From IMG/VR virus record IMGVR_UViG_3300012920_000022, positions 32,001 to 96,000 of that record: a stretch of DNA of 64,000 bases. One strand, given 5' to 3'. Within the stretch, counting starts at the first letter, position 1; each line of letters begins with the position of its first letter. This DNA is from a virus. Of this stretch, positions 1 to 64,000 are shown piece by piece. The notes beneath the pieces are model-generated. The model worked only from the letters and a program-made list of their open reading frames with translations, had not been told where the DNA came from and did not search any database. Position numbers and translations under genes: made by a program.

Positions 1-258
1 GATATTATTTGAATTAAAGGAGGGATATAGATAAAAACTATTCATATATCGTTGTTCGTTTTTGGTCAATTTATTCATAACCATATAATCTTCATTTTCA
101 CAATTAATGTGGTCAATGTAGAAAGTTACATTAAATTTAATATGAGAATCATATGAAACACTTACTATATCATTTATATAACCAATATATCTAAGTGGTT
201 TAGGATCTACATATATTCCCAAAATAACTTTAATTTTTTCTACATGGGGCGATTTCAT
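1..258 (-). CDS. hypothetical protein, runs off the left window edge
   Basis: Hand translation from ATG at 258 (MKSPHVEKIKVILGIYVDPK...) is open to position 1; not in the ORF track. Confidence 0.55.
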   Translation of the reverse strand, partial: MKSPHVEKIKVILGIYVDPKPLRYIGYINDIVSVSYDSHIKFNVTFYIDHINCENEDYMVMNKLTKNEQRYMNSFYLYPSFNSNNI

Positions 259-297
259 AAATGTTCTATACAATATGGTGGGTATAGAATCAATTAT

Positions 298-329
298 GTT
301 ATCCTCGTTATGTATATAACGAGGATAAC
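298..329. terminator. 14-bp hairpin downstream of the purZ-like gene
   Basis: gttatcctcgttat-gtat-ataacgaggataac perfect inverted repeat; no strong U-tract. Confidence 0.5.
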
Positions 330-367
330 GATTTATATCAGCATTGGGTGGAGTAGATGTATATAAC

Positions 368-1615
368 TTAAAATTGTGTGACCCTACTATTTTCATCTAA
401 AAATGTTTTATTATTAAGCAATACCATATCATCGGTATCAGCACCAGTTCCTACATATGATAATATCACATTATCATATGGATTAATATCTCTCATAATC
501 TCATTTAGCCATTCTTTAGATTTGTTAGATAATTCCAAATAATCTGTAACACCTTCATCTTCCCCATTAACATAATTCATAAAGTTAATGGATATATGAA
601 TAGTATGATTAGTCATGTTATGTGCAATGGCACTATGCATATTATCAAATGAGAAATTAAATACTCTTCTCGGTAGCTTGGTTAAGGTTGTAGTTTCCAT
701 AACAGGTCTACCAACATTACTTGATATTTGATCCCAGGTAATTTCTTCCTGATCTTGATATCCTCCACCACTATCACTGTCTATCACTTCATACTCATAT
801 TCATTACTTTGTACCTGATCCCAAGTTAAATGATTACCAGTAACTTTGTCTATATATTTTTTAGAACATATTCTTATGGGATATGTTCTAAAGTTGATTA
901 TAACATCACCCAGATATGAAGGAGGTACCATCATATCATCAAAACCCCCAGCTATGGTGGAATTTCTGGAAGTAGTGTTGGGGTAAAAATCAGAGATTCC
1001 ATAACTCAACTGGAATCCTTGGGGAATTTCCATAACCCCAGATTCTCCTTGGTTCAATCTGCAAATTATATCATGTCCCACGTTACAAAGATATGGCTTT
1101 AACCAATCCACATCTCTTGCCAATAATAAATTAGACTTCCTCATGATTTTCCTGGCTCTTGCAGATCCAGAACCACTACATGTACTACCAGTTTTAATAG
1201 TACCATTGTGTTGTAATTCATTATTCAATAAATTACCTTCAAAATCATGGGTTCCTTTTTCATACCCTATATCTATATCTTGTATTATGGGTGCAAGATA
1301 GTCAATACCAACATCGATACCATTTTTTTCGGCTATTGATATCTCTTCTTTCAATGCTTGTAAATCTATCGCAGATCCATGACCAGCATATACTTTACTA
1401 ACAGAATTTGGTATTACTATAGCTGAGCTTAAATGTTTAAGCACAGTAGTTGTGCCACCAATTACTACTGTATGACTAGCATTGCTAGATCCATTACTAC
1501 AAGCAAAATCAAATTCATGATTTTTAAAAATATAAGAACCAATTTTAGCTTTACCAGATGATCCGGCTCCCCCATCTAATATGGCTAATATTTTACCTTT
1601 TTTTACTATACTCAT
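368..1615 (-). CDS. purZ: PurZ-like N6-succino-2-amino-deoxyadenylate synthetase (adenylosuccinate synthetase family)
   Basis: PurA-fold motifs GSSGKAK, NASHT, GSTCSGSG, QGFQLS, YPNTTSR, RTYPIR, TTLTKLPRRVFNFS, NFMNY. Ser replaces PurA catalytic Asp13, Leu at the Arg303-equivalent, N-F-x-N instead of the T-K-x-D GTP motif. Confidence 0.8.
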   Translation of the reverse strand: MSIVKKGKILAILDGGAGSSGKAKIGSYIFKNHEFDFACSNGSSNASHTVVIGGTTTVLKHLSSAIVIPNSVSKVYAGHGSAIDLQALKEEISIAEKNGIDVGIDYLAPIIQDIDIGYEKGTHDFEGNLLNNELQHNGTIKTGSTCSGSGSARARKIMRKSNLLLARDVDWLKPYLCNVGHDIICRLNQGESGVMEIPQGFQLSYGISDFYPNTTSRNSTIAGGFDDMMVPPSYLGDVIINFRTYPIRICSKKYIDKVTGNHLTWDQVQSNEYEYEVIDSDSGGGYQDQEEITWDQISSNVGRPVMETTTLTKLPRRVFNFSFDNMHSAIAHNMTNHTIHISINFMNYVNGEDEGVTDYLELSNKSKEWLNEIMRDINPYDNVILSYVGTGADTDDMVLLNNKTFLDENSRVTQF

Positions 1616-1649
1616 ATATTACATCATTTTAATTGATATGCTAAATAAT

Positions 1650-1682
1650 AAAAAAGGCACCATACTAAATATGGTGCCTTTT
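1650..1682 (-). terminator. Rho-independent terminator
   Basis: aaaaggcaccata-ctaaa-tatggtgcctttt stem with a T-tract on the minus strand, just after the 1722..2234 gene. Confidence 0.75.
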
Positions 1683-1721
1683 GATTTATAACTTAAAAAC
1701 TATTAATATTAACTATCATGA

Positions 1722-2234
1722 TCAGTGACTAGGTATTGAACCAGTATCACGGAAATCATCGATGAGTTGAGTAAGTTGATCACTATCATATTCTTTAGAA
1801 TCACCATCCATGAATGCAATGTGCAATGTGCCACCATCATCCAAATGCCAATCATCTACAACGCCATCACTGCTATCACTAATTGATTTAACAAAATCCC
1901 CAATTAGTTCATTATATTCATTATGCTCATCAATATAATCTGAGAAACGCGGTATTAATTCTGGTTTATTTTCATTCATATTGAAAAACACTCTGAAATC
2001 ATTGAATCCACCAGCTAATGCAACTTTATCAAGTATTTTTAAAAATTTATCATCAGCTTCACCCACATAATCATCAGTATCGTATATATCATAATCTGGG
2101 TAATCTGCCATATGCTGATTAACTAAATCATTAAACATATGGCTCATTGTATCGCTAATATTATCAGATTTAAATTTACCATCTGGAAGATTAATATTGA
2201 ATATATTAGCGATATCTGATTTGGATATTTTCAT
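1722..2234 (-). CDS. acidic hypothetical protein
   Basis: 170-aa ORF, very Asp-rich, followed by a terminator. Confidence 0.75.
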   Translation of the reverse strand: MKISKSDIANIFNINLPDGKFKSDNISDTMSHMFNDLVNQHMADYPDYDIYDTDDYVGEADDKFLKILDKVALAGGFNDFRVFFNMNENKPELIPRFSDYIDEHNEYNELIGDFVKSISDSSDGVVDDWHLDDGGTLHIAFMDGDSKEYDSDQLTQLIDDFRDTGSIPSH

Positions 2235-2295
2235 GAGTTCTTAATATTTTTGATAAAAATAATAACCATATAACATACACTTGGTTATATGAAAT

Positions 2296-2631
2296 TTATT
2301 GATTCAATAGTCTATCATCGCTTTCTCTGTTCCCAACTACCGCAGTAGATGCATCATCCCCACACAATACTCCAAGTATGCTGTGATATTTGATAATCAA
2401 ATACTCAGTATTGTTAACATTAGCATAAGTACCACCCATTTGACTAATAAGTACTCTATCACCCACGGACAATTCACAATTCTCAATATTAGGATCTATA
2501 GCCGCAACTACACCACTGTTTTGTCTGTTATGTTTTCTAGTGTCTATTTCAAAAACTATACCAGATTTAGTTTCAGTAACTACTCTATCCTCAATTATAA
2601 ATACATTATTCTTAATGGGTTCCATACACAC
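2296..2631 (-). CDS. groES: co-chaperonin GroES/Cpn10
   Basis: EPIKNNVFI, TKSGIV mobile loop, GVVAAI, VGDRVL...GGT, EYLIIKYHSILGV. Confidence 0.88.
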   Translation of the reverse strand: MCMEPIKNNVFIIEDRVVTETKSGIVFEIDTRKHNRQNSGVVAAIDPNIENCELSVGDRVLISQMGGTYANVNNTEYLIIKYHSILGVLCGDDASTAVVGNRESDDRLLNQ

Positions 2632-2830
2632 TATTACATTTATTAAATATTGTTGTTACATCATTTTTAGATACATTATTCAATATAATGGAATCACTAC
2701 CATTTAACACTGATAATTTTGTACCATCGGGTGATAACATGTATTTTTTATTCAATATGGTTATAACATAAGATTCATTATGTAATGATACATTGTTTTT
2801 AGTTATACCATTGAGTATTTTAGATACCAT
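2612..2830 (-). CDS. hypothetical protein
   Basis: 72-aa ORF tightly packed in the minus-strand operon. Confidence 0.6.
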   Translation of the reverse strand: MVSKILNGITKNNVSLHNESYVITILNKKYMLSPDGTKLSVLNGSDSIILNNVSKNDVTTIFNKCNSVYGTH

Positions 2831-2831
2831 A

Positions 2832-3788
2832 TTATTCAGATAATAATAATTGTATATTTATATTTATATCGCTGCTATTAAAAATCTCCAAAAATAGAAA
2901 TTTTTTACATTTATTAAAAGACTGTATAGTTAATGAATCACATATTTGATATTTAAGTGCAGATATAGTTGAATAATCCGCAATAAGATTGAATGATGGA
3001 TAGCCCTCGCTCAATGTGGAAGTGGTGTTAAATTCACCATATAATGTACCATTATGTTCACCACTAATATTGACTACTGCATTGGAATATTCCAAAGAAC
3101 TATTTTCTACATTCAACTCATCTATATCAAAAACCAGATTTAACTGAACATTTGCCTCATGGCAACCAACACACATGTATATAAGTTTGCTGATATCACA
3201 TTTTCCACCAACTATATCACAACTAATCTTACCAGATGATTCAAAATTTGGTAAAACCCAGTGGTCATTATACCCAAAATCAGTGAAAGTCTTCCAGGTA
3301 TAATGGGACATATGGTTCCACGAAGATCTATATTCACCATCTATAAGTTGAGTTTCTATATTATCCCAAGTAACATCTTGTAATAATTTATTATTTCTAT
3401 TCAAACTCAGAGTATAATTAAAAAATACATTATTACAAGATATTTTTTCTATTGATATATTTAACTCAAACTCATATCTAATTGCATAATATCTAATAAA
3501 ATTATCATCAATTAGATTATATTCAAAACTGGTTTCAGATAACATCGCTATAAATGCTATATTGTCGGTGGATAAATCCAGAGTATATAAACTATCAGGT
3601 TTAACAATTATTTTTTTATAATCTATTACTTCTGAATTTCTAAAATATCTTGATAAATCTATATATGGAGATTTATCATATACCAATTGGTTATCAGAGA
3701 AATATAGTTGTTTTCTCTGACTATCCAGACTACAATTAAAATCTATACCGTTACTGTTAACATTTGTGTTATCTGATTTAATCATCAT
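2832..3788 (-). CDS. putative virion structural protein with a Trp/acidic repeat
   Basis: 318 aa; ATAAATAA box upstream (3808-3815, minus); TWDN..SSWNH..TWKT spaced-Trp motif shared with 36729 and 44676. Confidence 0.55.
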   Translation of the reverse strand: MMIKSDNTNVNSNGIDFNCSLDSQRKQLYFSDNQLVYDKSPYIDLSRYFRNSEVIDYKKIIVKPDSLYTLDLSTDNIAFIAMLSETSFEYNLIDDNFIRYYAIRYEFELNISIEKISCNNVFFNYTLSLNRNNKLLQDVTWDNIETQLIDGEYRSSWNHMSHYTWKTFTDFGYNDHWVLPNFESSGKISCDIVGGKCDISKLIYMCVGCHEANVQLNLVFDIDELNVENSSLEYSNAVVNISGEHNGTLYGEFNTTSTLSEGYPSFNLIADYSTISALKYQICDSLTIQSFNKCKKFLFLEIFNSSDININIQLLLSE

Positions 3789-3807
3789 TGATTAGGTGTG
3801 ATATACG

Positions 3808-3930
3808 TTATTTATTCTGATGTCTTTTAGAGAGAATTAATATGGCTTTAAATCCCGCAAATAAGAACATGGCAGTAAAAGGTATACCAAATATCACCAT
3901 AATATCATATATTAGCTTTGGATCTATCAT
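3808..3930 (-). CDS. small single-pass membrane protein (40 aa)
   Basis: Hand translation MIDPKLIYDIMVIFGIPFTAMFLFAGFKAILILSKRHQNK; start overlaps the stop of the upstream gene (TGATG). Confidence 0.55.
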   Translation of the reverse strand: MIDPKLIYDIMVIFGIPFTAMFLFAGFKAILILSKRHQNK

Positions 3931-4466
3931 CATTGATTGGGTGTGATACCATATGAATTATTTATCTCTCCCATATTCACACTATTTTCATCACTAAGAT
4001 ATTTCTGCAATGATTTTGATATTAATAGTGATATCAAAGGTATCGGTAATCCCATTATTATGGATAATAGGAACACATGACCATTACTGCTCAATGGATC
4101 AGCTATGGGACTAATTATGGTATCTATTATCTGGCTAAAATGGGATATATATTTACTGTTATCATCAATTTTATACTTAGTATATGAATATATGAAATAT
4201 ATGTTACCGAATATTTGGGTAAACAAAACTATATAAAATATAGACCAGACATAGGTTCTCTGAAGTCTACCCATAATTGATATGGCAAGTATAACAAATA
4301 TATTAATAATCTCATAGGTTATAGACATTAATATGGCAACCCAAAGATAATTACCCAAAGATAAAAATTTTATCATATGGATAAATGATATTACAGATGA
4401 TAATATGGGTATAGATAGATAAACCCATATTATCATCTGTCTAGTATTCTGTTTTTTGATGTTCAT
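3930..4466 (-). CDS. multi-pass (about 4 TM) membrane protein
   Basis: Four long hydrophobic segments. Confidence 0.75.
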   Translation of the reverse strand: MNIKKQNTRQMIIWVYLSIPILSSVISFIHMIKFLSLGNYLWVAILMSITYEIINIFVILAISIMGRLQRTYVWSIFYIVLFTQIFGNIYFIYSYTKYKIDDNSKYISHFSQIIDTIISPIADPLSSNGHVFLLSIIMGLPIPLISLLISKSLQKYLSDENSVNMGEINNSYGITPNQ

Positions 4467-4795
4467 ATCACCAATTTTGGTAATTTTAAAGATTTATTGG
4501 ATAAATCTGTGAGTGAAAACATTGGATATCCTTTAAAATCAATAAACTGTATTGGATATCTCATCAGATAAATGAACCAATGTTTACCGATTTGTTCAGT
4601 GTAAAATTCACTTATTAAATTATCACCAATAATATTATTGATTTTATCTAGATTATCGATATGACCTTGTTCATCATATCCATCACCGTCAACAAAAATC
4701 TCTATTGAATATAGACCTGCTTTTCTGTGGATGGTGATATCTGTATCATGATCCAGGAACAAATTTTTAATATCAATTAGATTTATGTCATTCAT
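4463..4795 (-). CDS. hypothetical protein
   Basis: 110-aa ORF, ATGA overlap with the next gene. Confidence 0.7.
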   Translation of the reverse strand: MNDINLIDIKNLFLDHDTDITIHRKAGLYSIEIFVDGDGYDEQGHIDNLDKINNIIGDNLISEFYTEQIGKHWFIYLMRYPIQFIDFKGYPMFSLTDLSNKSLKLPKLVI

Positions 4796-4804
4796 ATGTC
4801 ATAA

Positions 4805-5221
4805 TTAAAATATGGATTTAATAATAAAATAAATTGATGCTATAATTGTTGCATCAATAATAATAAATATGAGCAATTTTATTTTATTGATAGGGAATAT
4901 TGGGACATATTTTATCAATATTTTATGATCACCTTGATCATTATTATCATCCACGTATACATAATCATTCAATCTCACTAAACCTATCAATGATGCACGA
5001 ATAATATATTCGTGCATCATTGATAGGTAATTATTAAGTATATCCACATGCTTATCAACTGGTTTGTCATGGTTTATGGTATAAACAGAATAAATCATAC
5101 CAAATATATCGAAATTCCACCCATAGAATGAACCATAATCATGATCTTCAGCGCATATTATAAGTGAATTCCTAGCATGCCAATATAGCATAAAAGATTT
5201 TATAAAATAAAATATAGTCAT
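4805..5221 (-). CDS. hypothetical protein with C-terminal TM anchor
   Basis: 138 aa, hydrophobic C-terminus; overlaps the nrdJ stop. Confidence 0.7.
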   Translation of the reverse strand: MTIFYFIKSFMLYWHARNSLIICAEDHDYGSFYGWNFDIFGMIYSVYTINHDKPVDKHVDILNNYLSMMHEYIIRASLIGLVRLNDYVYVDDNNDQGDHKILIKYVPIFPINKIKLLIFIIIDATIIASIYFIIKSIF

Positions 5222-7230
5222 ATTATATCACAATAACCGCCAACACAGGCTAACTCATTTATTAATTCAGTATTATCACCATATTCCTTAATTAAGCTAA
5301 AATCAATATCAACCAACATAGATTTCAATCTATCATACTCAGTTTTGTCTATTTTGGCTAATGGGGCTTGATTATATGGCTCACGATTTAATGGTAGTAT
5401 GGTTATTCCAGAATAATAGTCTCGATTCTGCCATAACCAAGATTTAACAGAACCCCATTCACTATCAACATAAACAGTAGCTGATACATTATTAGTGTTT
5501 TTACCACTTCTATGACCAGCACACACCCATTCTGAATAAAAAAACTTTATTCTGTTCAAAGTATCTAGTGGTGATTCATGGGATATTCCATCAATGGTGT
5601 TGGGTGATACCATTGGATAATAGAAAATTGCAGTAGCTGATGGATTTATCATACAATCTTCTATTAAATCCGGCATAGAATTTAATAGTACATCATATAT
5701 TGGTAAATGCTTTTTTATTCTAATGGCTCTCTTAATATATTTGGAGTATGGTTCGTGAATACCAGAACCAGTAAGACCAGCCATTAATGTGGTTGTACCT
5801 TCGGGTTTTATGCAGGTGGTTCTAGAAGCTCTATTTATACCCAATATATCAGATATTCTGTCATTTTCTTCATTAACTACTCTAGCAGCATCACCGACAT
5901 TAAGCGACATTACATTACCATTACATATGCCAGTCATAGACACTCCTATCAAATATTCACTCTCAGTTATATTTTTCCAGTTTTTCCTTATGTAGTGGAA
6001 GGAGGTAAATCCGGCTTGTAGAGTTCCAAAAAAACTAGCTACCTTGGCACGATCATTTAATTCTTTTTGGGTTAGATTATCACCAACATTAATGGTAGTT
6101 AAATTACAAAATTGACCACCATTATTAGAAGTTAGGGATATTTCTCCACATGGATTAGTACCAATAGATATATCATTAGTCCAAAATATTCCAGGTTCAC
6201 CATACCCAGAATCTTTCATCATATCAAAATAATTATCAAACTCATTTTTGGTAACTTCACCTCTTATAAACACACCACTATTATTTGATCTGCTTCGTTG
6301 GGGATGAACTAAATACCAATGTATTTTTTTAGTTTTTTTAATTTGATCAAATGACTCTTTGGTAATATTTAATGTCAGACAATCACTATATGGTCTACTA
6401 TGGTGATTGTCTGACATAATTAAACGACATGAAAATAAGCCATCTGATAATTTACCACATATTTCTATGGATTTTACGTCTAGCATATATTTAGACTTCA
6501 CCATATTTATGTCATCTCTATCGAACAATGAAATCATAGCAGCTTCCCTAACGCCACCAGAATATATGCATTCAGCAATAAAGCAACATATGTCATGAAC
6601 TTCCAAAGTTGTTAATTTTCTACCAACTGCATTGCGTAAAACACCATCAACATGGGTCAAGGTTTTTTCCAAAGGTTCATATCCAGGTGATATGCCACCG
6701 GATTTTGTTATTGGTGATCCTTTAGCCCTAATATCACTATAATCAAATATGGGATAACTATTACCAAACATATATGATTTTATTAGGTACTTAAGACCAT
6801 CAGACCATCCCTCAATGGAATCTTGAACTAAATATCTAATGCTACTATCTGGTTGTTTTATGATCGGAAGTTGATTTACATGGTATGATTGCACACTATA
6901 GCCAACACCAACACCACACAATAATAAAAACATAATCTCATTAAATGATTTATAACTATCAATAGCTATATATGAGCAATTATAGATTTTTATAGGGTTA
7001 ATCTCTATCGGTAATCCGGAAAATTGCAACCCTCTCATGGACGGAAAAACTTTATTTTCATATAGATATTTGCCATTTCTATCTATATCATCAGACAGCA
7101 TAGGATATTTCCGTTTCATCATATCTATATAAGATGAAACGACCTCTGTGTGTGTTTGTCTTCTTCCTTTATTGGCATCATATGATGCATACTTCATGTA
7201 ATTGATTAAATTGGGGAGTAATTCTGACAT
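5218..7230 (-). CDS. nrdJ: class II (B12-dependent) ribonucleotide reductase
   Basis: PSMRGLQF, YNCSY, LLCGVGVGYSV, GTNPCGEI, FCNLT, CIKPEGT, C-terminal LACVGGYCDI redox pair. Confidence 0.9.
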   Translation of the reverse strand: MSELLPNLINYMKYASYDANKGRRQTHTEVVSSYIDMMKRKYPMLSDDIDRNGKYLYENKVFPSMRGLQFSGLPIEINPIKIYNCSYIAIDSYKSFNEIMFLLLCGVGVGYSVQSYHVNQLPIIKQPDSSIRYLVQDSIEGWSDGLKYLIKSYMFGNSYPIFDYSDIRAKGSPITKSGGISPGYEPLEKTLTHVDGVLRNAVGRKLTTLEVHDICCFIAECIYSGGVREAAMISLFDRDDINMVKSKYMLDVKSIEICGKLSDGLFSCRLIMSDNHHSRPYSDCLTLNITKESFDQIKKTKKIHWYLVHPQRSRSNNSGVFIRGEVTKNEFDNYFDMMKDSGYGEPGIFWTNDISIGTNPCGEISLTSNNGGQFCNLTTINVGDNLTQKELNDRAKVASFFGTLQAGFTSFHYIRKNWKNITESEYLIGVSMTGICNGNVMSLNVGDAARVVNEENDRISDILGINRASRTTCIKPEGTTTLMAGLTGSGIHEPYSKYIKRAIRIKKHLPIYDVLLNSMPDLIEDCMINPSATAIFYYPMVSPNTIDGISHESPLDTLNRIKFFYSEWVCAGHRSGKNTNNVSATVYVDSEWGSVKSWLWQNRDYYSGITILPLNREPYNQAPLAKIDKTEYDRLKSMLVDIDFSLIKEYGDNTELINELACVGGYCDII

Positions 7231-7305
7231 ATACGGTAAATTTTATTTGCTCACAATCATTTTTCTTTATCTATCACACAGATAAAGAAATTTAATAATG
7301 AATAG

Positions 7306-7662
7306 CTAATCTTCTACAAATTTTGGTATATAGCCTTTATCACTCCAATGATCAATTAATTTCAAATATGGTAAAATGAATTCATTGTGATACAAATCCT
7401 CCAGAGGTTTTTCAGCTATCTTGGCTATTGAGTCTTTTACTTTATCCCAGTTATCAGCATGAGAAATATGTATATTCCACCCAACCAAATCAAACCAGCT
7501 TTGCCATCCACTACCCAGTGCTTCTTCAATAGGCAATGTATTAATATCAATAGGCATGGCATATTCCTTTTGTTTAATAGGCACATTCCAAAATTCTGCA
7601 GATTCTTTATCCAAATCGTTTAATGAAATTGGCTCATTGTTAAATAAAATTTGAAATCCCAT
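7306..7662 (-). CDS. hypothetical protein
   Basis: 118-aa ORF. Confidence 0.7.
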   Translation of the reverse strand: MGFQILFNNEPISLNDLDKESAEFWNVPIKQKEYAMPIDINTLPIEEALGSGWQSWFDLVGWNIHISHADNWDKVKDSIAKIAEKPLEDLYHNEFILPYLKLIDHWSDKGYIPKFVED

Positions 7663-7858
7663 TTTGTTATATCGTTTTGATGAATTAAAAACATAGATAT
7701 AGTGGATAATGAACAGTGGTTACAATATTATTAAGCAATTATTAAGCAATATTATAGTAACCCAATATTGTAACCAATACTATGTTTTGTGGAGGGAAAA
7801 GAAAAGCCGAATGATGTTTAAAGGGTGGGTGGTTTGGGAGTATGGAATACCATTACTG

Positions 7859-7866
7859 ATAAATAA
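7859..7866 (+). promoter_or_regulatory. T4-like late promoter box (ATAAATAA)
   Basis: About 20 nt upstream of the baseplate gene. The same or similar box precedes 3788(-), 11731, 13983(-), 14044, 31226(-), 36729, 44676 and 54494(-); a GATATATAA variant precedes 18131 and 61109(-). Confidence 0.55.
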
Positions 7867-7886
7867 TCAAAATACTATAAGATCAT

Positions 7887-8651
7887 ATGATTGTACCTGT
7901 TGATAGATCATTCAAAAATACTAATAAAGACTATGTTGGTTTGGTCAAATCCATTGATGTTGATAATCAACAAGGTATATGTAAAATACTTGTTTATGGA
8001 ATTTTTAGTGATCAGATACCCATAGATAAGCTTCCAAATGCTTATCCTATTTATGACTTATCTTTTAATGATACTGGATCTGGTAGATTAATAGTACCAA
8101 AAATTGGGTCTAAAGTTAAGGTTAGATTTGATGGATCAATATATGAACCCAGATATTTTGGTGTAGAAGAACAAGATAATTCATCTACAATCAATAGTTC
8201 TTCATATGAAAATTCTAAATTGTTATTACAAGATGATTCTCAGAATCTATCCATATCATATAATGCTAACGATGGTATTTTTATTAAACACAATGATTCA
8301 TATTTTGTTATTAAACCAGATGGGTCAATAACATTAAATCATGTTAATAGTACCTCCACCATCCAATTAAAGGGTAACGATATAGATATTAACAGCAATG
8401 CCAATGTAGTGATTTCATCTACTAGTCAAGTTACTGTAAATTCAAATAATGTCCATGTTAATGGTTCTACCACTGATATTGGATCTAATCCCATATATAG
8501 TTCAGTTAATGGTGAGCCAATATTTGAACTATTAAATCTATTAGCTACAATAATTGACGCTAAATATCCTAGTAGTCCTGGAACTACCACATCAATCGTC
8601 GGTCAAATGAGAAATTTGATATTGAGTAATACAGTTAAAACATCTCCCTAA
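7887..8651 (+). CDS. baseplate hub/spike protein (gp5/VgrG OB-fold plus beta-repeat)
   Basis: YVGLVKSID..QGICKILVYG, VPKIGSKVKVRFDG..YEPRY OB-fold followed by beta-strand repeats. Confidence 0.75.
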   Translation: MIVPVDRSFKNTNKDYVGLVKSIDVDNQQGICKILVYGIFSDQIPIDKLPNAYPIYDLSFNDTGSGRLIVPKIGSKVKVRFDGSIYEPRYFGVEEQDNSSTINSSSYENSKLLLQDDSQNLSISYNANDGIFIKHNDSYFVIKPDGSITLNHVNSTSTIQLKGNDIDINSNANVVISSTSQVTVNSNNVHVNGSTTDIGSNPIYSSVNGEPIFELLNLLATIIDAKYPSSPGTTTSIVGQMRNLILSNTVKTSP

Positions 8652-8652
8652 T

Positions 8653-10119
8653 ATGGATATAAAAGATTTGATTAATAATATACCAAACTATGATTCTGCT
8701 AATCTATTAAAGATCATAGAAGATGCTAAAAATTTATCATATGATGATTGTGTGGATAGACCCAGTATTAACAAAATTACTGATGATTGTGTGGATACTG
8801 GAAGTTTATCTGAGTTTAAATTACCAACCATTGATTTAGGCAACATCATACAAAATGAGTTATCACAATGTCAATCACAATGCTTTAGCAATATCAAATC
8901 ACAGATAGATTCATTTGATACAAATATTGGTGATAACATTATGAAATTTTATGAACTTAATAGAATTTTCTATTTGTTTGTGATTCAATCATTTATAGAT
9001 TTATCATTAATAGTGTTAAATGGTGGATCTGGTGATGAAATTAAAAATACGTTTGCTAAGCTATTTCAATATATAGATGGTGGTGATAGATATATTGAAA
9101 TATTAAATAGTGTTATTAATACAAATGATGATCAACCTACCAATAGTTTTGATATTTCTAATATTATTTCTAATATATATGAATTGTTACCAGCAAACTA
9201 TGAATTAAATGATGATTTATCTATATTAGAGGGTAATGAGCAATTTGATGGCTCAATTAGTAATCCTTTGTATCATCAATTTATAGATTTTATGGGCGAT
9301 ATTGATATTAGCAAATTCAATGACATAAAGGATTTTTATAAATCTAAGATAAATGGTTTTGATCTGTTTCTTGGTAAGGTTTTTTCGTTGGGAACTACAA
9401 TATCCAACTATATAATTAATGAGAATTTTTCTATATCACCCATTGGTAAAGATTTTTCAGAATTCATTAATAAATTCACTAATCTATATGGTGAATTTAT
9501 TAATGTGTTTTCACTCACAATGCTTGATGAGACTACATTTGAATGTTGTGGTAACAATGAAATATCAATATCACAAGATCAATTATTGATAAACCAAACT
9601 GAAGATATTAATTTTAATTCCATACCTGATGATAGTATACCTGAAATTACTGAATTGGATTATTGGAAAAAATATTCTACTATCATAAATACTATAAATT
9701 TATTTCCACAATATTGGTCTAAGGGTTTCCCGACTCCCACTGGATTTGTGAATTTTCCCACGATATGGATACCATTATTAGCAATACCATTATTTGGTAA
9801 ATTATTTGTTGTGTTTATTACTATTAATGGAATTTTGATTAGTCCAGTTGTGTGGGAACTGTCCATGGATGGATCTCAGGATGTAAGCAGGTTTACATTG
9901 ATACTTAAAAATAGTGGTGAAATAATAAGTAATGTAACTAAAACCATATCCGATATTAATGTAATTGATGGTATAGACATTGATCCTATTCAATCGCTTT
10001 CTGTTGGATACATCAAGGATGATTTGCCCACATATAATAGGATCAGTTTAAATAATGCCAATTTAATTAAGTATATCAATGAATGGCTATTAGTTAGCTC
10101 TAAAAGTTTGGGCATTTAA
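8653..10119 (+). CDS. putative baseplate-associated structural protein
   Basis: 488 aa, coupled to the gp5-like gene; acidic, N/I-rich. Confidence 0.55.
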   Translation: MDIKDLINNIPNYDSANLLKIIEDAKNLSYDDCVDRPSINKITDDCVDTGSLSEFKLPTIDLGNIIQNELSQCQSQCFSNIKSQIDSFDTNIGDNIMKFYELNRIFYLFVIQSFIDLSLIVLNGGSGDEIKNTFAKLFQYIDGGDRYIEILNSVINTNDDQPTNSFDISNIISNIYELLPANYELNDDLSILEGNEQFDGSISNPLYHQFIDFMGDIDISKFNDIKDFYKSKINGFDLFLGKVFSLGTTISNYIINENFSISPIGKDFSEFINKFTNLYGEFINVFSLTMLDETTFECCGNNEISISQDQLLINQTEDINFNSIPDDSIPEITELDYWKKYSTIINTINLFPQYWSKGFPTPTGFVNFPTIWIPLLAIPLFGKLFVVFITINGILISPVVWELSMDGSQDVSRFTLILKNSGEIISNVTKTISDINVIDGIDIDPIQSLSVGYIKDDLPTYNRISLNNANLIKYINEWLLVSSKSLGI

Positions 10120-10122
10120 ATT

Positions 10123-10482
10123 ATGAATAAACAAATCAAAAAACTATTATCAACTGATGCTTATGATAAACATGAAATCAGTAAACTCATAGATGAAAAA
10201 TGTGATTTTACCACATTATTTCCTGGTGATAAATTGAGAATTCACTGGGATGTTAGTTTGAATGAAATTAAAATACATGATTTATGTTATGTTATTTCAT
10301 TACCCCACATGGAACCCACCCCGTTTAACTTTATATTACATTTCCCAATTCATGTTAATAGTGGTATGGATGAGAAGTCAATCAATCAATGGTTCCATAT
10401 TTATGAATTATTATCTGATCCCACGATTATTAAACTAACTAAGCTTGATGATGAAGATGATGAATATATGGGCGCATTATAG
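10123..10482 (+). CDS. hypothetical protein
   Basis: 119-aa ORF in operon. Confidence 0.65.
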   Translation: MNKQIKKLLSTDAYDKHEISKLIDEKCDFTTLFPGDKLRIHWDVSLNEIKIHDLCYVISLPHMEPTPFNFILHFPIHVNSGMDEKSINQWFHIYELLSDPTIIKLTKLDDEDDEYMGAL

Positions 10483-10704
10483 ATCGTCATGTTTTATTAT
10501 ATGCGTATCTTTGTTTTCATCTATTAATATTATGTCATTTTCAGATATACCATAATAATCAATTAATTCTACCATGCATCTTTTATTAGATTTTTTGGTG
10601 TTTTTATTGAAGACCATATTATATATATCAATTGCATTGTTATCCAATACTTTTAATTCATGAATACTCGATAAATTAAAAGGTATATATGTTAATTTAC
10701 TCAT
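10477..10704 (-). CDS. hypothetical protein
   Basis: 75-aa ORF filling the gap between plus-strand genes. Confidence 0.5.
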   Translation of the reverse strand: MSKLTYIPFNLSSIHELKVLDNNAIDIYNMVFNKNTKKSNKRCMVELIDYYGISENDIILIDENKDTHIIKHDDL

Positions 10705-10745
10705 ATATTATGTAACGTAATTGTAAACTTATTCATAAGTTATAT

Positions 10746-11426
10746 ATGAATAAGTTTATGATCATAAAAGATATTGAAGAAACTAGCAACTATATTTCTA
10801 GTGTGAAAAATCAATTTATAAACTATGCCAAATCCATAGGGTTTGATGTAATATTTTTTGATGGTGATGGTGTAGTGTATATAGATGGCGTTGCATTGAA
10901 ATGCACCATAGGGAAAACATACTTATTCATAGATAATTCTAACTGGTTCAATAATCCTATTAAGACCCAAATAAAATATAATACCCATCTTAATAATCGC
11001 AAATATAAATCTAAATTGGAATGGATTTATAAAACAACACTATTAAAGCAAAAGATATCTGTGGATTTTGATAATAGGTCAAGATATTTAAATATTTTAT
11101 CATCCGTAATTCAATCAATAGAACATTGGGGTGGGATATCTGGATATGAAATAATTGATGGAGGTGCATTAATATTCATATCAACTGGTGAATATTCTGT
11201 TGAATTACTATTGAAATATCCCAGTATGCTTTATGAAATATATATCACTGAGATTTTTGGAACCATCTTTAATAATCCTCTAAAATCTAGTAACGATTTT
11301 AAGTTAATATATGGTAGTATTAAAAAATTAGAGAAATCTATATTTTTAATATATTCAGCTATATGTTATAAAATTAAAGACCATGAGGACAATATATCTG
11401 AGCATACCCTATTACTTGAGGAATAA
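10746..11426 (+). CDS. hypothetical protein
   Basis: 226-aa ORF. Confidence 0.7.
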   Translation: MNKFMIIKDIEETSNYISSVKNQFINYAKSIGFDVIFFDGDGVVYIDGVALKCTIGKTYLFIDNSNWFNNPIKTQIKYNTHLNNRKYKSKLEWIYKTTLLKQKISVDFDNRSRYLNILSSVIQSIEHWGGISGYEIIDGGALIFISTGEYSVELLLKYPSMLYEIYITEIFGTIFNNPLKSSNDFKLIYGSIKKLEKSIFLIYSAICYKIKDHEDNISEHTLLLEE

Positions 11427-11718
11427 TATCAAGATCATAAACATACACGATAGACTATCGCTACATTTTAATATTATAAACCCATATCATATACCTTGGT
11501 TTAGCCACAAAACTCATATGGATATGATATTAAATTCAGATGCTATAGTATATCTGGGTGATAATGATTCTGTTACATTTGGTTGCTATAAAGAGATATT
11601 GATGTATTCTAAATTTGGCAAAACAAAAAAGATATTTGATAGTAAATTAAGGATATCAAAAATTTCACTTAAACCAAAATATAATAGATTAGATACTGCA
11701 ATATTAATTAACATATAA
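11383..11718 (+). CDS. nucleoside 2-deoxyribosyltransferase-like small protein
   Basis: IYLSIPY...INPY...D.ILNSDAIVYL...S..GCYKEI pattern resembling NDT/DUF1937/DUF4406 folds. Confidence 0.4.
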   Translation: MRTIYLSIPYYLRNNIKIINIHDRLSLHFNIINPYHIPWFSHKTHMDMILNSDAIVYLGDNDSVTFGCYKEILMYSKFGKTKKIFDSKLRISKISLKPKYNRLDTAILINI

Positions 11719-11730
11719 ATAATAACAAGG

Positions 11731-12429
11731 ATGACCATTAACAAGGATGATTTGGAAAGTGAGGTATTAGATTTAATAGTTTCCAATAACCCAGATAATA
11801 TTGATAAGGCTTTTCATATTTTACAAAATAATAAAGAATTAATAAACGAAGTTTTATTACCTTTATTACCCAATTACCCATACTATTGTGCGAAATATTG
11901 TATATGTAATGATTTAGTATATTCATTAACACTTCTCGATGATAGTTTTCCAGATTATTTGTTTAATTTACATAACCTTATTAGTATATCAATATATGAA
12001 AGAGGCACAATTAACACATCACTTGACTTTGTGAATAAGTTTCCTAAATTAGAATTTTTGGGTTTAAAGAATTTTGTATTTAGTAAATTTCCCAGATGCC
12101 TGTTTGATCATCCAAATCTTAAAGCCATAGATTTTTCTAATACCAATATATCTGAATTTAATTTTAGATTATCTAAAATTAATACCAATATTGTGTATAT
12201 TAATTTAGATAATACCAATTTAACAGAATTACCAAAATTTTTGTTTGATATTATCCATCTTAGTGAGTTGGATATACACAATAATCCTAATGTAAAATTA
12301 GATGGATTTGATAAATTACATGGATTGGTATCTCTGGGTGTTATTAATTGTGGAATAAATGATATACCTGCGTATATTAATTTACCACCTAGTTTTAAAA
12401 AGCTAAAATTAGGTAATAATTGTTATTAA
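11731..12429 (+). CDS. LRR protein (divergent family member 1)
   Basis: Cap DLIVSNNPDNIDKAF...YPYYCAKY followed by LxxLxLxxN repeats. Confidence 0.85.
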   Translation: MTINKDDLESEVLDLIVSNNPDNIDKAFHILQNNKELINEVLLPLLPNYPYYCAKYCICNDLVYSLTLLDDSFPDYLFNLHNLISISIYERGTINTSLDFVNKFPKLEFLGLKNFVFSKFPRCLFDHPNLKAIDFSNTNISEFNFRLSKINTNIVYINLDNTNLTELPKFLFDIIHLSELDIHNNPNVKLDGFDKLHGLVSLGVINCGINDIPAYINLPPSFKKLKLGNNCY

Positions 12430-12430
12430 C

Positions 12431-13237
12431 ATGAATAGATTTTCTGGTCATAAAAATAAACTATGTAGTTCTTATTCATTGAATAGATATTATAAACTAT
12501 ACCCCATATCTGATCCTGTAACTGATTTGGGGATACCAAAAGTTTCATTCTCATCATTAAAATACTGGCTAACTACGTTTGGTCTGGTTAATAGTGATTA
12601 TTCTCCCAATTTTTTATATGATAAATTGATGGAAAAAGATCCTGAATTTTTAAATTGTGATACTTATGCATTGATTCATCATAATATGATTGTTAATTCC
12701 AGATCAATATTATACTATGAGATGTTTTCTGAGTTTATACCAACTAAGATAGATCATTTTACCACCAATCATCTACTTAGGTTTATTATCAACAAATATG
12801 GTAACGATAGCAATTATAATACTATTGCTAATGATATTAATATGGCATTAAAATTATACATTGATAACTCATCCCCATTTGATGATAAATTTACCATGAG
12901 TCAACTTAGATTATTAATAATTGATTACATTGATGAAGATAAGATTAATTATTTCAAGATGAACCCATATGTTAATTTATCTTTGAATATTATGCTATAT
13001 GCTATTATATGTCTTTGGGGTGGTAAAAGTATCATATCATTAAAGGAATATTTTAAATCACCATATTCTCCACACATAATATATGGGTTAAATATAGACA
13101 AATCTATGTCTCTATTAACCGAATTATCTAATAAATATAATGGTATAATTATAATTAACCCCCATGATAGGACTATCACCATAAATACTAGTCTGACTTG
13201 TAAAGATATGTTAATTAAATATTTGTGGGATAATTAG
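12431..13237 (+). CDS. DUF4007 (SspB-like) domain protein, degenerate
   Basis: N-terminal FSGH, DLGIPK..SLKYWL..FGL and DPEF..DTYALIHH match the remembered DUF4007 pattern FSGHETF / LGVGKNMV.SIRYWL / DPYLE..TLWLLH. Confidence 0.65.
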   Translation: MNRFSGHKNKLCSSYSLNRYYKLYPISDPVTDLGIPKVSFSSLKYWLTTFGLVNSDYSPNFLYDKLMEKDPEFLNCDTYALIHHNMIVNSRSILYYEMFSEFIPTKIDHFTTNHLLRFIINKYGNDSNYNTIANDINMALKLYIDNSSPFDDKFTMSQLRLLIIDYIDEDKINYFKMNPYVNLSLNIMLYAIICLWGGKSIISLKEYFKSPYSPHIIYGLNIDKSMSLLTELSNKYNGIIIINPHDRTITINTSLTCKDMLIKYLWDN

Positions 13238-13983
13238 AATATAAAATCTCCATCTTGAGACATAAAAGGAGTATTACTGTTCTCTTCCATTTTCTTCTCC
13301 ACTTTGTCTATTTTTTTCTCCCCGCTATCTTTGATAACATTCCAATCTATTTCATATCCCCCAGGTAATTTTTGCTTGACTAATGCGTTTTGCTTATACA
13401 TGTCGATTTCACCAGTACCAATTACATATCGTTGGAAATCATAATTATCAAACAAAGACTCTTCATCTATATCTATATAACAAGTTGCCACTAAATCAAC
13501 TTGAAAATTTCTACCTTGTATTGTTAAATTTTTGGTATATGAATTATAATCAAATGCTACTGTTTTTATTATTGCAGAATCTAAAAAATCTTGGTATGAA
13601 TCTATTGCTATTGTATATACCAGATCTTCTGGTGATGTTCTGGTACCAATATATCTACCTGTATTACCTTTTCTGTAGTCCAAATCCTTGCTACTACTAA
13701 AGATTCCTCTACCACCAACTTCTGATAATCCGTATACATTCCTGGTGCACTTTGGCATTTTTATGTTTCTTCTGTTATTATTCTTGAAATCTTTGGTATT
13801 CATTGCTTTTGTGGGTATGATCATATATACAGATTCATTGGCTACTTCTGTCCAATTATCCCTAAACATTTCAAGAGTATCATCTATTATGTTATCTATG
13901 GCTTTACTGGTTAGATTTACTGGTATACCACATCCCTGGCTTATCCTTGATTTTATGAAACTTACGAAACTCAATCTATCCAT
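13234..13983 (-). CDS. neck/head-completion protein (T4 gp13-like)
   Basis: IPVNLTSKAIDNIIDDTLEMF, FDYNSYTKNLTI, YVIG, LPGGYEIDW...GEKKI pattern; late box upstream. Confidence 0.65.
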   Translation of the reverse strand: MDRLSFVSFIKSRISQGCGIPVNLTSKAIDNIIDDTLEMFRDNWTEVANESVYMIIPTKAMNTKDFKNNNRRNIKMPKCTRNVYGLSEVGGRGIFSSSKDLDYRKGNTGRYIGTRTSPEDLVYTIAIDSYQDFLDSAIIKTVAFDYNSYTKNLTIQGRNFQVDLVATCYIDIDEESLFDNYDFQRYVIGTGEIDMYKQNALVKQKLPGGYEIDWNVIKDSGEKKIDKVEKKMEENSNTPFMSQDGDFIF

Positions 13984-13986
13984 TAT

Positions 13987-14042
13987 TAACTCTCCTTTTT
14001 TGTTATTTATTTTGTGGGATAAATAACAAAAAAGGAGAGTTA
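13987..14042. repeat. 24-bp perfect inverted repeat forming mirror leaders of divergent genes
   Basis: taactctccttttttgttatttat-tttgtggg-ataaataacaaaaaaggagagtta. Confidence 0.9.
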
Positions 14043-14043
14043 C

Positions 14044-15054
14044 GTGAATAATAAAACTCTATTAACACTACTGGATAATTTTCCAGATTGTGTAATATAT
14101 GTGTATGATTACGACTATATTGTTCAATATATTGGGGGTTCTGATTCAAATAATACAAATGATTATGGTAAACATTTAAACGATGTATTGGGTGATGATC
14201 TATATAGATATTTGGAATATTATATCTCTAAATCTATTAGAGATAACACTACTATAAAAATTAATCATAGTTTAGATGGTAGCACATATCTTAAGACAAT
14301 ATTTAATATAGGTGATGGTCTATTTGCCATGACTAGTATCAATACCTCTGATACTAGTTTTTATCAAAATATGTTGAGAGATAGCAATCACAATTTAAAA
14401 ATTAAAGATAGGCAGTTATATGAGTTATCAATAACTATATCACATCATGTTAGGAATAAAATAACAAATATGATATCTATTTTTGATTTATATGAAAGAG
14501 GATTATATCACGGTGGCAGACTTATAGATGATACATTTAATACCATAATGGAGCTACGTGCGGTTATATTACATTTATCAAAAGTATTGAGAATGAAAGT
14601 AACAGAAGAAGTATCTAGTGATATAAGCTTATTAAGTGTTTTAAATGAATCTAAAAGAAATTTGGTATCAGAATTGATATCATTTGGGGTTAATATATCC
14701 AATAATTTCACATATATGAGTTCGGTTAGTTTTAACAGGTTCTCATTAAGTGTTACATTTACTACTATTATAAAATTTTTGATAGAAAATACCGCATTGG
14801 TAGAAGATAAAGTTATAGACATAACTAGTTCTCGCGATAATGATGGTACCACCATAAATTTCAGGGCTAACTCTATATTATCAATTAATATAGAAAGTAT
14901 ATTTGATTATCAAACCTTCAATACAGATTCTCATGGTAATTTATTTACTATGAGAAATCAATTATCTGCTATGGATAGTGATATAAATATAGCTGTTGGA
15001 GATAATTATACAGATATTACATTAAAAATATGGGAGAATATGATATTAAATTAG
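14044..15054 (+). CDS. PAS-domain sensor histidine kinase-like protein (degenerate HATPase)
   Basis: LLDNFPDCVIYVYDYDY PAS start; coiled coil into H-box-like ISHHVRNKITNMI; eroded N box (FLIENT) and no clear G boxes. Confidence 0.7.
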   Translation: MNNKTLLTLLDNFPDCVIYVYDYDYIVQYIGGSDSNNTNDYGKHLNDVLGDDLYRYLEYYISKSIRDNTTIKINHSLDGSTYLKTIFNIGDGLFAMTSINTSDTSFYQNMLRDSNHNLKIKDRQLYELSITISHHVRNKITNMISIFDLYERGLYHGGRLIDDTFNTIMELRAVILHLSKVLRMKVTEEVSSDISLLSVLNESKRNLVSELISFGVNISNNFTYMSSVSFNRFSLSVTFTTIIKFLIENTALVEDKVIDITSSRDNDGTTINFRANSILSINIESIFDYQTFNTDSHGNLFTMRNQLSAMDSDINIAVGDNYTDITLKIWENMILN

Positions 15055-15443
15055 TTGTTGTGGACGCTGACAGTATGTCTACATATCTATTAGGGAAATA
15101 TGTAAATCATGTTGGAGACGAATTATCAATTAAAGTTGAATTCATCCCATTCCATAATATAGATGATGCATTCAACTATCTTACTAAATATGTTCCCAAC
15201 ATATTATTTATAGATCCCACAGACCCATCTAATTTCACATCATCAAACAAAACTGGGTGGGATATGTTAGATAAGTTACCGGATGGTATAATACCACCAT
15301 GTAAGGCATATATATTTACTTCTTATGAATATGGTCATGATTATGTTAGAGCTGAAACTCATGATAAGATTACTGGGTGTGTATTAAAACCATTGGATGT
15401 TGATGTGTTGACAAAGATCATAAAAGACTGTCAATCTGTTTAG
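15030..15443 (+). CDS. single-domain response regulator (CheY-like receiver)
   Basis: VVVDAD, ILFID phospho-Asp, GWDML, FTS, KPL. Confidence 0.85.
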   Translation: MGEYDIKLVVVDADSMSTYLLGKYVNHVGDELSIKVEFIPFHNIDDAFNYLTKYVPNILFIDPTDPSNFTSSNKTGWDMLDKLPDGIIPPCKAYIFTSYEYGHDYVRAETHDKITGCVLKPLDVDVLTKIIKDCQSV

Positions 15444-15447
15444 AATC

Positions 15448-15505
15448 ATATGACAATATGTCATATTGGATGAATTGGCACGATTTTTGTAATATTTTAT
15501 GTAAA
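15448..15505 (+). promoter_or_regulatory. composite promoter copy 1: TGACA-N3-TGTCA plus sigma54-like -24/-12 box
   Basis: ATATGACA-ATA-TGTCATAT then TGGCACGATTTTTGTAATATTTTATGTAAA (GG-N10-GT). Confidence 0.8.
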
Positions 15506-15516
15506 AGATTCTTATT

Positions 15517-15768
15517 ATGATCAAAATCACTTATTTGTCATACACATATGCCACCATAATGAAAAATGGTGATGATACTGTTATCACTGTTGACCGTAAA
15601 TTGATATCGGCAAATGATTGGCATATCATTAGATTTGCTTTGGGTGCATTATCGGATACCAGAAAGGTGTTGGATAATCTCATGATTGAGTATACAATAA
15701 AGTCATATAATAGTGACATAGAATATATTGGAAAAGTTGTTAAAAAATTATTTTATTGGGTCAAATGA
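15517..15768 (+). CDS. hypothetical protein
   Basis: First ORF after promoter copy 1. Confidence 0.65.
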   Translation: MIKITYLSYTYATIMKNGDDTVITVDRKLISANDWHIIRFALGALSDTRKVLDNLMIEYTIKSYNSDIEYIGKVVKKLFYWVK

Positions 15769-15983
15769 TAGATACTAACACTCCCATTCTACATGAGTTT
15801 GATAATAAATTTATTATCAAACTAAGTCTTGATAATTCATATCAAATAGCATTAGCCAATTCTATGTTTGATGGAATTTATGTTAATAAAGAATCCATTG
15901 AAGAACTTAATATATTTACTTATGAATTTAATAAAGCTGATATAGATATTTATCAATTGAGTAATCTAATTAAATATCTATAA
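15756..15983 (+). CDS. hypothetical protein
   Basis: Small ORF in operon; true start probably ATG 15765. Confidence 0.6.
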   Translation: MGQMIDTNTPILHEFDNKFIIKLSLDNSYQIALANSMFDGIYVNKESIEELNIFTYEFNKADIDIYQLSNLIKYL

Positions 15984-16027
15984 CTGAGAATTTTCACATA
16001 TTTTATAACTTAAAAACAAAGATACAT

Positions 16028-17020
16028 ATGCATAATCTAGATTTCAATTCCGAAAGAAACACCTATTCTTATATGGGTACACAAAAAGCTTGGCATGGTC
16101 TTGGACAAATAGTAACCGAAGCTAAGACTGCTCAAGAAGCACTGGTACTTTCCAACATGGATTTTGATGTAATAAAAGTCCCTGTTCCAGCTGGTGAAGT
16201 TGAAATAAATGGTGAGAAATTTATGGTTAAAGATCCCACTAAGAATTATGTTATTAGAACTGACACTGCCGAAGTTTTAGGTACTGTTGGTAGTACCTAT
16301 ACAGTACTCCAGAATCGGGATGCATTTAGTTTTTTTGATAATATTGTTGATAAAGATGAAGCAATATACGAAACTGCTGGTGTTATTAGAGGTGGGAGAC
16401 GTATCTGGATTGCTGCTAAGATGCCAAGCTACATAAAAGTTGGTAATGAAGATATTGAGCAATATGTAGTAATTACTAATGGTCATGATGGTAAATCTGG
16501 TTGTACTGCATTCTTAACCCAAGTAAGAATAGTCTGTGAAAATACTTTGAGATATGGTATTAGCAGTGCTATGAATAAAGTTAGTATACCCCACAGAAGT
16601 AAAATTGCTGAAAAAATTAAAATGGCTCATCAAGTTCTTGGCATGTCCAATAAGTACAATGAAGAGATATCCGATATTTGGAATGCCATGGCTAAAAAGC
16701 AGGTCACTGAGAAGATTACCATGGATTATTTGTTAAAATTATACCCCACTCATGAAGATTCTTCTATAGTTACGGTTACCGATAAATTTAGAGAAGATAT
16801 AATGGAATATATCAATTCGGATGCAACTGTTCAAACTAAAGAAACTAAACATACTGTGTGGGGACTTGTTCAGTCTATCAATGGTTGGTATCAACACAAG
16901 AAAAAATACAGACCTACCAGTAATTTCACCGTAGAGGATGTTAAACTTAACAGCATCTGGGATGGATCAACTCAGAAGAAAAATCAACAAGCATTTGATT
17001 TAGCATTAACATTAATATAG
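16028..17020 (+). CDS. DUF932 / phage-plasmid LGT_TIGR03299 family protein
   Basis: AWHGLG, YTVLQNRDAFSFFD, YETAGVIRGGRRIW, NGHDG, VRIVCENTL. Confidence 0.9.
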   Translation: MHNLDFNSERNTYSYMGTQKAWHGLGQIVTEAKTAQEALVLSNMDFDVIKVPVPAGEVEINGEKFMVKDPTKNYVIRTDTAEVLGTVGSTYTVLQNRDAFSFFDNIVDKDEAIYETAGVIRGGRRIWIAAKMPSYIKVGNEDIEQYVVITNGHDGKSGCTAFLTQVRIVCENTLRYGISSAMNKVSIPHRSKIAEKIKMAHQVLGMSNKYNEEISDIWNAMAKKQVTEKITMDYLLKLYPTHEDSSIVTVTDKFREDIMEYINSDATVQTKETKHTVWGLVQSINGWYQHKKKYRPTSNFTVEDVKLNSIWDGSTQKKNQQAFDLALTLI

Positions 17021-17028
17021 GATAATAC

Positions 17029-17544
17029 ATGGAAAAATATTTAATATCGTTTGATGTCTACGGGGAAGTAGACATCAAACGCCATACTAGAATTATATTT
17101 AGTAAAAGCTATAAACACGCATTGTTGCTTACTGAATATAAGGTTAAATCATTTTGTCTAGATGCCAATATTAGTATGGATCAGGTGGATGTTCATGAAC
17201 CTGAATTATATGAAAAATTTATTGAACATCAAGATCACAATACTGATTCTATGGATTTCATAGAATATGGTGATGTTGATAGGTCTGTATTTACTCACAT
17301 AGGTTCTATGAACCACATTGTTCAACTCAAGTATGATAATAAAACCAATAATGCATGTGTTGATCAATATCAGCCAAGAAGAAATACTGTTTGGTCTGGT
17401 GATATTGATATACCCAGAGATGAAATGTGTGAATTGTTGAAGGAAAATATAGAACGTATGAAGTTATATATAAATCTTCAATATGAGTTTATACTTGGTT
17501 ACATTGATGATATATATTATTGGGAATATGAAAACAGGGACTAA
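17029..17544 (+). CDS. hypothetical protein
   Basis: 171-aa ORF in operon. Confidence 0.7.
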   Translation: MEKYLISFDVYGEVDIKRHTRIIFSKSYKHALLLTEYKVKSFCLDANISMDQVDVHEPELYEKFIEHQDHNTDSMDFIEYGDVDRSVFTHIGSMNHIVQLKYDNKTNNACVDQYQPRRNTVWSGDIDIPRDEMCELLKENIERMKLYINLQYEFILGYIDDIYYWEYENRD

Positions 17545-17905
17545 TATTGCTTATGTTACCGAATTATTGTGTGAATTGGGTAACGGCAACGGATATCACT
17601 ATCTGAATAGTATATTTGATGATTTTGATGGGGATACATATATTAATGTTAGAATCACTAGATGTGGTGAATACTATTATGTTTATGGTGATAGACCATT
17701 AACAGACATAGAAATATTTGATATTAGTCATGCTAGTAGATTAAAGACACCAGATGCATTTAAATTATTTGCTAGCCTGCTACATGAATTTAAGCAATAT
17801 TCTATAGATCAATTAGCCAAAGGAATTAATAAACTGGATGATTATGCAAATCTTTTATTGTCAGCTATTAACTCACTAGACAATTTTTATGATTTAAAGA
17901 TTTAA
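17528..17905 (+). CDS. hypothetical protein
   Basis: ORF 17483..17905; likely start MKTGTN at 17528. Confidence 0.65.
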   Translation: MKTGTNIAYVTELLCELGNGNGYHYLNSIFDDFDGDTYINVRITRCGEYYYVYGDRPLTDIEIFDISHASRLKTPDAFKLFASLLHEFKQYSIDQLAKGINKLDDYANLLLSAINSLDNFYDLKI

Positions 17906-17909
17906 TGCA

Positions 17910-18065
17910 ATGAAGTCAGATGATAATTACCACATTAAACTGGATGAAGATGAATTTAAATTTTTATTGGATATACACACTATGGTGTCGCCATTTTTAT
18001 CTGATGAAAATATATCCACATACTTATCCATAGGATTTAAAATTAAAACAAATAGAACAGAATAA
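17910..18065 (+). CDS. small hypothetical protein (51 aa)
   Basis: Hand translation MKSDDNYHIKLDEDEFKFLLDIH...RTE; ends immediately before a terminator. Confidence 0.55.
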   Translation: MKSDDNYHIKLDEDEFKFLLDIHTMVSPFLSDENISTYLSIGFKIKTNRTE

Positions 18066-18067
18066 TA

Positions 18068-18103
18068 CAGAGGACGTGTAGTTACACGTCCTCTGCTGTT
18101 TTT
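18068..18103 (+). terminator. Rho-independent terminator
   Basis: cagaggacgtgta-gt-tacacgtcctctg followed by ctgttttt. Confidence 0.8.
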
Positions 18104-18130
18104 GATATATAATAGAAAACGCAAAATCAT

Positions 18131-18916
18131 ATGAATTCTATTGTAAGCAAAAACGCTGGTGGTACAAGATATGAAATATTATCTACTCTATTATCCTTAC
18201 ATGGGTTTGACTCCATAGAATCTTTTCAAAATCATGCTGGATTATTATCGGATGGACTATACGGAATGAAAACCCATGAAAAATTGTATTCACATATACT
18301 CGATGTTGATCATGTAGAATTTGCTGGTCATTATTATATGCAAGAATTTCCAAAAAAACAAATTGTACTACATCATAGTGCTGGTAGAGATAATTCTAGA
18401 AGTATGTTTGATTATTGGAAAAATGATGGTGTTTATCATGTGGCAACATCCATAGGCATTAATGATGATGGTAAAGTGGTAAAAGGCTATGATGAAAGAC
18501 ATTGGGGACATCATATAGGTATGCAAAATATCTATAATTTGGCTCGTAATAGAGAATCCGTGGCGGTTGAAATATGTAATTGGGGTGCTTTAAATGATGA
18601 TATGGTTAGTTGGGCAGGAGTTAGAGTGCCTGAAGATAAGGTCATAGAACTCAATTATAAAAACATTAAATATTTTGAGAAATACACTCAAAAGGAAATA
18701 GATTCATTGGAATTATGGATAGTCATTAATGCTATTAGATTTGATATACCACTTGATTATAATGAGAATGATATGTGGAAGGTATCACAGAACGCTATTG
18801 CTGGAACTCCAGGTATATACACTCATAATAGCTATATATCATGGAAGAGTGATATAAGTCCACAACCTAATATGATAAATATGTTATCTGGTTTGAAAGA
18901 TAAATACCTTTCATAA
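18131..18916 (+). CDS. endolysin: peptidoglycan-binding domain plus N-acetylmuramoyl-L-alanine amidase (Amidase_2)
   Basis: FQNHAGLLSDGLYGMKT PG-binding motif; IVLHHSAG, SVAVEICNWG, YTHNS...KSDISP Zn ligands. Confidence 0.88.
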   Translation: MNSIVSKNAGGTRYEILSTLLSLHGFDSIESFQNHAGLLSDGLYGMKTHEKLYSHILDVDHVEFAGHYYMQEFPKKQIVLHHSAGRDNSRSMFDYWKNDGVYHVATSIGINDDGKVVKGYDERHWGHHIGMQNIYNLARNRESVAVEICNWGALNDDMVSWAGVRVPEDKVIELNYKNIKYFEKYTQKEIDSLELWIVINAIRFDIPLDYNENDMWKVSQNAIAGTPGIYTHNSYISWKSDISPQPNMINMLSGLKDKYLS

Positions 18917-18929
18917 TATGGTAACTTAA

Positions 18930-18980
18930 AACATTTTTACAGTTTAACATTTTTTTACAGTTTAACATTTTTACATTTTT
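18930..18980 (+). repeat. three imperfect T-rich tandem repeats in the SSB leader
   Basis: aacatttttacagttt / aacatttttttacagttt / aacatttttacattttt immediately before ATG 18984. Confidence 0.8.
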
Positions 18981-18983
18981 ATT

Positions 18984-20345
18984 ATGAATACAGAAGAACA
19001 AGAACTTTACGGTGACATAGACAAAATGTTTGAGGATTCAAGTGACATAAGCATTGGATCTCAAGGTGTGGTGCAAGGTGCAGGAGCTGTAGACCCCGAT
19101 TTATATACAGTTAGCTTAAACAATAATGACAAAATACCAAAAGATAAGAATGGGTCTCCATTCTATAATTCATTGGTGAGATTTGTTATGAACCCAAAGC
19201 TACACAATGGTAATTTTCTACATAGAATTACCAAATATGTGTATTATATGAAGGCATCTGGTGCCACTGACAATTCCCCTATTTGGTTAGATTGCCCAAG
19301 CACTATTGGTACTAATAAAAACCTCATGTCTGCCACTTTTTTTTATCTTAAAAATCTTGGTAGTAAACACTATTCAAACATTGCTTACTCTGATTTTTCC
19401 AGAAAGCTTTATAATTGGGCGATTATTTATATTGTTAAAGATGGTAACTTTCCGGATCTGGATAACACCTTTAAAGTGTTTAGATTCCCCAATACCATCA
19501 ATGACATGATAGATACCGAAGCTGCTGGTAATGAGCAATTTCAGCAACCTCCCGTGAATGTATTTCATCCCTTTTATGGTAAAAATCTATTATTGGATTT
19601 TCGTAGCAAAAAAATTAAAAATGATGATGGTCATGAAAGAACAGTATCCACATATGAGGGTAGTAAATTTGATGGCACTGTAAGCATGATACCAATACCT
19701 GGACTTGACTATCAAGTTTATCCTGTTATAGGTAATGGGCTATATTCTAAAGACCCCATTGAAAACGAAAAGTTTAAAGAACACAATAAGGTGGTTCAGC
19801 GAAAGCTTGGTAAATATATTCATGATAATGTACCGGATTTATCTAAATATTGTTATAAGGGATGGGATGATTCTACCGAAGAAATGATTATAGCATATAT
19901 CCAAGAAAGGATTTCTGACACCAAAGTCTACAAGGGTTTATTGAGACATTTTTATAGATCCAGATTATTTATCAGAAAATACACTAGCATAGAAAACGTA
20001 TTTGAAATGTCTGATAAAATTCAGTCTGATTATGGTGGGGTGGATGACATCGGTGATGAAGATAATGATACCGCAGCGAAGAGACCAGTTCATGATGATG
20101 AAGACATTAAAGATTTTAAGGCTTCATTGGAAAGTACTGGTGATGATGACTTACCAGATCTACCATTCGGAGATATGGATGATGAAACACCCAATAAACA
20201 AGAAAACACCCAAAATCAGCAAAATAATCCAAAACCATCACAAAATAGTCCAAACAAAACCAATCCAAATCCATCACAAAATTCAAGTGAAAACGATGAA
20301 GATTTTGATATAGGTAGTGATATAGACTGGTCTAGTGTTGGATAA
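18984..20345 (+). CDS. single-stranded DNA-binding protein (T4 gp32-like)
   Basis: LVRFV, DCPSTIG, IYIVKD..PDL....KVFRF, VFHPFYGKNL, TYEGSKF; long acidic tail; adjacent to primase. Confidence 0.8.
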   Translation: MNTEEQELYGDIDKMFEDSSDISIGSQGVVQGAGAVDPDLYTVSLNNNDKIPKDKNGSPFYNSLVRFVMNPKLHNGNFLHRITKYVYYMKASGATDNSPIWLDCPSTIGTNKNLMSATFFYLKNLGSKHYSNIAYSDFSRKLYNWAIIYIVKDGNFPDLDNTFKVFRFPNTINDMIDTEAAGNEQFQQPPVNVFHPFYGKNLLLDFRSKKIKNDDGHERTVSTYEGSKFDGTVSMIPIPGLDYQVYPVIGNGLYSKDPIENEKFKEHNKVVQRKLGKYIHDNVPDLSKYCYKGWDDSTEEMIIAYIQERISDTKVYKGLLRHFYRSRLFIRKYTSIENVFEMSDKIQSDYGGVDDIGDEDNDTAAKRPVHDDEDIKDFKASLESTGDDDLPDLPFGDMDDETPNKQENTQNQQNNPKPSQNSPNKTNPNPSQNSSENDEDFDIGSDIDWSSVG

Positions 20346-21454
20346 TGGAGTTTGATAAATTAGATGAAAATTCTATGGATGGTGTGAATGATACGCACAT
20401 CATCCATATATTACACAAATCCATAACCAATATATTAAAATCTAAATTTCCCACCGATTACGAAAAACAATCTATATCACATAGAACTAACAGAATTAAT
20501 TTTGCATGTCCCATATGTGGTGATAGTAGTACTAGTAGTACCAAAAAGCGTGGCAACATTTACATAGGTAATGGATTTAGGTATATGTGCTATAATATTT
20601 GTGGTAGTATGCCATTATCACAATTTTTTAGATCGTTAAATGTAGAGTTCCCATTTGATGATAGATCATTATTATACATATCAAGCTCCCATAATAACTA
20701 TATATCGCACAATATTTCCAATAATAGGAACAATAATTATTTTAAGAACTTATTAGAAATAGATAAGTATGCAATACCAATACCAATAATAGAAAAATTA
20801 TTTAACTTAAAAAAAATACAGGATGATAAGGTAGCATATGAATTTATCAAATCTAGAAACCAATTATCTTATATAAGTAACCTTAGATCAAATAAATATG
20901 GAATATATATACTCAATATGTTTGATGATAAAGTTATAAGTCTGCAAACCAGATACTACAAAGGTGATTATAGATATTTATCCAAAAGATATTCTAGAAT
21001 ATTAAAACATATGAATGTCGATTCATCGAAAATAGATCCTCAATATTTATCTATGATGGATAATTTATCCAATTATTATGGAATATTTGGTGTTGATTTT
21101 TCCAAATCAGTATATGTATTTGAGGGTGCGTTCGATTCCCACCATATACCAAATTCTATAGCCACATTATCTGCTAGTAATGATATAATTTTTGATAATG
21201 CAGTGTATTTTTTTGATAATGACGATGCTGGTAGAAAAAAATCCATAGCAAAATTAGAGAAAGGTCATAAAGTGTTTTTATGGAGTTCATTTCTCAATGA
21301 TCATGGTAATTATAATCCTATGAAACCCAGGGATTATCATAAAGATATATATGATGGAATGGATTTGGATGATATTATAAGATTAAATCTTTGTGATATA
21401 CCCACATTGTATAAATATTTTTCTAACGATATTAGCGATATGTTGTATGTATGA
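20345..21454 (+). CDS. DNA primase (T4 gp61-like)
   Basis: NFACPICGDS..KKRG Zn finger, CYN.CG, VYVFEGAFDS TOPRIM, FFDNDDAG. Confidence 0.9.
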   Translation: MEFDKLDENSMDGVNDTHIIHILHKSITNILKSKFPTDYEKQSISHRTNRINFACPICGDSSTSSTKKRGNIYIGNGFRYMCYNICGSMPLSQFFRSLNVEFPFDDRSLLYISSSHNNYISHNISNNRNNNYFKNLLEIDKYAIPIPIIEKLFNLKKIQDDKVAYEFIKSRNQLSYISNLRSNKYGIYILNMFDDKVISLQTRYYKGDYRYLSKRYSRILKHMNVDSSKIDPQYLSMMDNLSNYYGIFGVDFSKSVYVFEGAFDSHHIPNSIATLSASNDIIFDNAVYFFDNDDAGRKKSIAKLEKGHKVFLWSSFLNDHGNYNPMKPRDYHKDIYDGMDLDDIIRLNLCDIPTLYKYFSNDISDMLYV

Positions 21455-21611
21455 TAATCCAAATATAATAATATTACCCAATATATTTGATATAGATATT
21501 AGTTTTAGTGATGATGATATTAGTGATATTAGTGATGATGATATTATTAAATCCTCCAATACTAATGTGATTGAAATTATCGATGATACTAACAAAAATA
21601 GCATTTTTTAA
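21447..21611 (+). CDS. small acidic hypothetical protein
   Basis: MYDNPNIIILP...SDDDISDISDDDI; coupled to neighbours. Confidence 0.5.
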   Translation: MYDNPNIIILPNIFDIDISFSDDDISDISDDDIIKSSNTNVIEIIDDTNKNSIF

Positions 21612-22090
21612 TGGATAACGTAGAAAGTAATATCATTGATGGAATCAATGAACTAGCTGAAATAATAGATGAATGGGAATCATTATCTAAACTTAACATA
21701 GAGAAGAAACTTGATATATTATCTGGATATTTTACTAATATTGATCTGCTCCATGATAATAGGCATAAGTATTTTAAATTTAGGCAATCATTATTGAGCA
21801 AACAATATGATTATCAAACTACTTCTAACAAAATATCCAAAATATTTAATGAATATACGGATTATCGTAAAGTTAAATTAAAGAATCTCCTATCATCAGA
21901 TGATAAATCCATTAAACCAAGCAATCAAAAACAAAGAGATGACTATGTGACTATGGGTACCAATAATATAACCTATTATATCAATCAAATAGATCATATA
22001 ATAGGTTATATTATTGGTACTATAAAAAATGTAGATCACATGATGTATTCCATAGATTCTATTATAAAGCATAATGAAAAATATAGTTAA
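21611..22090 (+). CDS. recombination mediator UvsY-like helical protein
   Basis: Helical 159 aa with QRDDYV; T4-like position upstream of uvsW. Confidence 0.5.
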   Translation: MDNVESNIIDGINELAEIIDEWESLSKLNIEKKLDILSGYFTNIDLLHDNRHKYFKFRQSLLSKQYDYQTTSNKISKIFNEYTDYRKVKLKNLLSSDDKSIKPSNQKQRDDYVTMGTNNITYYINQIDHIIGYIIGTIKNVDHMMYSIDSIIKHNEKYS

Positions 22091-22099
22091 ATATTTTTC

Positions 22100-22330
22100 A
22101 TGACAGCATTTGAATTATGTCAAATTTATGATGGACAAAATTTTAGAGTTAAAGGAGGTATAGTTATATGGAATTTTATAAATTATAGATATAGAAATGA
22201 TAAATGTTTTGTTCAAAGGATAGTACCTGTAAGTGATTGGTATACTATCAAAAGTTCATATATTTCTCCTAATACCATGGTGGAGGTGGTAAAATTGAAC
22301 AGATCCAATGGTTTATATGAATTAATATAA
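22100..22330 (+). CDS. hypothetical protein
   Basis: 76-aa ORF in operon. Confidence 0.6.
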   Translation: MTAFELCQIYDGQNFRVKGGIVIWNFINYRYRNDKCFVQRIVPVSDWYTIKSSYISPNTMVEVVKLNRSNGLYELI

Positions 22331-22335
22331 ATATT

Positions 22336-23913
22336 TTGATGAATATGGTGAAAATTAATCTACATAAAGATAGAATAAATTTGATGATATTAACTGATAG
22401 TCCAGATACATCATCAAAATTGTTTGATCATTTTACCTTTAAAGAGAGCAATTGGAAGTTTTTAGCTAGAAAATACCCAGGTCACACTGGTGATGTTAGA
22501 TTTATAAAGTTCGCAAAAAAAGGTGAATTAACTAATTTAAAAACTTCCGTGGGATTTTATTATCATTTAATAAAATATTTGAATGATAATAATTTGCCAT
22601 ATGAAAGTGATGTATTGGAATCCATATATAGAAAGATTACAGATTTCCATTTTTTTTACAATAAATTGATAGAAAAAATGGGGTTTCAGTTTAGAGATAT
22701 GCAATACAACGCAGCTTTATCTGCATTGGAAAATGATTTTTGTATATTGCATCTGGATACTAATAGTGGTAAGACCTTTATCCTTTTTTCTATAGTAACT
22801 TATATGATATGGAAAAAAGAATGCAAACAAATATTAATAGTATGTACTGATTTGGGTTTAACTAAGCAAATGTTTGAAGATTTTGGGGAATATATGTCAG
22901 GTTTCCTAAATTATAAGGTATTAATCTGTCATGGTAAAGCTACTGTTAAATCATTTGAAGGTTACAAAGTCATCATATCCAATTTCCAGTATCTTGGTAA
23001 CAGAGATAAATCATTATTTAAAAATATATCACATGTGTTTTTTGATGAATGTGATTTATGTACTGCTAAAACATATGATAAAATAGTCAAAAAACTTCCA
23101 CCATCTGATAAAAGAATTGGTGTTACTGGAACACTACCATCTCCCAAATCCGTTAAATTCAACAAAATCAGAAAAAAGACTGGTGATGTAATGGCTAGAA
23201 TAAAAAAAGAAGACTTAATGGAGCTGGGATATTCTGCAAAACCCATAATAAAGGTTATTGAATTGGATTATTTATCTATAAACGATAGATTAGAAATATA
23301 TGATTGTAAAATCAATATAGAAGATGAAGACCAAATGTTTAGAGTAAAAATGTTGGAATCTTCTAAACTTAGAGATAGCCAACTTAGGTTAGATTATATA
23401 TCTAACCTAGCTGTAAACAGTATTGGTAATGGTGTTATATTTTGTTCTGATAAAAAATATGGATATGGTTTAAAAATAAAGGAATATTTATTATCTTTGA
23501 ATTCTGGTAAGGAAATATATTATGCTGATGGTGATACAAAATCATCTGATAGACAAACCTATACCAATAGAATGAGAACCGGAAATAACAGGATATTAAT
23601 AGTCACTTATAGTATTTGGGGTAGAGGTATATCTGTACCTAATCTATCATGGATAATCGCAGCAGAACCAAAGAAAAACGAAACTACCTTGGATCAGGCT
23701 ATGGGTAGAGGTGAGAGAATAAAGGATGGTAAAAATCACTATATATGGTATGATATAGTTGATAATTTTGATATAAATAAACAAAATTATCCTAGTTTAT
23801 ATGATGATGGTATCACATATAAGAGTTATATGATGAAAAACTTCTCCAATAGAAAATCATTCTATAAATCTAAAAATTGGGATATAGATATTCACGAAAA
23901 GGTTACCTTATAA
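22336..23913 (+). CDS. uvsW: SF2 DNA helicase UvsW-like
   Basis: FRDMQ Q-motif, TNSGKT, FFDECD, GVTGT, QAMGRGER, WYDIVD. Confidence 0.88.
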   Translation: MMNMVKINLHKDRINLMILTDSPDTSSKLFDHFTFKESNWKFLARKYPGHTGDVRFIKFAKKGELTNLKTSVGFYYHLIKYLNDNNLPYESDVLESIYRKITDFHFFYNKLIEKMGFQFRDMQYNAALSALENDFCILHLDTNSGKTFILFSIVTYMIWKKECKQILIVCTDLGLTKQMFEDFGEYMSGFLNYKVLICHGKATVKSFEGYKVIISNFQYLGNRDKSLFKNISHVFFDECDLCTAKTYDKIVKKLPPSDKRIGVTGTLPSPKSVKFNKIRKKTGDVMARIKKEDLMELGYSAKPIIKVIELDYLSINDRLEIYDCKINIEDEDQMFRVKMLESSKLRDSQLRLDYISNLAVNSIGNGVIFCSDKKYGYGLKIKEYLLSLNSGKEIYYADGDTKSSDRQTYTNRMRTGNNRILIVTYSIWGRGISVPNLSWIIAAEPKKNETTLDQAMGRGERIKDGKNHYIWYDIVDNFDINKQNYPSLYDDGITYKSYMMKNFSNRKSFYKSKNWDIDIHEKVTL

Positions 23914-26900
23914 TCTAATTGAATCTAATGAATCTCTCTTATACTTCATGGTAACTGATATGTCGAATGAAAATATATCATCATTTCTAACATTAATATC
24001 AAATCCCATTTTTTTGGTATATACTAAATTATTATTAGTATTATTTACTATTCCTCCTAAATTACCATTCCCAGAATTTCCTGACCCATCATAATCTGTA
24101 AATCTTGATTGAAATATTATGGGTATTCTTATCTTAAAAGAATCACCATTCTTTATTACTTTGGTGGAGTTATATGTGGCACTACCTATGGTTATTTGTT
24201 TTTCATCTTGTGGTGCCATAAACAAATAAGACCCACATGTATTTTTTCCTATTAAATATGTGTCATCATTCCCGAAACCTATTTTTCTTGGAAAATTTAA
24301 TTCAGTGGGACTACCAGAAGGTAATTTTTCTATTTGCCTATAGTTGAGTTGTTTATAATAATTCTCTTTTGTATCATCTAATTCAAAATATTTTGATTGA
24401 GAGAATACTGGATAGAAAAATCTTGAATTATTTAATATAACTGATGGTATGCCTCTAACTAATAGTCCATTTGAGTTAAAAGTATATGATGAAAACAAAT
24501 CATTATAGTTTTGCAAGAAATCACTACCAGATTGTAATTCTGGGTGGTCTATGTGAACGCAAAAATCCGTTATATTTCCATTGCCACTACCCAAACTATC
24601 ACCATTCCACACATATGGTCTATTTCCATTACCGTTGTTATCAAATGTTGGCATATAGAAATCATCTTTTTGGTCATTGGGTGTTATATATAAGCTATCT
24701 CCTAGAGTAATATCCCTATTTCTTGCATATATGAATTGACCTTTGGTTTGTGATGACTGGAATGCAGAGATATTTATATATGGATCTACTGCATTGTTGT
24801 ATTTGGATATCAATATATCATTATTGGCAGTATTCCTATATGATGCCGGAGTTTGCCAGTATTTTCTATATAACCTATATTCATCTTTGTTTATTAAATA
24901 ACCATCATAGTCTATTGATGGTAAATCCACTATTGGTAATTTTTCGTTTACTCCTGGTACATATGATAATAATTCTAGATCTGATGTATCTGTCAAATTT
25001 GATATTTCTATATAGTATATTTTTGATATTATTTGACCCTTTTTAACTTGTAATGTCTCTATTTCATCCACATAATATCCACCAAATATGCTGATTTCGG
25101 AGTTATTTGATACTGTAGCGAGTACATTGTCGTTTTCATCTATTATTTTAACCGACATTTCTGGTATAGATGATGTTACTAATGATTTTAATTCACTTAT
25201 TATACCCTCCATTTCCACTATTTTCTCTTCTAGTGTTTTTGGTCTATTATCTTTAATTTCGCTTGTTCCTATATTATTTGCAAAATGATAATAGGTTTTA
25301 CCAAGTACTTTGGTACTTTCTGATACATGATCATATACTCCTCTGTTAGTTAATTCAGTATTCAGTTCATTTTTTATTGATTCTATTAATGTGGAGTTGG
25401 TTATGTTGGGTGTTTCTGATAATATGCTTTCATCAAATGGTACATTCAGAGAATCAGACCAATCTGATTCTATGGGGGTTGGATATCCCACTTCACCAAT
25501 TGTTTTTACTCGTATTTCTACCTGCTCATTTTGAGTTATTGGTATGCTGATTTCATTTATATTTAGTTCATCAGCACTCTCTTGGTTGTCTATTACCCAA
25601 ATTACATTATTATTGCTATCAATCTGTCTGGTTTTAATAGGTGTATTAAAACTTATCCATTTTGATTTGTTGGCTTTTTGGGTGTTATCTTGATCATCAG
25701 TATATTTATATTCATTTGATTGTATAGAATTACCATCATTGGTTAAATATCTATACTGGATTTTCATACCTATTACTTCATATTTGTATTCTGGTAATGG
25801 TATAAATCCTTCTATTCTATATTTTGGTGAAAAATTATCTATATCTTGTATAGTTGCGTTTATTTCATCTATTAGTGAGCTGTAATCTGATTCTATTGCT
25901 GATAATCGATTTTGCTTATCTTGTAGATTTCTCCTATCTTTGTCTAATTCTTCTGTTGTGTCATATTCTGTTGTGGATATTCTAGTTTTCAGCGACTCTA
26001 TTTCAACCGATAATTCAGATATTTGTTCTTTTAATCTTATTTTTTCATTGTTTTTTTTCCTTAGTTCATCATTCTGAGTACCTTGCTTATGTCTGTTAAC
26101 TATGTTTATTGATAGACTATCAATTGATAGGTTTGGTGGTGCTGGTTTGTCATTTATATCAGTTGGTGGTATAAATGTGTTTTTAAGACTGTTACTAATA
26201 CCATTTTGATAGTCAATAACATTACTATTATCAAAATCGTTTAAATTCTGATTGTTTAAACTAAACATATCAGATGATATGGATATGCCTTCACCCCATT
26301 CATTTGGTACTATACCAAAATTTTTTATTATGGGTTTAATGAATATTATCATATATTCATTGTTGGCTATTTCAATTGGTAGTTTGGATTCGTTTATTTT
26401 CTGATATAGACCAAATATATTTGATCCTATTCTTATCGGGTCAAATCCTTCTATGAGTTTTAATGATACTTCATTAGTTTCTGGTATTATGTTAGTTATT
26501 TCATAACATGTTGTTTTTTCGTTATTGTAATCTATAACTAAACTATCACCAGAAGATAATAGTTTAGTCGATCCCCCATTATCAATATATTGTATTGTAT
26601 TTAATTTATAATATGTTCCATCGTTGGTTTTTCTAAACGATTCTACGGAAAATCTATTATTGGAATTAATGTTTAATACATCTATAAATTCTCTATATTC
26701 CAATAATTCAAATGATATATTATTTGTCGATAATTGGTCTATTTCTGATATATTTATGTCATTTCTACCTCTTATGTTTTCATCGAAATATAGTATATCA
26801 TTTGAATCGTTTAATAATAGCTTATATGATCTAATTAGATACTCATTTACATCATCGAGATATGGTAGATTGATGTTGAAATAAGTTTGTGGATATCTAG

Positions 26901-27273
26901 ATGATGTAAATGGTTTTTGGTTTTTAATGTTAAATTCATTACTTGTTGTTAGCGCATTAGATGGATTTTTTGGATATGGTAAGTTTGATTTTGTGAGAGA
27001 TCTTCTTATTCCATCGCTCCCCACCAATGATACATTCCTATATGATACACCAGATATCGCATCCATATTGCTTTCTACTACATTTAATCTTGATAGTAGA
27101 TAACCATATGATGGTATTTGGATTTCTGATTCTACACCATTTGCATCCTCATATACTACTACCAATGACTCATCATTGGTAGTTAATGAATTGCTAAATT
27201 GCTGAATCAATTCATTACTGTTTTTCTCTCTTCTAAGGATTTCCTTTATAAGACCATCTAAACTATTAGTCAT
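23908..27273 (-). CDS. large virion structural protein (baseplate wedge-like, coiled coil plus FN3-like)
   Basis: 1121 aa; central coiled coil, IQYRY...EIRVKTIGEVGYP..ESDWS; last gene of a structural operon. Confidence 0.6.
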   Translation of the reverse strand: MTNSLDGLIKEILRREKNSNELIQQFSNSLTTNDESLVVVYEDANGVESEIQIPSYGYLLSRLNVVESNMDAISGVSYRNVSLVGSDGIRRSLTKSNLPYPKNPSNALTTSNEFNIKNQKPFTSSRYPQTYFNINLPYLDDVNEYLIRSYKLLLNDSNDILYFDENIRGRNDINISEIDQLSTNNISFELLEYREFIDVLNINSNNRFSVESFRKTNDGTYYKLNTIQYIDNGGSTKLLSSGDSLVIDYNNEKTTCYEITNIIPETNEVSLKLIEGFDPIRIGSNIFGLYQKINESKLPIEIANNEYMIIFIKPIIKNFGIVPNEWGEGISISSDMFSLNNQNLNDFDNSNVIDYQNGISNSLKNTFIPPTDINDKPAPPNLSIDSLSINIVNRHKQGTQNDELRKKNNEKIRLKEQISELSVEIESLKTRISTTEYDTTEELDKDRRNLQDKQNRLSAIESDYSSLIDEINATIQDIDNFSPKYRIEGFIPLPEYKYEVIGMKIQYRYLTNDGNSIQSNEYKYTDDQDNTQKANKSKWISFNTPIKTRQIDSNNNVIWVIDNQESADELNINEISIPITQNEQVEIRVKTIGEVGYPTPIESDWSDSLNVPFDESILSETPNITNSTLIESIKNELNTELTNRGVYDHVSESTKVLGKTYYHFANNIGTSEIKDNRPKTLEEKIVEMEGIISELKSLVTSSIPEMSVKIIDENDNVLATVSNNSEISIFGGYYVDEIETLQVKKGQIISKIYYIEISNLTDTSDLELLSYVPGVNEKLPIVDLPSIDYDGYLINKDEYRLYRKYWQTPASYRNTANNDILISKYNNAVDPYINISAFQSSQTKGQFIYARNRDITLGDSLYITPNDQKDDFYMPTFDNNGNGNRPYVWNGDSLGSGNGNITDFCVHIDHPELQSGSDFLQNYNDLFSSYTFNSNGLLVRGIPSVILNNSRFFYPVFSQSKYFELDDTKENYYKQLNYRQIEKLPSGSPTELNFPRKIGFGNDDTYLIGKNTCGSYLFMAPQDEKQITIGSATYNSTKVIKNGDSFKIRIPIIFQSRFTDYDGSGNSGNGNLGGIVNNTNNNLVYTKKMGFDINVRNDDIFSFDISVTMKYKRDSLDSIRL

Positions 27274-27288
27274 TTGATTGATTGGTTA

Positions 27289-28128
27289 TTATGATACACC
27301 AGTGACATTTTTACTATCTATCACCAAGAATTTAAATATACCGCCACCAATGTTAGTCCACCTAATTTTTAGATAAGATTTTGTATCTACTGCGGTTGGT
27401 ACAAATTCTGGTGATACTGTGTTAGATATTATGGTTATACCAGTACCAGTGGGGTTAATATATGCAAATATTTCGTCTCCAGAAGTTCCATTATACAGTT
27501 TTTGATTTCCAGAAGTACTTGTAGTCAAGCAATGTAATTCAAATTCTTGACCTTCTGTTATATTAGATGTATCTAGATTCAATCCATCAGTTGATGTTAC
27601 GGCTGAATAGTTTAATAAAATAGTTGAATTATATTGAATATCCAATGGATTTGGTGCTGATGCACCAAAATTAGCGTCTGTTAGATCTATGGTATCTAAT
27701 TTTTTTATCACTTTGGTATTAGTGCCAGATAAATTTAAATTACCTGCTAATACTATCTCATTAACATTTAATATTTCTAATACATCCACTGTATTAAATA
27801 CAGATTTATCTGTATTTCCAGTACCATTGGCTATTAGTGATTTTGCTGTTAAATTACCAAGGTTATCTATGGTTAATATGTTACCAGCTCCTGCGGGTGA
27901 TACTGATATTACATTACCACTTTGACCAGTTATGGCTATAGTTGCAGCTTCTATACTGTTAGATGGTATAGAGAGAAAATTTGTCAACTTAAGCTTATTA
28001 TCTGTTATTGATAATAAGCTTAATTGATTATTTATAGTATTCTCTAATATATCATAATTTTGATTAAATAAATCAGGTGCGGATTTTATAGCTTCAGCCG
28101 AATTAATCCTGGTTAATGTTATGCTCAT
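27289..28128 (-). CDS. putative tail/baseplate fibre-associated protein
   Basis: T/S/N/G-rich; N-terminal FNQNYDIL fibre-type helix. Confidence 0.55.
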   Translation of the reverse strand: MSITLTRINSAEAIKSAPDLFNQNYDILENTINNQLSLLSITDNKLKLTNFLSIPSNSIEAATIAITGQSGNVISVSPAGAGNILTIDNLGNLTAKSLIANGTGNTDKSVFNTVDVLEILNVNEIVLAGNLNLSGTNTKVIKKLDTIDLTDANFGASAPNPLDIQYNSTILLNYSAVTSTDGLNLDTSNITEGQEFELHCLTTSTSGNQKLYNGTSGDEIFAYINPTGTGITIISNTVSPEFVPTAVDTKSYLKIRWTNIGGGIFKFLVIDSKNVTGVS

Positions 28129-28136
28129 TGTTTAAT

Positions 28137-28361
28137 CTATGTTTTAATTTTTTCTAAATTATCCATGGATCTTTGTATTAATCCAGATTTATATGACATA
28201 CCTTCGTTGTCTAATTCAGATATCCAACCCTGTAAAGTTGATAACATTGTATTTACCATGTCATTTGTGATATTTTCCGATATTTTTGGGCTAGTATCCT
28301 CATTGTCTTTGTCATCATCCCCACCATCTTCTTCATATAAATTTGTATTTATTGTTTTCAT
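28137..28361 (-). CDS. small acidic hypothetical protein
   Basis: 74 aa in the structural operon. Confidence 0.6.
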   Translation of the reverse strand: MKTINTNLYEEDGGDDDKDNEDTSPKISENITNDMVNTMLSTLQGWISELDNEGMSYKSGLIQRSMDNLEKIKT

Positions 28362-28363
28362 GG

Positions 28364-30418
28364 CTAATTAAAATAATTTTCTACATACCAATTATTGTCA
28401 ATATTTATCATATCCACAAAATGACCAACACTAGTTAAAGATATATTATTACCATCATTGGTAAATATTTTTATTGGTGCACTTGAATTATTTATTATGT
28501 CCACATTACCGGAACCTTTGTGGATTAATCTAATTTTTGATAAATTTTTTATATTATTATAACTTAATGATTCAATGGTAATATTACCATTGAATAATAA
28601 AAATATGTTCCTAATATTAGTGATATCTATTGATCCATTTTGAATCTCTAATATTGGATTTGATTGATGCTCGATTGACTGGCTTAATGTTTCACTAGAT
28701 AATTTTGGTTCATTGAATATGATTCCATCTGATTCACTTAACATATCTATCATACCAGAGTGTATCATTATATAAATCTGTGATATTGTGGATATGTTAT
28801 TGTTGTTTAATTTAACTGATATTGGTGGTGTGTCTGCTGTATTATCATTATTTGTATCAAATGATATATATAGTGGTTTATCTTCAAGGGGCAATGAAAA
28901 ATTTATTTTCATTACCCCATCTGATATGTCATTTGATGAACACAGTATATTTTGTGAGTTACTACTAACATTTCTACTTATCTCATTAGACTCTCTATAT
29001 AAATTTTTCCCAGTGATGTTATTAACTGTACTGTTATTACATTCATATAATGATACATTAGATACATTATATGATGTGGATATAAATGTTTTTAAGATAT
29101 TATGATTTGAATTATTATGTGATATTATATGATCACTATCATCTAATCTAACCATACTATTATTAATTAAATTAGATTCATTGGATTGTCTAATTTCAAC
29201 ATCACTACTAGATAGTATTGAAATATTAAAAGAATTTTTTATAGAAATATCATTAGACTGTTTAATTTCAATATTATTGCTAGATAGTATTGAAATATTG
29301 AAAGAATTTTTTATAGAAATATTATTTAATAAACTGGTATTATCATATGACATCATGTGATCACAATTTAACAATGACATTCTTCTCACATTGTTAAATC
29401 TCACATTATCACAATTTTTTATGATTATCGAACTGTTATTATTGGATGTGCAATTTGTTAATGATATATTAGTAGAATTTTCTATGATTAAGTTATTACA
29501 ATTATGGAATGAATTTCTACCATTACTTATACCGTGATCATCATAACTTGGGTGATTTGAGTTTGGAACCAATATTCTTATATTCTTACAGGTTCCACCA
29601 CTGGGGGAATTATCGAAAGTATAAATTTGTGATTTATTTGATATGAATTCCGGTGAACTTATATCAGAATATGTATTTAATCCCAGTGTGTTATCTAAAC
29701 CTTTTTCAAATTTTACATATCTCCAATCATAATTTGCCGATAGATTTTTTATGGTGCATATTCTATCAGTTATATGTTCTGATGTAATATCTAATGATAT
29801 TAGATCATTAGGATAAGTCAATGAGTTGAACCTATTGATGAATGTGTTATTGGATGTGGCTTTTATCAATAGGCTTTGGTTTATTGAAGATGTTATTACA
29901 CTACCATTTATTGTATATTTTGATTTAAATGATACTATATAGATTTTATTGGCTATTAGACCACTACTATTTATTAATGATTTAAAACCATTTAGATCCA
30001 TTGAGTCCACCTTTATACCATCCATACCAATAATAATTGCACTATTGTCTTTTATAGCTATTGGTAAAATAATATCAGATAACTCATTTACGTTAAATGC
30101 AGATTTATCTGGTTTAACTAAATCATAATAATTTCCATTTATGTTTATTAATATTTGTTTTTTGTCATTTTGATCATTTATTGATATATAGAACTCTTTG
30201 CCTATATCTGGTGTTCCATTTAATTGATATATGTTATGAGTTGCATTTGATGTTTTAGTAGAATCGAATATTGTTTGATTGTTTTGATTTATGAATATTA
30301 TAGATCCATCTGATTTCATTAATTTCAGATTACCATCAGTATCATCTATAAATATAATACCATATCCTGAATTGGGTGTATCTATGGATAATGGATTTTT
30401 AGCTTTTAAGTTTATCAT
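28364..30418 (-). CDS. tail fibre/spike protein with beta-solenoid repeats
   Basis: 8-residue SxNIxIxx coils; 72-nt DNA duplication near 29208-29325. Confidence 0.65.
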   Translation of the reverse strand: MINLKAKNPLSIDTPNSGYGIIFIDDTDGNLKLMKSDGSIIFINQNNQTIFDSTKTSNATHNIYQLNGTPDIGKEFYISINDQNDKKQILININGNYYDLVKPDKSAFNVNELSDIILPIAIKDNSAIIIGMDGIKVDSMDLNGFKSLINSSGLIANKIYIVSFKSKYTINGSVITSSINQSLLIKATSNNTFINRFNSLTYPNDLISLDITSEHITDRICTIKNLSANYDWRYVKFEKGLDNTLGLNTYSDISSPEFISNKSQIYTFDNSPSGGTCKNIRILVPNSNHPSYDDHGISNGRNSFHNCNNLIIENSTNISLTNCTSNNNSSIIIKNCDNVRFNNVRRMSLLNCDHMMSYDNTSLLNNISIKNSFNISILSSNNIEIKQSNDISIKNSFNISILSSSDVEIRQSNESNLINNSMVRLDDSDHIISHNNSNHNILKTFISTSYNVSNVSLYECNNSTVNNITGKNLYRESNEISRNVSSNSQNILCSSNDISDGVMKINFSLPLEDKPLYISFDTNNDNTADTPPISVKLNNNNISTISQIYIMIHSGMIDMLSESDGIIFNEPKLSSETLSQSIEHQSNPILEIQNGSIDITNIRNIFLLFNGNITIESLSYNNIKNLSKIRLIHKGSGNVDIINNSSAPIKIFTNDGNNISLTSVGHFVDMINIDNNWYVENYFN

Positions 30419-30419
30419 G

Positions 30420-31226
30420 CTATAGTATTACTAGTTCACCATCTATATTAAATTCACCATCTATTGTTATAGATTGATGAACTATATATTGATAATCTTC
30501 ATTTACATTTACAATTAGAGTATCAGGTATATAATTTCTAATACCATCAACTCCATCTGCATCAACCAATTCATATTCAGACCCATTGTATCTTAATAGA
30601 TAGTTATTATTAGATAATGGAGTTGGTGGTAGCACTATATCATTTATTAATGATAACGTTATTAATTTAAATAACACATTAGATCCATCAAATGTGAGAA
30701 ATGAATCTGCGGTATTTGCTGGTGCAAAGTTTATCTCACCACTATCGTTTCTGGTTATTGCACCATTAAGATTTATGGCATTATTTATATCTACTTCTGA
30801 TAGTGAATAAAATGAGTAGTCTCTATCATACCATATATTATCATTAACATCATAAACCAGTATTCTATTATCACCAGACAATGGATAGTTAAAATCATCT
30901 ACATCATCCAAATCTTTCAGGTATTGGGCACCTCCTCCACCACTACCGGAGGAATTTATCGGTTTCCACTTTGCCCCATCCCATCCCAATACTTGACCTA
31001 CGGTTGGTGCATCCGCGTTTTCAGTAGACACATCTGAATGTAAATTTATTGAACCTAATCCTTGGTTTATTGAATCCAATATTGCATCAAATGTACATTC
31101 ATATGATTCCAATACAGGTATCAAATTCTTAAAATTTTCATTTATGGTAAGTCTCATCTTGGAATTACTGGAATTGCTACCAATTTCAGATATCTTACCA
31201 TTTATTTTTATTAATGATATTGGCAT
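30420..31226 (-). CDS. tail fibre-like protein
   Basis: INENF, LHSDV / LKDLDDV repeats, GQVLGWDGAKWKP; TATAAATA upstream. Confidence 0.7.
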   Translation of the reverse strand: MPISLIKINGKISEIGSNSSNSKMRLTINENFKNLIPVLESYECTFDAILDSINQGLGSINLHSDVSTENADAPTVGQVLGWDGAKWKPINSSGSGGGGAQYLKDLDDVDDFNYPLSGDNRILVYDVNDNIWYDRDYSFYSLSEVDINNAINLNGAITRNDSGEINFAPANTADSFLTFDGSNVLFKLITLSLINDIVLPPTPLSNNNYLLRYNGSEYELVDADGVDGIRNYIPDTLIVNVNEDYQYIVHQSITIDGEFNIDGELVIL

Positions 31227-31260
31227 GTATTATTTATTTATAACATTAATTCTGTTGTGT

Positions 31261-31318
31261 TATATGACAATCTGTCATATAATATCCATTGGTACGATTT
31301 TTGTAATATTTTATGTAA
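31261..31318 (+). promoter_or_regulatory. composite promoter copy 2
   Basis: TATATGACA-ATC-TGTCATATA then TGGTACGATTTTTGTAATATTTTATGTAA. Confidence 0.8.
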
Positions 31319-31333
31319 AAAACCATTATCGTA

Positions 31334-32125
31334 ATGAATAACATTATAAAGTTGCTACGCAGTGGCATAGATTGTAATATAAAATTGGCATTTACTTTTG
31401 CATCATCATTGAAGTATAATACTGATGTATCTGTGGAATTAAGAAAATTTCCATTATATTGTTTGGAATATGGTGTGGAAATGGGTTACATGATGGAGTT
31501 AAAAAGTTTATGGTTAGATGAATTAAGTTTAACTGAGTTACCAGAATCAATTGGTAATCTGAAAAAATTAACTAGATTGCATGTTAGTTATAACCACTTA
31601 ACTAAATTACCAGAATCAGTTGGTAATTTGAAAAATTTGGAATGGCTATATGTTAATAATAACCACTTAACTAAATTACCAGAATCAGTTGGTAATTTAG
31701 AATCGCTAACTAGATTGTATATTAATGGTAACCACTTAACTAAATTGCCAGAATCAGTTGGTAATTTGAAAAATTTGGAATGGCTATATGTTGGTTATAA
31801 TGATTTAAACGAATTACCAGAATCAATAGGCAATTTAAAAAATTTGGAATTATTATATGTTAGTCATAACCGATTAACTAAATTGCCAGAATCAGTTGGT
31901 AATTTGAAAAAACTAGTTGAATTGTATGTTAGTCATAACCGATTAACTAAATTGCCAGAATCAGTTGGTAATTTGAAAAAACTAGTTGAATTGTATGTCA
32001 ATGATAACCGATTAACTAAATTGCCAGAATCAGTTGGTAATTTGGAATCATTAATTGAATTATGTTTTAGCTATAACAATATAAATGATTTACCTGATTC
32101 GATAATCAAATTGGTTAGTAGTTAA
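31334..32125 (+). CDS. LRR protein (family member 2)
   Basis: Cap NIKLAF..LRKFPLYCLEYGVEM; 23-aa LTKLPESVGNLKNL repeats; near-identical 69-nt DNA units. Confidence 0.95.
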   Translation: MNNIIKLLRSGIDCNIKLAFTFASSLKYNTDVSVELRKFPLYCLEYGVEMGYMMELKSLWLDELSLTELPESIGNLKKLTRLHVSYNHLTKLPESVGNLKNLEWLYVNNNHLTKLPESVGNLESLTRLYINGNHLTKLPESVGNLKNLEWLYVGYNDLNELPESIGNLKNLELLYVSHNRLTKLPESVGNLKKLVELYVSHNRLTKLPESVGNLKKLVELYVNDNRLTKLPESVGNLESLIELCFSYNNINDLPDSIIKLVSS

Positions 32126-32212
32126 TTCTAGTAGATGATTTATATTTCTATAGCTAAATTAACTAACCACCATAAGTTAAGTATACTATAGAAAATAAAA
32201 AATAGCATAATC

Positions 32213-32482
32213 ATGGGTGTAAAATCTTGCCATAGAAATAATTGTATTAGTATAATGTGTGATACATACATAAGTGATGGTGATGTAGGATATGTGTGTA
32301 CCGATTGTAAACAAGAGTTTAAAGATTACATGAAAAACATTACCAATAAATTTGATAGCTCATTTGGTGAAATATTAGGTGAACTAAAAAAATTTATGGA
32401 AACTCCTGCTGGTACCTATGCTGCTGGAGAACCCATGGATGTTGATCGTTTTTTTGAAAATTTTGAAGACCATGAAAATTAA
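32213..32482 (+). CDS. small Cys-rich (putative Zn-binding) protein
   Basis: CHRNNC...MCD and VCTDC motifs. Confidence 0.65.
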   Translation: MGVKSCHRNNCISIMCDTYISDGDVGYVCTDCKQEFKDYMKNITNKFDSSFGEILGELKKFMETPAGTYAAGEPMDVDRFFENFEDHEN

Positions 32483-33761
32483 CAATATGGAGCTATATTT
32501 CAATGATTATTATAAAGACACAATTAATAAAATAGAAAACACTAATATAAACATGGTTATATTGGGTTATGCGGGTTCTGGAAAATCAACCCTGTTAAAC
32601 TATATTGTTAATAGATCAGCAAAATCTTATATTGTAGTTGCTCCCACTGGGGTTGCTGCTGTAAATGTTGATGGGGTCACCATGCACAGCCTATTTAAAT
32701 TCCCATTATCAGTTATATTAGCTAGTGGTGTCAAAGATTTAAAGGGTACTTCATCCGAAGAAGCCCTATTAAATTGTGATACTATAATCATAGATGAAAT
32801 TGGTATGGTAAGAGCAGATCTATTGGATGGTGTTGACATATCACTAAGAAAATTAACTAAAAATGACTCCCCATTTGGTGGTAAACAATTAGTAGCATTT
32901 GGTGATGTTAGTCAACTACCACCAGTTGTAACTGATGAAGAATCTGACATCATGGATATGATGTATAATAGCCCATATTTTTTTGATTCTAATTGTGCTT
33001 GGAATTATAAGTTTTCTTATAAATTGTTAAAACATAATTATAGACAATCCGATGATAAACTCTTTATGGAAATACTTAATAGGATGAGAACAGGTAAAAC
33101 CACTCATGAAGACATTATAACAATTAATGATAATTGTTATAAGTCAGTGGATATTGATGATAAGTTTATACCATATTTATGTTCTACCAACAGGCTTGCT
33201 AATTCTATAAATGATAAAAAATTATCAGAAGTTGACCAGCCTTGCTTTGTATATGAAGCATATATCGAAGGTAATTTCAATCCCAAGAGTTCACCAGCAC
33301 CTGAAATACTCATATTAAAAAAAGGTGCCAAAGTTATGCTACTCAATAATACTAGTAGTTGGTCCAATGGTACAATGGGTGTTATAAGCCATTTAGATTC
33401 AGATACCATATTTGTAGAAACTAATGATGGGGAATATGAAATTGGCAAATCTGAATGGAGTACCAGAAGCTATAGTTATGGTAGTGGTAGAGTATTTACT
33501 AGTATAGAAGGAACTATGAAACAATATCCCATAAAGTTGGCATATGCAAACACCATCCATAAATGTCAGGGTAAACAATTTGATAACATAATTTTGGATT
33601 TATCAAGTAGGTTATTTACACATGGTCATTTGTATGTTGCTCTATCCAGATGCACTACTATGAATGGTGTTTACTTAACTAGACCCATAAAGAAATCTGA
33701 TATAACTGTTGATAAAGTTATCATTAATTTTATGAAGGACGTATATAAAGGTAATATATAA
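32472..33761 (+). CDS. PIF1/RecD-like SF1B helicase
   Basis: GYAGSGKS, APTGVAA, IIDEIGM, PFGGKQL..FGD..QLPPV, QYPIKLAYANTIHKCQG, YVALSR; likely start MKINN at 32472. Confidence 0.92.
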   Translation: MKINNMELYFNDYYKDTINKIENTNINMVILGYAGSGKSTLLNYIVNRSAKSYIVVAPTGVAAVNVDGVTMHSLFKFPLSVILASGVKDLKGTSSEEALLNCDTIIIDEIGMVRADLLDGVDISLRKLTKNDSPFGGKQLVAFGDVSQLPPVVTDEESDIMDMMYNSPYFFDSNCAWNYKFSYKLLKHNYRQSDDKLFMEILNRMRTGKTTHEDIITINDNCYKSVDIDDKFIPYLCSTNRLANSINDKKLSEVDQPCFVYEAYIEGNFNPKSSPAPEILILKKGAKVMLLNNTSSWSNGTMGVISHLDSDTIFVETNDGEYEIGKSEWSTRSYSYGSGRVFTSIEGTMKQYPIKLAYANTIHKCQGKQFDNIILDLSSRLFTHGHLYVALSRCTTMNGVYLTRPIKKSDITVDKVIINFMKDVYKGNI

Positions 33762-33771
33762 AATAAAAAAC

Positions 33772-34209
33772 ATGTCAAAAATCGTAGTCAAAGAAGACAC
33801 TAATGAAGTTATTATAGATGGTGAATCCCATATTGTATCTCCCCTACCGTTTAAGTTGTTGGTGTTTTTTGTCAATAACAATGGTAAAACAATTTCCAGG
33901 AGTACAATTATAGATAACATATGGGATAATGGTGCTGTAACTAATAGATCCGTTGATGTAGCAGTGGGGAAACTACGAAAAATACATGAATCTATCAATG
34001 AATCTATCAAAACTGTTGTTAATAGAGGATATAATTTTTCTAATAACAGTATTACCATATTGAATCAAAAAAACGTTAAATCAAAAAAAATCAGATTCGA
34101 GAAGATTGCTGAATCTGAAAATGGTGATAAATACGCTGTTTATTATTCTGGTGATGTATTTATGGTTATGCCATTATTAGAATATGAAGGGAAGTATGGA
34201 AGTATGTGA
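33772..34209 (+). CDS. stand-alone OmpR/PhoB-type winged-helix DNA-binding protein
   Basis: FKLLVFF...GKTISRSTIIDNIW...NRSVDVAVGKLRK..IKTVVNRGY; no receiver domain. Confidence 0.85.
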   Translation: MSKIVVKEDTNEVIIDGESHIVSPLPFKLLVFFVNNNGKTISRSTIIDNIWDNGAVTNRSVDVAVGKLRKIHESINESIKTVVNRGYNFSNNSITILNQKNVKSKKIRFEKIAESENGDKYAVYYSGDVFMVMPLLEYEGKYGSM

Positions 34210-34254
34210 TTAGTGTGGGTGTGAAATATAATTTGGTATTTGATGTGGCTGTTA

Positions 34255-34935
34255 CTATTGGTGATAGCCACATTCGTGTTTTATTGTAGAATTTCCTATT
34301 AACATTTTAGGAAAATCCACCGGATTACATGTAACATCTAGTCTTCTGAGTTTTTCTAATTTTATTATAAATTTTGGTAATTCTATAATAAAATTACCAC
34401 TAGCATCTAATTCACATAAATTTTCTAGTTTACCCATTGATTCTGGTAATTCTGTAATAAAATTATCGTTGACATTTAATCCATGGAGATTAGTTAGATC
34501 ACCTATTGATTCTGGTAATATGGTAATATGGTTTTGTGAAACATATAACCATTCCAGATTTTTCAAATTACCAATTGATTCTGGTAATTTATTGATCTTA
34601 TTATCATATAAATTTAATATCTGTAAATTCTTTAGATCGCCAATTGATTCAGGTAATTCAGTTATAGTATTTCCACACACCCTGAAATATTTTAGATTAA
34701 TTAGATCACCTATTGATTCAGGTAAATATGTAATCGTGTTATTCTCTATGAAAATAGATTCAAGATTAATTATGTGATCCATTTCTACACCATATTCCAA
34801 ACAATACATTGGATATTTTCTAAGACTTTTAGCAATAAGACTATCATATGATATTGAGGTAGCCAAAGTAAATGCTAATTTAATGTTAGTTTCATTACCA
34901 CTATTCAATAATCTCAATATATTATCATTTTCCAT
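34255..34935 (-). CDS. LRR protein (family member 3)
   Basis: Cap NIKLAF..LRKYPMYCLEYGVEM; LPESIGDL repeats. Confidence 0.95.
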   Translation of the reverse strand: MENDNILRLLNSGNETNIKLAFTLATSISYDSLIAKSLRKYPMYCLEYGVEMDHIINLESIFIENNTITYLPESIGDLINLKYFRVCGNTITELPESIGDLKNLQILNLYDNKINKLPESIGNLKNLEWLYVSQNHITILPESIGDLTNLHGLNVNDNFITELPESMGKLENLCELDASGNFIIELPKFIIKLEKLRRLDVTCNPVDFPKMLIGNSTIKHECGYHQ

Positions 34936-34946
34936 GTTTAATGAAT

Positions 34947-36059
34947 TTATCTTGGGGAATTGTTTTTCATATCTAATATATCCAAATTTGGTAATTTATT
35001 AATTGATTCTGGTAATTTAGATAACCGATTTCCATTGAGATATAATCGTTCTAATTTAACCATATTGCCCATCATATCCGGTAGTTTTTCCAATAAATTA
35101 TAACTTAATCTAAATTCTTCCAATTTAATCATGTTATCTATAGAGTTTGGCAGTTTTTCTAACGAATTATTGGTAAAATCTAATGTTTTTAAATTTGTTA
35201 GATTACCAATTGAATCTGGTAATGATATTAACGAATTACACGAAACCCCCAATATTTGTAATCTTTTCAATTTACAAATAGATTTGGGTAATTTAATTAA
35301 TTCGTTATTACCTAGAAATAAATTAATTAAATTACCCAAATCACCTATTGAATCTGGTAATTTACTAATTATGTTATTGTATAATCCCAACCAATATAAA
35401 CTTTTCAATTTGCCAATATATATGGGGATACTTGTCAAATAATTATAATTCAAATTTAATTTTTTTAAATTTGATAATCCACATATTGGTTCTGGGAATT
35501 TACTAATTTCATTTGATTCTAGGTTTAATGTCTTTAACTTCTTTAATTTCTTCAATGATTCCGGTATTTCTGATATGCAATTATCATTGGCAATTATATG
35601 GTTTATGTCATTGAGTTCACATATTGATTCTGGAAATTCCGTGAATTTATTACATCCGATATTTAGTTTTGCTAATTTTGCTAGTTTCTTCAATGATTCT
35701 GGTATTTCTGATATGGAATTATCATTTATGATTAGTATTTTTAGATTACTGAGTTTACATATTGATTCTGGAAATTCCGTGAATTTATTATAACTTATAT
35801 CTAATTTCGTTAAATTCTGTAATTTCTCTATGGATTTTGGTAGTATGATGAGTTTATTTTTTGATAATACCAGACTTTTTAAATTCATCATATAATCCAT
35901 TTCCACATCATATTCCAAACAATATAGTGGAAATTCTCTTAGTTTTTGGGCAACATCATTACCATATGGTAATGATGTTGCCATGATGAATGCTAATTTG
36001 ACATTAGCGATATCATCAGTGTCTAATAATTGTAAAATGTTGTTTATCATTTTTATCAT
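34947..36059 (-). CDS. LRR protein (family member 4)
   Basis: Cap NVKLAF..LREFPLYCLEYDVEM; about 13 repeats with a duplicated two-repeat block. Confidence 0.95.
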   Translation of the reverse strand: MIKMINNILQLLDTDDIANVKLAFIMATSLPYGNDVAQKLREFPLYCLEYDVEMDYMMNLKSLVLSKNKLIILPKSIEKLQNLTKLDISYNKFTEFPESICKLSNLKILIINDNSISEIPESLKKLAKLAKLNIGCNKFTEFPESICELNDINHIIANDNCISEIPESLKKLKKLKTLNLESNEISKFPEPICGLSNLKKLNLNYNYLTSIPIYIGKLKSLYWLGLYNNIISKLPDSIGDLGNLINLFLGNNELIKLPKSICKLKRLQILGVSCNSLISLPDSIGNLTNLKTLDFTNNSLEKLPNSIDNMIKLEEFRLSYNLLEKLPDMMGNMVKLERLYLNGNRLSKLPESINKLPNLDILDMKNNSPR

Positions 36060-36081
36060 ATTATTGGTGTGATACCGAAAA

Positions 36082-36633
36082 TTATTGAGATAACAAACGA
36101 TTTACCCAAAAATGGTGATTTAAATTAGCATCTGGTTTCGGAAGTAATTCATGAGCACCTCTTTCGCATATTCTGTCCATTTTCCAATCTGGTATTTGTT
36201 TTCTATTAGCCAAATCATACTCTGCCAATGCTCTATAAGTTTCATGGATGCTTGATAATAACGTGCTATACCAATCATCTTTAATGACAACATCGATGTT
36301 GTCATTACATAATAGTTTGCTAGGTAAACTAACTTTATATGAACTATTATGGTTTATGGTTATTAATGTCCAAATATCATTACCGTATTTGGTTTTATCA
36401 CTTGCTATTACTATTATTAATCCATCAGATTTTCTTTTGACGAAAAAACACATATTTATATTTTGTACACAATTTATGCTGATACCATGATAAGTGTGTG
36501 TGGATCTAATATATCTTTTATCCATCAACTTATTAAATAATGATGGTTTCATGGGTTTGAATATACCCATATTATTTTTGTGTTTTTTGTAATATTTTTT
36601 GCTTCTGCTATAATCTAAAAAATTGCTATACAT
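36082..36633 (-). CDS. hypothetical protein
   Basis: 183 aa; first gene after promoter copy 3. Confidence 0.7.
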   Translation of the reverse strand: MYSNFLDYSRSKKYYKKHKNNMGIFKPMKPSLFNKLMDKRYIRSTHTYHGISINCVQNINMCFFVKRKSDGLIIVIASDKTKYGNDIWTLITINHNSSYKVSLPSKLLCNDNIDVVIKDDWYSTLLSSIHETYRALAEYDLANRKQIPDWKMDRICERGAHELLPKPDANLNHHFWVNRLLSQ

Positions 36634-36660
36634 AATTTTTAATTTATATTAATGAAGTGT

Positions 36661-36714
36661 TTACATAAAATATCACAAAACTATGCCATTGTATTAATAA
36701 TGACAAGGTGTCAT
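36661..36714 (-). promoter_or_regulatory. composite promoter copy 3 (one base short between GG and GT)
   Basis: Minus strand ATGACA-CCT-TGTCAT then TGGCATAGTTTTGTGATATTTTATGTAA. Confidence 0.65.
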
Positions 36715-36728
36715 ATAATAAATAAAGA

Positions 36729-39341
36729 ATGAAGATAACAAGTGGATTATTGTTTTTTGATAAGCATGGTAACCCCATATCATTCAATAGTGTGGATGGT
36801 AAATTAATAACTAATCTATATTTACCTAAAACTTCCCAATATATTTGGTATGAAAATACCATATTTATAGCTGAAAAATATATCACCAGTGGTGGTGATA
36901 TATGGTATGGTTATCCAACATCAGTTAATAACAATGATATTGTTGCCACCACTGAAGATCCATTTTTTCTAATAGATCCAGATATATTACTTGATGAATC
37001 ACCCCAATTATCAATAAGCAATACAATTACTTATGAAATGGATGATGGTAGTTCATTGTCATATTCCACTATTAATGGCTGTTATATAAACGATGATGTT
37101 AACAGTAGAATACTTAGAATTGATTACTGTTTTCAAAATATATCTGATGATAATATTATTACTTCCGTAATTAATATATCAGATTCCGATATATTAATAG
37201 AAATAAATTTGTATATAGAGACGGAATTTGAGGATGAAAGATACGTTAATATGTTATCTAATTTTGGTATGGAACTCAATAGTGATTTGGCTTTCATATT
37301 TAGAAATTCTGATGTTAATGAAGATTTACCAGATAATATATTGTTGAACATTAAGCGTAAAGAGTTATTTTTAGAACATAACAATATAAAACCATATAGA
37401 AGTTTATCTAAGGCTTTATTCAATTATCTTAAATTTTTTGGTTACTATGATATTGTAGTCAAATCCATATATGAAAATCTAAATTCCTCCAAACAATATT
37501 ATGTTTTAATGGATCAGGGATATGAAGATATGGATAGGAATATAAAAAATATAAGGTATCCTAATGTTCATACGGGGTTCATATCGCTTTTTTATGATAT
37601 AATTAGAGAATCCGGAGAATATGATGATTTTTCTATACCCATAACAGAAAAAGCGTTCATGTTTAGCGATCAAGAAATATCTGTAAAATTAAATGGATTA
37701 AAGAATTTATTTGATAATCAAAACATATTGGGAGATACCAATATTAGGGACATAACAGGTGAATTGGTTTATTTTAATAGGTATGATTTAAATACCTGGA
37801 GTAATGATACTAATTCCATAGTTATCAATAATGGTGTCACCGCAAAAATACTGATACCTGATAATATAATATACATTCAAGATGTAAGACATTTATTTGA
37901 TAATATTAATTGTCAATTAGACCCTAATATAACTGCCGAAAATAGCCCAAATATTATCATTGGTGAACATAATACCTGCTGGGTGGGTTATTTTGATTAT
38001 TATAATGAAGAATTTCCAATATACGAGAATGAACCAAATGCATTGGTGGGTGCTATATTAGATGTTACCAATGATAGCTTTAATGATACTTGGGATGATA
38101 TATCGACTACATGGGATGATACTGCGTTATCATCAATATTCATAAATTGGAATAATATAGGTCATAGTTATTATTATTGGATTAAATGGACTATTAGTGG
38201 TAATGGTTTCCAGGATACTATTGAAGGTTCCATAGAAAATTATAATTCTGCTAGATTCATATTACCACTAAAGGGAAAATACGATGTGGAATTTATAATT
38301 TATGGGTATAACAATGAACTCATTATAGGTGGGGTTTATCAGCAAATAATTGTTGATTGTTATGAAGCAGAAGTCACATCTATGTTTAGGATATATGATT
38401 ATCCATTAAATATATGGCGTAGTAATTATCTTAGTTGGGATACACTAGAGAATGAATGGTCTAATCCAATATATGATAATGATAAATATATAGCCTCCCA
38501 AATAGATAACCCAATATCAGATTATAATATTTCTAACTATTTACAAATAGACACCAATGATCCACTTGTTGGTATTAATAATTTTTTAGGATGGGATGAT
38601 GTTAATGATATATCTTGGAACGATTGTTTATTTATTACATGGGACATGTTAACCTATCATATAAATAAGTTGCCATCGTTTAAAATTAATAGCGTATCTA
38701 ATGGTAGTAATTTACAGATAGGTGAAAGTGTTTATGTAACATCAGATTATAATATAGAGGAATTTAAAAAATTATCAGATGATTTAAAATTATCAGATGA
38801 TGAGGATTTTTTAAGATATGATTATACTGCAAGACCTATTTCAAGACCTACATACATAGATGTGGTTGGTAGTAATTATGGTGTTGATGCAGCTAAATAC
38901 ATAGGATCTAATAAATTAGAACTATCTGGACAACATTTACCATCATGGGAGGATATGGATGATAACTGGGAGGATATTCCTATACATTGGCAAAATATGG
39001 TGTATTTTGTTAAAACCACGGAGTATGACAATCCATTGAGTTCAGATGGTACTTTCCTAAATTATGATGGGGTTATACTACCACCCATGGTTATGGTTTA
39101 TTTTACACCATATAAATCAAAAATTCCTGGCATAACTTCTTGTTCGTGGAGGTTGATTTTAGATGATAATAATGTTGCATGGATTGATAATATATATTTC
39201 TCTTATTTTTTTGTTGGCGTTGGTAACTATGATGTGGAACTCATTATAGAAGATTCAAATGGTAATATTTCATTCAGCTTGTATAAAAATTTTATAAATA
39301 TAATACCTGCGCATGAGTATTCAAACCCCGAAAACAGATAG
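36729..39341 (+). CDS. large virion structural protein with Trp/Asp repeats and PKD-like segments
   Basis: 870 aa; TWDDISTTWDD-type repeats; GKYDVEF and GNYDVELIIEDSNGN; ATAAATAA upstream. Confidence 0.65.
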   Translation: MKITSGLLFFDKHGNPISFNSVDGKLITNLYLPKTSQYIWYENTIFIAEKYITSGGDIWYGYPTSVNNNDIVATTEDPFFLIDPDILLDESPQLSISNTITYEMDDGSSLSYSTINGCYINDDVNSRILRIDYCFQNISDDNIITSVINISDSDILIEINLYIETEFEDERYVNMLSNFGMELNSDLAFIFRNSDVNEDLPDNILLNIKRKELFLEHNNIKPYRSLSKALFNYLKFFGYYDIVVKSIYENLNSSKQYYVLMDQGYEDMDRNIKNIRYPNVHTGFISLFYDIIRESGEYDDFSIPITEKAFMFSDQEISVKLNGLKNLFDNQNILGDTNIRDITGELVYFNRYDLNTWSNDTNSIVINNGVTAKILIPDNIIYIQDVRHLFDNINCQLDPNITAENSPNIIIGEHNTCWVGYFDYYNEEFPIYENEPNALVGAILDVTNDSFNDTWDDISTTWDDTALSSIFINWNNIGHSYYYWIKWTISGNGFQDTIEGSIENYNSARFILPLKGKYDVEFIIYGYNNELIIGGVYQQIIVDCYEAEVTSMFRIYDYPLNIWRSNYLSWDTLENEWSNPIYDNDKYIASQIDNPISDYNISNYLQIDTNDPLVGINNFLGWDDVNDISWNDCLFITWDMLTYHINKLPSFKINSVSNGSNLQIGESVYVTSDYNIEEFKKLSDDLKLSDDEDFLRYDYTARPISRPTYIDVVGSNYGVDAAKYIGSNKLELSGQHLPSWEDMDDNWEDIPIHWQNMVYFVKTTEYDNPLSSDGTFLNYDGVILPPMVMVYFTPYKSKIPGITSCSWRLILDDNNVAWIDNIYFSYFFVGVGNYDVELIIEDSNGNISFSLYKNFINIIPAHEYSNPENR

Positions 39342-39582
39342 TATTAAAATCATATCAAACTATTTTAGCTATTTACATAGTATTGGATTTATATTGGGTG
39401 AATTGATTGATGTGATAGAATACAATAAAGATATATATAATTTAGTAATAAAAGAATATAATGATAATAAAAACCATACTGACACAGTAACTTATAGATT
39501 TACTGTGTATTGGGATAAGGGAATTGTGGAGACAATATCAAAGTATGGCAGATGTATAGAATCATTATATACATATATATGA
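39313..39582 (+). CDS. hypothetical protein
   Basis: 89 aa; its TGA stop lies inside the palindrome of promoter copy 4. Confidence 0.55.
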   Translation: MSIQTPKTDSIKIISNYFSYLHSIGFILGELIDVIEYNKDIYNLVIKEYNDNKNHTDTVTYRFTVYWDKGIVETISKYGRCIESLYTYI

Positions 39583-39633
39583 CAGATTGTCATATAATAT
39601 CCATTGGTACGATTTTTGTAATATTTTATGTAA
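39576..39633 (+). promoter_or_regulatory. composite promoter copy 4
   Basis: TATATGACA-GAT-TGTCATATA then TGGTACGATTTTTGTAATATTTTATGTAA; identical to copy 2 except for an inverted 3-nt spacer. Confidence 0.8.
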
Positions 39634-39642
39634 AAATAGATT

Positions 39643-40500
39643 ATGTCTAATATAGAGAAGTTATTAATTAGTGGTGATGATAGAAATATAAGACTTGCAT
39701 TTATGTTGATAAAATCTACTAATCCCAAATATGACGATAAAATTAGTAGCATGCTGGTGAAATATCCAATATATTGTTTAGAATATGGTGTTGAATTATA
39801 TTATTTTAAATCCATTAATGAACTCACCATAGAAAACTGGTTTTTTGGTGAATTACCAGATTCTTTATTTAATCTAACTAATCTAACTAGTTTGAACATA
39901 TTTAATACTCATATAACCAAAATTCCCGATAATATCGGGAATTTAACCAATTTATGCACATTAAATATAAAATATAACAAGAGATTGACCAAATTACCAG
40001 AATCTATTGGTAATTTGGTCAATCTCACAGATTTATGTTTATCTGATAATGGTATTAATAGTCTACCAGAATCTATTGGTAAACTTGGTAAATTGCACAC
40101 ATTAAATACAACAAATAATCAATTATCCCATGGACTTCCAGAAACAATTGGCAATTTGAAGAATCTTCAAATTCTTCAAATTGCCAATTGTTTCTTAACT
40201 AAATTACCGAAATCTATTATTAAATTGCACAATTTAACAAAATTATATATTAATAATAATTCTATTACTAAATTACCGGAATCAATAGGTGAATTAAAAA
40301 GCTTAACTCATATAATTTTTAATGATAATTATATTACCAAATTACCGAAATCAATGGGTGATCTGGATAATTTGATTTGTTTGGATATTTCTAATAACCA
40401 AATATCAAATAATGTTAGTAAATTAAATGAAATGAAGAATTTGCGTATTTTTAATAACAACTATAATAATAGTGAATTACATGAAATTCACTTTAAATGA
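39643..40500 (+). CDS. LRR protein (family member 5)
   Basis: Cap NIRLAF..KYPIYCLEYGVEL; LPESIG repeats. Confidence 0.95.
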   Translation: MSNIEKLLISGDDRNIRLAFMLIKSTNPKYDDKISSMLVKYPIYCLEYGVELYYFKSINELTIENWFFGELPDSLFNLTNLTSLNIFNTHITKIPDNIGNLTNLCTLNIKYNKRLTKLPESIGNLVNLTDLCLSDNGINSLPESIGKLGKLHTLNTTNNQLSHGLPETIGNLKNLQILQIANCFLTKLPKSIIKLHNLTKLYINNNSITKLPESIGELKSLTHIIFNDNYITKLPKSMGDLDNLICLDISNNQISNNVSKLNEMKNLRIFNNNYNNSELHEIHFK

Positions 40501-41125
40501 AATAAAGAAAATGGACTATAATAATTTAGATGATCATATAGATGGTTTAGTTAACATATTAGATTCTATAGAACCCAATGGATCTGTATACTTATTAACT
40601 GGTTCTAATGGATCTGGGAAATCACTCATAAGATCACAGCTACCACACTATATATCTAGAAAATTAAATGTTGATGCTGGTAGTTGTACTGCTTCAACTA
40701 GCATGGCTTTGAGAACTGGTTCTAACCCAGAAATGGGTGGTCTTAGTGGAATGATGAGGGATACTGGATGGTTGCCCACAAGTATGGAAACTTTTGATAA
40801 TATAATTGGTTTATTGAAAGTTAAAGATAGATTTTTAACTATAGATGAGCCTGAAATAGGCATGGGGGAAGAAACTATTATGTCATTGTGTAGCATGCTC
40901 AATGATAAACTCAAAGAATTATCATCAGAAGAATTTAAGGGTTGTATGATAATAACACATAACAGATATCTAGTCGAAAATTTGGATTATGACTATTTTT
41001 TAAATACTGATGGTTATTCCAGCAAAAACGATTGGTTAAATAGAAAAATCATCCCTATTAACATCGATGAATTGATGGATAATAAACTATCAAAAGCAAT
41101 AAACAACAGGACAAATAAAAAATAG
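40472..41125 (+). CDS. minimal ABC-type ATPase
   Basis: Walker A GSNGSGKS, Walker B FLTIDEPE, H-loop IITHN; no TM partner. Confidence 0.8.
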   Translation: MNYMKFTLNEIKKMDYNNLDDHIDGLVNILDSIEPNGSVYLLTGSNGSGKSLIRSQLPHYISRKLNVDAGSCTASTSMALRTGSNPEMGGLSGMMRDTGWLPTSMETFDNIIGLLKVKDRFLTIDEPEIGMGEETIMSLCSMLNDKLKELSSEEFKGCMIITHNRYLVENLDYDYFLNTDGYSSKNDWLNRKIIPINIDELMDNKLSKAINNRTNKK

Positions 41126-41126
41126 G

Positions 41127-41645
41127 ATGTCAACTATAATATACGATGCTTACAAATATGATGGTAATTTACAATCACTTATGGATGAATTACCCAGAGT
41201 AAGAATTGATTTCCACAAACACATAGAATCTAATCTTAAATCTTTATTTAATGATGAGATAATGGATGCAGATAATGCATATCAATCAGTTAAAAATATG
41301 GCAAAATCTGATATGAGATGGATTCAAGAATATGAAGATACATGTATACAAGTATATGTGTGTGAAGACATAATATACATACAATTATTTGGAATGATAA
41401 AAAGCATACACATACATGATGATTTAATAAAGAAATTATATGATTTTTCCTTTGATGACAGATGTATGGATGATAGTGAAAAAGATTGGTGGAAGAGTAG
41501 AGAAAAAATCTGGGGGAAAATATTTCATAAATCACCGATACCATTATATGCTGGACTATCATATAGTATCGGTGATTCCAATATTATGTTACTTGACACA
41601 ATAAGGAAAATAAGAGGTGAAAAGCCAATATATGGATACGGATAA
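41127..41645 (+). CDS. hypothetical protein
   Basis: 172-aa ORF inside an LRR cassette. Confidence 0.7.
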   Translation: MSTIIYDAYKYDGNLQSLMDELPRVRIDFHKHIESNLKSLFNDEIMDADNAYQSVKNMAKSDMRWIQEYEDTCIQVYVCEDIIYIQLFGMIKSIHIHDDLIKKLYDFSFDDRCMDDSEKDWWKSREKIWGKIFHKSPIPLYAGLSYSIGDSNIMLLDTIRKIRGEKPIYGYG

Positions 41646-42714
41646 TAAAATATTACAATTATTAAGCAGTGATGATGATGCCAATATTAAATTAGCATTT
41701 AGCATTGTTAAACCATTACAGTATGGGGATTCTGTGGCTGTAAAGTTAAGAGAGTTTCCATATTATTGTTTGGAGCATGATCTGGAGATGGATTTTATGG
41801 TTGAATTATGTAAATTAACCATAAAACATGTAAAATTCAATAAATTACCAGAATCTATTGGTAAATTGACTAAATTGACTAAATTGACTATTGAGGATAC
41901 TGGGATATCAAAACTACCAGAATCTATTGGTAAACTAATTAATCTTAAAACGCTGTCTATTATTGGTCATACCATAACCAAACTACCAGATGCCATAGGT
42001 GATTTGACCAATTTAAGATGGTTAAATATTGAGAGAGGTACATTATCAGAACTACCAGATGCCATAGGTAATCTGGAAAATTTGGATATATTATCTATTG
42101 TTAAAAATAATTTGAATTCATTACCAGAATCTATTGGTAAACTCAATATGTTGACTATGTTGACTATTAAGTATACTGGGGTATCAAAACTACCGGAATC
42201 CATAAGCAATCTGGTAAACTTAAAGCAATTAACCATTGTGGATAGTATGTTATTAAGTTTACCAGATTGCATAGCTAAATTAGTAAACCTAGACACATTA
42301 TCTATTCCTGGTAATTTTATTACTAAATTACCAAAATCAATAGGTAATCTAAATAAACTCACCAGGGTTGATATTAGTGGAAATCAGTTAGTGGAACTAC
42401 CAGAATCAATAGGTAATTTGATAAACTTAATTTCATTGTATTTACATGACAATACCATAGCTAGATTACCAGAATCTATTGTAAAATTACGACAATTGTT
42501 GTGTTTAGATTTATCAAATAATAACTTATTTGATTTACCCAAAGAATTTACCAGTATGGTTGGTTTACAAGAATTATCTTTATTTAATAATCAACTTATG
42601 GATCTCCCACCAACCATATCAAATATGGTTGGTTTAACAACTATAAATGTACGTAGTAATAATTTTAATAAAATACCCGTATTTTATCATACTCCCATAA
42701 CTATTTTAACATGA
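41632..42714 (+). CDS. LRR protein (family member 6)
   Basis: Cap NIKLAF..LREFPYYCLEHDLEM; about 13 repeats; likely ATG start at 41632. Confidence 0.95.
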   Translation: MDTDNKILQLLSSDDDANIKLAFSIVKPLQYGDSVAVKLREFPYYCLEHDLEMDFMVELCKLTIKHVKFNKLPESIGKLTKLTKLTIEDTGISKLPESIGKLINLKTLSIIGHTITKLPDAIGDLTNLRWLNIERGTLSELPDAIGNLENLDILSIVKNNLNSLPESIGKLNMLTMLTIKYTGVSKLPESISNLVNLKQLTIVDSMLLSLPDCIAKLVNLDTLSIPGNFITKLPKSIGNLNKLTRVDISGNQLVELPESIGNLINLISLYLHDNTIARLPESIVKLRQLLCLDLSNNNLFDLPKEFTSMVGLQELSLFNNQLMDLPPTISNMVGLTTINVRSNNFNKIPVFYHTPITILT

Positions 42715-43568
42715 TGGATGATAATATATTAATATTATTAGATGGTGATGATATTAATATTAGATTAGCTTTTACCATGGTTAAATCATTGAATTATGAT
42801 GAAGTTGTTTCCGATAGATTAAGAGAATTCCCGTTATATTGTTTGGAATATGGTGTGGAAATGGATTATATGATCAATTTAAAGAGTTTAAAAATTGATC
42901 ATATGGGGATTGATAAATTACCAGATTCTATCGGGGAATTAAAAAATCTTATATCTCTGGATATAAGTCACAACCATCTCATGTACCTACCAAATAGTAT
43001 TGGGGAATTAAAAAATCTTGAACAATTATGGTTAAATAATAATTTTTTAGTTGAATTACCTGAATCGATCAAGAATCTATGTAAACTCAACATGTTGAGT
43101 TTACATGATAATGAATTTAACCATTTTCCCGAATCAATATGCAAATTACAAAATATTCAGTGGATAGATTGTGAAAATAATCTAATATATGAATTACCAG
43201 ATTCTATCGGGGAATTAAAGAATTTGAGAGAACTAAGTTTTAATCATAATTATATTAGCAAGTTGCCAGATTCTATCGGGGAATTAAAGAATCTAAGATC
43301 TTTGGATGTTGGTTTTAATAAAATGATTGAATTGCCTGATACTATAGGAGGATTATGTAAACTATTTAGATTATCTGTTTGTGATAACTATATATCTGAA
43401 TTACCAAAATCCATATCAAAACTAAAACATATTAGTTCCATAGATATAAATGATAATCCTATCGTTCACATTCCAGAATTTATATATGAATTAGAAAGCT
43501 TAAATTATTTACATCATAATGATATAACCATCAATTTAAAAACTTCCGAAACATGGAAAATAAGGTAA
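42711..43568 (+). CDS. LRR protein (family member 7)
   Basis: Cap NIRLAF..LREFPLYCLEYGVEM; LPDSIGELKNL repeats. Confidence 0.95.
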   Translation: MMDDNILILLDGDDINIRLAFTMVKSLNYDEVVSDRLREFPLYCLEYGVEMDYMINLKSLKIDHMGIDKLPDSIGELKNLISLDISHNHLMYLPNSIGELKNLEQLWLNNNFLVELPESIKNLCKLNMLSLHDNEFNHFPESICKLQNIQWIDCENNLIYELPDSIGELKNLRELSFNHNYISKLPDSIGELKNLRSLDVGFNKMIELPDTIGGLCKLFRLSVCDNYISELPKSISKLKHISSIDINDNPIVHIPEFIYELESLNYLHHNDITINLKTSETWKIR

Positions 43569-44644
43569 TTAGTTTAATAAATAGTGATGATATTACTAAT
43601 ATAGATTTAGCATTTACACTAATTAAATCTATATATGCAAATGATAGTTATAGTGAAACAATATTATCTGAAATCAAATCATATCCTACATATTGTTTAA
43701 AATATGGTATAGCATTATCTTATATTAATAGATTGGATATATCCAATCTTGATGAATTTAATCTATTAATCTATCATATATCTGAATTAACATCACTATA
43801 TTATTTAAATATATATGATATAAATTTAAATGAATTACCCTCTGAAATTGGTGATCTAATAGAATTGCGTAGGTTGGATTTGAATAATAACAACCTACGC
43901 ACATTACCTGATTCTATTGGGAATTTACATAATCTATGCTGGTTATCCATAAACTATAATAGATTAGATATTTTCCCAGATTGCATTACTAAGTTATATA
44001 ATTTAAGATCATTGTTTATAACTGGTAATGGATTGTATGAATTACCAGAATCAATAGGCAAACTGAAGAATTTATCCAGTTTACATGCTGGTAACAATTA
44101 TTTTATTTCAGGCTTACCAGAATCAATAGGAGAATTAAAGAAATTACGTAATATTAGCTTTGTGAATAGTAGGCTTAACACATTACCTGATTCCATAGGT
44201 GAATTGGAAAACTTACAGACTGCTAATTTATTCTATAATCTTATCCCTAGAGTACCAGAATCAATAGGAGAATTAAAGAAATTACAAGAACTGAATCTTA
44301 ACAATAATGAAATTAGTGAATTACCAGAATCAATAGGTAAATTGATAAATCTAGAATTATTATATCTTAATTCAAATGAGCTACAAGATATACCATCATG
44401 TGTTATTGAATTAAAAAATTTAAAAGAATTACACATTGATAATAATTATTTGTATGTAATTCCTGAATCAATGGGTGAATTAACTAATTTACAAGAGTTA
44501 AGTTTGGCTAAAAACGAGCTACAGGATCTCCCATCATCAATCAATCAACTAATGAAATTAAGAGAATTGAATATATCTGAAAATTATATTGATGATTTAC
44601 CGTGGTATCTATATGACATGAATGATCTTATAGTTATTAGATGA
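43553..44644 (+). CDS. LRR protein (family member 8)
   Basis: Cap NIDLAF..SYPTYCLKYGI; LPESIG repeats. Confidence 0.95.
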   Translation: MENKVISLINSDDITNIDLAFTLIKSIYANDSYSETILSEIKSYPTYCLKYGIALSYINRLDISNLDEFNLLIYHISELTSLYYLNIYDINLNELPSEIGDLIELRRLDLNNNNLRTLPDSIGNLHNLCWLSINYNRLDIFPDCITKLYNLRSLFITGNGLYELPESIGKLKNLSSLHAGNNYFISGLPESIGELKKLRNISFVNSRLNTLPDSIGELENLQTANLFYNLIPRVPESIGELKKLQELNLNNNEISELPESIGKLINLELLYLNSNELQDIPSCVIELKNLKELHIDNNYLYVIPESMGELTNLQELSLAKNELQDLPSSINQLMKLRELNISENYIDDLPWYLYDMNDLIVIR

Positions 44645-44675
44645 CATATAAGATTAATAAATAACACAAATAACT

Positions 44676-47600
44676 GTGTTATTAATGAATAGACAATTAA
44701 TACGTACATATCCCACTATCACTGGAAACATTAAAATATCAATTTCCAGAGACAATGTTTACTTAACTACCATCAATTCTACTAATAATCTAAACAGAAA
44801 TAATTATAAATACATCAAGAGACCAAATTCTGGTAACTTTATAGATGATTTAAAAAACTTCTACAATACTATACAATCAACTGATATGTATAGTATTGTA
44901 GAAGAAAGCTTATCCGAATCAATAAGAAATGATTTTAATGATCAATATTCTACTATATATGATGCTGGATTACGTAATATATTATCATTAAAAGTACCTG
45001 AAAGACTATCTATATTTGCACCTATATATTTTAATAACACTAACGATTTCCCCAATTCATATCATATATTTAAAGTACCTGAACCTGATATTAAAAGGAA
45101 ACCTACTACTGAGATATTACCAAACAAAAAATATAGATATTTTGGTGATCATCCTATGGAATATGGTAATAATTTAATAGACAATGATAGCTTCTTAGTA
45201 ACAGATGATGTATTATTATCATATTCCATACCATCTAATGGTTATCTTATAGAAGATAAATCTACTTTGGATAATATTACCATAGAAGAAATATTGGATA
45301 AATCAAAACTGGTTCAAAGTTTTGATTTATCCAATATCCCATATATAACTAATACCTTAAATTATCCCGATTATCCCAACAAACCATATTATGTCAATTT
45401 TGATAACCAACAAATTACGATATATGGTATAGATTATATGAACGGATCTATTAATCAAAAATCCATATCCATATCTAAGTTCATAGATAGTGAGTATCAA
45501 ATCTCTGAATTTGATAGATTTATATCCAATCTATATACTAATAATAATTTAATATACCCAAATATATTAAACATAGAATTTTTATTTGATGATCCCGATG
45601 ATGGATTTCATAGATATTATGGTTTTTATGGTAATTTGGATGATAAGGCTACATTTAATTTTGATTCTTTAAAATTTTCTAATGATTATAATTTAAACTT
45701 GTTTAATGAAAATTCATTACCATTAAACAGAAATTCTTTGATTACATCAGATGATAATGTAATTATATCCCCTACCGATGTAATTGATGGTAATTTACCA
45801 ATTGATGTAATTGATGAAAATGTAATATCTTTTATTAGATCCCACAATTCTGTGATTAAAGTAAATAATCGCAAAGATCCATTAACCATGGTTAATGGAG
45901 GCATTAAAATTGGAGATTTGATAAATTATGATGGTATAATAAACATAGAATCATATGCTTTTAATAGTCCATCAAAAGCATATGTAGAAATATCGGTAAC
46001 TGATCAGTTTAAAGTAGGTGATTCTATATCTATACTTAGAAATGGTAAAACATATATGGAAATCATCGCTGATGATTTAAAAGACTATAAGCAATTACCA
46101 TATGATCCCTATAACACAGATTATGTAGAAGGAACTAATGTTGCATATTATTTCTACCCATTTGGTGATATTGAATCTATATCTAATGCCATAATAAACG
46201 CAATAAAATGGTTGTCTGATGATATGTCCGGTGTAATAGATGCAATATATCATGATGGTAAAATTATAATTTATCACAGCACCCATGGTATACAGGGTAA
46301 TCTGTTTTCCATAACTGCTAATACTAGTTCGCTGAATTTCACTAATGAAATTCGATTCAGTGGTGGCACAGATTTTTCCGATAATAATATCACATTAAAA
46401 ACTGATAACTTACCGGATTTATCCAATTTATATGTGTTAACTAATGATGGGTATGAAAAAGTTATAAGTATAAATAAACATTTTGAAATCATCAATAACA
46501 ATTTAGTTTTTTATGATGAGTATCTCAACATAACCATTAATGATTCTAAAACTTCAATTTTGGTAAATAATACCAAAGCAACACTGCTTCTAGTAGAACC
46601 ACTTAAATTCTCATTGCTAAATGTGTCCCCAATATCTGAACTTGATTTTGATTTTGATTCCGATACATATAATCTAAAATATGAGTCAGAATATTTTAGA
46701 TATTTTAAAGTCAGAAAGCTGGAAGTGGGAGTTGAGTATACTATATATAAAAATTCAGATACTGTTATAGATCCTATAATATCCCATAATGGTATTCAAT
46801 ATACTGTTGGTGACAGTTTTACATCAATCACAAATAATTTTGATATATTAGATGGAGATCCTATAATAATTGCTAATTCTCATTTTAATGATGAGGAGGT
46901 TATATCGTTTACAGGGTTTGTAACCCTTAATGATGGTCAATCAACATACAATTATGATAATCCGGAAGAAAAGTATAGATCGTTAATCAAACCAACATCT
47001 AATGAATATAGTAGATTTAAAGATAATCAATTTAATACTACTGAAAATAAAATTCATCCCAATATTTTTAAATTTGCAATTATAGGGGGTGGTGATGTTA
47101 GAGACAATCCCTATAGATTAAATTTGTCATCAGTATTTGGTAATAACTTTACTCCTGGTTTTGATTCCATAAATCAAAACCCAAATTTTTTTACTCATGA
47201 ATGGTTATATTTATCCGGTAAGCCACATGATTTTGATTTGAATAATAATTTTCCTTATTTCAATAGTACCATAGATGAAGACACCATCATAAATGATGGA
47301 TTTGATGACTATTTTGAATCTAATTTCATTACTTATAATGATAATGGTGTAATCAAAAAATATTATATAAATCCCAAATTAAGATATAGTGAGGTTGAAA
47401 AAGATGATAATGGTTATTTTGTATTTTTTAGGGGAGTTAGGATAAAACTAATTGGAAAACCATTTGATGGATATAGATTTTCTTCAATATTAGTATTCAC
47501 AAAATCAACTTATTTAAGTCCTAATAAACCAGTAAATTTAAAATTAATTGAAAATTCTAATCAGAAATTTGTATTATTAATAGTATATGTTAATATTGAA

Positions 47601-49337
47601 GATTATAAAGTATTACCAAATTTAAATGAAAAACATTTATATGAATATTCATATTTATACATGATGAACAGTCTTAAAAGATATGAGTCTAATCAATTCA
47701 AATTTGGAATTTTTTATGATTTTCCACCATTAAGTAATAATGTGTCATTATATGATGGTGGGGTTGGTATTAGCGGATTTAGGGGAGTCCAATTATATGG
47801 TAAAGTAGATCTATCTTTAACTGATTTACAAAATAGAATGACTTTTGAAACTAATAGTTTAATAGAATTATCAATTAAATTAATTGATGGGGAATTAGAC
47901 AGATTAGTTGCTATGAGTGATGATACATTTATTGGTTTTACCAATCAAAATTTTAGAATTAATGATACCTCATATGAAATAAATGCTGACAATACATTAT
48001 TGTCATTTGGTAAAGATTATATAGATTTATTACCAAATGGTATTGGAGTTTACAACATACTTAATCAAGTAGCAGGAAATAATTATAGTCCCATAATCCT
48101 AAATGATACCATATACCCCATATCTAATGCAACTTGGTTTTATAGAAATGGTGGTAAAGATTTTTATGAAGATTATGCATCATTATTATCATTTTCTAGT
48201 ATAGTTGATGGATTAAAAAATGGATTATTTGAAATGATTGGTGATAATATAACCTTAAATTTTATTGAACCATCTGAAATTACCATAAATAAATCACTGG
48301 AGTTAGTGGAAAGTTCTGTGATATCTCCAAAAAATCCCAGTAAATCAATAACCACATATGATGTCATAAACAATGATACTTCATTTAAAATTAAGAGGTA
48401 TAATGGGTTTTACGATTTGCTATTAAAAGATATATTCCTCCCAGCTTACTTAAATATAGATAAGACATGGCTATCATTTAATTTAATTACCTGGGAGGAA
48501 TACGGTAGATCTTGGGAATCAGAAATAGAATCAATACCTGTTCAAAATTGGGATATTTCTGATGCTTGGGAAGAAATCGATGAATCATTTGATTCATTTG
48601 AATTTGATATAGATGATGTAAATAAAAGCAAAACTCTATATGATGAAAATTATAATTTTGGATATGATGTATCCAAAATTAATCAATCATTTGGGAAATA
48701 TTGTAATAAAGTCTCACTATCATCAATAGGATATGAGGGAACCGGATATTTAGAAATAGATGATATCCATCTATTCAAGAAAGAGACATCTTTAAATGAT
48801 AATACTTGGTCATTTGGTTATCTTAATAATTGGATAACACTTAGTGATAATTCGTTAATATATGGCACATATTCTACCATAGAATTGCCGATATTGTTAA
48901 TGAGCAAAAACCTTAATGTCAATGAATCATTTTCCATGAATCCTAGTGATTTTATTAATATCAGTGGTAATAAAATCATCATCGACTATGGGAATTTATT
49001 TATAAATCATATATATGATTTATATCACCAATTATTCGATGGATATATATTTGATTGGGAAACCATGAATGGCAAGGAACAATTTATTAGAGATTATATA
49101 AATGAAAACATATATGATAGGTATATGATTAAAGATATATCAGTATATACGTCTGCAAATTATGAAAATAACTCCATTAACATAATACAAGGTAATATCA
49201 TATCTTTTATTAATAATGATATGATAAATAACAAAAATATTGATACCATATTAAATAATAGGGAAATAACAATAACTGTACCAATATCCAATATTGGTAT
49301 AAATGTGGGCATATCTATAAACTCAATTCATATATGA
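44676..49337 (+). CDS. very large virion structural protein (baseplate/tail)
   Basis: 1553 aa; ATAAATAA at 44657; spaced-Trp repeat near the C-terminus. Confidence 0.6.
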   Translation: MLLMNRQLIRTYPTITGNIKISISRDNVYLTTINSTNNLNRNNYKYIKRPNSGNFIDDLKNFYNTIQSTDMYSIVEESLSESIRNDFNDQYSTIYDAGLRNILSLKVPERLSIFAPIYFNNTNDFPNSYHIFKVPEPDIKRKPTTEILPNKKYRYFGDHPMEYGNNLIDNDSFLVTDDVLLSYSIPSNGYLIEDKSTLDNITIEEILDKSKLVQSFDLSNIPYITNTLNYPDYPNKPYYVNFDNQQITIYGIDYMNGSINQKSISISKFIDSEYQISEFDRFISNLYTNNNLIYPNILNIEFLFDDPDDGFHRYYGFYGNLDDKATFNFDSLKFSNDYNLNLFNENSLPLNRNSLITSDDNVIISPTDVIDGNLPIDVIDENVISFIRSHNSVIKVNNRKDPLTMVNGGIKIGDLINYDGIINIESYAFNSPSKAYVEISVTDQFKVGDSISILRNGKTYMEIIADDLKDYKQLPYDPYNTDYVEGTNVAYYFYPFGDIESISNAIINAIKWLSDDMSGVIDAIYHDGKIIIYHSTHGIQGNLFSITANTSSLNFTNEIRFSGGTDFSDNNITLKTDNLPDLSNLYVLTNDGYEKVISINKHFEIINNNLVFYDEYLNITINDSKTSILVNNTKATLLLVEPLKFSLLNVSPISELDFDFDSDTYNLKYESEYFRYFKVRKLEVGVEYTIYKNSDTVIDPIISHNGIQYTVGDSFTSITNNFDILDGDPIIIANSHFNDEEVISFTGFVTLNDGQSTYNYDNPEEKYRSLIKPTSNEYSRFKDNQFNTTENKIHPNIFKFAIIGGGDVRDNPYRLNLSSVFGNNFTPGFDSINQNPNFFTHEWLYLSGKPHDFDLNNNFPYFNSTIDEDTIINDGFDDYFESNFITYNDNGVIKKYYINPKLRYSEVEKDDNGYFVFFRGVRIKLIGKPFDGYRFSSILVFTKSTYLSPNKPVNLKLIENSNQKFVLLIVYVNIEDYKVLPNLNEKHLYEYSYLYMMNSLKRYESNQFKFGIFYDFPPLSNNVSLYDGGVGISGFRGVQLYGKVDLSLTDLQNRMTFETNSLIELSIKLIDGELDRLVAMSDDTFIGFTNQNFRINDTSYEINADNTLLSFGKDYIDLLPNGIGVYNILNQVAGNNYSPIILNDTIYPISNATWFYRNGGKDFYEDYASLLSFSSIVDGLKNGLFEMIGDNITLNFIEPSEITINKSLELVESSVISPKNPSKSITTYDVINNDTSFKIKRYNGFYDLLLKDIFLPAYLNIDKTWLSFNLITWEEYGRSWESEIESIPVQNWDISDAWEEIDESFDSFEFDIDDVNKSKTLYDENYNFGYDVSKINQSFGKYCNKVSLSSIGYEGTGYLEIDDIHLFKKETSLNDNTWSFGYLNNWITLSDNSLIYGTYSTIELPILLMSKNLNVNESFSMNPSDFINISGNKIIIDYGNLFINHIYDLYHQLFDGYIFDWETMNGKEQFIRDYINENIYDRYMIKDISVYTSANYENNSINIIQGNIISFINNDMINNKNIDTILNNREITITVPISNIGINVGISINSIHI

Positions 49338-49488
49338 TTTTAAAGGAATCTATATAAGATATTGATATATAATATTGCAATAAAAATATCCAGTTTACTT
49401 AATTGGAAAAGATTTTTAATGGGTATGTTGAATAATGGAATAAAATTAATATTTTTCCATAAATGATAATATGTACTATATATAGATT

Positions 49489-51813
49489 ATGACTGATATA
49501 ATAGAAATTCCAAATCTGGAGATCACCCTGAGATCTATAAAAAATAGTGATAAATTACCAACTTTAACTGATAAATTAAACTGGAATTTTGATCAATTCC
49601 TAAATTTATATAATAAGCTTAAATTTATAACCACTGTTACTGGTAACAGAGGCATACCTGGGGCTACTGGAAGAGGTGAACAAGGTGAACAAGGTACAAG
49701 AGGAAGTAAAATAATATTTGAAAATAGGGTTATACAAGATACAGATCCTGTTACCAATCCGGATTTGAATATAGATGATGTAGTCATAGATTCTCAAGGA
49801 AATTATTTCACTATTATAGAAAATAATGGTTTAAAATATTCATTCTCATTCAACGTTGCTAGTGCATCCGCAGAAATATATTTGTTAACGTGGACTCAAT
49901 TCCAAAGCATCAGCAATAAACCCATCATACAAAGGTTTGGTATTAATTCTGGTACCCCCACTGATTTTTTGTTGCTCATGGGTAGGAGAACCAATAATGA
50001 TGATAACGCAGAATTTTATAAATTAGCCGTTGGATTAGAAAATAATTCTACTTCAATCCCATCATCATTAACAGTGTGTAATATAATAGATGATGTGGAT
50101 GGTAATACTCAATCAGCACCAGATAATTTTTTCAACATAGCATTTAAGTATAGAAAACAATCTAATTTGTTACCATCATCATTTACATCTGGAATACAAT
50201 ATACCCAAGAAGCTGATGATATACCAGTATTAAAAATAAAAAATGTAATAGGAGAATTAAATATATTATCTAATAGCAATGATCCAAATCTTAGCTATAT
50301 ATCTCATAATACTCCAAGAACCATATTTTGGGGATATGATCCATTACAAACCCAAAGTACATACTTTGAAATTAATGTAAACAGTAATGATAATATAAAA
50401 TTATTATCATCAAAATCCACCGATATAATAGGAACTGGCACATTATCTACATTTGGATATAGTGTAATGTCATTACATGATGTTCAAGAATTCAACTATA
50501 ATAACCTAAGCACACTTAGATTTAATAATATACCAAATGTATCAATAGAAGCTGATACAATAAATCACAATTATACTGCTAATTTTAATAAGACTGCTAA
50601 TTTTACCCAGGGTACTGGTACTATACCAAATGTTGGTTCTAATAATTTTGGTATAGAATTAAATGGTGATGGTAACTATTTTGAAGTAGGAACCCTTAGC
50701 TCCAATTCGGTTAAAAATATTGTTAGTATTTCATTACTGAGTGCATTAACTGGCACTATAATATGGGTAAAAGTTGGCTCCACTGGTTCAGGTAATTTAA
50801 GAATTACTAAAAACATTGCTTCTACTAATTATATAATTGGTGCTCAAGATACATTATATGATGAAATTGAAGGTAGTGGATCTTTTGTGTTAAGATTTGT
50901 AAGGGTTAAAGATCCATCCAATAATGCAGATTGTTGGTGGTATCTTGGTAGAGAATCTGAAAATCAATACATAGGTACCAAAATAGTTAATAATATTACT
51001 GAAAGAAACAATTTATCCAGGTGGAATGGTAGAACTGTTCATGTTATAGATGCATCCGCTGATCTGGGTCATACAGGATATGCCGGATACATGTGGGGGG
51101 GTGCTGGTTGGATCATTCAATATGATAGTAAGTTTGGTGGTACAAAAGTTGTTAATGATATAGCCACTAGAAATTCATTGGTGGTTTGGGATGGTAGAAC
51201 TGTTCATGTATTAAATGCAATATCGGATATCGGATATGCCGGATATGCCGGATATGTTTATAACCCCACATATGGATGGATCATTCAATATAAACAAGTT
51301 CAACCAGAAGATAATACATTAATTGGTGCAATAGATGCATATGCTGGTGATAATGATCCTAATGGTAAATGGTTAATATGTAATGGCAGGTCATTAAGTA
51401 GATTCACTTATTCAGATTTATTCAGTTTAATAGGAACCAGATTTGGTGCTACTTCTGCAACTACATTTAATTTACCAGATTTTAGGGGTAGATCACCCAT
51501 AGGTGCTGGATCATTATTTGCTGGATGGGGTGGTGCATTTAACGTTGGTACAATTGATGGTGTCTATGCCCACGCATTAACCATTAGTCAAATGCCACCA
51601 CACAATCATCAATTGTCAGGTTTTGTGAGTGGGTATAGACAAGTATCATCACCACCTAATGGGGCACCATCTGGTATTGATAGTGGTGGGGGTGGTGCAG
51701 ACGTGGGACTATGGAACATAAAACCATTTGCATCATCGTCTGGTAGTGGTCAGTTACATAATAACCTGCACCCAGTTCTTGGTATTAACTTCATCATAAG
51801 AGTTTTACTGTGA
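49489..51813 (+). CDS. tail fibre protein with phage tail collar domain
   Basis: Short collagen-like GxY stretch; duplicated GTKxVN..W.GRTVHV module; C-terminal WLICNGRSLSRFTYSDLF..FNLPDFRGR collar. Confidence 0.88.
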   Translation: MTDIIEIPNLEITLRSIKNSDKLPTLTDKLNWNFDQFLNLYNKLKFITTVTGNRGIPGATGRGEQGEQGTRGSKIIFENRVIQDTDPVTNPDLNIDDVVIDSQGNYFTIIENNGLKYSFSFNVASASAEIYLLTWTQFQSISNKPIIQRFGINSGTPTDFLLLMGRRTNNDDNAEFYKLAVGLENNSTSIPSSLTVCNIIDDVDGNTQSAPDNFFNIAFKYRKQSNLLPSSFTSGIQYTQEADDIPVLKIKNVIGELNILSNSNDPNLSYISHNTPRTIFWGYDPLQTQSTYFEINVNSNDNIKLLSSKSTDIIGTGTLSTFGYSVMSLHDVQEFNYNNLSTLRFNNIPNVSIEADTINHNYTANFNKTANFTQGTGTIPNVGSNNFGIELNGDGNYFEVGTLSSNSVKNIVSISLLSALTGTIIWVKVGSTGSGNLRITKNIASTNYIIGAQDTLYDEIEGSGSFVLRFVRVKDPSNNADCWWYLGRESENQYIGTKIVNNITERNNLSRWNGRTVHVIDASADLGHTGYAGYMWGGAGWIIQYDSKFGGTKVVNDIATRNSLVVWDGRTVHVLNAISDIGYAGYAGYVYNPTYGWIIQYKQVQPEDNTLIGAIDAYAGDNDPNGKWLICNGRSLSRFTYSDLFSLIGTRFGATSATTFNLPDFRGRSPIGAGSLFAGWGGAFNVGTIDGVYAHALTISQMPPHNHQLSGFVSGYRQVSSPPNGAPSGIDSGGGGADVGLWNIKPFASSSGSGQLHNNLHPVLGINFIIRVLL

Positions 51814-52026
51814 TGAAGTTAATATATTTTCAACTTTTGTTAATAAGTCTTTGTCACTAAAGGAAGACTTATATTTGGTTTTAAGTACATTTAACCAAAA
51901 ACTACCCTCTGAAAATTTTGTTTCCATTATTTCCAATATCCATAAAACCAATATAACATCAGGGTTATGATCCATGGATAAATTTTCTCCCAGGAATTCT
52001 ATATCAATTCGCTTTTTCTTTTCCAT
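51805..52026 (-). CDS. hypothetical protein
   Basis: 73-aa ORF in operon. Confidence 0.55.
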   Translation of the reverse strand: MEKKKRIDIEFLGENLSMDHNPDVILVLWILEIMETKFSEGSFWLNVLKTKYKSSFSDKDLLTKVENILTSSQ

Positions 52027-52432
52027 TAATCATAGATTTTACAAAATCAGATCCTGCATTATATGATTCTAATTTCTTTTTTAAATGTTCTGCATACTCT
52101 GCATTCTTTTCTATATTTAATGCTAATTGTTCTACATGATCCTGATTATTGATCTTAGATATTATGTCTATAACATCTATCCTTGGGCATTTTGTCACCA
52201 TATACCCCAACAGCAAATTCATATCATAATAATCTATTATTCTATTAACATTTTTATTAAATACAGTATCAAAAAACACATTAACCTCTATCATGGGTCT
52301 TGTGTTCAAATAAGTTTCTAATAATGAATATAACTTATTTGATATTTTATATACCATGATATATTTTTCTGGATTTTCCAGGATTTCTTCCCTGCTTATA
52401 GTTCCTTCTTCTACTTTTACGTTCTCATCCAT
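52004..52432 (-). CDS. hypothetical protein
   Basis: 142-aa ORF in operon. Confidence 0.7.
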   Translation of the reverse strand: MDENVKVEEGTISREEILENPEKYIMVYKISNKLYSLLETYLNTRPMIEVNVFFDTVFNKNVNRIIDYYDMNLLLGYMVTKCPRIDVIDIISKINNQDHVEQLALNIEKNAEYAEHLKKKLESYNAGSDFVKSMINGKEKAN

Positions 52433-52436
52433 ATTT

Positions 52437-54494
52437 TTAAATTATAGAATAAATGAATTTTAAATCGATATTATTGGTACATGTTATTATAATTTCTGGT
52501 TTCTCAATACCATTTAATTCATTATATTGTATTGCTACAACCCTTTTTGAATAATTGCTAGGTAATGAAAATCTATTGGGTTTATCAGTATATATTATTA
52601 GTCCAAAATTATTGAAATCTATTTTTTCATTAATTTTTATTGATAATATTTGACCATTATTCCATCTGTTAGTAGTATCATCAATAAACAAAACTAAGTT
52701 TTGTTTCATTATTCTAGTTTGATCATCATTATGCAAAATTAATGTGTCATATATTCCAAGGTTATATGAGTTAAGTCTTGACGATTCACTACCAGAAATA
52801 TTAAATTTGGTATTGATTACCGAAGAATATCTTTGTCTGGTGTTGCTAATAACAATATTGTTACCATCATTATTGACTGATATTCCTCTAATGCCAATTA
52901 TATTGAATAAACTATCAATGGAAACAGAGGTTTGACCAGATAATATCTCATTAATTTTTGTGGTTATTTCATCAATTTTTCCACTAAAGTCAACCTCCCC
53001 GACTTCTAATATAGATTCTAATATGGAATTTATTTGTTGCTGCATACCATTATTAACAAGAGATTGATTAGTCAGTTCTAATTGATTAATCCTTTCTCTC
53101 ATTTCATTATTCTCAAGTATAAGTCTTTCCACATTTCTTGTTAATGCCGATATTTTAGTTACTGCTTCTGCAAATAATTGAGTAGAAAATGTATTATAAT
53201 CATTTACATTAACTTCCACGTCGGGTATGACATTATCAGCATTAACATCAAATTTCAATGATAATCTTACTCCATATGATGTTCCATTCTTTTTTAATAA
53301 AGGATCTGGTTTTACTTTGGTTATGGTTGGGATTTTTGCCGCTGCTGTACTAAAGGATTCAAGATCTTCTAAAAATAGTATACCAAATAAGTTATGAGTA
53401 CTACCATCTTCTGGTCTATTTTCATCAAATAATTCATAATATATCAATATTGCATTAAATTCATAATCTTTTGATTTATCCAATGCTGCATAATCATAGA
53501 AATTAAGAAGATTTCCAAAATCCTGGAAATCTTTATACGATGATGTGTCAAATTCAATTGATATACCATCCAATCTATTACGAACATAATCTATGGTTTT
53601 TCCACTACCACTATCTGTTCTATTGATTTCATCATTGCTGGAATCATTAAAATCAATATCTGTGTAATATGCATTTTCACCATTTACTGATTGATCCTTA
53701 AACCAATACTCATTTGGTGTTCCATTACTAGTATAATCATATGATCCAGTCGGAACATCCATATCATAGAATGCTCTAACATCTAGACCAGCATTACTTG
53801 GATTATTAGAACTGCTTTGACCTTGAATAAATTCTATATTATCGCTACCAGTTTGTTGGATAAATTTACTTGGATGGTAATTTTCATCTGATATGGTTTT
53901 AAATAAACACACTGGTGTATCACCACACTGAGTTGGCAATGTCATTAATATTTCCTTAAATGCATTAAATTCATTTCTATAATTATTTTCTTGGCTTATT
54001 TCTCCTATGAATTTAACCACTCTATTGTATAATGATGAATCATCTTCCTCAACATATCTATTTTCTACCAACGATTCATCACTAGTAGAATCTCTAAATC
54101 TTATCGCACCTATTTCTTTCAACCATTTCCAAAATACTCTTTCTGATACATTAAGTGTATTATCAGAATTATAATTTGGTTGTTTTGTTAACAATGTTTC
54201 TAAATTTAGTGCATAATTTTGAAAAGATTCCACAAAATCAAATCTATCTCCCTCTGGTGGTGGTGATGCTACACTTAGTCCTTTTGTGAAATGACCCTCT
54301 ATGTTTTCGAATTGTATATTATTATTACCAGCTGATTCTTGTATTGGTGGGATTTCCAGCATAATAAATTTACTAAAATTAAATTTAACGTTGCTATTAT
54401 TAAATGCTGATAGAGTTAAATCTTCACTTGCAGATGGGAAGGTTATAAATGTACCTTTTTTACCAAGTTTAGTTATGAGAGGAGTATTTATCAT
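52437..54494 (-). CDS. virion structural protein with coiled coil
   Basis: ORF open to 54518, but ATAAATAAATA precedes the internal ATG at 54494 (MINTPL); GTFITFPSASED, ERVFWKWLKEIGAIRF, YEFNAILIYY. Confidence 0.65.
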   Translation of the reverse strand: MINTPLITKLGKKGTFITFPSASEDLTLSAFNNSNVKFNFSKFIMLEIPPIQESAGNNNIQFENIEGHFTKGLSVASPPPEGDRFDFVESFQNYALNLETLLTKQPNYNSDNTLNVSERVFWKWLKEIGAIRFRDSTSDESLVENRYVEEDDSSLYNRVVKFIGEISQENNYRNEFNAFKEILMTLPTQCGDTPVCLFKTISDENYHPSKFIQQTGSDNIEFIQGQSSSNNPSNAGLDVRAFYDMDVPTGSYDYTSNGTPNEYWFKDQSVNGENAYYTDIDFNDSSNDEINRTDSGSGKTIDYVRNRLDGISIEFDTSSYKDFQDFGNLLNFYDYAALDKSKDYEFNAILIYYELFDENRPEDGSTHNLFGILFLEDLESFSTAAAKIPTITKVKPDPLLKKNGTSYGVRLSLKFDVNADNVIPDVEVNVNDYNTFSTQLFAEAVTKISALTRNVERLILENNEMRERINQLELTNQSLVNNGMQQQINSILESILEVGEVDFSGKIDEITTKINEILSGQTSVSIDSLFNIIGIRGISVNNDGNNIVISNTRQRYSSVINTKFNISGSESSRLNSYNLGIYDTLILHNDDQTRIMKQNLVLFIDDTTNRWNNGQILSIKINEKIDFNNFGLIIYTDKPNRFSLPSNYSKRVVAIQYNELNGIEKPEIIITCTNNIDLKFIYSII

Positions 54495-54510
54495 TTTATA
54501 TTTATTTATT

Positions 54511-54566
54511 ACTGACATACTGTCAGTTTGTGTAATTTGGCACGATTTTTGTAATATTTTATGTAA
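54511..54566 (+). promoter_or_regulatory. composite promoter copy 5
   Basis: ACTGACA-TAC-TGTCAGT then TGGCACGATTTTTGTAATATTTTATGTAA. Confidence 0.8.
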
Positions 54567-54596
54567 AGATTTTTTAACTTATAAATTATTAATATC

Positions 54597-55211
54597 ATGA
54601 AATCATTGAAACGTATAGATCCATTGAATTTAGTTCACGTATTAGATGTAATTGATGTAAATCCAGAAGAAATAAAGCATGAGATATCTAATGCTCATGT
54701 CATTTATCATGGTAATTTCATGAAACAACTACATGGATATGATTGTAAATCTTTGGTTGCTGTAAATGATGAGGGTGAATTTTACATAGTATTAGATAAT
54801 GACGGTTATCAAACCATTAAAATGTCTGATAAACAAATTGAGTTACTAAGACAGGAAATAAAAAGACCATTTAGCTCCAGCGATTATAATATACATATTG
54901 TATTGTGGAATGAGATTGATTATTCCAGCGTGGGTGATATATCATCCTTCTATGATGAATGTGATGAACCAGCAAAAGAATGGTTGAAATGGGCAAATGC
55001 CAATTATTATTGTGAAAAATGTATAGCTGGTGAAACAACCATATTCATAGAATATCACAGAAGCAAACGACCTACCGAAGAAAATGATTGGAGTGAGGGT
55101 AAGGTGAGAATGAAGGTAACCAATCTTGATAATGGTAATTTTGCCATTGGTAAAATAAATGATGAATCAACTGATATAGTTAAAATCATATCAGAAGCAA
55201 TCAATAGCTAA
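54597..55211 (+). CDS. hypothetical protein, paralogue family B
   Basis: IDPLNL, IYHGNFM, KVTNLDNG shared with 61212, 61996 and 62748. Confidence 0.8.
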   Translation: MKSLKRIDPLNLVHVLDVIDVNPEEIKHEISNAHVIYHGNFMKQLHGYDCKSLVAVNDEGEFYIVLDNDGYQTIKMSDKQIELLRQEIKRPFSSSDYNIHIVLWNEIDYSSVGDISSFYDECDEPAKEWLKWANANYYCEKCIAGETTIFIEYHRSKRPTEENDWSEGKVRMKVTNLDNGNFAIGKINDESTDIVKIISEAINS

Positions 55212-55237
55212 TTATTTTAAAAATATCAGTTAATCTA

Positions 55238-55269
55238 TAGAGATTGCATCTATTATGGTGTAATCTCTA
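55238..55269 (+). terminator. RNA hairpin (terminator or processing/stability element)
   Basis: tagagattgcatc-tattat-ggtgtaatctcta; the two mismatches are G-U pairs on the plus strand. Confidence 0.5.
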
Positions 55270-55292
55270 CATATATATTAAATATTACATAT

Positions 55293-55973
55293 ATGAAAAA
55301 CGAAGAAATATTGAAAATATTGAAACATATAAATGATCCAATTTCCCTCGATAGTCTTTTTGCGACTATTAAAAAAGATCGCATTAAATATAATGGTGAA
55401 GTTGCTAAAATTATTAAGGAAAAATTTATATTTTACTGTATAAAATATAAATTAGAAATTAAACACTTGAAAAAGATTACTGAACTGAATCTATCAGATA
55501 CTATTGGTGATCATTTTGAATTACCACCATCAATAGATGTTATGGTTAATTTAAAGAAGTTGGTTATAAATAATACCAGGATAGTGAGTTTACCAGAATC
55601 GATGTGTAAATTGAAAAAATTAGAAAGATTATCTTTAAACCGCAACCAAATTATAAATTTACCAAATTCCATTGGTAAATTGAAAAATCTGGAGAGACTA
55701 TCATTAAATGACAACCAAATTATAAGTTTACCAAATTCCATTGGTAAACTAAAAAAATTAAAGTACTTGTCTTTGCGTAATAATAGATTATCAAAATTGC
55801 CATCCACTATCAATAAATTAACTAATTTAATGGTAATGTATCTAGATAATAATGAATTGGAAGAATTGCCATTTGAGGACATTGGACTTACAGAACTAAC
55901 ACTTAATGGTAATATCATCGACACCAGCAGAGAAATTAAATGGATCTATGGTTGGGAAAAACCATGGATATGA
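55293..55973 (+). CDS. LRR protein (family member 9, cap subtype 2)
   Basis: INDPISLDSLFATIK..FYCIKYKLE cap; LPNSIGKLK repeats. Confidence 0.95.
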   Translation: MKNEEILKILKHINDPISLDSLFATIKKDRIKYNGEVAKIIKEKFIFYCIKYKLEIKHLKKITELNLSDTIGDHFELPPSIDVMVNLKKLVINNTRIVSLPESMCKLKKLERLSLNRNQIINLPNSIGKLKNLERLSLNDNQIISLPNSIGKLKKLKYLSLRNNRLSKLPSTINKLTNLMVMYLDNNELEELPFEDIGLTELTLNGNIIDTSREIKWIYGWEKPWI

Positions 55974-56024
55974 TCTGTTTTAATTTCTAGTAACCCAATT
56001 ATATACCAATAAATTTATGATATT

Positions 56025-56682
56025 ATGACAAGTAAAGAAATAGTAGATATACTAACTACCATAAATGATCCCATTATTATTGATAGTCTTTTTGCGACTA
56101 TTAAATATAAAAATATTAAATATAATGGTAAGGTCAGAAATATGATTAGAAAACATTTCATATACTATTGTATTAAATATGAACTAGAGGTTAAATATCT
56201 GAGAAAAATTACTATTTTAAACCTATCAGGTAGTATAGGTTTACATCATGAATTGCCTTCACCCATAGATGTTATGGTTAATCTAGAAAAGTTAGTTATA
56301 CAAAATACAAAGATGGTTACCTTACCAGAATCAATTGGTAATCTTAAAAGATTAAAATCACTATGTCTAAATAATAATAGGCTGGTTACCTTACCAGAAT
56401 CAATTGGTAATCTTAAAAGACTGAACTTTTTATATTTGAATAATAATCAACTTACAGAATTACCAAATACGATTGGTAAGCTAAAAATATATGAGCTATA
56501 TTTGAATAATAATCAACTTACAGAATTGCCAAATACCATCAGTAATTTAACCAATTTTAAATGTATTACATTTGAACAACAATCAGCTCATAGATTTACC
56601 ATCAACTGATAATATGGAGTGGTTGGTTGAATTACTGCTAGATAATAATATAATGGATAATAGTAGACAATTTAAATTATGA
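56025..56682 (+). pseudogene. LRR protein (member 10) with a +1 frameshift near the 3' end
   Basis: ORF ends at 56609, but removing one T from TTTT (56555-56558) restores NLNVLHLNNNQLIDLP...DNSRQFKL* at 56682, collinear with paralogue 55293. Confidence 0.75.
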
Positions 56683-56733
56683 TGACTATTTTCTAGTATT
56701 ATCCGATAGAATAATACTAAACATTTTTGATAC

Positions 56734-57291
56734 ATGACTGAAAAATTACATGATCTATTAGTTGCTGATGATATTAAATATGTACATTTAGCATTTGTCA
56801 TGATTAAAGGAAATCCACATCTTATAACAAAAGATATTATACCATATTTGAAAATATATCCATGGATGTGTCTAGAATATGGTATATTGATGGAGGACTA
56901 TAAAAAGGAATCTTCTATATATTTAACTAATTCAAATAATAGTTGTTTACCCGATAGATTATTTGATCTTACAAACATAACTGAACTATATTTATATCAT
57001 AATCAGATTAGTGAATTACCAAAATCATTGTTGAAATTACATAAATTACATAAATTATCATTGAGTGGTAATTTAATATATGATCTACCAAATTGGATAA
57101 TCGATCTAAAATATCTTAAAGTATTAGATATATCCAATAATCCTCTCCCAGATATTCCACAAGTTTTATTTAATAACCATAATTTAACAGAAATTATTTT
57201 ACCTAAAGGTTTGAGATACAGTTTCCATGTACATGTTATTGACAAACCATCAATTAGAACAAAATTAGAACAAATTTTTAAATTTACTTAA
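56734..57291 (+). CDS. LRR protein (family member 11, short subtype)
   Basis: VHLAF..YPWMCLEYGI cap, about 4 repeats, 185 aa. Confidence 0.92.
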   Translation: MTEKLHDLLVADDIKYVHLAFVMIKGNPHLITKDIIPYLKIYPWMCLEYGILMEDYKKESSIYLTNSNNSCLPDRLFDLTNITELYLYHNQISELPKSLLKLHKLHKLSLSGNLIYDLPNWIIDLKYLKVLDISNNPLPDIPQVLFNNHNLTEIILPKGLRYSFHVHVIDKPSIRTKLEQIFKFT

Positions 57292-57292
57292 T

Positions 57293-57850
57293 ATGAAGGA
57301 AGAACACAATATATTATCACTGATAAAATCTGGTATAGAATCAAATATTAGATTGGCTTTTACATTAATTAAAAATGTTGGTATTATTTCGGAAGATATA
57401 GTGTCATATGTGAGAAATTATCCATGGTTGTGTTTAGAATATGACGTAGAAATTAATCATTTAATGAAACAATCCAGCCTATATTTGGTGAATACTGACA
57501 ACACATGTGTACCTGATGGTCTAAGTTCATTAGTAAATTTGAAAGAAATAAATTTGTTTGATAATAAAATAACAGAATTACCAGAATTTATAATGAAACT
57601 AATCAATCTATCAACCATTAATGTTTCAAATAATTGTCTAAATAAAATACCCGAATGGATAGTAAAACTCCCAAATTTAAGAAATTTGGACATATACTGT
57701 AATCCCTTATATGATATGCCACTATTTCTATTACATGACAATAATATAAGTAATATAACTATGTCATTTGATTGTAAATATCATTTCTATCCATATGCGC
57801 ATGATAATCCACATATAAAACATAATCTAAAGAAATTCAACTTTTTCTAA
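57293..57850 (+). CDS. LRR protein (family member 12, short subtype)
   Basis: NIRLAF..YPWLCLEYDVE cap, 185 aa. Confidence 0.92.
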   Translation: MKEEHNILSLIKSGIESNIRLAFTLIKNVGIISEDIVSYVRNYPWLCLEYDVEINHLMKQSSLYLVNTDNTCVPDGLSSLVNLKEINLFDNKITELPEFIMKLINLSTINVSNNCLNKIPEWIVKLPNLRNLDIYCNPLYDMPLFLLHDNNISNITMSFDCKYHFYPYAHDNPHIKHNLKKFNFF

Positions 57851-58407
57851 TGGAAGATTTTACTGATAAACTACTGGAATTATTAAAATCCGATGATGAA
57901 TCTAATGTAAAAACTGCTCTTAATATAATGCAAGGTGATATACCATGTGATATACAAAGATTATCACCATATTTGAATCATTATCCGGATCTTTGCTTAG
58001 ATTATAGTATAACGGATTGGATGTTAAATCGTAAAGAAATATTCATAGTAAACACCAAACTTGAAAAATTACATCAAAATATAGGTAAGTTAATAAATCT
58101 TAAAAGACTGTATTTATACAATAATAATTTATAAGAATTACCAAATGAATTATCCGAACTAGTAAATCTTGAGAGATTAGATTTACATGGTAATAAATTA
58201 ACTCATCTATCAGGATGGATTATGAATATGCCTAATTTGAAATACCTGGATATAAGTGAAAACCCATTATTAGATGTGCCAACTGCGATATTTAGGGATC
58301 ATAAACTAAAGGAAGTTATATTACCACTTAGATTAAAAATAAGTTTTGGTATCCATGCATACAGACACGGTAAATTTAAATCAAAAACGCTATATAGATT
58401 TTTGTAA
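57850..58407 (+). pseudogene. LRR protein (member 13) interrupted by an in-frame TAA
   Basis: YNNNL*ELPNELSELVNLERLDLHGN; TAA at 58132-58134; reading through gives 185 codons like both neighbours. Confidence 0.85.
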
Positions 58408-58713
58408 TTTTATTATTCTATCAATTATATGTTTTTCCACCATCCTATCATTATCCCATAGTTCACTAGATATGCAACAATATGTCCCACAATTTGTTAA
58501 ATTATATTTACCGGATCTTATCAACTTTATCAAGTCATGATGGGTTTTTATAAATTCATCATCCGATGGATTATTAATAAATTTATTATGAAATGCTTGG
58601 ATTTTTTGATTTTCTTTATTGATAAATAGCATGGATTCATAATTAAACCAAAATTTTTGGTTTAATTCATCTCCACATTTATCATCTGGTGTGTAATCTT
58701 CCCATATATTCAT
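58390..58713 (-). CDS. hypothetical protein
   Basis: 107-aa ORF in operon. Confidence 0.65.
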   Translation of the reverse strand: MNIWEDYTPDDKCGDELNQKFWFNYESMLFINKENQKIQAFHNKFINNPSDDEFIKTHHDLIKLIRSGKYNLTNCGTYCCISSELWDNDRMVEKHIIDRIIKLQKSI

Positions 58714-59159
58714 ATTAGACTAATTATTTCATGAAAATCGTTTTTATTGTAATATTTGTGAAAACTGTTTTCCCTGTTTTTTCTATCTATACATAAAAAT
58801 TCAATATCCCCATCATCATCAATAATAATATTTTTACTATGGGTATTATTATTAAAATATATCAATATTTCACCATCACCCGTTCTTGATATGGTAAAGT
58901 CGATTTTGTTATTGTTAAATAATAAAACAAATTTGTTATTTAACAATAACAAAATCGACTTATTTTTGAAATCTAATAGTGAATAAATTTTAAAGACTTC
59001 TGCCGATTTATTTAATGCAAAATTTACCACGCAGTTGTTAAAATTTTGATAATATGATAACTCATTCATCATTATGGTTATTGACATCATGCGCCTGATA
59101 TTGTCTATTTGAGTAACCATATCAATGTATGCAACTAAACATATTATTAATATTATCAT
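58710..59159 (-). CDS. hypothetical protein with hydrophobic N-terminus
   Basis: 149 aa; ATGA overlaps on both sides. Confidence 0.65.
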   Translation of the reverse strand: MIILIICLVAYIDMVTQIDNIRRMMSITIMMNELSYYQNFNNCVVNFALNKSAEVFKIYSLLDFKNKSILLLLNNKFVLLFNNNKIDFTISRTGDGEILIYFNNNTHSKNIIIDDDGDIEFLCIDRKNRENSFHKYYNKNDFHEIISLI

Positions 59160-59440
59160 ATTTTAGACTCTTTATCAAAATTAAAATATGATTCACGACC
59201 TCTTCTAGAAACACCAAATTTAGGGAATCTAACATCTTTTATACCCATCATATCCAAATATACATATGGGTTATGCCAACTGATATTTTTGCCAACTGAT
59301 AATTGATTATGGACATTGGCTGGTATTTTTGCCCTAATCATAATATATTCATCATTGGTTTTCATTAAAAATTTTACTACATCTTCTTTTACAGTTTCTT
59401 CGCTGATTTTACACCAATTTACTATGACACCTGATATCAT
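59156..59440 (-). CDS. hypothetical protein
   Basis: 94-aa ORF. Confidence 0.65.
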   Translation of the reverse strand: MISGVIVNWCKISEETVKEDVVKFLMKTNDEYIMIRAKIPANVHNQLSVGKNISWHNPYVYLDMMGIKDVRFPKFGVSRRGRESYFNFDKESKI

Positions 59441-59480
59441 TGTTTTCTAAAAAATTTTTAATTTTTACTATTCTTTTTAT

Positions 59481-61109
59481 TTATTCTTCCAATATCCATT
59501 CTCCCATAACTATTTTATTATGGGAATCACCAGTAGTATGTTTTAATATAAAAAACTTTCTACTATTTAATGATTTTAATTCTCTATAATATTCAGATTC
59601 AATTGAGAATACTAATTCTCCCTGGGATTTATTAGATGTTATATCCAAATATTCATTTATATGAATGAATGAATTGTCATTCTTTATGAATGACAATCTA
59701 AATATTCCATCTAATAAATCTATGGGGGTAAGTGAATCACCTTCTTTATTATATAGATTAAATTTTAATATATTATCAAATGGGTTTATGGATATGGATA
59801 ATTCTGATTGAGAAATAATGTTGTTGGAGTCATCATTACCATAACTAACATACACATCATTGTTTGATATGAATCTTATTATGTTTTTTGTTTTAACTAG
59901 TACTTGCCCACTATTTGATATAGATATGTTATCATTTGATACTATCTTATTAACAATGTTTAATGGTCTATTGTTAGTTCCGATATTTAATCTAAGTCTG
60001 GTTTTACCATATTTAGATACATCAAATGATGATAAAAATGACGATTTATTTATTGAGGTTCCATCTGCCCTGTTATATAATCTTAATGTATATTCTATGG
60101 AAAATGATACTGCAATAGCAGCATTTTTTACTATGGGTATCCATTCATTGGGTAAATCAAAATTATCATCTTGATTTACTGTCATATCAAAGGTTTTTAT
60201 AAAATTACCACCCAATTGTTCTAGTAAAGTTATTTCGTGTATTATATAATATGAATTTCCTGCCAATGAATTTAATGAAAATATGTAATCTTCAATAGAT
60301 CCACCATCCCATTGACCAAAATATCTAAAATAGTCCCCGTCTTCGGCTTCTTCTATAACAGCAGTCAATAAATCGAATTCATCTTTAGACTTTATGGAGA
60401 ACCTAAAGTTATTACCTATTATCAGATTCGCATACCCATTAACATAATCTACTGAATTTATTTCTTTAAATTCATAATATAAATTAACTTGATCTACTAA
60501 TCCCACACCATTAGTTATTATATGGGAAAAAGTATTGGGATTACCTATATTTGCCTGTTGGTTATCAAGTGACCATGCAAAACTTGGTATGATATATTCT
60601 ACATATTTATCAAATACAATGCCTGATATAAATATGGGTTTTGGATTAAAGTATATTAATTCATTATCTATATTTATATATGCATTTTCCAGTATTTTAA
60701 TTTTATTATTATTTTTCATTCTCCAATATATGGTGGATATAAATCCAGATATATTTGGAAAATTGTATCCGGATATCATGTGTATTCTTAATACATCATA
60801 TTTGATATTTAGATTTATTGGGAAAGTTATATCATTCACCGATACATTATCATCAAATAATTCATAGGGATATGCATTATCTTCATCTAATAATATAAAT
60901 TTATTAGATAATAAATCTACCGCAGTTTTGTCTTTTGTATTTTTAGTTTTTAATTTGGCGTTTTCTTTATTGATAATTATATCCGCATTATCATATTCGT
61001 TGGTTACTCGTTGAAACCCATAGGTGGAGGTATCAAATGATATATCATTTGATTTATACATGTATTCTGCTAAAAAATATTCATTAATGCGGAAAAATAT
61101 GGAAGCCAT
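59481..61109 (-). CDS. putative virion structural protein
   Basis: 542 aa, beta-rich; GATATATAAT box upstream (61121-61130, minus). Confidence 0.6.
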   Translation of the reverse strand: MASIFFRINEYFLAEYMYKSNDISFDTSTYGFQRVTNEYDNADIIINKENAKLKTKNTKDKTAVDLLSNKFILLDEDNAYPYELFDDNVSVNDITFPINLNIKYDVLRIHMISGYNFPNISGFISTIYWRMKNNNKIKILENAYINIDNELIYFNPKPIFISGIVFDKYVEYIIPSFAWSLDNQQANIGNPNTFSHIITNGVGLVDQVNLYYEFKEINSVDYVNGYANLIIGNNFRFSIKSKDEFDLLTAVIEEAEDGDYFRYFGQWDGGSIEDYIFSLNSLAGNSYYIIHEITLLEQLGGNFIKTFDMTVNQDDNFDLPNEWIPIVKNAAIAVSFSIEYTLRLYNRADGTSINKSSFLSSFDVSKYGKTRLRLNIGTNNRPLNIVNKIVSNDNISISNSGQVLVKTKNIIRFISNNDVYVSYGNDDSNNIISQSELSISINPFDNILKFNLYNKEGDSLTPIDLLDGIFRLSFIKNDNSFIHINEYLDITSNKSQGELVFSIESEYYRELKSLNSRKFFILKHTTGDSHNKIVMGEWILEE

Positions 61110-61130
61110 ATGATTTTTAGATTATATATC

Positions 61131-61187
61131 ATATGACAATATGATATATTACATTACATGGCACGATTTTTGTAATATTTAGTGTAA
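61131..61187 (+). promoter_or_regulatory. composite promoter copy 6 (degenerate right palindrome arm)
   Basis: ATATGACA-ATA-TGATATAT then TGGCACGATTTTTGTAATATTTAGTGTAA. Confidence 0.75.
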
Positions 61188-61211
61188 AGATTTTTTAACT
61201 TAAAAAATAAT

Positions 61212-61952
61212 ATGGAAACATCAATAAACAAAGTAAATCCAATTGATTTAACTAAATTTGATTTAGTTAATCCAGTTACTAAAGAATTAGTAACATCATA
61301 TTTGGTATGTTATGGTAATAGCATGGAATCTTTGGTTGATTATTATAATATTAACCAAAGATCATTTATTACCGTGGATTCTGTTGGTAATCATTATTTA
61401 GTTAATGGGGATGATACTACATTGTTGACTAAAAATCATCTAGAAATACTGGAAAAAGATATTGGAAAACATTATAATTCATCAGATTTTTACATGGATG
61501 TAGACGTATCCGATTTCATTGATTGGGGGGATATTGACATAAAGTATATAGTGAAAATCGCGGATAAACAGGAACTAGATAGAAAGCTTGCTGCGCTAAG
61601 CAAAATTGAATCCATTGTGAATAGATCTGATCCAGATTTTTCATATAAAGACATATACATACACGATAAACCAAAGGACTATATAGCTGCAAAAACTTGG
61701 CTGCGTGAAATAGATCCAAACTACCATTTTGTTACTTATGTGATTAATGGTGAGCATGAGATATTGCTGGAAGTTACAAGATCGCTTGCACCATCTCAGT
61801 TGGATACTGAATCTCAGTTCAATGATATGGTGGTAAAAATTACTAATCTTGATACTGGTATATATAAACATGATGGATTGATTAATAGTTTAAATTACGA
61901 TATCAAATCATTGAATCGTAGCATAATCGAGCTAACTCACTGTGTAATTTAG
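61212..61952 (+). CDS. hypothetical protein, paralogue family B
   Basis: Collinear with 61996 (KPKDY.AAK.W, LLEVTRS.APSQL, KITNL). Confidence 0.85.
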   Translation: METSINKVNPIDLTKFDLVNPVTKELVTSYLVCYGNSMESLVDYYNINQRSFITVDSVGNHYLVNGDDTTLLTKNHLEILEKDIGKHYNSSDFYMDVDVSDFIDWGDIDIKYIVKIADKQELDRKLAALSKIESIVNRSDPDFSYKDIYIHDKPKDYIAAKTWLREIDPNYHFVTYVINGEHEILLEVTRSLAPSQLDTESQFNDMVVKITNLDTGIYKHDGLINSLNYDIKSLNRSIIELTHCVI

Positions 61953-61995
61953 TAACTTATCATATTATAAAATTATTAAAAACTGAAAAAATCAT

Positions 61996-62739
61996 ATGGG
62001 AACACCAACAAACACAATAGATCCTCTTAATTTATCTAGTTTTACTTTAACTAATCCCAAAACTAAGAAATCAGATTCATTCTATTTAGTTTATAATGGG
62101 AATCATATTAATTTTTTGATTAATTATTATAATATCAGCCAAGAATCGTATATTGCTATTAATTCTGCTGGTGACCATTGTATAGTAGATGGAAATAATA
62201 TGATGATGATATTAGAAGATCATCATATTATGAAATTAGAACATAACATCACAAAATGTTATATTCCATCAGATTTTTATATGAGTACCCAAATTATTGA
62301 CCGCGTAAATTGGGGAGATTTTAATATCAAACCAATAATAATGATAGAACACCAGGAAGAGCTGGATAAAAAAACCAAATTATTGGATAGGATTGGATCT
62401 ATGATTAATAAATCCAATCCCAGTTTTTCATATGAAAATATCTTCGTTCTTGGTAAGCCAAAAGATTATATGGCTGCAAAGAAATGGATAACAAGAATAA
62501 ATCCAAATTACTATTGTTGTGCTTATATAATTGATGATAAGCACGAAGTGTTATTGGAAGTTACAAGATCATTTGCACCATCTCAGTTGAATGATAAATC
62601 TCAGTTGAATGATATGGTAATAAAAATTACTAATCTAAATAATGGGGATGTTATACATGACGGTGTGGTCAATAATTTATATTATGGTTTAGATAATATA
62701 AAAAATAGTGTTATTAAATTATTAAATAATTTAATATAG
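61996..62739 (+). CDS. hypothetical protein, paralogue family B
   Basis: Tandem paralogue of 61212. Confidence 0.85.
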   Translation: MGTPTNTIDPLNLSSFTLTNPKTKKSDSFYLVYNGNHINFLINYYNISQESYIAINSAGDHCIVDGNNMMMILEDHHIMKLEHNITKCYIPSDFYMSTQIIDRVNWGDFNIKPIIMIEHQEELDKKTKLLDRIGSMINKSNPSFSYENIFVLGKPKDYMAAKKWITRINPNYYCCAYIIDDKHEVLLEVTRSFAPSQLNDKSQLNDMVIKITNLNNGDVIHDGVVNNLYYGLDNIKNSVIKLLNNLI

Positions 62740-62747
62740 ACAATAAT

Positions 62748-63371
62748 ATGAGGTTATCGGATGAAATTAATTTGTTTAATTTGCAAAAATTAACAGATTC
62801 ATTATTACTTGATCCAGCATTTGCTGATGAATATAGTCATTTAGAACAACACATGATACTATATCACGGTGATTATATGGATTACATACTAGACAATTTA
62901 TATGATAGTCATATGGCTATATTAAATTCATGTATTTCCATAAATCAGCATGGTGAATTATATTTGATAATTGAAAATAATTATAATTATCATGCTGAAT
63001 TAATACCAGATGAGTATATTGAAGCTCAACGCGTGATATTTAATAAAAGATATATGGAGTTTATTGATTGTGATCATTTACCCTGGGATGATGTAAATTA
63101 TGATAAGTGTTACGGATTGATAAAACTTGATAACATAGATGGTTTTTATAAATCGTTATCATTAATTATGCCGAATTATCATTACCAGTATTGCCAAATT
63201 AAAGATATGAATATAGTGATAGAGTATGCTGATAATAGATTTTTAGGTGGTGATCATATGTTTGTCAAAACTACTAATGTTGATAATGGTAAATCAATAT
63301 GTAATAGATCCATTGACAATTTGGAGGATACTGTAATAAATTTACTTCGCAATCTAGACTTTATCATGTAG
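62748..63371 (+). CDS. hypothetical protein, paralogue family B
   Basis: LYHGDYM, ISINQHGELY, IEY, KTTNVDNG as in 54597. Confidence 0.8.
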   Translation: MRLSDEINLFNLQKLTDSLLLDPAFADEYSHLEQHMILYHGDYMDYILDNLYDSHMAILNSCISINQHGELYLIIENNYNYHAELIPDEYIEAQRVIFNKRYMEFIDCDHLPWDDVNYDKCYGLIKLDNIDGFYKSLSLIMPNYHYQYCQIKDMNIVIEYADNRFLGGDHMFVKTTNVDNGKSICNRSIDNLEDTVINLLRNLDFIM

Positions 63372-63439
63372 TTATCATAATATAGATATCCCCAACTATA
63401 ACTAATTTATAGTTGGGGATATCTATATTATGATAACTA
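63369..63439. repeat. 33-bp perfect hairpin, loop CTAAT
   Basis: tagttatcataatatagatatccccaactataa-ctaat-ttatagttggggatatctatattatgataacta. Confidence 0.92.
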
Positions 63440-63594
63440 ATAAGTTCCTGGTGGTGGATTACCAGCATCTAAACCATAATTACCAGCTAATACATCTATA
63501 GCCATTGATGTATATTTAACATATTGATCATGATTTGGTAAAGGATCAACCATGTTAGTCCTAACACGCATGGTATATGACATTTTGTCATACT

Positions 63595-63643
63595 ATACAT
63601 ATATCCCCAACTATAAATTAGTTATAGTTGGGGATATATGTAT
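63595..63643. repeat. 22-bp perfect hairpin, loop ATTAG (inverted copy of the previous hairpin core)
   Basis: atacatatatccccaactataa-attag-ttatagttggggatatatgtat. Confidence 0.92.
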
Positions 63644-63650
63644 TATGTGA

Positions 63651-64000
63651 TTATTTATTTGCCTTTTTGTTAATTATTTTGATGGCTTTATTATAAACCA
63701 TTTTACCAACTTCAATATTACGCTCTTTACAAGCCTGTGTAAGCTCTTCTGCACTATTTAATGCGCCAAGTTCTTTTACTAGAGAATTTATTTTTACTGA
63801 TTTAACTCTTTGGTAAGTCAAATCCATAGATTTGGCAATTTCAGTTATCGAATAATTTTTACTCAATAACTCTCTAATTCTGTCATTTTTTGTTAATTCT
63901 TCGTTAGATGCTATTTCCATTCCAGCATCGTCCATTTCCTTACCATTTAATCTCCTGGTTGCTGTTGTTTTAGGCTTTTGAGTGGTAAAATGCTTTCTCA
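63651..64000 (-). CDS. helix-turn-helix DNA-binding protein, start probably beyond the window edge
   Basis: RIRELLSKNYSITEIAKSMDLTYQRVKSV HTH; frame stays open upstream of ATG 63935 to the window end. Confidence 0.65.
   Translation of the reverse strand, partial: RKHFTTQKPKTTATRRLNGKEMDDAGMEIASNEELTKNDRIRELLSKNYSITEIAKSMDLTYQRVKSVKINSLVKELGALNSAEELTQACKERNIEVGKMVYNKAIKIINKKANK

Follow-up and report, generated by a model that had tools for sequence, protein, structure and literature searches.

To our knowledge, the phages with 2-aminoadenine (Z) genomes that have been characterized to date are small sipho- and podoviruses, which carry a compact DatZ-MazZ-PurZ cluster together with DpoZ or PrimPol. 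Described systems close to the locus examined here include the phiVC8 type, with a genome of ~40 kb and DpoZ, and that of S-2L, in which the cluster is accompanied by PrimPol; the PurZ0 proteins of Arthrobacter and Gordonia phages (PDB 7VF6) are found with DutZ, DmtZ, and DUF5664. According to the accessible portion of the S-2L paper, datZ, mazZ, and purZ are always co-conserved, and the excerpts available on the known Z pathway assign PurB and GMP kinase to the host. A broader "PurZ group", as delineated in the available part of a 2026 article in NAR, takes in both PurZ0 and Ser-type proteins like the one reported here. According to the available text of one paper, PurZ homology alone has already led to the prediction of dZ-DNA in over 2000 viruses, and the mere presence of such a homologue in a phage from a metagenome is therefore no novelty. 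In a search of the openly accessible literature, none of the matches listed reported PurZ from a T4-like phage or PurB encoded by a phage, and a 2025 paper in Arch Virol on a large aquatic phage lineage contained none of six relevant terms.

Source contig and gene neighborhood

The window analyzed here is a stretch of 64,000 nucleotides (positions 32,001 to 96,000) of IMG/VR record IMGVR_UViG_3300012920_000022, which consists of one linear contig (135,755 bp; CheckV completeness, 55%). The original prediction had assigned this DNA to a very AT-rich, T4-like jumbo phage. The contig is indeed AT-rich (28.3% GC over its whole length), and genes outside the window for a T4 portal protein (E 2.5e-56), the Gp23 capsid protein, UvsX, and a clamp loader agree with a T4-like phage. 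The gp32-, gp61-, and UvsW-like replication genes named in the original prediction were identified within the window by PHROG matches. The jumbo designation was not borne out by the size and completeness of the contig or by a protein identical to the purZ-like product, which a word-indexed homologue search located on a contig of 182,191 bp. Positions 1-20000 of the window gave no megablast match to 50,697 phage records, and no tRNA was found in the window.

The features of interest are collected in Table 1. A terminator-like hairpin falls between the start of the purZ-like gene and the ORF upstream of it (1722-2234, minus strand), which suggests that transcription of the purZ-like gene does not simply continue from its upstream neighbors; the consensus scan found five terminator-like sites in 8 kb compared with 2.2 expected. 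A scan for sigma-70 promoters performed no better than chance (62 sites versus 69.3 in shuffled sequences). On the strand of the purZ-like gene and 3.6 kb upstream of it, a ribonucleotide reductase is encoded, which may provide context for deoxynucleotide supply, and the SSB, primase, and UvsW-like helicase encoded further along the window would have to handle modified DNA.

Table 1. Positions of the purZ-like gene, neighboring features, and companion genes
Feature	Reference	Position	Strand	Remarks
purZ-like ORF (candidate PurZ-type succino-aminodeoxyadenylate synthase)	window	368..1615	-	415 aa; ATG start
Terminator-like hairpin	window	1652..1682	-	14-bp stem, then T run; consensus scan only
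Ribonucleotide reductase	window	5218..7230	-	PHROG 367, E 4.8e-101; weak match to class II insertion domain
gp32-like SSB	window	18984-20345	+	PHROG "single strand DNA binding protein"
gp61-like primase	window	20345-21454	+	PHROG "DNA primase"
UvsW-like SF2 helicase	window	22339-23913	+	PHROG "DNA helicase"
Dda/PIF1-like helicase	window	32418..33761	+	genomic context
Adenylosuccinate lyase (PurB)	contig	104925-106157	-	true start further upstream; PDB adenylosuccinate lyases down to E 3e-58
YfbR/Dmp-like HD hydrolase	contig	116189-116914	-	PHROG 318, E 1.4e-32
MazG-like pyrophosphatase	contig	134460-134996	-	PHROG 229, E 6e-23
Guanylate kinase	contig	134986-135513	-	E 2e-17; overlaps MazG-like gene

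Key residues, phylogeny, and fold of the PurZ-like protein

The substitutions from which the prediction started were examined in an alignment of 127 sequences, with the PurA reference taken from an Acinetobacter contig (L014), and each of them was recovered. The P-loop GSSGKAK is present (G18-K24, including S19 and S20), with S19 aligned under the catalytic Asp of GDEGKG in PurA and with S14 of phiVC8 PurZ. The substrate loop TKLPRR spans T312-R317 and places L314 under the Arg of GASTGR in the Acinetobacter-contig PurA (presumably the E. coli Arg303 position of the original prediction), and NFMNY (N344-Y348) is aligned under the TKLDV of bacterial PurA, such that the adenine-stacking pair F345 and Y348 replaces the guanine-specific (T/N)KxD motif. 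Aligned with phiVC8 PurZ, the window protein retains S14 (as S19), T262 (T309), F295 (F345), Y298 (Y348), W252 (W294), Y244 (Y286), and P233 (P246), and these are the residues that the accessible section of the metaGPA preprint sets out as separating PurZ from PurA. The N-F-x-N-Y ATP site, the short adenylosuccinate-synthetase fold, and membership in PHROG 1211 are likewise shared with phiVC8 PurZ. The two proteins nevertheless have only 28% identity. F12 of phiVC8, a pocket residue for the 2-amino group in the same section of the preprint, corresponds to A17 (Ala in 17 of 21 family rows), the P-loop reads GSSGKA as opposed to GSTGKG, with Ser in place of T15, and the position of K267 is occupied by Leu, a residue also found there in an Acinetobacter-phage PurZ (Barton). 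The window protein is also longer than phiVC8 PurZ (343 aa), with an extended C terminus and ~30 additional residues inserted at approximately positions 250-279.

Database searches recovered PF00709 (E 7.6e-15) and the PurZ chains in the PDB (E 1e-25), and the gene product is the only adenylosuccinate-synthetase homologue found on the contig. It scored below the cut-off of the NCBIfam PurZ model NF038379 (129.4 bits, cut-off 300) and slightly higher with the archaeal-type PurA model NF003295 (144.8 bits, cut-off 368), with all scores for PurA models far under their cut-offs. A word-indexed search yielded 164 homologues at E<=1e-5. When the P-loops of the best 120 of these, the window protein included, were sorted by a simple pattern, 97 contained GSS and one GST, and 22 did not match; eight of these 22 are present in family alignment A1, where their P-loops read GSSAKG or GSSSKG, and residues equivalent to S19 and S20 are invariant in all 40 rows of that alignment. 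Among the best 150 of 1.84 billion representatives, the P-loop pattern was present in 131, every one of which has Ser or Gly rather than Asp at the position in question; the other 19, many of which are fragments, gave no P-loop match. Scanning IMG/VR with the family alignment identified 45 loci, compared with one locus when the single protein was used. The corresponding scan of GTDB genomes identified 11 loci, every one of them on contigs of metagenome-assembled genomes, such that a clue to the host is absent.

Phylogenetic analysis with PurA, PurZ, and PurZ0 had been proposed as a check, and in a careful IQ-TREE analysis of 58 rows the window protein was placed among the Ser-type (PurZ-group) rows, on the same side as phiVC8 PurZ and separated with support of 100/99 from Asp-type PurA, represented by four long and two short archaeal sequences with GDEGKG. 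Together with other proteins of ~400 aa from large phages, it forms a clade of its own (17 tree rows, window protein included) that is monophyletic at 100/99; the tree leaves the branching order relative to known PurZ open. The closest Asp-type relatives are the short archaeal PurAs, such as that of Pyrococcus horikoshii (5K7X/2D7U; family NF003295), which match at E 8e-23; the archaeal equivalogs in the tree (L082 and L083) differ by GDEGKG and by lying on the opposite side of the 100/99 branch. An AF2 model of the protein (pLDDT 92.5) had its best Foldseek matches in the PDB to the phiVC8 "deoxyguanylosuccinate synthase" with ATP and dGMP (6FM1, 6TNH, and 6FKO; TM 0.85-0.86 by target), and the fold of P. 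horikoshii PurA is equally close (TM 0.86-0.89 by target).

Key residues, tree position, and modeled fold thus support assignment of the gene product as a PurZ-type rather than a PurA-type enzyme, and the gene is best explained as encoding the PurZ-type enzyme of a previously uncharacterized subfamily from large phages. A canonical PurA was rejected on the basis of Ser in place of catalytic Asp13, NFMNY in place of TKLD, and the scores obtained with the PurA models. The protein shares a Ser-type P-loop with PurZ0, but the PurZ0 proteins of Ghobes and Preamble have Glu after this Ser (GSEAKG), carry S/T-F/M-x-D-Q at the nucleotide-base site, and branch near the base of the Ser clade, whereas the putative nucleotide-base site of the window protein is more similar to that of PurZ. 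Assignment as PurZ0 was rejected on GSSGKA versus GSE(A/G)KG, NFMNY versus a retained Asp, and the lack of any dUTPase or NDT match (for DutZ and DmtZ) in the five T4-like records searched, including the complete genomes of MaF61 and G025.

Companion genes and their distribution among related phages

The original prediction noted that neither datZ nor mazZ is visible in the window, and none was present among the 73 window ORFs scanned. It proposed searching the rest of the genome for DatZ, MazZ, and the polymerase; this search revealed a MazG-like protein, an HD hydrolase, and a split gp43-like family-B polymerase, the last as anticipated, and did not reveal a DatZ orthologue. No family-A polymerase (PF00476) and neither DpoZ nor PrimPol was found on the contig (~55% complete), which has the split family-B enzyme instead. 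The candidate genes do not form a contiguous datZ-mazZ-purZ cluster but are 72-100 kb apart, with the MazG gene 100 kb and the HD gene 83 kb from the purZ-like gene. In addition, and unlike the known pathway of the S-2L type, which relies on host enzymes, the phage itself encodes PurB, with the deviant signature GDSSMPHKTD, and a guanylate kinase. The presence of PurB, guanylate kinase, MazG, and HD proteins on the contig adds more support than the original prediction expected.

As in the S-2L cluster, a PurZ-type synthase is thus accompanied by a MazG-family pyrophosphatase and a hydrolase of the HD superfamily. The MazG-like protein aligns with S-2L MazZ (BLASTP E 0.013) with conservation of the catalytic Glu/Asp residues E34, E35, E38, E50, and D53 and of R83, but the guanine-specifying I56 and D60 are Trp and Asn; a PDB sequence search gave no match at E<=1. 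For the HD protein, a word-indexed homologue search returned nothing but its own sequence, and PHROGs and the ESM Atlas were used instead. Its identification as DatZ was rejected, as it belongs to PHROG 318 (Dmp-like), whereas phiVC8 DatZ matches PHROG 7076 at E 4e-75; in a weak alignment, W20 and I22 of DatZ are replaced by Gln and Val. Searches run without a positive control found neither a phiVC8-type DatZ nor DUF550 (PF04447) in any of the same five T4-like records.

Having found these companion genes, we tabulated their occurrence in related records. PurB was matched in 6 of 46 records, guanylate kinase in 8 of 47, the HD protein in 4 of 47 (own contig included), and the family-B polymerase in 8 of 47. 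PurB, the kinase, and the HD protein occur together in G014, in G025 (complete, with terminal repeats), and in MaF61, all three of which also have the family-B polymerase. A six-frame search with the Pfam MazG model missed the MazG of the contig itself, making this tally an underestimate, and the search was repeated with the protein. Eight of the records reach a completeness of 90% or more; among these, searches with PurB, the Pfam MazG model, the kinase, and the HD protein gave a match in a single record each, and the MazG protein matched two. With components found in so few of the eight, the companion module is specific to a T4-like subgroup and does not characterize the PurZ-like family as a whole. 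Phages whose DNA is of the ordinary kind likewise encode MazG, guanylate kinase (matched in 106 phage records), and Dmp-like HD proteins, and these three genes by themselves therefore constitute weak evidence. PurB is far less common: tblastn against 50,697 phage records gave four matches, two of which are contigs of "Acinetobacter phage MD-2021a" that we take to be bacterial DNA because hisZ-purA is present on another contig from the same assembly. The remaining matches are an unannotated fragment of 1,440 bp and MaF61, which also has a purZ-like gene and is the one genuine phage of the four.

MaF61 (PQ858689) is a cultured Flavobacterium myovirus of 167.8 kb. Its ORF141, annotated "Putative adenosuccinate synthetase", falls in the same large-phage clade as the window protein (37% identity), though in a different sub-branch and with Phe at the position of F12. 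Its genome resembles the contig in encoding PurB, guanylate kinase, the HD protein, and a family-B polymerase, with a weak match to MazG. The terms "adenylosuccinate", "adenosuccinate", "aminoadenine", and "restriction" do not occur in the main text of the MaF61 paper.

Proposed pathway and alternative explanations

Homology, the key residues, placement in the tree, the fold, and the joint occurrence of the genes are observations; the substrates, the direction of flux, the roles of the MazG and HD proteins, and whether and how far virion DNA contains Z are inferred. The candidate PurZ-type enzyme would convert dGMP, Asp, and ATP to dSMP, from which phage PurB would release dZMP; phage guanylate kinase would phosphorylate dZMP to dZDP, and host NDP kinase would complete the synthesis of dZTP for incorporation by the split gp43-like family-B polymerase. 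The MazG-like enzyme is a candidate source of dGMP from dGTP and possibly also breaks down dATP, and the YfbR/Dmp-like HD hydrolase is a candidate for draining dAMP or dATP. As predicted from these genes, the phage DNA may be chemically altered, with 2-aminoadenine in place of adenine. A self-contained dZTP pathway built around a new PurZ subfamily in T4-like phages is probably what this module represents. The original prediction of a Z genome is thus partly supported, with respect to the PurZ-type enzyme and the gp43-like polymerase; the lack of a DatZ orthologue and of a contiguous Z-cluster, the Ala in place of F12, and the score below the NCBIfam PurZ cut-off do not support it, and neither was jumbo size supported. 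More tentatively, the T4-like lineage with family-B polymerases, MaF61 included, could fully replace A by Z in genomes of ~70% A+T with self-encoded PurZ, PurB, and guanylate kinase and with no Z-specialized polymerase of a known type, keeping dATP out through a mechanism not related to DatZ, DUF550, or DutZ/DmtZ, for which the MazG-like and Dmp/YfbR-like HD proteins are candidates; replacement this complete is possible but doubtful.

Restriction-site statistics and methylation genes bear on the extent of replacement. GATC is under-represented in the contig sequence (0.68 of the Markov expectation, z = -9.7), as are other palindromes containing A/T, and the contig encodes three DNA methyltransferases, including a D12 Dam-like enzyme. 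The methyltransferases would be partly redundant with Z but not at odds with it, because the available text of the S-2L paper describes methylation of Z by Dam in vitro. Such avoidance with retention of the methyltransferases fits DNA whose A/T-containing sites remain exposed, and thus a more limited role in which dSMP and dZMP are made but dATP is poorly excluded, leaving the DNA partly Z or the Z nucleotides mainly disturbing host pools or defenses. The Dmp type of the HD protein and the lack of DatZ, DUF550, DutZ, and DmtZ in five T4-like records, two of them complete, point in the same direction. We nonetheless consider so limited a role unlikely. An unselective PrimPol combined with pool control reportedly suffices for S-2L. 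Unrelated enzymes achieve the same end in PurZ0 phages, as far as the excerpt at hand describes them, which makes exclusion of dATP by the MazG and HD proteins plausible, and the consulted portion of the literature describes natural dZ-DNA as complete substitution.

The synthetase and lyase might instead turn IMP or dIMP into AMP or dAMP, raising dATP for a genome of 72% A+T in the manner of an auxiliary metabolic PurA/PurB pair. The base composition, the ability of PurB to serve both pathways, the slight advantage of NF003295 over the PurZ model, and the equally close fold of P. horikoshii PurA would all be consistent with such ordinary adenine supply, which is made improbable by the invariant Ser at the Asp of GDEGKG, the replacement of guanine-specifying TKLD by NFMNY, and the 100/99 split from Asp-type PurA; AMP would moreover presumably call for an adenylate kinase, whereas the enzyme encoded is a guanylate kinase. 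Changes specific to the family could also have shifted specificity, for example toward GMP, with reduction by the phage enzyme as the next step, or toward a different 6-oxopurine nucleotide; the product would then be a 6-aminated purine that either differs from dZMP or arises by a different route. A17 in the 2-amino pocket, Ser for T15, the insertion and C-terminal extension, the deviant PurB signature, and the reductase gene upstream on the same strand can be read in this way, as can the lack of structural selection on the 2'-OH in S-2L PurZ described in the part of that work available. Yet the protein retains S14, T262, W252, and Y244, its Leu in place of K267 recurs in the Acinetobacter-phage enzyme, the MazG gene beside the kinase fits a deoxy route, and positive evidence for an alternative substrate is absent, such that a different substrate or product appears highly improbable.

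If the dZTP pathway proposed here is correct, Z-DNA would extend to T4-like phages with a gp43-type replisome, and the whole branch from dGMP to dZDP could be virus-encoded. There would then be another, unrecognized way of keeping dATP out, and about one-third of the bases in an AT-rich genome would be Z, with altered melting behavior and restriction sensitivity. As MaF61 is in culture, the question is directly testable.

PurZ-type residues in a large-phage subfamily

The purZ-like gene is a clean ORF encoding 415 amino acids, and the motifs GSSGKAK, TKLPRR, and NFMNY on which the original prediction was built are all found in its product (the query). The query matched the adenylosuccinate-synthetase family PF00709 in its N-terminal part only (E 7.6e-15), scored far under the cut-offs of the NCBIfam models for archaeal-type PurA (NF003295; 144.8 bits, cut-off 368) and PurZ (NF038379; 129.4 bits, cut-off 300), and matched PHROG 1211, which also holds phiVC8 PurZ. 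The nearest solved structures by sequence were those of the phiVC8 enzyme (6FM1, 6FKO, and 6TNH; E ~1e-25), followed by Pyrococcus horikoshii PurA (E 8e-23) and S-2L PurZ (7ODX; E 3e-17). An AlphaFold2 model based on a 40-row alignment (pLDDT 92.5, pTM 0.91) was compared with the PDB using Foldseek, which ranked the phiVC8 "deoxyguanylosuccinate synthase" with ATP and dGMP first (TM 0.85–0.86 by target, rmsd 2.6), then P. horikoshii PurA (TM 0.86–0.89 by target), S-2L PurZ, and PurZ0, the PurZ-group enzyme of Arthrobacter and Gordonia phages. The predicted model confirms a short-type synthetase fold, which alone cannot tell PurZ from archaeal PurA.

Key residues were compared in an alignment of 127 sequences. 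At the columns of phiVC8 S14, T262, F295, Y298, W252, Y244, and P233 the query has S19, T309, F345, Y348, W294, Y286, and P246; F12 corresponds to A17 (Ala in 17 of the 21 family rows) and T15 to S20. According to an excerpt of the metaGPA preprint, the retained residues are those separating PurZ on dZ-enriched contigs from PurA. The Leu of TKLPRR occupies the column of phiVC8 K267, where Acinetobacter and Klebsiella phage PurZ also have Leu and bacterial PurA has Arg. The nucleotide-base site is N-F-C/A-N-Y in phiVC8, Acinetobacter phage, and Burkholderia phage PurZ, S-F-A-D-Q (Ghobes) or T-M-L-D-Q (Preamble) in PurZ0, and T-K-L-D-V in bacterial PurA. Because this site reads N-F-M-N-Y in the query, the enzyme is predicted to be of the PurZ (ATP) type, and PurZ0 identity was ruled out.

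Phylogenies with PurA, PurZ, and PurZ0, proposed with the original prediction as a check, were computed with FastTree (127 rows) and IQ-TREE (58 rows hand-picked from the 127, leaving out 69; LG+G4; support as ultrafast bootstrap/SH-aLRT), and the two concur. In the IQ-TREE phylogeny, six Asp-type rows, namely four long PurA and two archaeal short PurA (above the NF003295 cut-off, P-loop GDEGKG), split from every Ser-type row, including the query, with 100/99 support. Within the Ser clade PurZ0 splits off close to the base, and both the four known PurZ and a large-phage family of 17 rows, including the query and Flavobacterium phage MaF61, are monophyletic (100/99 each), the branching order between these two groups being without resolution. 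On residues and tree, the query belongs to the PurZ group, within a distinct subfamily from large phages, which upholds the core of the original prediction.

A word-indexed search returned 164 homologues (E ≤ 1e-5); the best 120 are mostly about 400–480 amino acids long with 37–64% identity, many on contigs of 100–385 kb. When 1.84 billion representatives were searched in full with HMMER, 1425 matched at E ≤ 0.001 and 79 of these at E ≤ 1e-30. Among the best 150, a P-loop pattern matched 131, which have Ser at the PurA Asp position in all but two cases (both Gly) and never GDEGKG; the remaining 19, which include many fragments, did not match the pattern. S19, S20, K22, H48, W294, T312, R316, R317, N344, F345, and N347 are invariant in the 40-row family alignment. 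Since IMG/VR holds 45 related loci (contigs up to 436 kb; 8 of the 45 records rated ≥90% complete) and GTDB genomes only 11, all on MAG contigs, the family is essentially viral. The nearest isolate is MaF61, a 167.8-kb myovirus (37% identity); the main text of its paper nowhere uses "adenylosuccinate", "adenosuccinate", "aminoadenine", or "restriction". The leader 5' of the purZ-like ATG (window 1600–1640, minus strand) is purely A/T-rich, with no Shine-Dalgarno-like sequence seen, and together with the Flavobacterium host of MaF61 this is a weak hint of a Bacteroidota-type host. A phage-encoded GroES/Cpn10 co-chaperonin lies 0.7 kb upstream.

More distant Ser-type relatives (26–32% identity) occur at 13 loci, L049–L061, on IMG/VR contigs of 43–436 kb. 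At nine of the 13 the record also has a family-A polymerase match; these include four contigs of 300–436 kb, and adenylosuccinate lyase (PurB), guanylate kinase, and HD protein were largely not found on these records (one weak PurB match). They look like a second, separate large-phage setting of PurZ-group genes.

Candidate pathway genes and their co-occurrence

The source contig is single and linear (135,755 bp, 28.3% GC, CheckV completeness 55%). ORFs called with ATG starts only, 101 outside the window and 73 inside it, were scanned against Pfam and PHROG, which identified T4-type virion genes (gp20 portal, gp23 capsid protein), replication and recombination genes (UvsX, gp41-like helicase, clamp loader, RNase H), a gp2-like end protector, and an SbcCD-like nuclease. 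The gp43-type polymerase implied by the original prediction was located outside the window as a family-B enzyme split between two genes that lie on opposite strands, with 34 kb between them. At least 11 ORFs in the window and at least five elsewhere on the contig form a large expansion of LRR paralogues (Pfam LRR_8/LRR_14, PHROG 6688).

Features of the contig (the window is contig bases 32001–96000)
Feature	Coordinates	Strand	Match or remark
purZ-like gene	window 368–1615	-	
GroES/Cpn10	window 2296–2625	-	PF00166, E 8.7e-13
DUF4007 protein	window 12431–13237	+	E 1.7e-20
DUF932 protein	window 16028–17020	+	E 2.3e-54
LRR paralogues	window 31334–32125, 34255–36059, 39643–40500, 41632–44644, 55293–57850		
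LRR paralogues (examples)	contig 11–340, 7814–8668, 126818–127288, 132723–133643		
Polymerase, exonuclease/N-terminal	contig 96490–97944	+	PHROG 2062
Polymerase, palm/C-terminal	contig 131541–132719	-	PHROG 1918
PurB	contig 104925–106157	-	PDB matches down to E 3e-58
N6_Mtase	contig 108454–109344	-	DNA methyltransferase
N6_N4_Mtase	contig 112456–113286	-	DNA methyltransferase
D12 Dam-like	contig 121429–122244	-	DNA methyltransferase
HD hydrolase	contig 116189–116914	-	PHROG 318 "deoxyribonucleoside 5' monophosphate phosphatase", E 1.4e-32
MazG-like pyrophosphatase	contig 134460–134996	-	PHROG 229, E 6e-23; 11-nt overlap with kinase gene
Guanylate kinase	contig 134986–135513	-	E 2e-17

A PurB-like stretch runs in frame 5' of the first PurB ATG, which implies translation from an upstream or non-ATG start codon. 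The fumarate-lyase signature, usually GSSxMPxKxN, is deviant in this protein (GDSSMPHKTD). An excerpt of the metaGPA preprint assigns the reactions that follow PurZ in the known pathway to PurB and GMP kinase of the host; here the phage encodes both. This lyase and kinase are consistent with a dZTP pathway, and phages have hardly any other known examples of them.

Co-occurrence was examined in 46–47 records with a purZ-like relative, mostly fragments, so that all counts are lower bounds: PurB in at least 6 of 46 and, of 47, the Pfam MazG model in at least 10 (missing the contig's own copy), the contig's MazG protein in at least 10, guanylate kinase in at least 8, the HD protein in at least 4, family-B polymerase in at least 8, and family-A polymerase in at least 18 (6 of the 8 near-complete records). 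PurB, kinase, and HD protein occur together in the source contig, its T4-like relatives G014 and G025 (129 kb, terminal repeats, rated complete), and MaF61, all four with a family-B polymerase, and are mostly absent from large relatives whose polymerase is of family A; the module is therefore a trait of the T4-like subgroup, not of the PurZ-like family as a whole. Of the co-occurrence results, the most specific is the rarity of PurB, for which tblastn against 50,697 phage records gave matches in only four: two contigs of "Acinetobacter phage MD-2021a", taken as bacterial DNA because a sister contig of the same assembly carries hisZ-purA, a 1.4-kb unannotated fragment, and MaF61. Guanylate kinase is less specific (106 of the 50,697).

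Exclusion of dATP, site avoidance, and alternative readings

Beyond the window, where the original prediction had called for a search for an HD-domain dATPase (DatZ) and a MazG-like MazZ, an HD hydrolase and a MazG were found, the former not a DatZ orthologue. Its best family is PHROG 318 and its ESM Atlas neighbours are YfbR-like/HD_3, whereas phiVC8 DatZ shows the reverse preference (PHROG 7076, E 4e-75; PHROG 318, only E 7e-5). BLASTP similarity to S-2L DatZ (E 4e-4) is confined to the HD motif, and in a weak alignment the specificity residues W20/I22 are Q/V. The MazG keeps the catalytic residues of S-2L MazZ (E34, E35, E38, E50, D53, and R83) but has W/N at the guanine-specifying I56/D60. 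The contig has no contiguous datZ-mazZ-purZ cluster, genes always co-conserved according to an excerpt of the S-2L paper. Five T4-like records, the complete MaF61 and G025 among them, contained no phiVC8-type DatZ or DUF550 (searches without positive control) and no dUTPase (DutZ-like) or nucleoside deoxyribosyltransferase (DmtZ-like). One possible route of dATP exclusion, which would agree with the "functional convergence" reported for PurZ0 phages, is that MazG converts dATP and dGTP to monophosphates and the Dmp-like HD enzyme removes dAMP.

The methyltransferase genes do not contradict Z (2-aminoadenine), because E. coli Dam and EcoRI methylase act on Z-containing sites in vitro, at lower efficiency, as an excerpt of the S-2L paper reports. 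Against a maximum-order Markov expectation over the whole contig, GGCC (0 observed, 55.7 expected) and GGATCC (0 observed, 17.8 expected) are missing and GATC reaches 0.68 of its expected count (z = -9.7). The pattern looks like strong site avoidance, presumably driven by host restriction. The absence of GGCC, a G/C-only site, would fit protection limited to A/T positions, and the remaining GATC deficit points the other way, which leaves the site counts neutral on this question.

On balance we favour the reading that the query makes dSMP and that Z enters DNA, with the lyase and kinase on its side. Full replacement of A through a new dATP-exclusion route is a tentative proposal that we doubt, and partial replacement or pool effects, a reading that sits with the GATC deficit and the missing exclusion genes, appear unlikely. 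Ordinary supply of AMP or dAMP could draw on the similarity to archaeal PurA, but beside the Ser-type P-loop and tree position it is improbable. A shifted substrate, to which A17 might point, is the least credible reading beside the otherwise retained PurZ residues.

The novelty of the finding is moderate; in the literature searched we found neither a T4-like phage described as carrying PurZ nor an account of PurB encoded by a phage. With MaF61 as a cultured relative, the proposal that Z enters the DNA of these phages is directly testable.

What the first reader, a model, noticed from the sequence alone, without database searches (positions are those of the whole stretch)
11731..58407. Expanded, diversifying repertoire of 13 phage LRR proteins with a shared N-terminal cap
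Seen: 13 LRR genes in five loci (11731; 31334; 34255 and 34947; 39643, 41632, 42711 and 43553; 55293 to 57850). Most begin with a roughly 55-aa cap, I..LL.S.D..NI.LAF...Y...V...LR.(F/Y)P.YCLEYGVEM; two carry a related subtype. About 4 to 13 repeats of 23 aa follow, with a conserved LPESIGxL backbone and highly variable xLxLxxN positions. There is no signal peptide or catalytic domain. Known: those variable positions form the concave ligand-binding face of LRR solenoids. Inference: a constant-adaptor plus variable-binder library, in which the cap docks on one common partner while the LRRs recognise different targets. Possible roles are anti-defence inhibitors, decoys of host LRR proteins, or ankyphage-like modulators of a eukaryote associated with the host. 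I know no described phage system of this form.
Basis: partly seen in the sequence, partly recalled or inferred. Interest (0 to 1): 0.9.

Follow-up and report, generated by a model that had tools for sequence, protein, structure and literature searches.

The report
Expanded LRR gene family in marine jumbo phage
A large uncultured marine phage spends about a sixth of this stretch on thirteen related leucine-rich-repeat binder genes whose shared front end also occurs in a few gliding marine bacteria, so the family is real and unusual but its targets are still unknown.

Summary
Observation confirmed. The window (part of a 135.7-kb, about 55%-complete IMG/VR phage contig, 28% GC) holds 13 LRR genes in five loci. 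Twelve are intact; 57850-58407 has an in-frame TAA. All share a 55-aa N-terminal module, and at least 4 more copies lie outside the window.

- The cap has no Pfam model and is rare: 48 hits among 1.84 billion representatives.
- It is not phage-specific. It precedes LRRs in bacterial proteins, two of them named Microscilla marina. Two Cytophagales genomes carry 13 and 14 copies.
- It is not constant. Mean pairwise identity is 34%, about the same as the LRR units.
- It folds as two HEAT-like helical hairpins, and its last helices overlay the N-terminal cap of solved LRR proteins.
- So it reads as part of the fold, not a proven docking adaptor.

Concave positions are the most variable, but an unbiased dN/dS test gave omega of about 1 (saturated, mosaic).

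New lead: in a second phage contig 7 LRR paralogues, and in this phage 1 outside the window, carry a T4-like capsid-targeting leader ending I-x-E. None of the 13 window genes does.

Best reading: a host-derived, tandemly expanded family of cytoplasmic protein binders, probably for host takeover or anti-defence. Function is untested. The scan had already noted this family in the neighbouring window of the same genome.

The parts
11731..12429 (+). Divergent cap-LRR gene (232 aa)
   Evidence: Cap profile hits. LRR Pfam matches are below cut-off. Two strict repeats.
31334..32125 (+). Cap-LRR gene (263 aa, 8 strict units, very recent internal unit duplications)
   Evidence: The promoter-like module at 31289-31305 lies 29 nt upstream.
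34255..34935 (-). Cap-LRR gene (226 aa); the one modelled
   Evidence: AF2 pLDDT 91.0: five short helices at residues 2-55, then the LRR solenoid. Z 25.1 to Leptospira LIC12234, PDB 4tzh.
34947..36059 (-). Cap-LRR gene (370 aa, 13 units)
39643..40500 (+). Cap-LRR gene (285 aa), first gene behind the promoter-like module at 39604-39620
40472..41645 (+). Two non-LRR genes lying inside the LRR string: a P-loop-like 217-aa gene and a 172-aa unknown
   Evidence: Only weak AAA_16 and AAA_29 matches, plus weak PADLOC mad3, HEC-01A and ATPase-Toprim matches. Nothing was found for the 172-aa protein.
41632..42714 (+). Cap-LRR gene (360 aa)
42711..43568 (+). Cap-LRR gene (285 aa); its cap was modelled alone
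   Evidence: Cap-only AF2 model has pLDDT 91.4 and four helices.
43553..44644 (+). Cap-LRR gene (363 aa)
55293..55973 (+). Cap-LRR gene, subtype cap (226 aa)
   Evidence: Sister to 56025 in the tree with SH-aLRT 100.
56025..56609 (+). Cap-LRR gene, subtype cap (194 aa)
   Evidence: Not run in Pfam.
56734..57291 (+). Short cap-LRR gene (185 aa, 3 units)
   Evidence: Missed by the bacterial-only cap profile.
57293..57850 (+). Short cap-LRR gene (185 aa, 3 units)
57850..58407 (+). Cap-LRR gene broken by an in-frame TAA at 58132
   Evidence: The 94-aa stump is on record as P0003.
31261..31320 (+). Promoter-like module: a palindrome ATATGACA-N3-TGTCATAT followed by TTGGTACG-N4-TTGTA
   Evidence: A 43-nt stretch is identical at 31273-31315 and 39588-39630. 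Related copies lie at 15475, 54537 and 61158.
39576..39635 (+). Second copy of the promoter-like module, heading the 39643-44644 string
54525..54568 (+). Third copy, heading 54597-55211 and then the 55293-58407 LRR string

Best explanation
The 13 genes are a tandemly expanded, old and diverged family of small cytoplasmic LRR binder proteins. The family is shared with a few marine Cytophagales bacteria (Microscilla type); the direction of transfer is not resolved.

Each protein is one rigid unit: two HEAT-like helical hairpins, then 3 to 13 SHOC2/Leptospira-type 23-residue LRRs. The second hairpin serves as the N-terminal cap of the solenoid. The cap is therefore part of the fold. The concave faces differ from paralogue to paralogue, so each copy most likely binds a different protein.

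The inferred role is binding proteins inside the infected host cell, for host takeover or to neutralise defence or toxin proteins. Ten of the 13 lie in gene strings headed by one shared phage promoter-like module, so they are probably expressed as one class.

Shown: the architecture, the homology, the copy number, the bacterial relatives and the shared upstream module.
Inferred: cytoplasmic location, protein binding, different targets per copy and the anti-host role.
For: - Thirteen ORFs with LRR Pfam matches; 9 of the 10 tested pass the cut-offs.
- The cap is recognised by a bacterial-only profile in 12 of 13 genes.
- The cap-only profile found 48 hits among 1.84 billion representatives: 7 from this contig, 2 from phage contig G001, 3 spurious repeat proteins and 36 others. 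Of the 36, 32 have a strict LRR unit after the cap. The cap is N-terminal in 33 and internal, directly before the LRRs, in 3. Two of those three are FGE-sulfatase-cap-LRR and DUF6624-cap-LRR.
- Two hits are named Microscilla marina LRR proteins. It occurs in 5 of 201 genomes of that order and in 1 of 401 of the phylum sample, the one being G002 itself.
- AF2 gives one confident unit, pLDDT 91.0 with 91-96 per 10-residue block across residues 1-60, which include the cap-LRR junction. The best low-rmsd PDB overlays (4tzh Z 25.1 rmsd 2.0; RSU1 7lt9 Z 23.7 rmsd 2.0) begin at model residues 38-40, so the last cap helices match known LRR N-caps.
- The cap alone gives four helices. Its nearest solved folds are HEAT/ARM-type hairpins, only at Z <= 6.0. 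ESM Atlas neighbours are HEAT_2 clusters.
- Cap identity (mean 0.34) is no higher than LRR-unit identity (0.37-0.42).
- The promoter-like module sits directly upstream of 31334 and 39643, and of 54597, which leads the 55293 string.
- Precedent for repeat proteins as inhibitors: Imm-LRR and Imm-HEAT immunity proteins in polymorphic toxin systems (PMC3482391, passages read).
Against: - No target, expression or localisation data exist. No RNA run was listed.
- No signal-peptide predictor was run.
- Nine LRR proteins gave no PADLOC match, so there is no link to known defence components.
- Context in six loci of unnamed Cytophagales genome G554 is heterogeneous. Only one locus has a sub-threshold toxin-like neighbour (Gln_amidase, E 4e-4).
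- The tree is unresolved: 4 of 57 inner branches are well supported. Neither the direction of transfer nor the number of acquisitions is shown.
- The phage has 28% GC and the six G554 loci have 37-43% GC, so those bacteria need not be the host.
- Conserved polar residues in the cap (S-x-D-x-x-N, E-Y-G-V-E) could still form a docking surface.
Confidence: 0.5

Rival explanations
1. The cap is a constant adaptor that docks every paralogue onto one common partner, either a phage or a host machine. The LRRs bring different targets to that partner.
For: - The cap is present in all 13 genes, with an invariant Cys and near-invariant Phe and Tyr.
- The motif P-x-Y-C-L-E-Y-G-V-E-M is shared by several copies.
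- A jumbo-phage precedent exists for a constant N-terminal module in front of variable binding domains: DUF7941 proteins of phage Goslar, some of which carry LRR domains (preprint 10.64898/2026.04.21.720040, passages read).
Against: - The cap diverges as much as the LRR framework: mean identity 0.34, minimum 0.09.
- Conserved positions are mostly hydrophobic.
- The last cap helices overlay ordinary LRR N-caps.
- The same module precedes LRRs in 13-14 paralogues in each of two unnamed Cytophagales genomes (G002, G554). The six G554 loci examined are scattered among unrelated genes and showed no phage genes.
- No partner candidate was found.
Confidence: 0.15
2. Capsid-delivered internal proteins. 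The LRR proteins are packed into the head and injected with the DNA, like T4 IPI*, to act before any phage gene is expressed.
For: - In phage contig G001, 7 LRR paralogues begin with M..(Y)IK.F..(F/Y)I(N/L)E in front of the cap or a cap remnant (one, 9156-9806, keeps only the start of the cap). The profile found 9 cap matches on that contig.
- In this phage, gene 7814-8668, outside the window, begins MNQIASFSQFINE.
- The leader ends in I-x-E. That matches the L/I-X-E site of the T4 prohead protease gp21 that removes the 10-residue capsid-targeting sequence (PMC9026906 and PMC3012670, passages read).
- This contig has a Peptidase_S77 match above the cut-off. The ORF that carries it also contains S-F-I-N-E-N.
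- The motif occurs in 7 of 88 G001 ORF N-termini, against 1 of 651 internal windows.
Against: - None of the 13 window genes has the leader.
- In this contig only 3 of 254 ORF N-termini match, against about 0.9 expected.
- The seven G001 leaders are paralogous copies, so they are one observation, not seven.
- The G001 fragment shows no S77 match.
- No virion data exist.
Confidence: 0.1
3. Virion-surface adhesins or host-recognition parts. The LRRs bind cell-surface structures and the cap fixes them to fibres or to the head.
For: - The 39643-44644 string lies just upstream of a 1553-aa ORF and of a 774-aa protein with a phage tail-collar domain.
- Weak PHROG matches to tail fibre and appendage families exist for 31334.
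- In phage Goslar, LRR or beta-helix domains are proposed to take part in host recognition.
Against: - The PHROG tail matches are E 4e-4 to 1e-2 and lie on LRR units only.
- The proteins are small (185-370 aa) and have no fibre or trimerisation domain.
- The bacterial relatives are chromosomal, dispersed, and lack leader peptides in the sequences seen.
Confidence: 0.07
4. Effectors aimed at a eukaryote associated with the host (ankyphage-like), or mimics of type III LRR effectors.
For: NCBIfam lists XopAC, XopAE, XopL, SlrP and SspH2 models as the best names. The LRR type also matches eukaryotic SHOC2 and RSU1.
Against: - All NCBIfam scores are far below the cut-offs (for example 155 versus 600 bits) and cover LRR units only.
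- No NEL, Fic or other effector domain is present.
- No export signal is visible.
- The runs that hold the phage are labelled marine metagenome.
Confidence: 0.03

Closest known systems
Cap-LRR proteins of Microscilla marina (WP_002694680.1, WP_002694415.1) and the 13-14 paralogues in unnamed Cytophagales genomes G002 and G554
   Same: Same N-terminal module directly before the same type of LPxxIGxL 23-residue LRRs. No catalytic domain. Many paralogues per genome.
   Different: The bacterial copies are dispersed rather than in tandem strings. Fifteen of the 36 non-phage hits to the cap profile end in a conserved LPxC...F tail that the window genes lack. In the tree, 31 of those 36 hits form a group of their own. 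Their function is equally unknown.
Leptospira LRR proteins (LIC12234, PDB 4tzh; LIC11098, 4u08) and eukaryotic SHOC2 and RSU1
   Same: Same LRR class and curvature: Z 24-25, rmsd 2.0-2.4 over 172-184 residues, 28-35% identity. Their N-terminal capping helices overlay cap residues from about 38 onwards.
   Different: They have no counterpart of the first helical hairpin (cap residues 1-37). Those proteins belong to cells, not phages.
T4 internal proteins (IPI*, IPII, IPIII) with a capsid-targeting sequence
   Same: A diverse set of small proteins is united by a short N-terminal leader that is cut after L/I-X-E. IPI* blocks a host restriction enzyme (PMC3012670 and PMC9026906, passages read). 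Seven G001 LRR genes and one gene of this phage carry a leader of that form.
   Different: None of the 13 window genes has the leader. T4 internal proteins are not LRR proteins. Packaging here is untested.
Imm-LRR and Imm-HEAT immunity proteins of polymorphic toxin systems
   Same: Cytoplasmic repeat proteins that neutralise toxins by binding, and that are found in arrays of immunity genes. Microscilla is rich in such systems (PMC3482391, passages read).
   Different: No toxin gene lies next to the phage copies. Only 1 of 6 bacterial loci examined has a weak, sub-threshold toxin-like neighbour. Membership is not shown.
LRR genes in other phages: PHROG 6688 and 21719, Leptospira phage LE1 relatives, and huge phage LR756500.1
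   Same: LRR proteins of the same class occur in phages. LR756500.1 (462 kb) has 17 matching places, and its capsid protein is related.
   Different: LR756500.1 has no convincing cap; its best match is partial at E 1.6e-3. Only 4 of 50,697 phage records matched the LRR protein used as query (42711-43568) at all.
DUF7941 proteins of chimallivirus Goslar
   Same: A constant N-terminal module followed by variable binding domains, LRR among them, in several paralogues of one jumbo phage.
   Different: DUF7941 is a virion-fibre module found only in chimalliviruses.

Membership tests
Leucine-rich repeat superfamily (Pfam LRR_8, LRR_14, LRR_4) | Score above the Pfam gathering cut-off | tested here: met
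   Nine of the 10 genes tested pass; 11731 is below the cut-off. Genes 56025, 57293 and 57850 were not run in Pfam but have 3-4 strict units each.
Leucine-rich repeat superfamily | Solenoid fold with a parallel beta-sheet on the concave face | tested here: met
   AF2 model of 34255-34935: pLDDT 91.0, with regular strand and helix units. Z 25.1 to PDB 4tzh. One gene was modelled.
Cap-LRR family shared with Microscilla (no public name) | The N-terminal module is recognised by a profile built only from bacterial members | tested here: met
   Twelve of 13 window genes at E <= 0.01, best 3.1e-20; 56734 is missed.
HEAT repeat (Pfam HEAT, HEAT_2) | Sequence match to a HEAT model in the cap | tested here: not met
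   No HEAT family was listed at E <= 0.01 for the 10 proteins.
HEAT repeat (fold) | Two antiparallel helical hairpins that superpose on solved HEAT units | tested here: inconclusive
   Best match is Z 6.0, rmsd 2.3 over 53 residues (YibA, 1oyz). No chain reached Z >= 8, which is within the noise for helical models. ESM Atlas neighbours include HEAT_2 clusters at TM 0.66-0.74.
T4-type internal proteins | N-terminal leader of about 10-15 residues ending in L/I-X-E | tested here: not met
   None of the 13 window genes has it. It is present in 1 copy outside the window and in 7 genes of G001.
T4-type internal proteins | A T4-type prohead protease in the same phage | tested here: met
   Peptidase_S77 at 38.9 bits, above the cut-off, at genome 116975-117301.
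T4-type internal proteins | The protein is present in the mature head and is cleaved | not testable with these tools
   This needs virion proteomics.
Imm-LRR immunity proteins of polymorphic toxin systems | The gene lies next to, or downstream of, a toxin gene or inside a polyimmunity locus | tested here: inconclusive
   No toxin family was found among the window neighbours tested. One of 6 bacterial loci has a Gln_amidase match at E 4e-4, below the cut-off.
Type III LRR effectors (XopL, XopAC, SlrP/SspH/IpaH) | NCBIfam score above the cut-off and an effector domain (NEL, Fic) | tested here: not met
   Scores are 20-155 bits against cut-offs of 450-1243, on LRR units only. No effector domain appears in Pfam.
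Known anti-phage defence components (PADLOC) | Match to a PADLOC model | tested here: not met
   None of the 9 LRR proteins matched at E <= 0.001.

The most novel reading that the evidence does not exclude
Marine Bacteroidota jumbo phages keep a library of LRR binders that works like an innate-immune receptor set turned round. Each paralogue captures a different host defence or toxin protein. In some lineages the binders are fused to a T4-type capsid-targeting leader, so that they are injected with the DNA and are already in place before the first phage gene is read. That would be the first LRR-based family of injected anti-defence proteins, and it would give a ready-made scaffold for finding unknown defence proteins by pull-down.
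Probability: 0.15. Interest if true: 0.85.

Novelty: new variant of a known kind. Interest (0 to 1): 0.6.

Why it matters
Phages rarely carry LRR proteins. Only 4 of 50,697 GenBank phage records matched the LRR protein used as query (42711-43568). Here the family takes about 16% of the window, with at least 17 copies on 136 kb. That is a heavy investment, which argues for selection.

The family defines an unannotated domain, the cap, shared between a handful of Cytophagales bacteria and two phage contigs. This also gives a lead to the host.

If some members are indeed packed into the head, the family would link two known ideas: repeat-protein binder repertoires and T4-style injected anti-defence proteins. 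Each paralogue could then serve as bait for an unknown host protein.

If the proteins prove to be ordinary host-derived binders without a measurable role, the finding remains a well-documented lineage-specific expansion.

Tried and rejected
- Positive selection. A first dN/dS count that picked repeat pairs by low overall pS gave omega of 2.6-6.8 at concave codons. I rejected it because the picking biases pS downward. Pairs were then picked on core and convex codons only. That gave concave pS 0.50-0.65, pN 0.52-0.63 and omega 0.9-1.07, from 13 pairs (7 independent) at the 0.25 threshold and 96 pairs (20 independent) at 0.35. Only 3 non-independent pairs inside gene 31334 stay high: 17.0 of 43.0 non-synonymous against 1.0 of 11.0 synonymous. 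Convex codons have lower pS (0.10-0.22) than core codons (0.24-0.34). This suggests the LPESIGNL half has been homogenised, so the halves of a unit have different histories. The test is inconclusive.
- More phage relatives. A scan with protein 42711 found none. Scans with P0010 and with leader alignment A4 found only G001. The one metagenome scan, with A5, gave 3 loci of 55-56% GC that share only a chance FPLYCLEY string. A word-based search with cap residues 1-56 found nothing in the near-length class.
- The genome-contig scan with P0008 gave 53 loci, but only L002 matches the cap. The rest are generic LRR matches.
- G001 against this contig by blastp: beyond the LRR genes (and ORFs on their opposite strand), only one small ORF is shared at E <= 1e-5, so the two phages need not be close.
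- Expression: no RNA holder was listed.
- Contigs of two further marine runs carry short pieces identical to the window. This shows presence only.
- The T4 late-promoter word TATAAATA occurs 71 times in the contig and lies upstream of only 10 ORFs, not the capsid gene. It is not informative.
- No tRNA was found in the window or the contig.
- PHROG, Pfam and NCBIfam gave nothing useful for the large neighbouring ORFs or for the two genes inside the LRR string.
- Complex prediction was not used, because I had no candidate partner and make no binding claim.
- Supplementary files of the papers were not opened.

Full report
WHAT THE WINDOW IS. The window is bases 32001-96000 of a 135,755-base linear IMG/VR virus record that CheckV rates 55% complete. 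GC content is 25-33%. It is a tailed phage. The window holds a protein with a phage tail-collar domain, a PIF1 helicase, a DEAD/ResIII helicase and a DUF932 protein. The contig holds a Gp23-type capsid gene and a Peptidase_S77 (T4 prohead protease) match above the cut-off. The capsid protein is nearest to Flavobacterium phage MaF61 (36.7% identity over 99%). Next come Tenacibaculum phages PTm1/PTm5, the huge phage LR756500.1, Prevotella Lak phages, Chryseobacterium phages and Sphingomonas phage PAU. A Bacteroidota host is therefore likely. The runs that hold the sequence are labelled marine metagenome.

All 13 ORFs are at the stated places. Twelve are intact. 57850-58407 has a TAA at codon 95. 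Stop-codon use elsewhere is ordinary (25 TAA, 15 TGA, 15 TAG among 55 ORFs), so I read it as a broken gene, not a recoded one. Nine of the 10 genes run in Pfam pass the LRR cut-offs; 11731 is a weak member. A strict regex finds 78 units, mostly spaced exactly 23 residues apart. The N-termini align over 56 columns with an invariant Cys and near-invariant Phe and Tyr. As a control that does not lean on the window, a profile built only from 18 bacterial caps finds 12 of the 13 genes, plus 5 places outside the window. The contig holds at least 4 more cap-bearing genes and one cut LRR ORF. The 13 genes cover 10,116 of 64,000 bases.

IS THE CAP GENERIC? No, but it is not phage-specific either.
- Pfam, NCBIfam and PADLOC have no model for it. 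One PHROG (3525) touches it weakly.
- An exhaustive profile search of 1.84 billion representatives gave 48 hits at E <= 0.001: 7 from this contig, 2 from a second phage contig, 3 spurious repeat proteins and 36 others.
- Of the 36, 32 have a strict LRR unit after the cap; the other four are fragments of 82-133 aa. In 33 the cap is N-terminal. In 3 it is internal but still directly before the LRRs, and two of these are FGE-sulfatase-cap-LRR and DUF6624-cap-LRR.
- Two hits carry the name Microscilla marina.
- A genome whose record is titled 'Uncultured Microscilla sp.' (G002) has 13 strong cap matches and 12 partial ones. Another genome of the same order (G554) has 14.
- In samples, 5 of 201 genomes of that order and 1 of 401 of the phylum (G002 itself) have a match at E <= 1e-6.
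So a repertoire of LRR paralogues with this shared front end also exists in a few Cytophagales bacteria. In six G554 loci the genes are dispersed among unrelated genes.

WHAT THE CAP IS.
- AlphaFold2 models one gene as a single confident unit (pLDDT 91.0): five short helices at residues 2-55, then the solenoid.
- The best low-rmsd overlays on solved LRR proteins start at model residues 38-48. These are LIC12234 (Z 25.1, rmsd 2.0, 179 residues) and RSU1 (Z 23.7, rmsd 2.0, from its residue 3). The last cap helices therefore correspond to ordinary N-terminal LRR caps, and the first hairpin is extra.
- Modelled alone, the cap is a four-helix unit (pLDDT 91.4). Its nearest solved folds are HEAT/ARM hairpins, only at Z <= 6.0, with no chain at Z >= 8. 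That is within the noise for helical models. ESM Atlas neighbours point the same way.
- The cap is not constant. Mean pairwise identity is 0.34 (0.09-0.63), or 0.49 among the seven main-type genes, against 0.37-0.42 for LRR units.
These facts favour a structural role and weaken the 'constant adaptor' reading, but they cannot exclude a docking surface.

VARIABLE FACE. Entropy is highest at unit positions 2, 3, 5, 7, 8 and 10. Identity at these sites is 0.12-0.14, against 0.66-0.70 at core sites. This is the usual LRR pattern and does not by itself show selection. A dN/dS count that picked pairs by low pS gave omega > 1, but that picking is biased. With pairs picked on the other codons, concave sites have pS about equal to pN, near 0.5-0.65, so omega is about 1 and saturated. 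Only three non-independent pairs inside 31334 look elevated. Convex codons have unusually low pS, which suggests homogenisation of the LPESIGNL half. 'Diversifying' is therefore not shown.

RELATIVES IN PHAGES.
- Only 4 of 50,697 GenBank phage records match the LRR protein used as query (42711-43568): two Leptospira phages, one Listeria phage and LR756500.1.
- LR756500.1 has 17 LRR places but no real cap.
- IMG/VR holds one other carrier, G001 (46.6 kb, 21% complete), with 9 cap matches.
- G001 and this contig share the LRR genes (and ORFs on their opposite strand) plus one small ORF at blastp E <= 1e-5.
- A tree of 60 cap-plus-two-unit rows is poorly resolved, with 4 of 57 branches well supported. 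Thirty-one of the 36 non-phage rows plus one G001 row form one group (SH-aLRT 92). The phage rows fall into several long-branched groups.
- Rows left out of the tree: 9 P-entries identical to ORFs already in the set, 2 near-copies of P0015, and the 3 spurious hits.
The family in phages is old, not a recent burst.

A NEW LEAD: CAPSID-TARGETING LEADERS. Seven G001 LRR genes begin with M..(Y)IK.F..(F/Y)I(N/L)E. This precedes the cap in six of them and a truncated cap remnant in the seventh, 9156-9806. One gene of this phage, 7814-8668, outside the window, begins MNQIASFSQFINE. In T4 the first 10 residues of the internal proteins target them to the prohead, and gp21 removes them after L/I-X-E. The internal proteins are described as a diverse set of anti-defence proteins united only by that leader (PMC9026906 and PMC3012670, passages read). 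This contig has the protease, and the ORF that carries it contains S-F-I-N-E-N. The exact T4 leader sequence I know only from recall, and I do not rely on it.

Against this lead:
- None of the 13 window genes has the leader.
- The G001 leaders are copies of one another.
- In this contig the motif is not enriched at N-termini: 3 of 254, against about 0.9 expected.
- The G001 fragment shows no protease.
I treat packaging as a lead for part of the family, not for the 13.

REGULATION. A 43-nt stretch is identical upstream of 31334 and 39643. It belongs to a module made of a palindrome, TTGG(C/T)ACG-N4-TTGTA and a conserved tail. The module occurs five times in the window and twice more in the contig. 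Three copies head strings that contain 10 of the 13 LRR genes. The likeness to a sigma-54 -24/-12 element is from recall. Other first-stage notes on this genome already flag the module.

MOST LIKELY MECHANISM. These are cytoplasmic binders of the SHOC2/Leptospira LRR class, from a family shared with Cytophagales-type bacteria, multiplied in tandem and diverged on the binding face. They are probably expressed as one regulatory class to bind different proteins in the infected cell. Repeat proteins acting as stoichiometric inhibitors have precedent in Imm-LRR and Imm-HEAT immunity proteins (PMC3482391, passages read). The link is analogy only, however. One of six bacterial loci has a weak toxin-like neighbour and none of the phage loci does. 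No PADLOC model matches.

No RNA data were listed. Supplements were closed. No signal-peptide tool was available.

VERDICT. The feature is real and unusual: a new, rare LRR subfamily with its own N-terminal module, heavily expanded in an uncultured marine jumbo phage. The target and role remain open.

Noticed in passing
window 368-1615 (-): A 415-aa protein matches only the N-terminal third of adenylosuccinate synthetase (Pfam Adenylsucc_synt, E 7.6e-15). Another first-stage note reads it as a PurZ-type enzyme (2-aminoadenine genome). I did not test the motifs.
   Followed up: no
window 15475-15491, 31289-31305, 39604-39620, 54537-54553, 61158-61174; also genome 101204 (+) and 96256 (-): A conserved promoter-like module, about 60 nt long: palindrome ATATGACA-N3-TGTCATAT, then TTGG(C/T)ACG-N4-TTGTA and AATATTTTATGTAAA. 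A 17-nt core pattern gave 6 matches against 1.43 expected. It resembles a sigma-54 -24/-12 element (recalled).
   Followed up: partly
genome 116891-118627 (+), outside the window: The ORF carrying the Peptidase_S77 match is 578 aa long. Its second half is a run of repeats (..ENSEFTNKLADY..), like a protease fused to a scaffold-like region. It includes S-F-I-N-E-N, which resembles the leader end of the LRR gene at 7814-8668.
   Followed up: partly
genome 25506-26102 (+), outside the window: A 198-aa protein begins MIKTFKEFMTE, a T4 capsid-targeting-like leader. It has no PHROG match.
   Followed up: partly
genome 22325-24501 (+), outside the window: Tandem genes of about 190 aa keep only the first cap hairpin (..LLYS.....IA..I..) and have degenerate LRR-like units. 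They match the cap profiles only weakly.
   Followed up: partly
window 40472-41125 (+): A small P-loop protein sits inside the LRR string. It has weak PADLOC matches (mad3 at E 7e-6, HEC-01A, ATPase-Toprim) and a weak SufC-like tail.
   Followed up: no
L001 16869-18207 (-) in phage contig G001: By eye, the ORF translations look like a response-regulator receiver and a histidine kinase encoded side by side on a phage contig. They were not run against Pfam.
   Followed up: no
L072 (G554:C128) 3027-7822 (-): A bacterial string made of a 329-aa protein with a sub-threshold papain-fold toxin (Gln_amidase) match, a 322-aa LRR protein, then an FGE-sulfatase-cap-LRR gene that appears split into two ORFs.
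   Followed up: partly
window 39500-49400: Short contigs identical to the window are present in two further marine metagenome runs of other studies (X2, X3), so the phage is not confined to one sample.
   Followed up: partly

Follow-up and report, generated by a model that had tools for sequence, protein, structure and literature searches.

A chaperone-gene, sigma-54-type promoter architecture of Bacteroidota repeated before accessory genes of a T4-like phage

Related promoters in phages and hosts

Phage T4 transcribes its pre-late genes with host polymerase from host-type promoters and uses a separate phage sigma later, within a scheme built on sigma-70 plus MotA and AsiA. The large phage analysed here is T4-like, a myovirus whose host is a marine member of the Bacteroidota, and it resembles T4 in its predicted use of host polymerase and host-type promoters, whereas its promoter class is of the -24/-12 type and the MotA, AsiA, and gp55 families were not detected in the ~55% of its genome available. 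The PspF-dependent psp promoter of E. coli belongs to a sigma-54 stress regulon whose sensor-less activator, made of AAA+ plus HTH, is thought to be held in check by a partner protein, and PspF sites lie ~80-130 nt upstream and need IHF-assisted looping. Our proposal resembles the psp system in pairing a sigma-54 stress regulon with a sensor-less activator, and differs in that the phage site is centred 20 nt from GG.

In Flavobacterium psychrophilum, motif SM4 is described as the 'typical -24/-12 elements of sigma54' and stands before groES-groEL, lon, dnaK, grpE-dnaJ, htpG, and clpB (Guerin et al. 2021, PMC9723704, accessible text). In the 61-nt SM4 strings of its Table S2, GG occupies -26/-25 and TTG ends in a G at -14, and mapped starts fall 14 nt 3′ of that G. 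These starts fit the -24/-12 geometry that an earlier note on this DNA had invoked, and the authors, in the accessible text, assign the class to sigma-54. A TGTCA-like arm occupies a fixed place in the groS, htpG, clpB, and grpE strings, and the skp and remF strings lack it, as do two further SM4 promoters; at remF the core reads TGGCACGATTTTAGT, almost that of the phage. Mutation of conserved SM4 and SM5 nucleotides is reported to have confirmed that both elements contribute to remFG-sprCDBF transcription (PMC9723704, accessible text). The terms 'palindrom' and 'inverted repeat' are absent from the main text of that paper, whose SI appendix may treat upstream elements. The sigma-54 dependence of the promoter class rests on mapping and motif work in one species; the accessible part of PMC12316311 reports sigma-54 promoters enriched at GroEL/ES, DnaK/J, GrpE, and HSP90 genes in Flavobacteriia and Bacteroidia.

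As far as the PMC9723704 strings go, the SM4 promoters of groES, htpG, clpB, and grpE are like the phage copies in their TGGYAY-N5-TTG core, a TGTCA-type arm that precedes TGG by 12-13 nt, short leaders, and a variable base after TTG. They belong to chaperone and protease genes on host chromosomes, whereas the genes behind the phage copies are LRR, unknown, replication, and sigma-like ones, and the copies number nine in 136 kb and have a nearly invariant AT-rich stretch from -13 to +3. The literature searched yielded nothing on the use of this promoter by phages, or on the palindrome.

Copies of the module in the phage

The window is the whole stretch of 64,000 nt that was analysed, part of a 135.8-kb contig that is ~55% complete. 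All six copies of a palindrome plus TGG core claimed in the earlier note are present in the window, the starts it gave lying 2-4 nt upstream of the palindromes proper, and the contig holds nine (Table 1). Common to them is TGACA-N3-TGTCA, then 12 nt, then TGG(C/T)AC-N5-TTG. The 22-mer TGGYACGATTTTTGTAATATTT has five exact plus-strand matches in the window (15476, 31290, 39605, 54538, and 61159), where shuffling predicts 0.02 and none of 100 shuffles reaches five; the contig has 19 TGGYAY-N5-TTG sites, where 200 block shuffles average 3.2 +/- 1.7. The gap from TGTCA to TGG is 12 nt in all nine copies, and in the six window copies the palindrome centre lies 20 nt upstream of the first G of TGG, the distance originally proposed. 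The palindrome is exact in eight of nine copies, with the right arm degenerate at 61134, the last copy, as had been remarked. A -24 GG element is present in every copy (TGGCAC, TGGTAC, TGGCAT, or TGGTAT), and GG-N10-G spacing in eight; the exception, 36688(-), is the single N9 copy that had been set apart from five GG-N10-GT copies, and owes its GG-N9-GT spacing to a 1-nt deletion. Such N9 spacing is expected to cripple a sigma-54 promoter, and copy c3 may be weakened by it. At -12, seven copies read TTGT and one (genome 31942) reads TTGC, while the N9 copy has TTTTGT in a displaced position, so the canonical GC is found in one of nine and GT in the others.

Table 1. Module copies, the gene blocks behind them, and neighbouring features (window coordinates unless marked genome)
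Feature	Position	Strand	Details
Copy outside window	genome 31942	-	58 nt before window start; reads TGGTATGGTCTTTGC; TTGC
Copy c1	15451-15505	+	palindrome 15451-15463, 12-nt spacer, core TGGCACGATTTTTGTAATATTTTATGTAAA 15476-15505; predicted start ~15503
Block after c1	15517-17544	+	83-aa ORF, 72-aa ORF, DUF932 (16028-17020), 171-aa ORF
Copy c2	31265-31319	+	TGGTAC variant; palindrome 31265-77; predicted start ~31317
Block after c2	31334-34209	+	LRR 31334-32125, Dda/PIF1-like helicase 32418-33761, OmpR-type winged-helix ORF 33772-34209
Terminator-like hairpin	34242-34274		near end of c2 block
Copy c3	36660-36713	-	palindrome 36701-36713, TGG at 36688; reads TGGCATAG-TTTTGTGATATTTTATGTAAA
Block after c3	34255-36633	-	183-aa ORF 36082-36633; LRR genes 34947-36059, 34255-34935
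Copy c4	39580-39634	+	TGGTAC variant; palindrome 39580-92; predicted start ~39632
Block after c4	39643-44644	+	LRR 39643-40500, 41632-42714, 42711-43568, 43553-44644; two unknown ORFs
Copy c5	54513-54567	+	palindrome 54513-25; predicted start ~54565
Block after c5	54597-58407	+	family-B gene 54597-55211, then six LRR-family ORFs 55293-58407
Copy c6	61134-61188	+	degenerate right arm, 61134-46 reads TGACAATATGATA; core end ...ATATTTAGTGTAAA; predicted start ~61186
Block after c6	61212-63371	+	family-B genes 61212-61952, 61996-62739, 62748-63371
Lone exact palindrome TGACATTTTGTCA	63578-63590		TGG-N..-TTG core on neither side; followed by a perfect long hairpin
ORF leaving window end	63651-64000	-	headed by copy c7
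Copy c7	genome 96270	-	TGG at window coordinate 64270, just outside window
Copy outside window	genome 101204	+	

Sequence conservation is limited to the module itself: the 30-nt core of the copies has a mean pairwise identity of 0.90 and the palindrome-to-TGG segment one of 0.63, against 0.34 in the upstream and 0.42 in the downstream flanks. The 16 nt 3′ of TTG are near-identical in eight copies and fall outside the host consensus, which hints at an extra, possibly phage-specific, determinant. Every copy faces a same-strand ORF 11-32 nt past the predicted start, a distance that gives the predicted 5′ UTR; the start positions are predictions by homology to the mapped F. psychrophilum promoters.

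That the copies merely persist from recent duplications of cassettes, or mark hot spots of recombination, and play no regulatory role at present, would suit the 90% average identity of eight cores, the 5′ leader gattttttaacttataaattattaatatcATG that c5-c8 have in common, and the paralogous families downstream. We judge such an origin very improbable, given that the module is intact while its flanks are at background, that every copy is aimed at an ORF in the manner just described, that a related contig retains the same core with an 11-nt spacer, and that the kept positions are exactly those conserved in host promoters.

By BLAST clustering the window contains 14 LRR-family ORFs, of which 13 lie on the same strand downstream of a copy, the exception being 11731-12429; the trend behind the earlier count of 12 of 13 holds, and two short ORFs explain the difference. 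The same clustering places all four family-B ORFs behind the copies at 54538 and 61159, and the copy at 15476 heads the DUF932 operon, both as first described. A sigma-like gene just outside the window is also headed by a copy. Plus-strand genes run on past the c1 block to 23913 (amidase, SSB-like, primase, helicase), and same-strand genes past the c4 block reach 51813 (1550-aa ORF, tail-collar fibre). The label of accessory regulon is too narrow for blocks that also hold a Dda-like helicase, a winged-helix protein, a tail fibre, and the sigma-like gene. The genes behind the module in the phage are LRR, family B, DUF932, unknown, and sigma-like, with no chaperone or protease gene among them; HSP20, HSP70, HSP90, Cpn10, and Lon were absent from the 164 ORFs covered by a Pfam scan of the ~55% complete contig. 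Rfam and tRNA scans of the window gave no matches.

The module before chaperone genes of hosts and other phages

The earlier note had called for a motif scan of Bacteroidota genomes. The pattern TGACANNNTGTCA-N12-TGGYAY-N5-TTG, scanned over genome_contigs with one genome per bacterial species, gave at least 120 loci. Among the matches listed, 78 of 80 record titles name Bacteroidota, as recognised by taxon name, and the two exceptions are an Alteromonas MAG and a Selenomonadaceae MAG. At the 77 listed loci with long flanks, the first downstream ORF is HSP70 in 54, HSP90 in 13, Cpn10 in 6, Lon in 1, and another gene in 3, which places dnaK, htpG, groES, or lon first behind the module at 74 of the 77 loci scanned. 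The architecture of the module is identical with that of host chaperone promoters and, among the matches listed, almost specific to the phylum, which directly supports the suggestion that the phage mimics a host stress or chaperone regulon. At the 120 host sites among the matches listed, TTG is followed by A 80 times, by T 26 times, by C 11 times, and by G 3 times; the T instead of C at -12 that had been called odd in the phage is therefore normal in the host family. The sigma-54 consensus of Barrios and colleagues from 1999 is said to have GC at -12 inside TTGC, and since the host sites mostly have GA there, the promoter class departs from the textbook sigma-54 consensus.

In other phage contigs the module stands before HSP20, HSP70, or Cpn10 in 54 of 69 cases, and at 98 distinct phage-contig sites, with 7-17 nt allowed between palindrome and TGG, the spacing is N12 in 61, N13 in 17, and N11 in 8. 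These IMG/VR chaperone-gene contigs have the same architecture and N12 spacing as the phage, and a TTGTAATAT-type sequence recurs after -12. They differ in carrying one or two copies per genome, before HSP20, HSP70, or Cpn10, and because the module stands in front of the chaperone gene, gene and promoter were plausibly acquired together; in our phage the promoter has been multiplied and is no longer tied to chaperones. A DNA comparison with deposited phages gave a single 71-nt match. Scans with the exact core led to one related contig (same core, 11-nt spacer), present in both viral_contigs and metagenome_contigs, and the sequencing runs found for the phage were three of marine DNA and none of RNA.

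The wider family keeps TGACA/TGTCA, TGGYAY, and TTG only, with no TAnnTTTG remaining. This loss weighs against reading the module as a Bacteroidota promoter for the primary sigma factor, sigma-A (-33 TTG, -7 TAnnTTTG), overlapped by an operator, in place of a sigma-54 promoter, as do the mapped F. psychrophilum starts, which lie 14 nt past TTG and not 5 nt, and the separation of SM4 from sigma-A motifs SM1-3 (PMC9723704, accessible text). Such a promoter is highly unlikely in our estimation, even though GATTTTTG agrees with TAnnTTTG at seven of eight positions, the N9 copy offers a perfect match in TAGTTTTG, a TG, that of TGTCA, is found 20-21 nt upstream, and a variable spacer would tolerate the 1-nt deletion of c3. 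A scan for sigma-70-type sites gave 171 against 185 expected, and of 67 ORFs preceded by a gap of 40 nt or more, only 6 have TAnnTTTG upstream.

Candidate readers and a proposed mechanism

Neither Sigma54_activat nor Sigma54_DBD was found above threshold in the ~55% complete contig, and its sole PF00158 match, of 15 bits, lies inside the Dda-like helicase. The lack of a sigma-54 or activator gene in the contig implies host factors, while a phage-encoded factor could sit in the missing part. Sigma54_DBD is found in 201 of 201 sampled Bacteroidota genomes, a uniformity that leaves no contrast for co-occurrence of sigma-54 and the module. Each of three Flavobacteriaceae genomes has 3-5 PF00158 genes, and in all three a bEBP gene lies 3-4.5 kb upstream of groES; in the one that is annotated, the gene order is bEBP-LptE-x-SecG-GroES and the bEBP has 428 aa, with AAA+ from residue 13 and a C-terminal HTH_8. 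A response-regulator bEBP lacking an HTH near grpE-dnaJ was set aside as a probable chance neighbour.

Were a phage-encoded factor to read the module, with its likeness to sigma-54 promoters incidental, the candidates would be the sigma-like ORF at genome 30981-31889(-) (phrog_1740 E 1.4e-7; weak Sigma70_r2), the winged-helix (Trans_reg_C) ORF within the c2 block, and a protein from the missing half of the genome. The existence of these two ORFs, the incompleteness of the contig, and the identical phage-specific stretch TAATATTTTATGTAAA outside the host consensus speak for such a factor. A homologue search with the sigma-like ORF returned itself alone, and a solved-structure search returned nothing. 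Sigma-70-family factors read -35/-10 type elements and not a GG-N10-G pair, which argues against this class of reader. The palindrome, spacing, and core also precede host chaperone genes outside any phage context, and chaperone genes in many unrelated phage contigs, and the most host-like copy (TTGC) heads the sigma-like gene itself, which fits a target and not a reader. A phage-encoded reader appears improbable to us.

We think it very probable that each phage copy is instead a complete Bacteroidota heat-shock promoter, fired by host sigma-54 polymerase together with a palindrome-binding host regulator; their activity in the phage, their need for RpoN, the protein that binds the palindrome, and the timing are what we infer from sequence. 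The phage has multiplied the host module and set it ahead of the LRR cassettes, the family-B genes, the DUF932 block, and the sigma-like gene. Host RNA polymerase with sigma-54 would bind the core TGGYAC-N5-TTG, and a host dimeric regulator would bind the chaperone-regulon operator TGACA-N3-TGTCA, the best candidate being the activator encoded next to groES, a sensor-less AAA+ protein that ends in a Fis-type HTH. Placed beside polymerase, the regulator may drive open-complex formation without long-range looping, with the first A of GTAAA as the expected transcription start. Enhancer-binding proteins usually do not bind as close as 20 nt from GG, and so the palindrome could be a repressor site. 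Since copies of a chaperone-gene promoter stand before them, the LRR and other accessory genes are probably switched on via the host stress-response machinery. They would fire when the host proteostasis response is on, as expected in infection, and the primary sigma factor would not be needed.

A more extended scenario, which we offer tentatively and consider doubtful, makes the host heat-shock circuit the phage's own infection-timed, sigma-A-independent channel. At least nine sigma-54 promoters would fire as phage protein synthesis trips the host proteostasis alarm, one of them switching on the phage sigma in a sigma-54 to phage-sigma cascade, and the replicated palindromes, including the promoter-less one at 63578, would titrate the heat-shock regulator of the host, re-tuning chaperone supply to the benefit of the phage.

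Little is known of how phages take over transcription in Bacteroidota, a dominant phylum of oceans and guts. This locus suggests a takeover route past the primary sigma factor, by way of a borrowed sigma-54 heat-shock promoter plus its operator. Hundreds of phage contigs carry chaperone genes under the same host logic, which links the auxiliary chaperones of phages with the stress response of their hosts. The compact 60-nt element is a candidate stress-responsive phage promoter, and a candidate probe for the phylum's heat-shock regulator, which still lacks a name.

Module copies in the phage and the genes they head

The six-copy observation of the earlier note is borne out and extends to nine copies contig-wide, a scan of the whole contig having found three more just outside the window. 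The core reported there as recurrent is an exact 22-mer present five times in the window against 0.02 expected, and the sixth, minus-strand copy is present with a 1-nt deletion (c3, GG-N9-GT in place of GG-N10-G). The TGACA-N3-TGTCA palindrome is exact in five window copies and degenerate in the other, and the distance from TGTCA to TGG, claimed to be fixed, is 12 nt in every copy. The TGGYAY-N5-TTG core occurs 19 times in the contig versus 3.2 +/- 1.7 times in shuffles. The eight N10 copies share 0.90 identity over the 30-nt core but 0.34 and 0.42 over flanks of 60 nt, which indicates that the module was kept while its surroundings drifted; the N9 copy may have little or no activity. The copies also have a near-identical AT-rich stretch from -13 to +3 that is peculiar to this phage lineage; it could facilitate strand melting or contain an additional signal. 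By homology with the host promoters described below, phage transcription should start at the first A of GTAAA, giving predicted 5' UTRs of 11-32 nt. A further exact TGACATTTTGTCA palindrome stands alone in the window, with no -24/-12 core, and a long perfect hairpin (ATATATCCCCAACTATAA...TTATAGTTGGGGATATAT) comes after it. Contig-wide, few ORFs have the canonical -7 box of Bacteroidota sigma-A, TAnnTTTG, upstream (6 of 67 ORF upstream regions), and three of the six boxes found fall inside module copies.

The accessory cassettes and DUF932 operon claimed for these copies are likewise found: copies head 13 of the 14 leucine-rich repeat (LRR) ORFs in the window, all four ORFs of the paralogous family B behind c5 and c6, and the DUF932 block behind c1. 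The LRR proteins form an unusually large phage paralogous family of 18 short members contig-wide. Behind c2, in a block that ends at a terminator-like hairpin, a Dda-like helicase is accompanied by a winged-helix ORF of 145 aa, of OmpR/PhoB type (Trans_reg_C, E 4e-14) and with no receiver domain. Outside the window, the most host-like copy of all (TTGC; TGGTATGGTCTTTGC) heads a sigma-like ORF of 302 aa. This ORF has a hit to an RNA polymerase sigma-factor PHROG at E 1.4e-7 and a weak one to Sigma70_r2, and a homologue search with it returned nothing but the ORF itself.

Positions of features in the window and contig
Feature	Position	Strand
Predicted transcription starts (by homology)	window 15503, 31317, 39632, 54565, 61186	+
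Predicted transcription start (by homology)	window about 36662	-
Lone palindrome	window 63578-63590	
Perfect long hairpin	window 63600-63640	
Winged-helix ORF	window 33772-34209	+
Terminator-like hairpin ending c2 block	window 34242-34274	
LRR family (14 members in window)	window 11731-58407	
Sigma-like ORF	genome 30981-31889 (L003:12981-13889)	-
PurZ-like / adenylosuccinate lyase / MazG-like / guanylate kinase set	window 368-1615; L004:10925-12157; L006:9460-9996; L006:9986-10513	- (all)
Split family-B DNA polymerase	L004:2490-3944; L006:6541-7719	+; -

Chaperone promoters of Bacteroidota

Scanning the same pattern over one genome per bacterial and archaeal species yielded at least 120 loci, and 78 of the 80 record titles among the matches listed name Flavobacteriaceae, Bacteroidales, Cyclobacteriaceae, Rikenellaceae and similar taxa, which we take to be Bacteroidota. 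The first downstream ATG-initiated ORF was examined at 77 long-flank loci among the matches listed (excluding 40 short-flank loci, L275-L314, the truncated ORFs at L232 and L252, and three loci lacking an ORF); it encodes HSP70 in 54 cases, HSP90 in 13, Cpn10 in 6, Lon in one and other proteins in 3. These counts identify the module as a Bacteroidota chaperone-gene promoter, in agreement with the likeness to a host chaperone regulon that had been proposed from the phage sequence. Three Flavobacteriaceae genomes carry 2-4 sites each at no more than 2 mismatches, one of which heads grpE-dnaJ. The base after TTG, at -12, is T in most phage copies whereas it is A in most host sites, and the promoter class thus departs from the textbook TTGC.

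A Flavobacterium psychrophilum study describes a sigma-54 -24/-12 motif class, SM4, heading groES-groEL, lon, dnaK, grpE-dnaJ, htpG, skp, clpB and remFG-sprCDBF; at the remF operon, mutating conserved nucleotides in SM4 and in SM5 confirmed a contribution of each element to transcription (PMC9723704). The 61-nt promoter strings given there span -50 to +11, as calibrated on a sigma-A row by requiring TAnnTTTG at -12 to -5. On this scale GG occupies -26/-25, and the TTG has its G at -14, for groS, dnaK, htpG, clpB, grpE and others. A TGTCA-like arm stands at a fixed place in the strings for groS (TGTCA), htpG (TGTCA, 13 nt from TGG), clpB (TGTCC) and grpE (TGACA), and is absent from those for skp, remF, THC0290_1827 and THC0290_1426; those for dnaK and lon of this species are ambiguous. 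The palindrome therefore sets the chaperone promoters apart within the sigma-54 class. Predicted sigma-54 promoters are also enriched at GroEL/ES, DnaK/J, GrpE, IbpA and HSP90 genes of Flavobacteriia, Bacteroidia and Cytophagia, according to PMC12316311.

The module in other phage contigs

A viral contig scan for the palindrome, a 12-nt spacer, TGGYAY and a loose -12 region found 67 loci, nearly all of them TGGYAY-N5-TTG(T/G), and allowing A or C after TTG gave at least 119 loci (among the matches listed, 104 carry A and 15 carry C). Only TGACA/TGTCA, TGGYAY and TTG are conserved across the viral sites. The retained positions have the GG-N10-G geometry of sigma-54 promoters, rather than being the -33/-7 elements used by the primary sigma factor in Bacteroidota. 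With any spacer of 7-17 nt allowed between palindrome and TGG, the 98 distinct sites peaked at N12 (61 sites, with 17 at N13, 8 at N11 and 12 scattered), so the fixed distance is a family-wide property.

At 80 sampled loci of other phages the first downstream ORFs gave 69 distinct proteins: HSP20 (42), HSP70 (10), UVR-motif (9), Cpn10 (2), sigma-70-family (2) and no family (4). The module in other phage contigs thus usually travels with a phage-borne chaperone gene, whereas in the present phage, with its nine copies, none of the 164 contig ORFs scanned is a chaperone gene. Copy number differs as well, since three huge-phage records that are 98-100% complete hold one or two copies each, in contrast to nine in a contig estimated to be 55% complete. 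In one related 46.6-kb contig the core is the same, stands behind an LRR-like gene and has a spacer of 11 nt. The UVR-motif proteins are 141-152 aa long with two UvrB/UvrC motifs (L320, L345, L349, L352, L364, L378, L381, L388, L394), and the sigma-70-family proteins are 264 aa long with regions 2 and 4 (L330, L350).

Host, candidate readers and promoter capture

The 135,755-bp contig (GC content 25-33%) belongs to a T4-like myovirus by Pfam and PHROGs matches, which include a T4-type portal, Gp23-type capsid protein, prohead protease, split family-B DNA polymerase, UvsX-like RecA, Dda-like helicase, clamp-loader-like AAA proteins and ribonucleotide reductase. Its capsid protein is nearest to that of Flavobacterium phage MaF61 (37% identity), with more distant matches in Tenacibaculum, Chryseobacterium and Prevotella Lak phages and Sphingomonas phage PAU, and the sequencing runs containing its DNA are exclusively marine metagenomes; together these make a marine Bacteroidota host likely. 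The polymerase lies in two ORFs about 35 kb apart on opposite strands, one with the exonuclease and N-terminal part and one with the C-terminal part. The contig also encodes a PurZ-like adenylosuccinate synthetase (phrog_1211, E 9.5e-38) along with adenylosuccinate lyase, a MazG-like pyrophosphohydrolase and guanylate kinase, a combination that suggests a genome containing 2-aminoadenine (Z base).

In this roughly half-complete contig Sigma54_DBD has no match, Sigma54_activat has a single match of 15 bits inside the Dda-like helicase, and the MotA, AsiA and gp55 families were not found. Sigma-54 is encoded in 201 of 201 sampled Bacteroidota genomes. In three Flavobacteriaceae genomes a gene for a sigma-54 activator (PF00158) shares the strand of groES and lies 3-4.5 kb upstream of it; in one, the product is a 428-aa protein whose AAA+ domain begins at residue 13 and which also has an AAA lid and, at the C-terminus, HTH_8; LptE, an unknown ORF, SecG and GroES come next. 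We infer that the groES-linked protein binds the palindrome. Enhancer sites usually lie far more distant from the core than the palindrome does here, and so a repressor site is also possible. In a Maribacter genome region (L450), a response-regulator-type sigma-54 activator of 387 aa with no DNA-binding domain is encoded downstream of the grpE-dnaJ promoter, about 6.5 kb away; in three Flavobacteriaceae genera a PF00158 gene occurs at a similar distance (6.5-7 kb) from the matching module.

In sum, the proposed reading of the module as a sigma-54 promoter resembling the host chaperone regulon is supported by independent comparative evidence. The host promoter class is already published; the new elements are that a phage has captured, multiplied and rewired it, and how widely it occurs in phage contigs.
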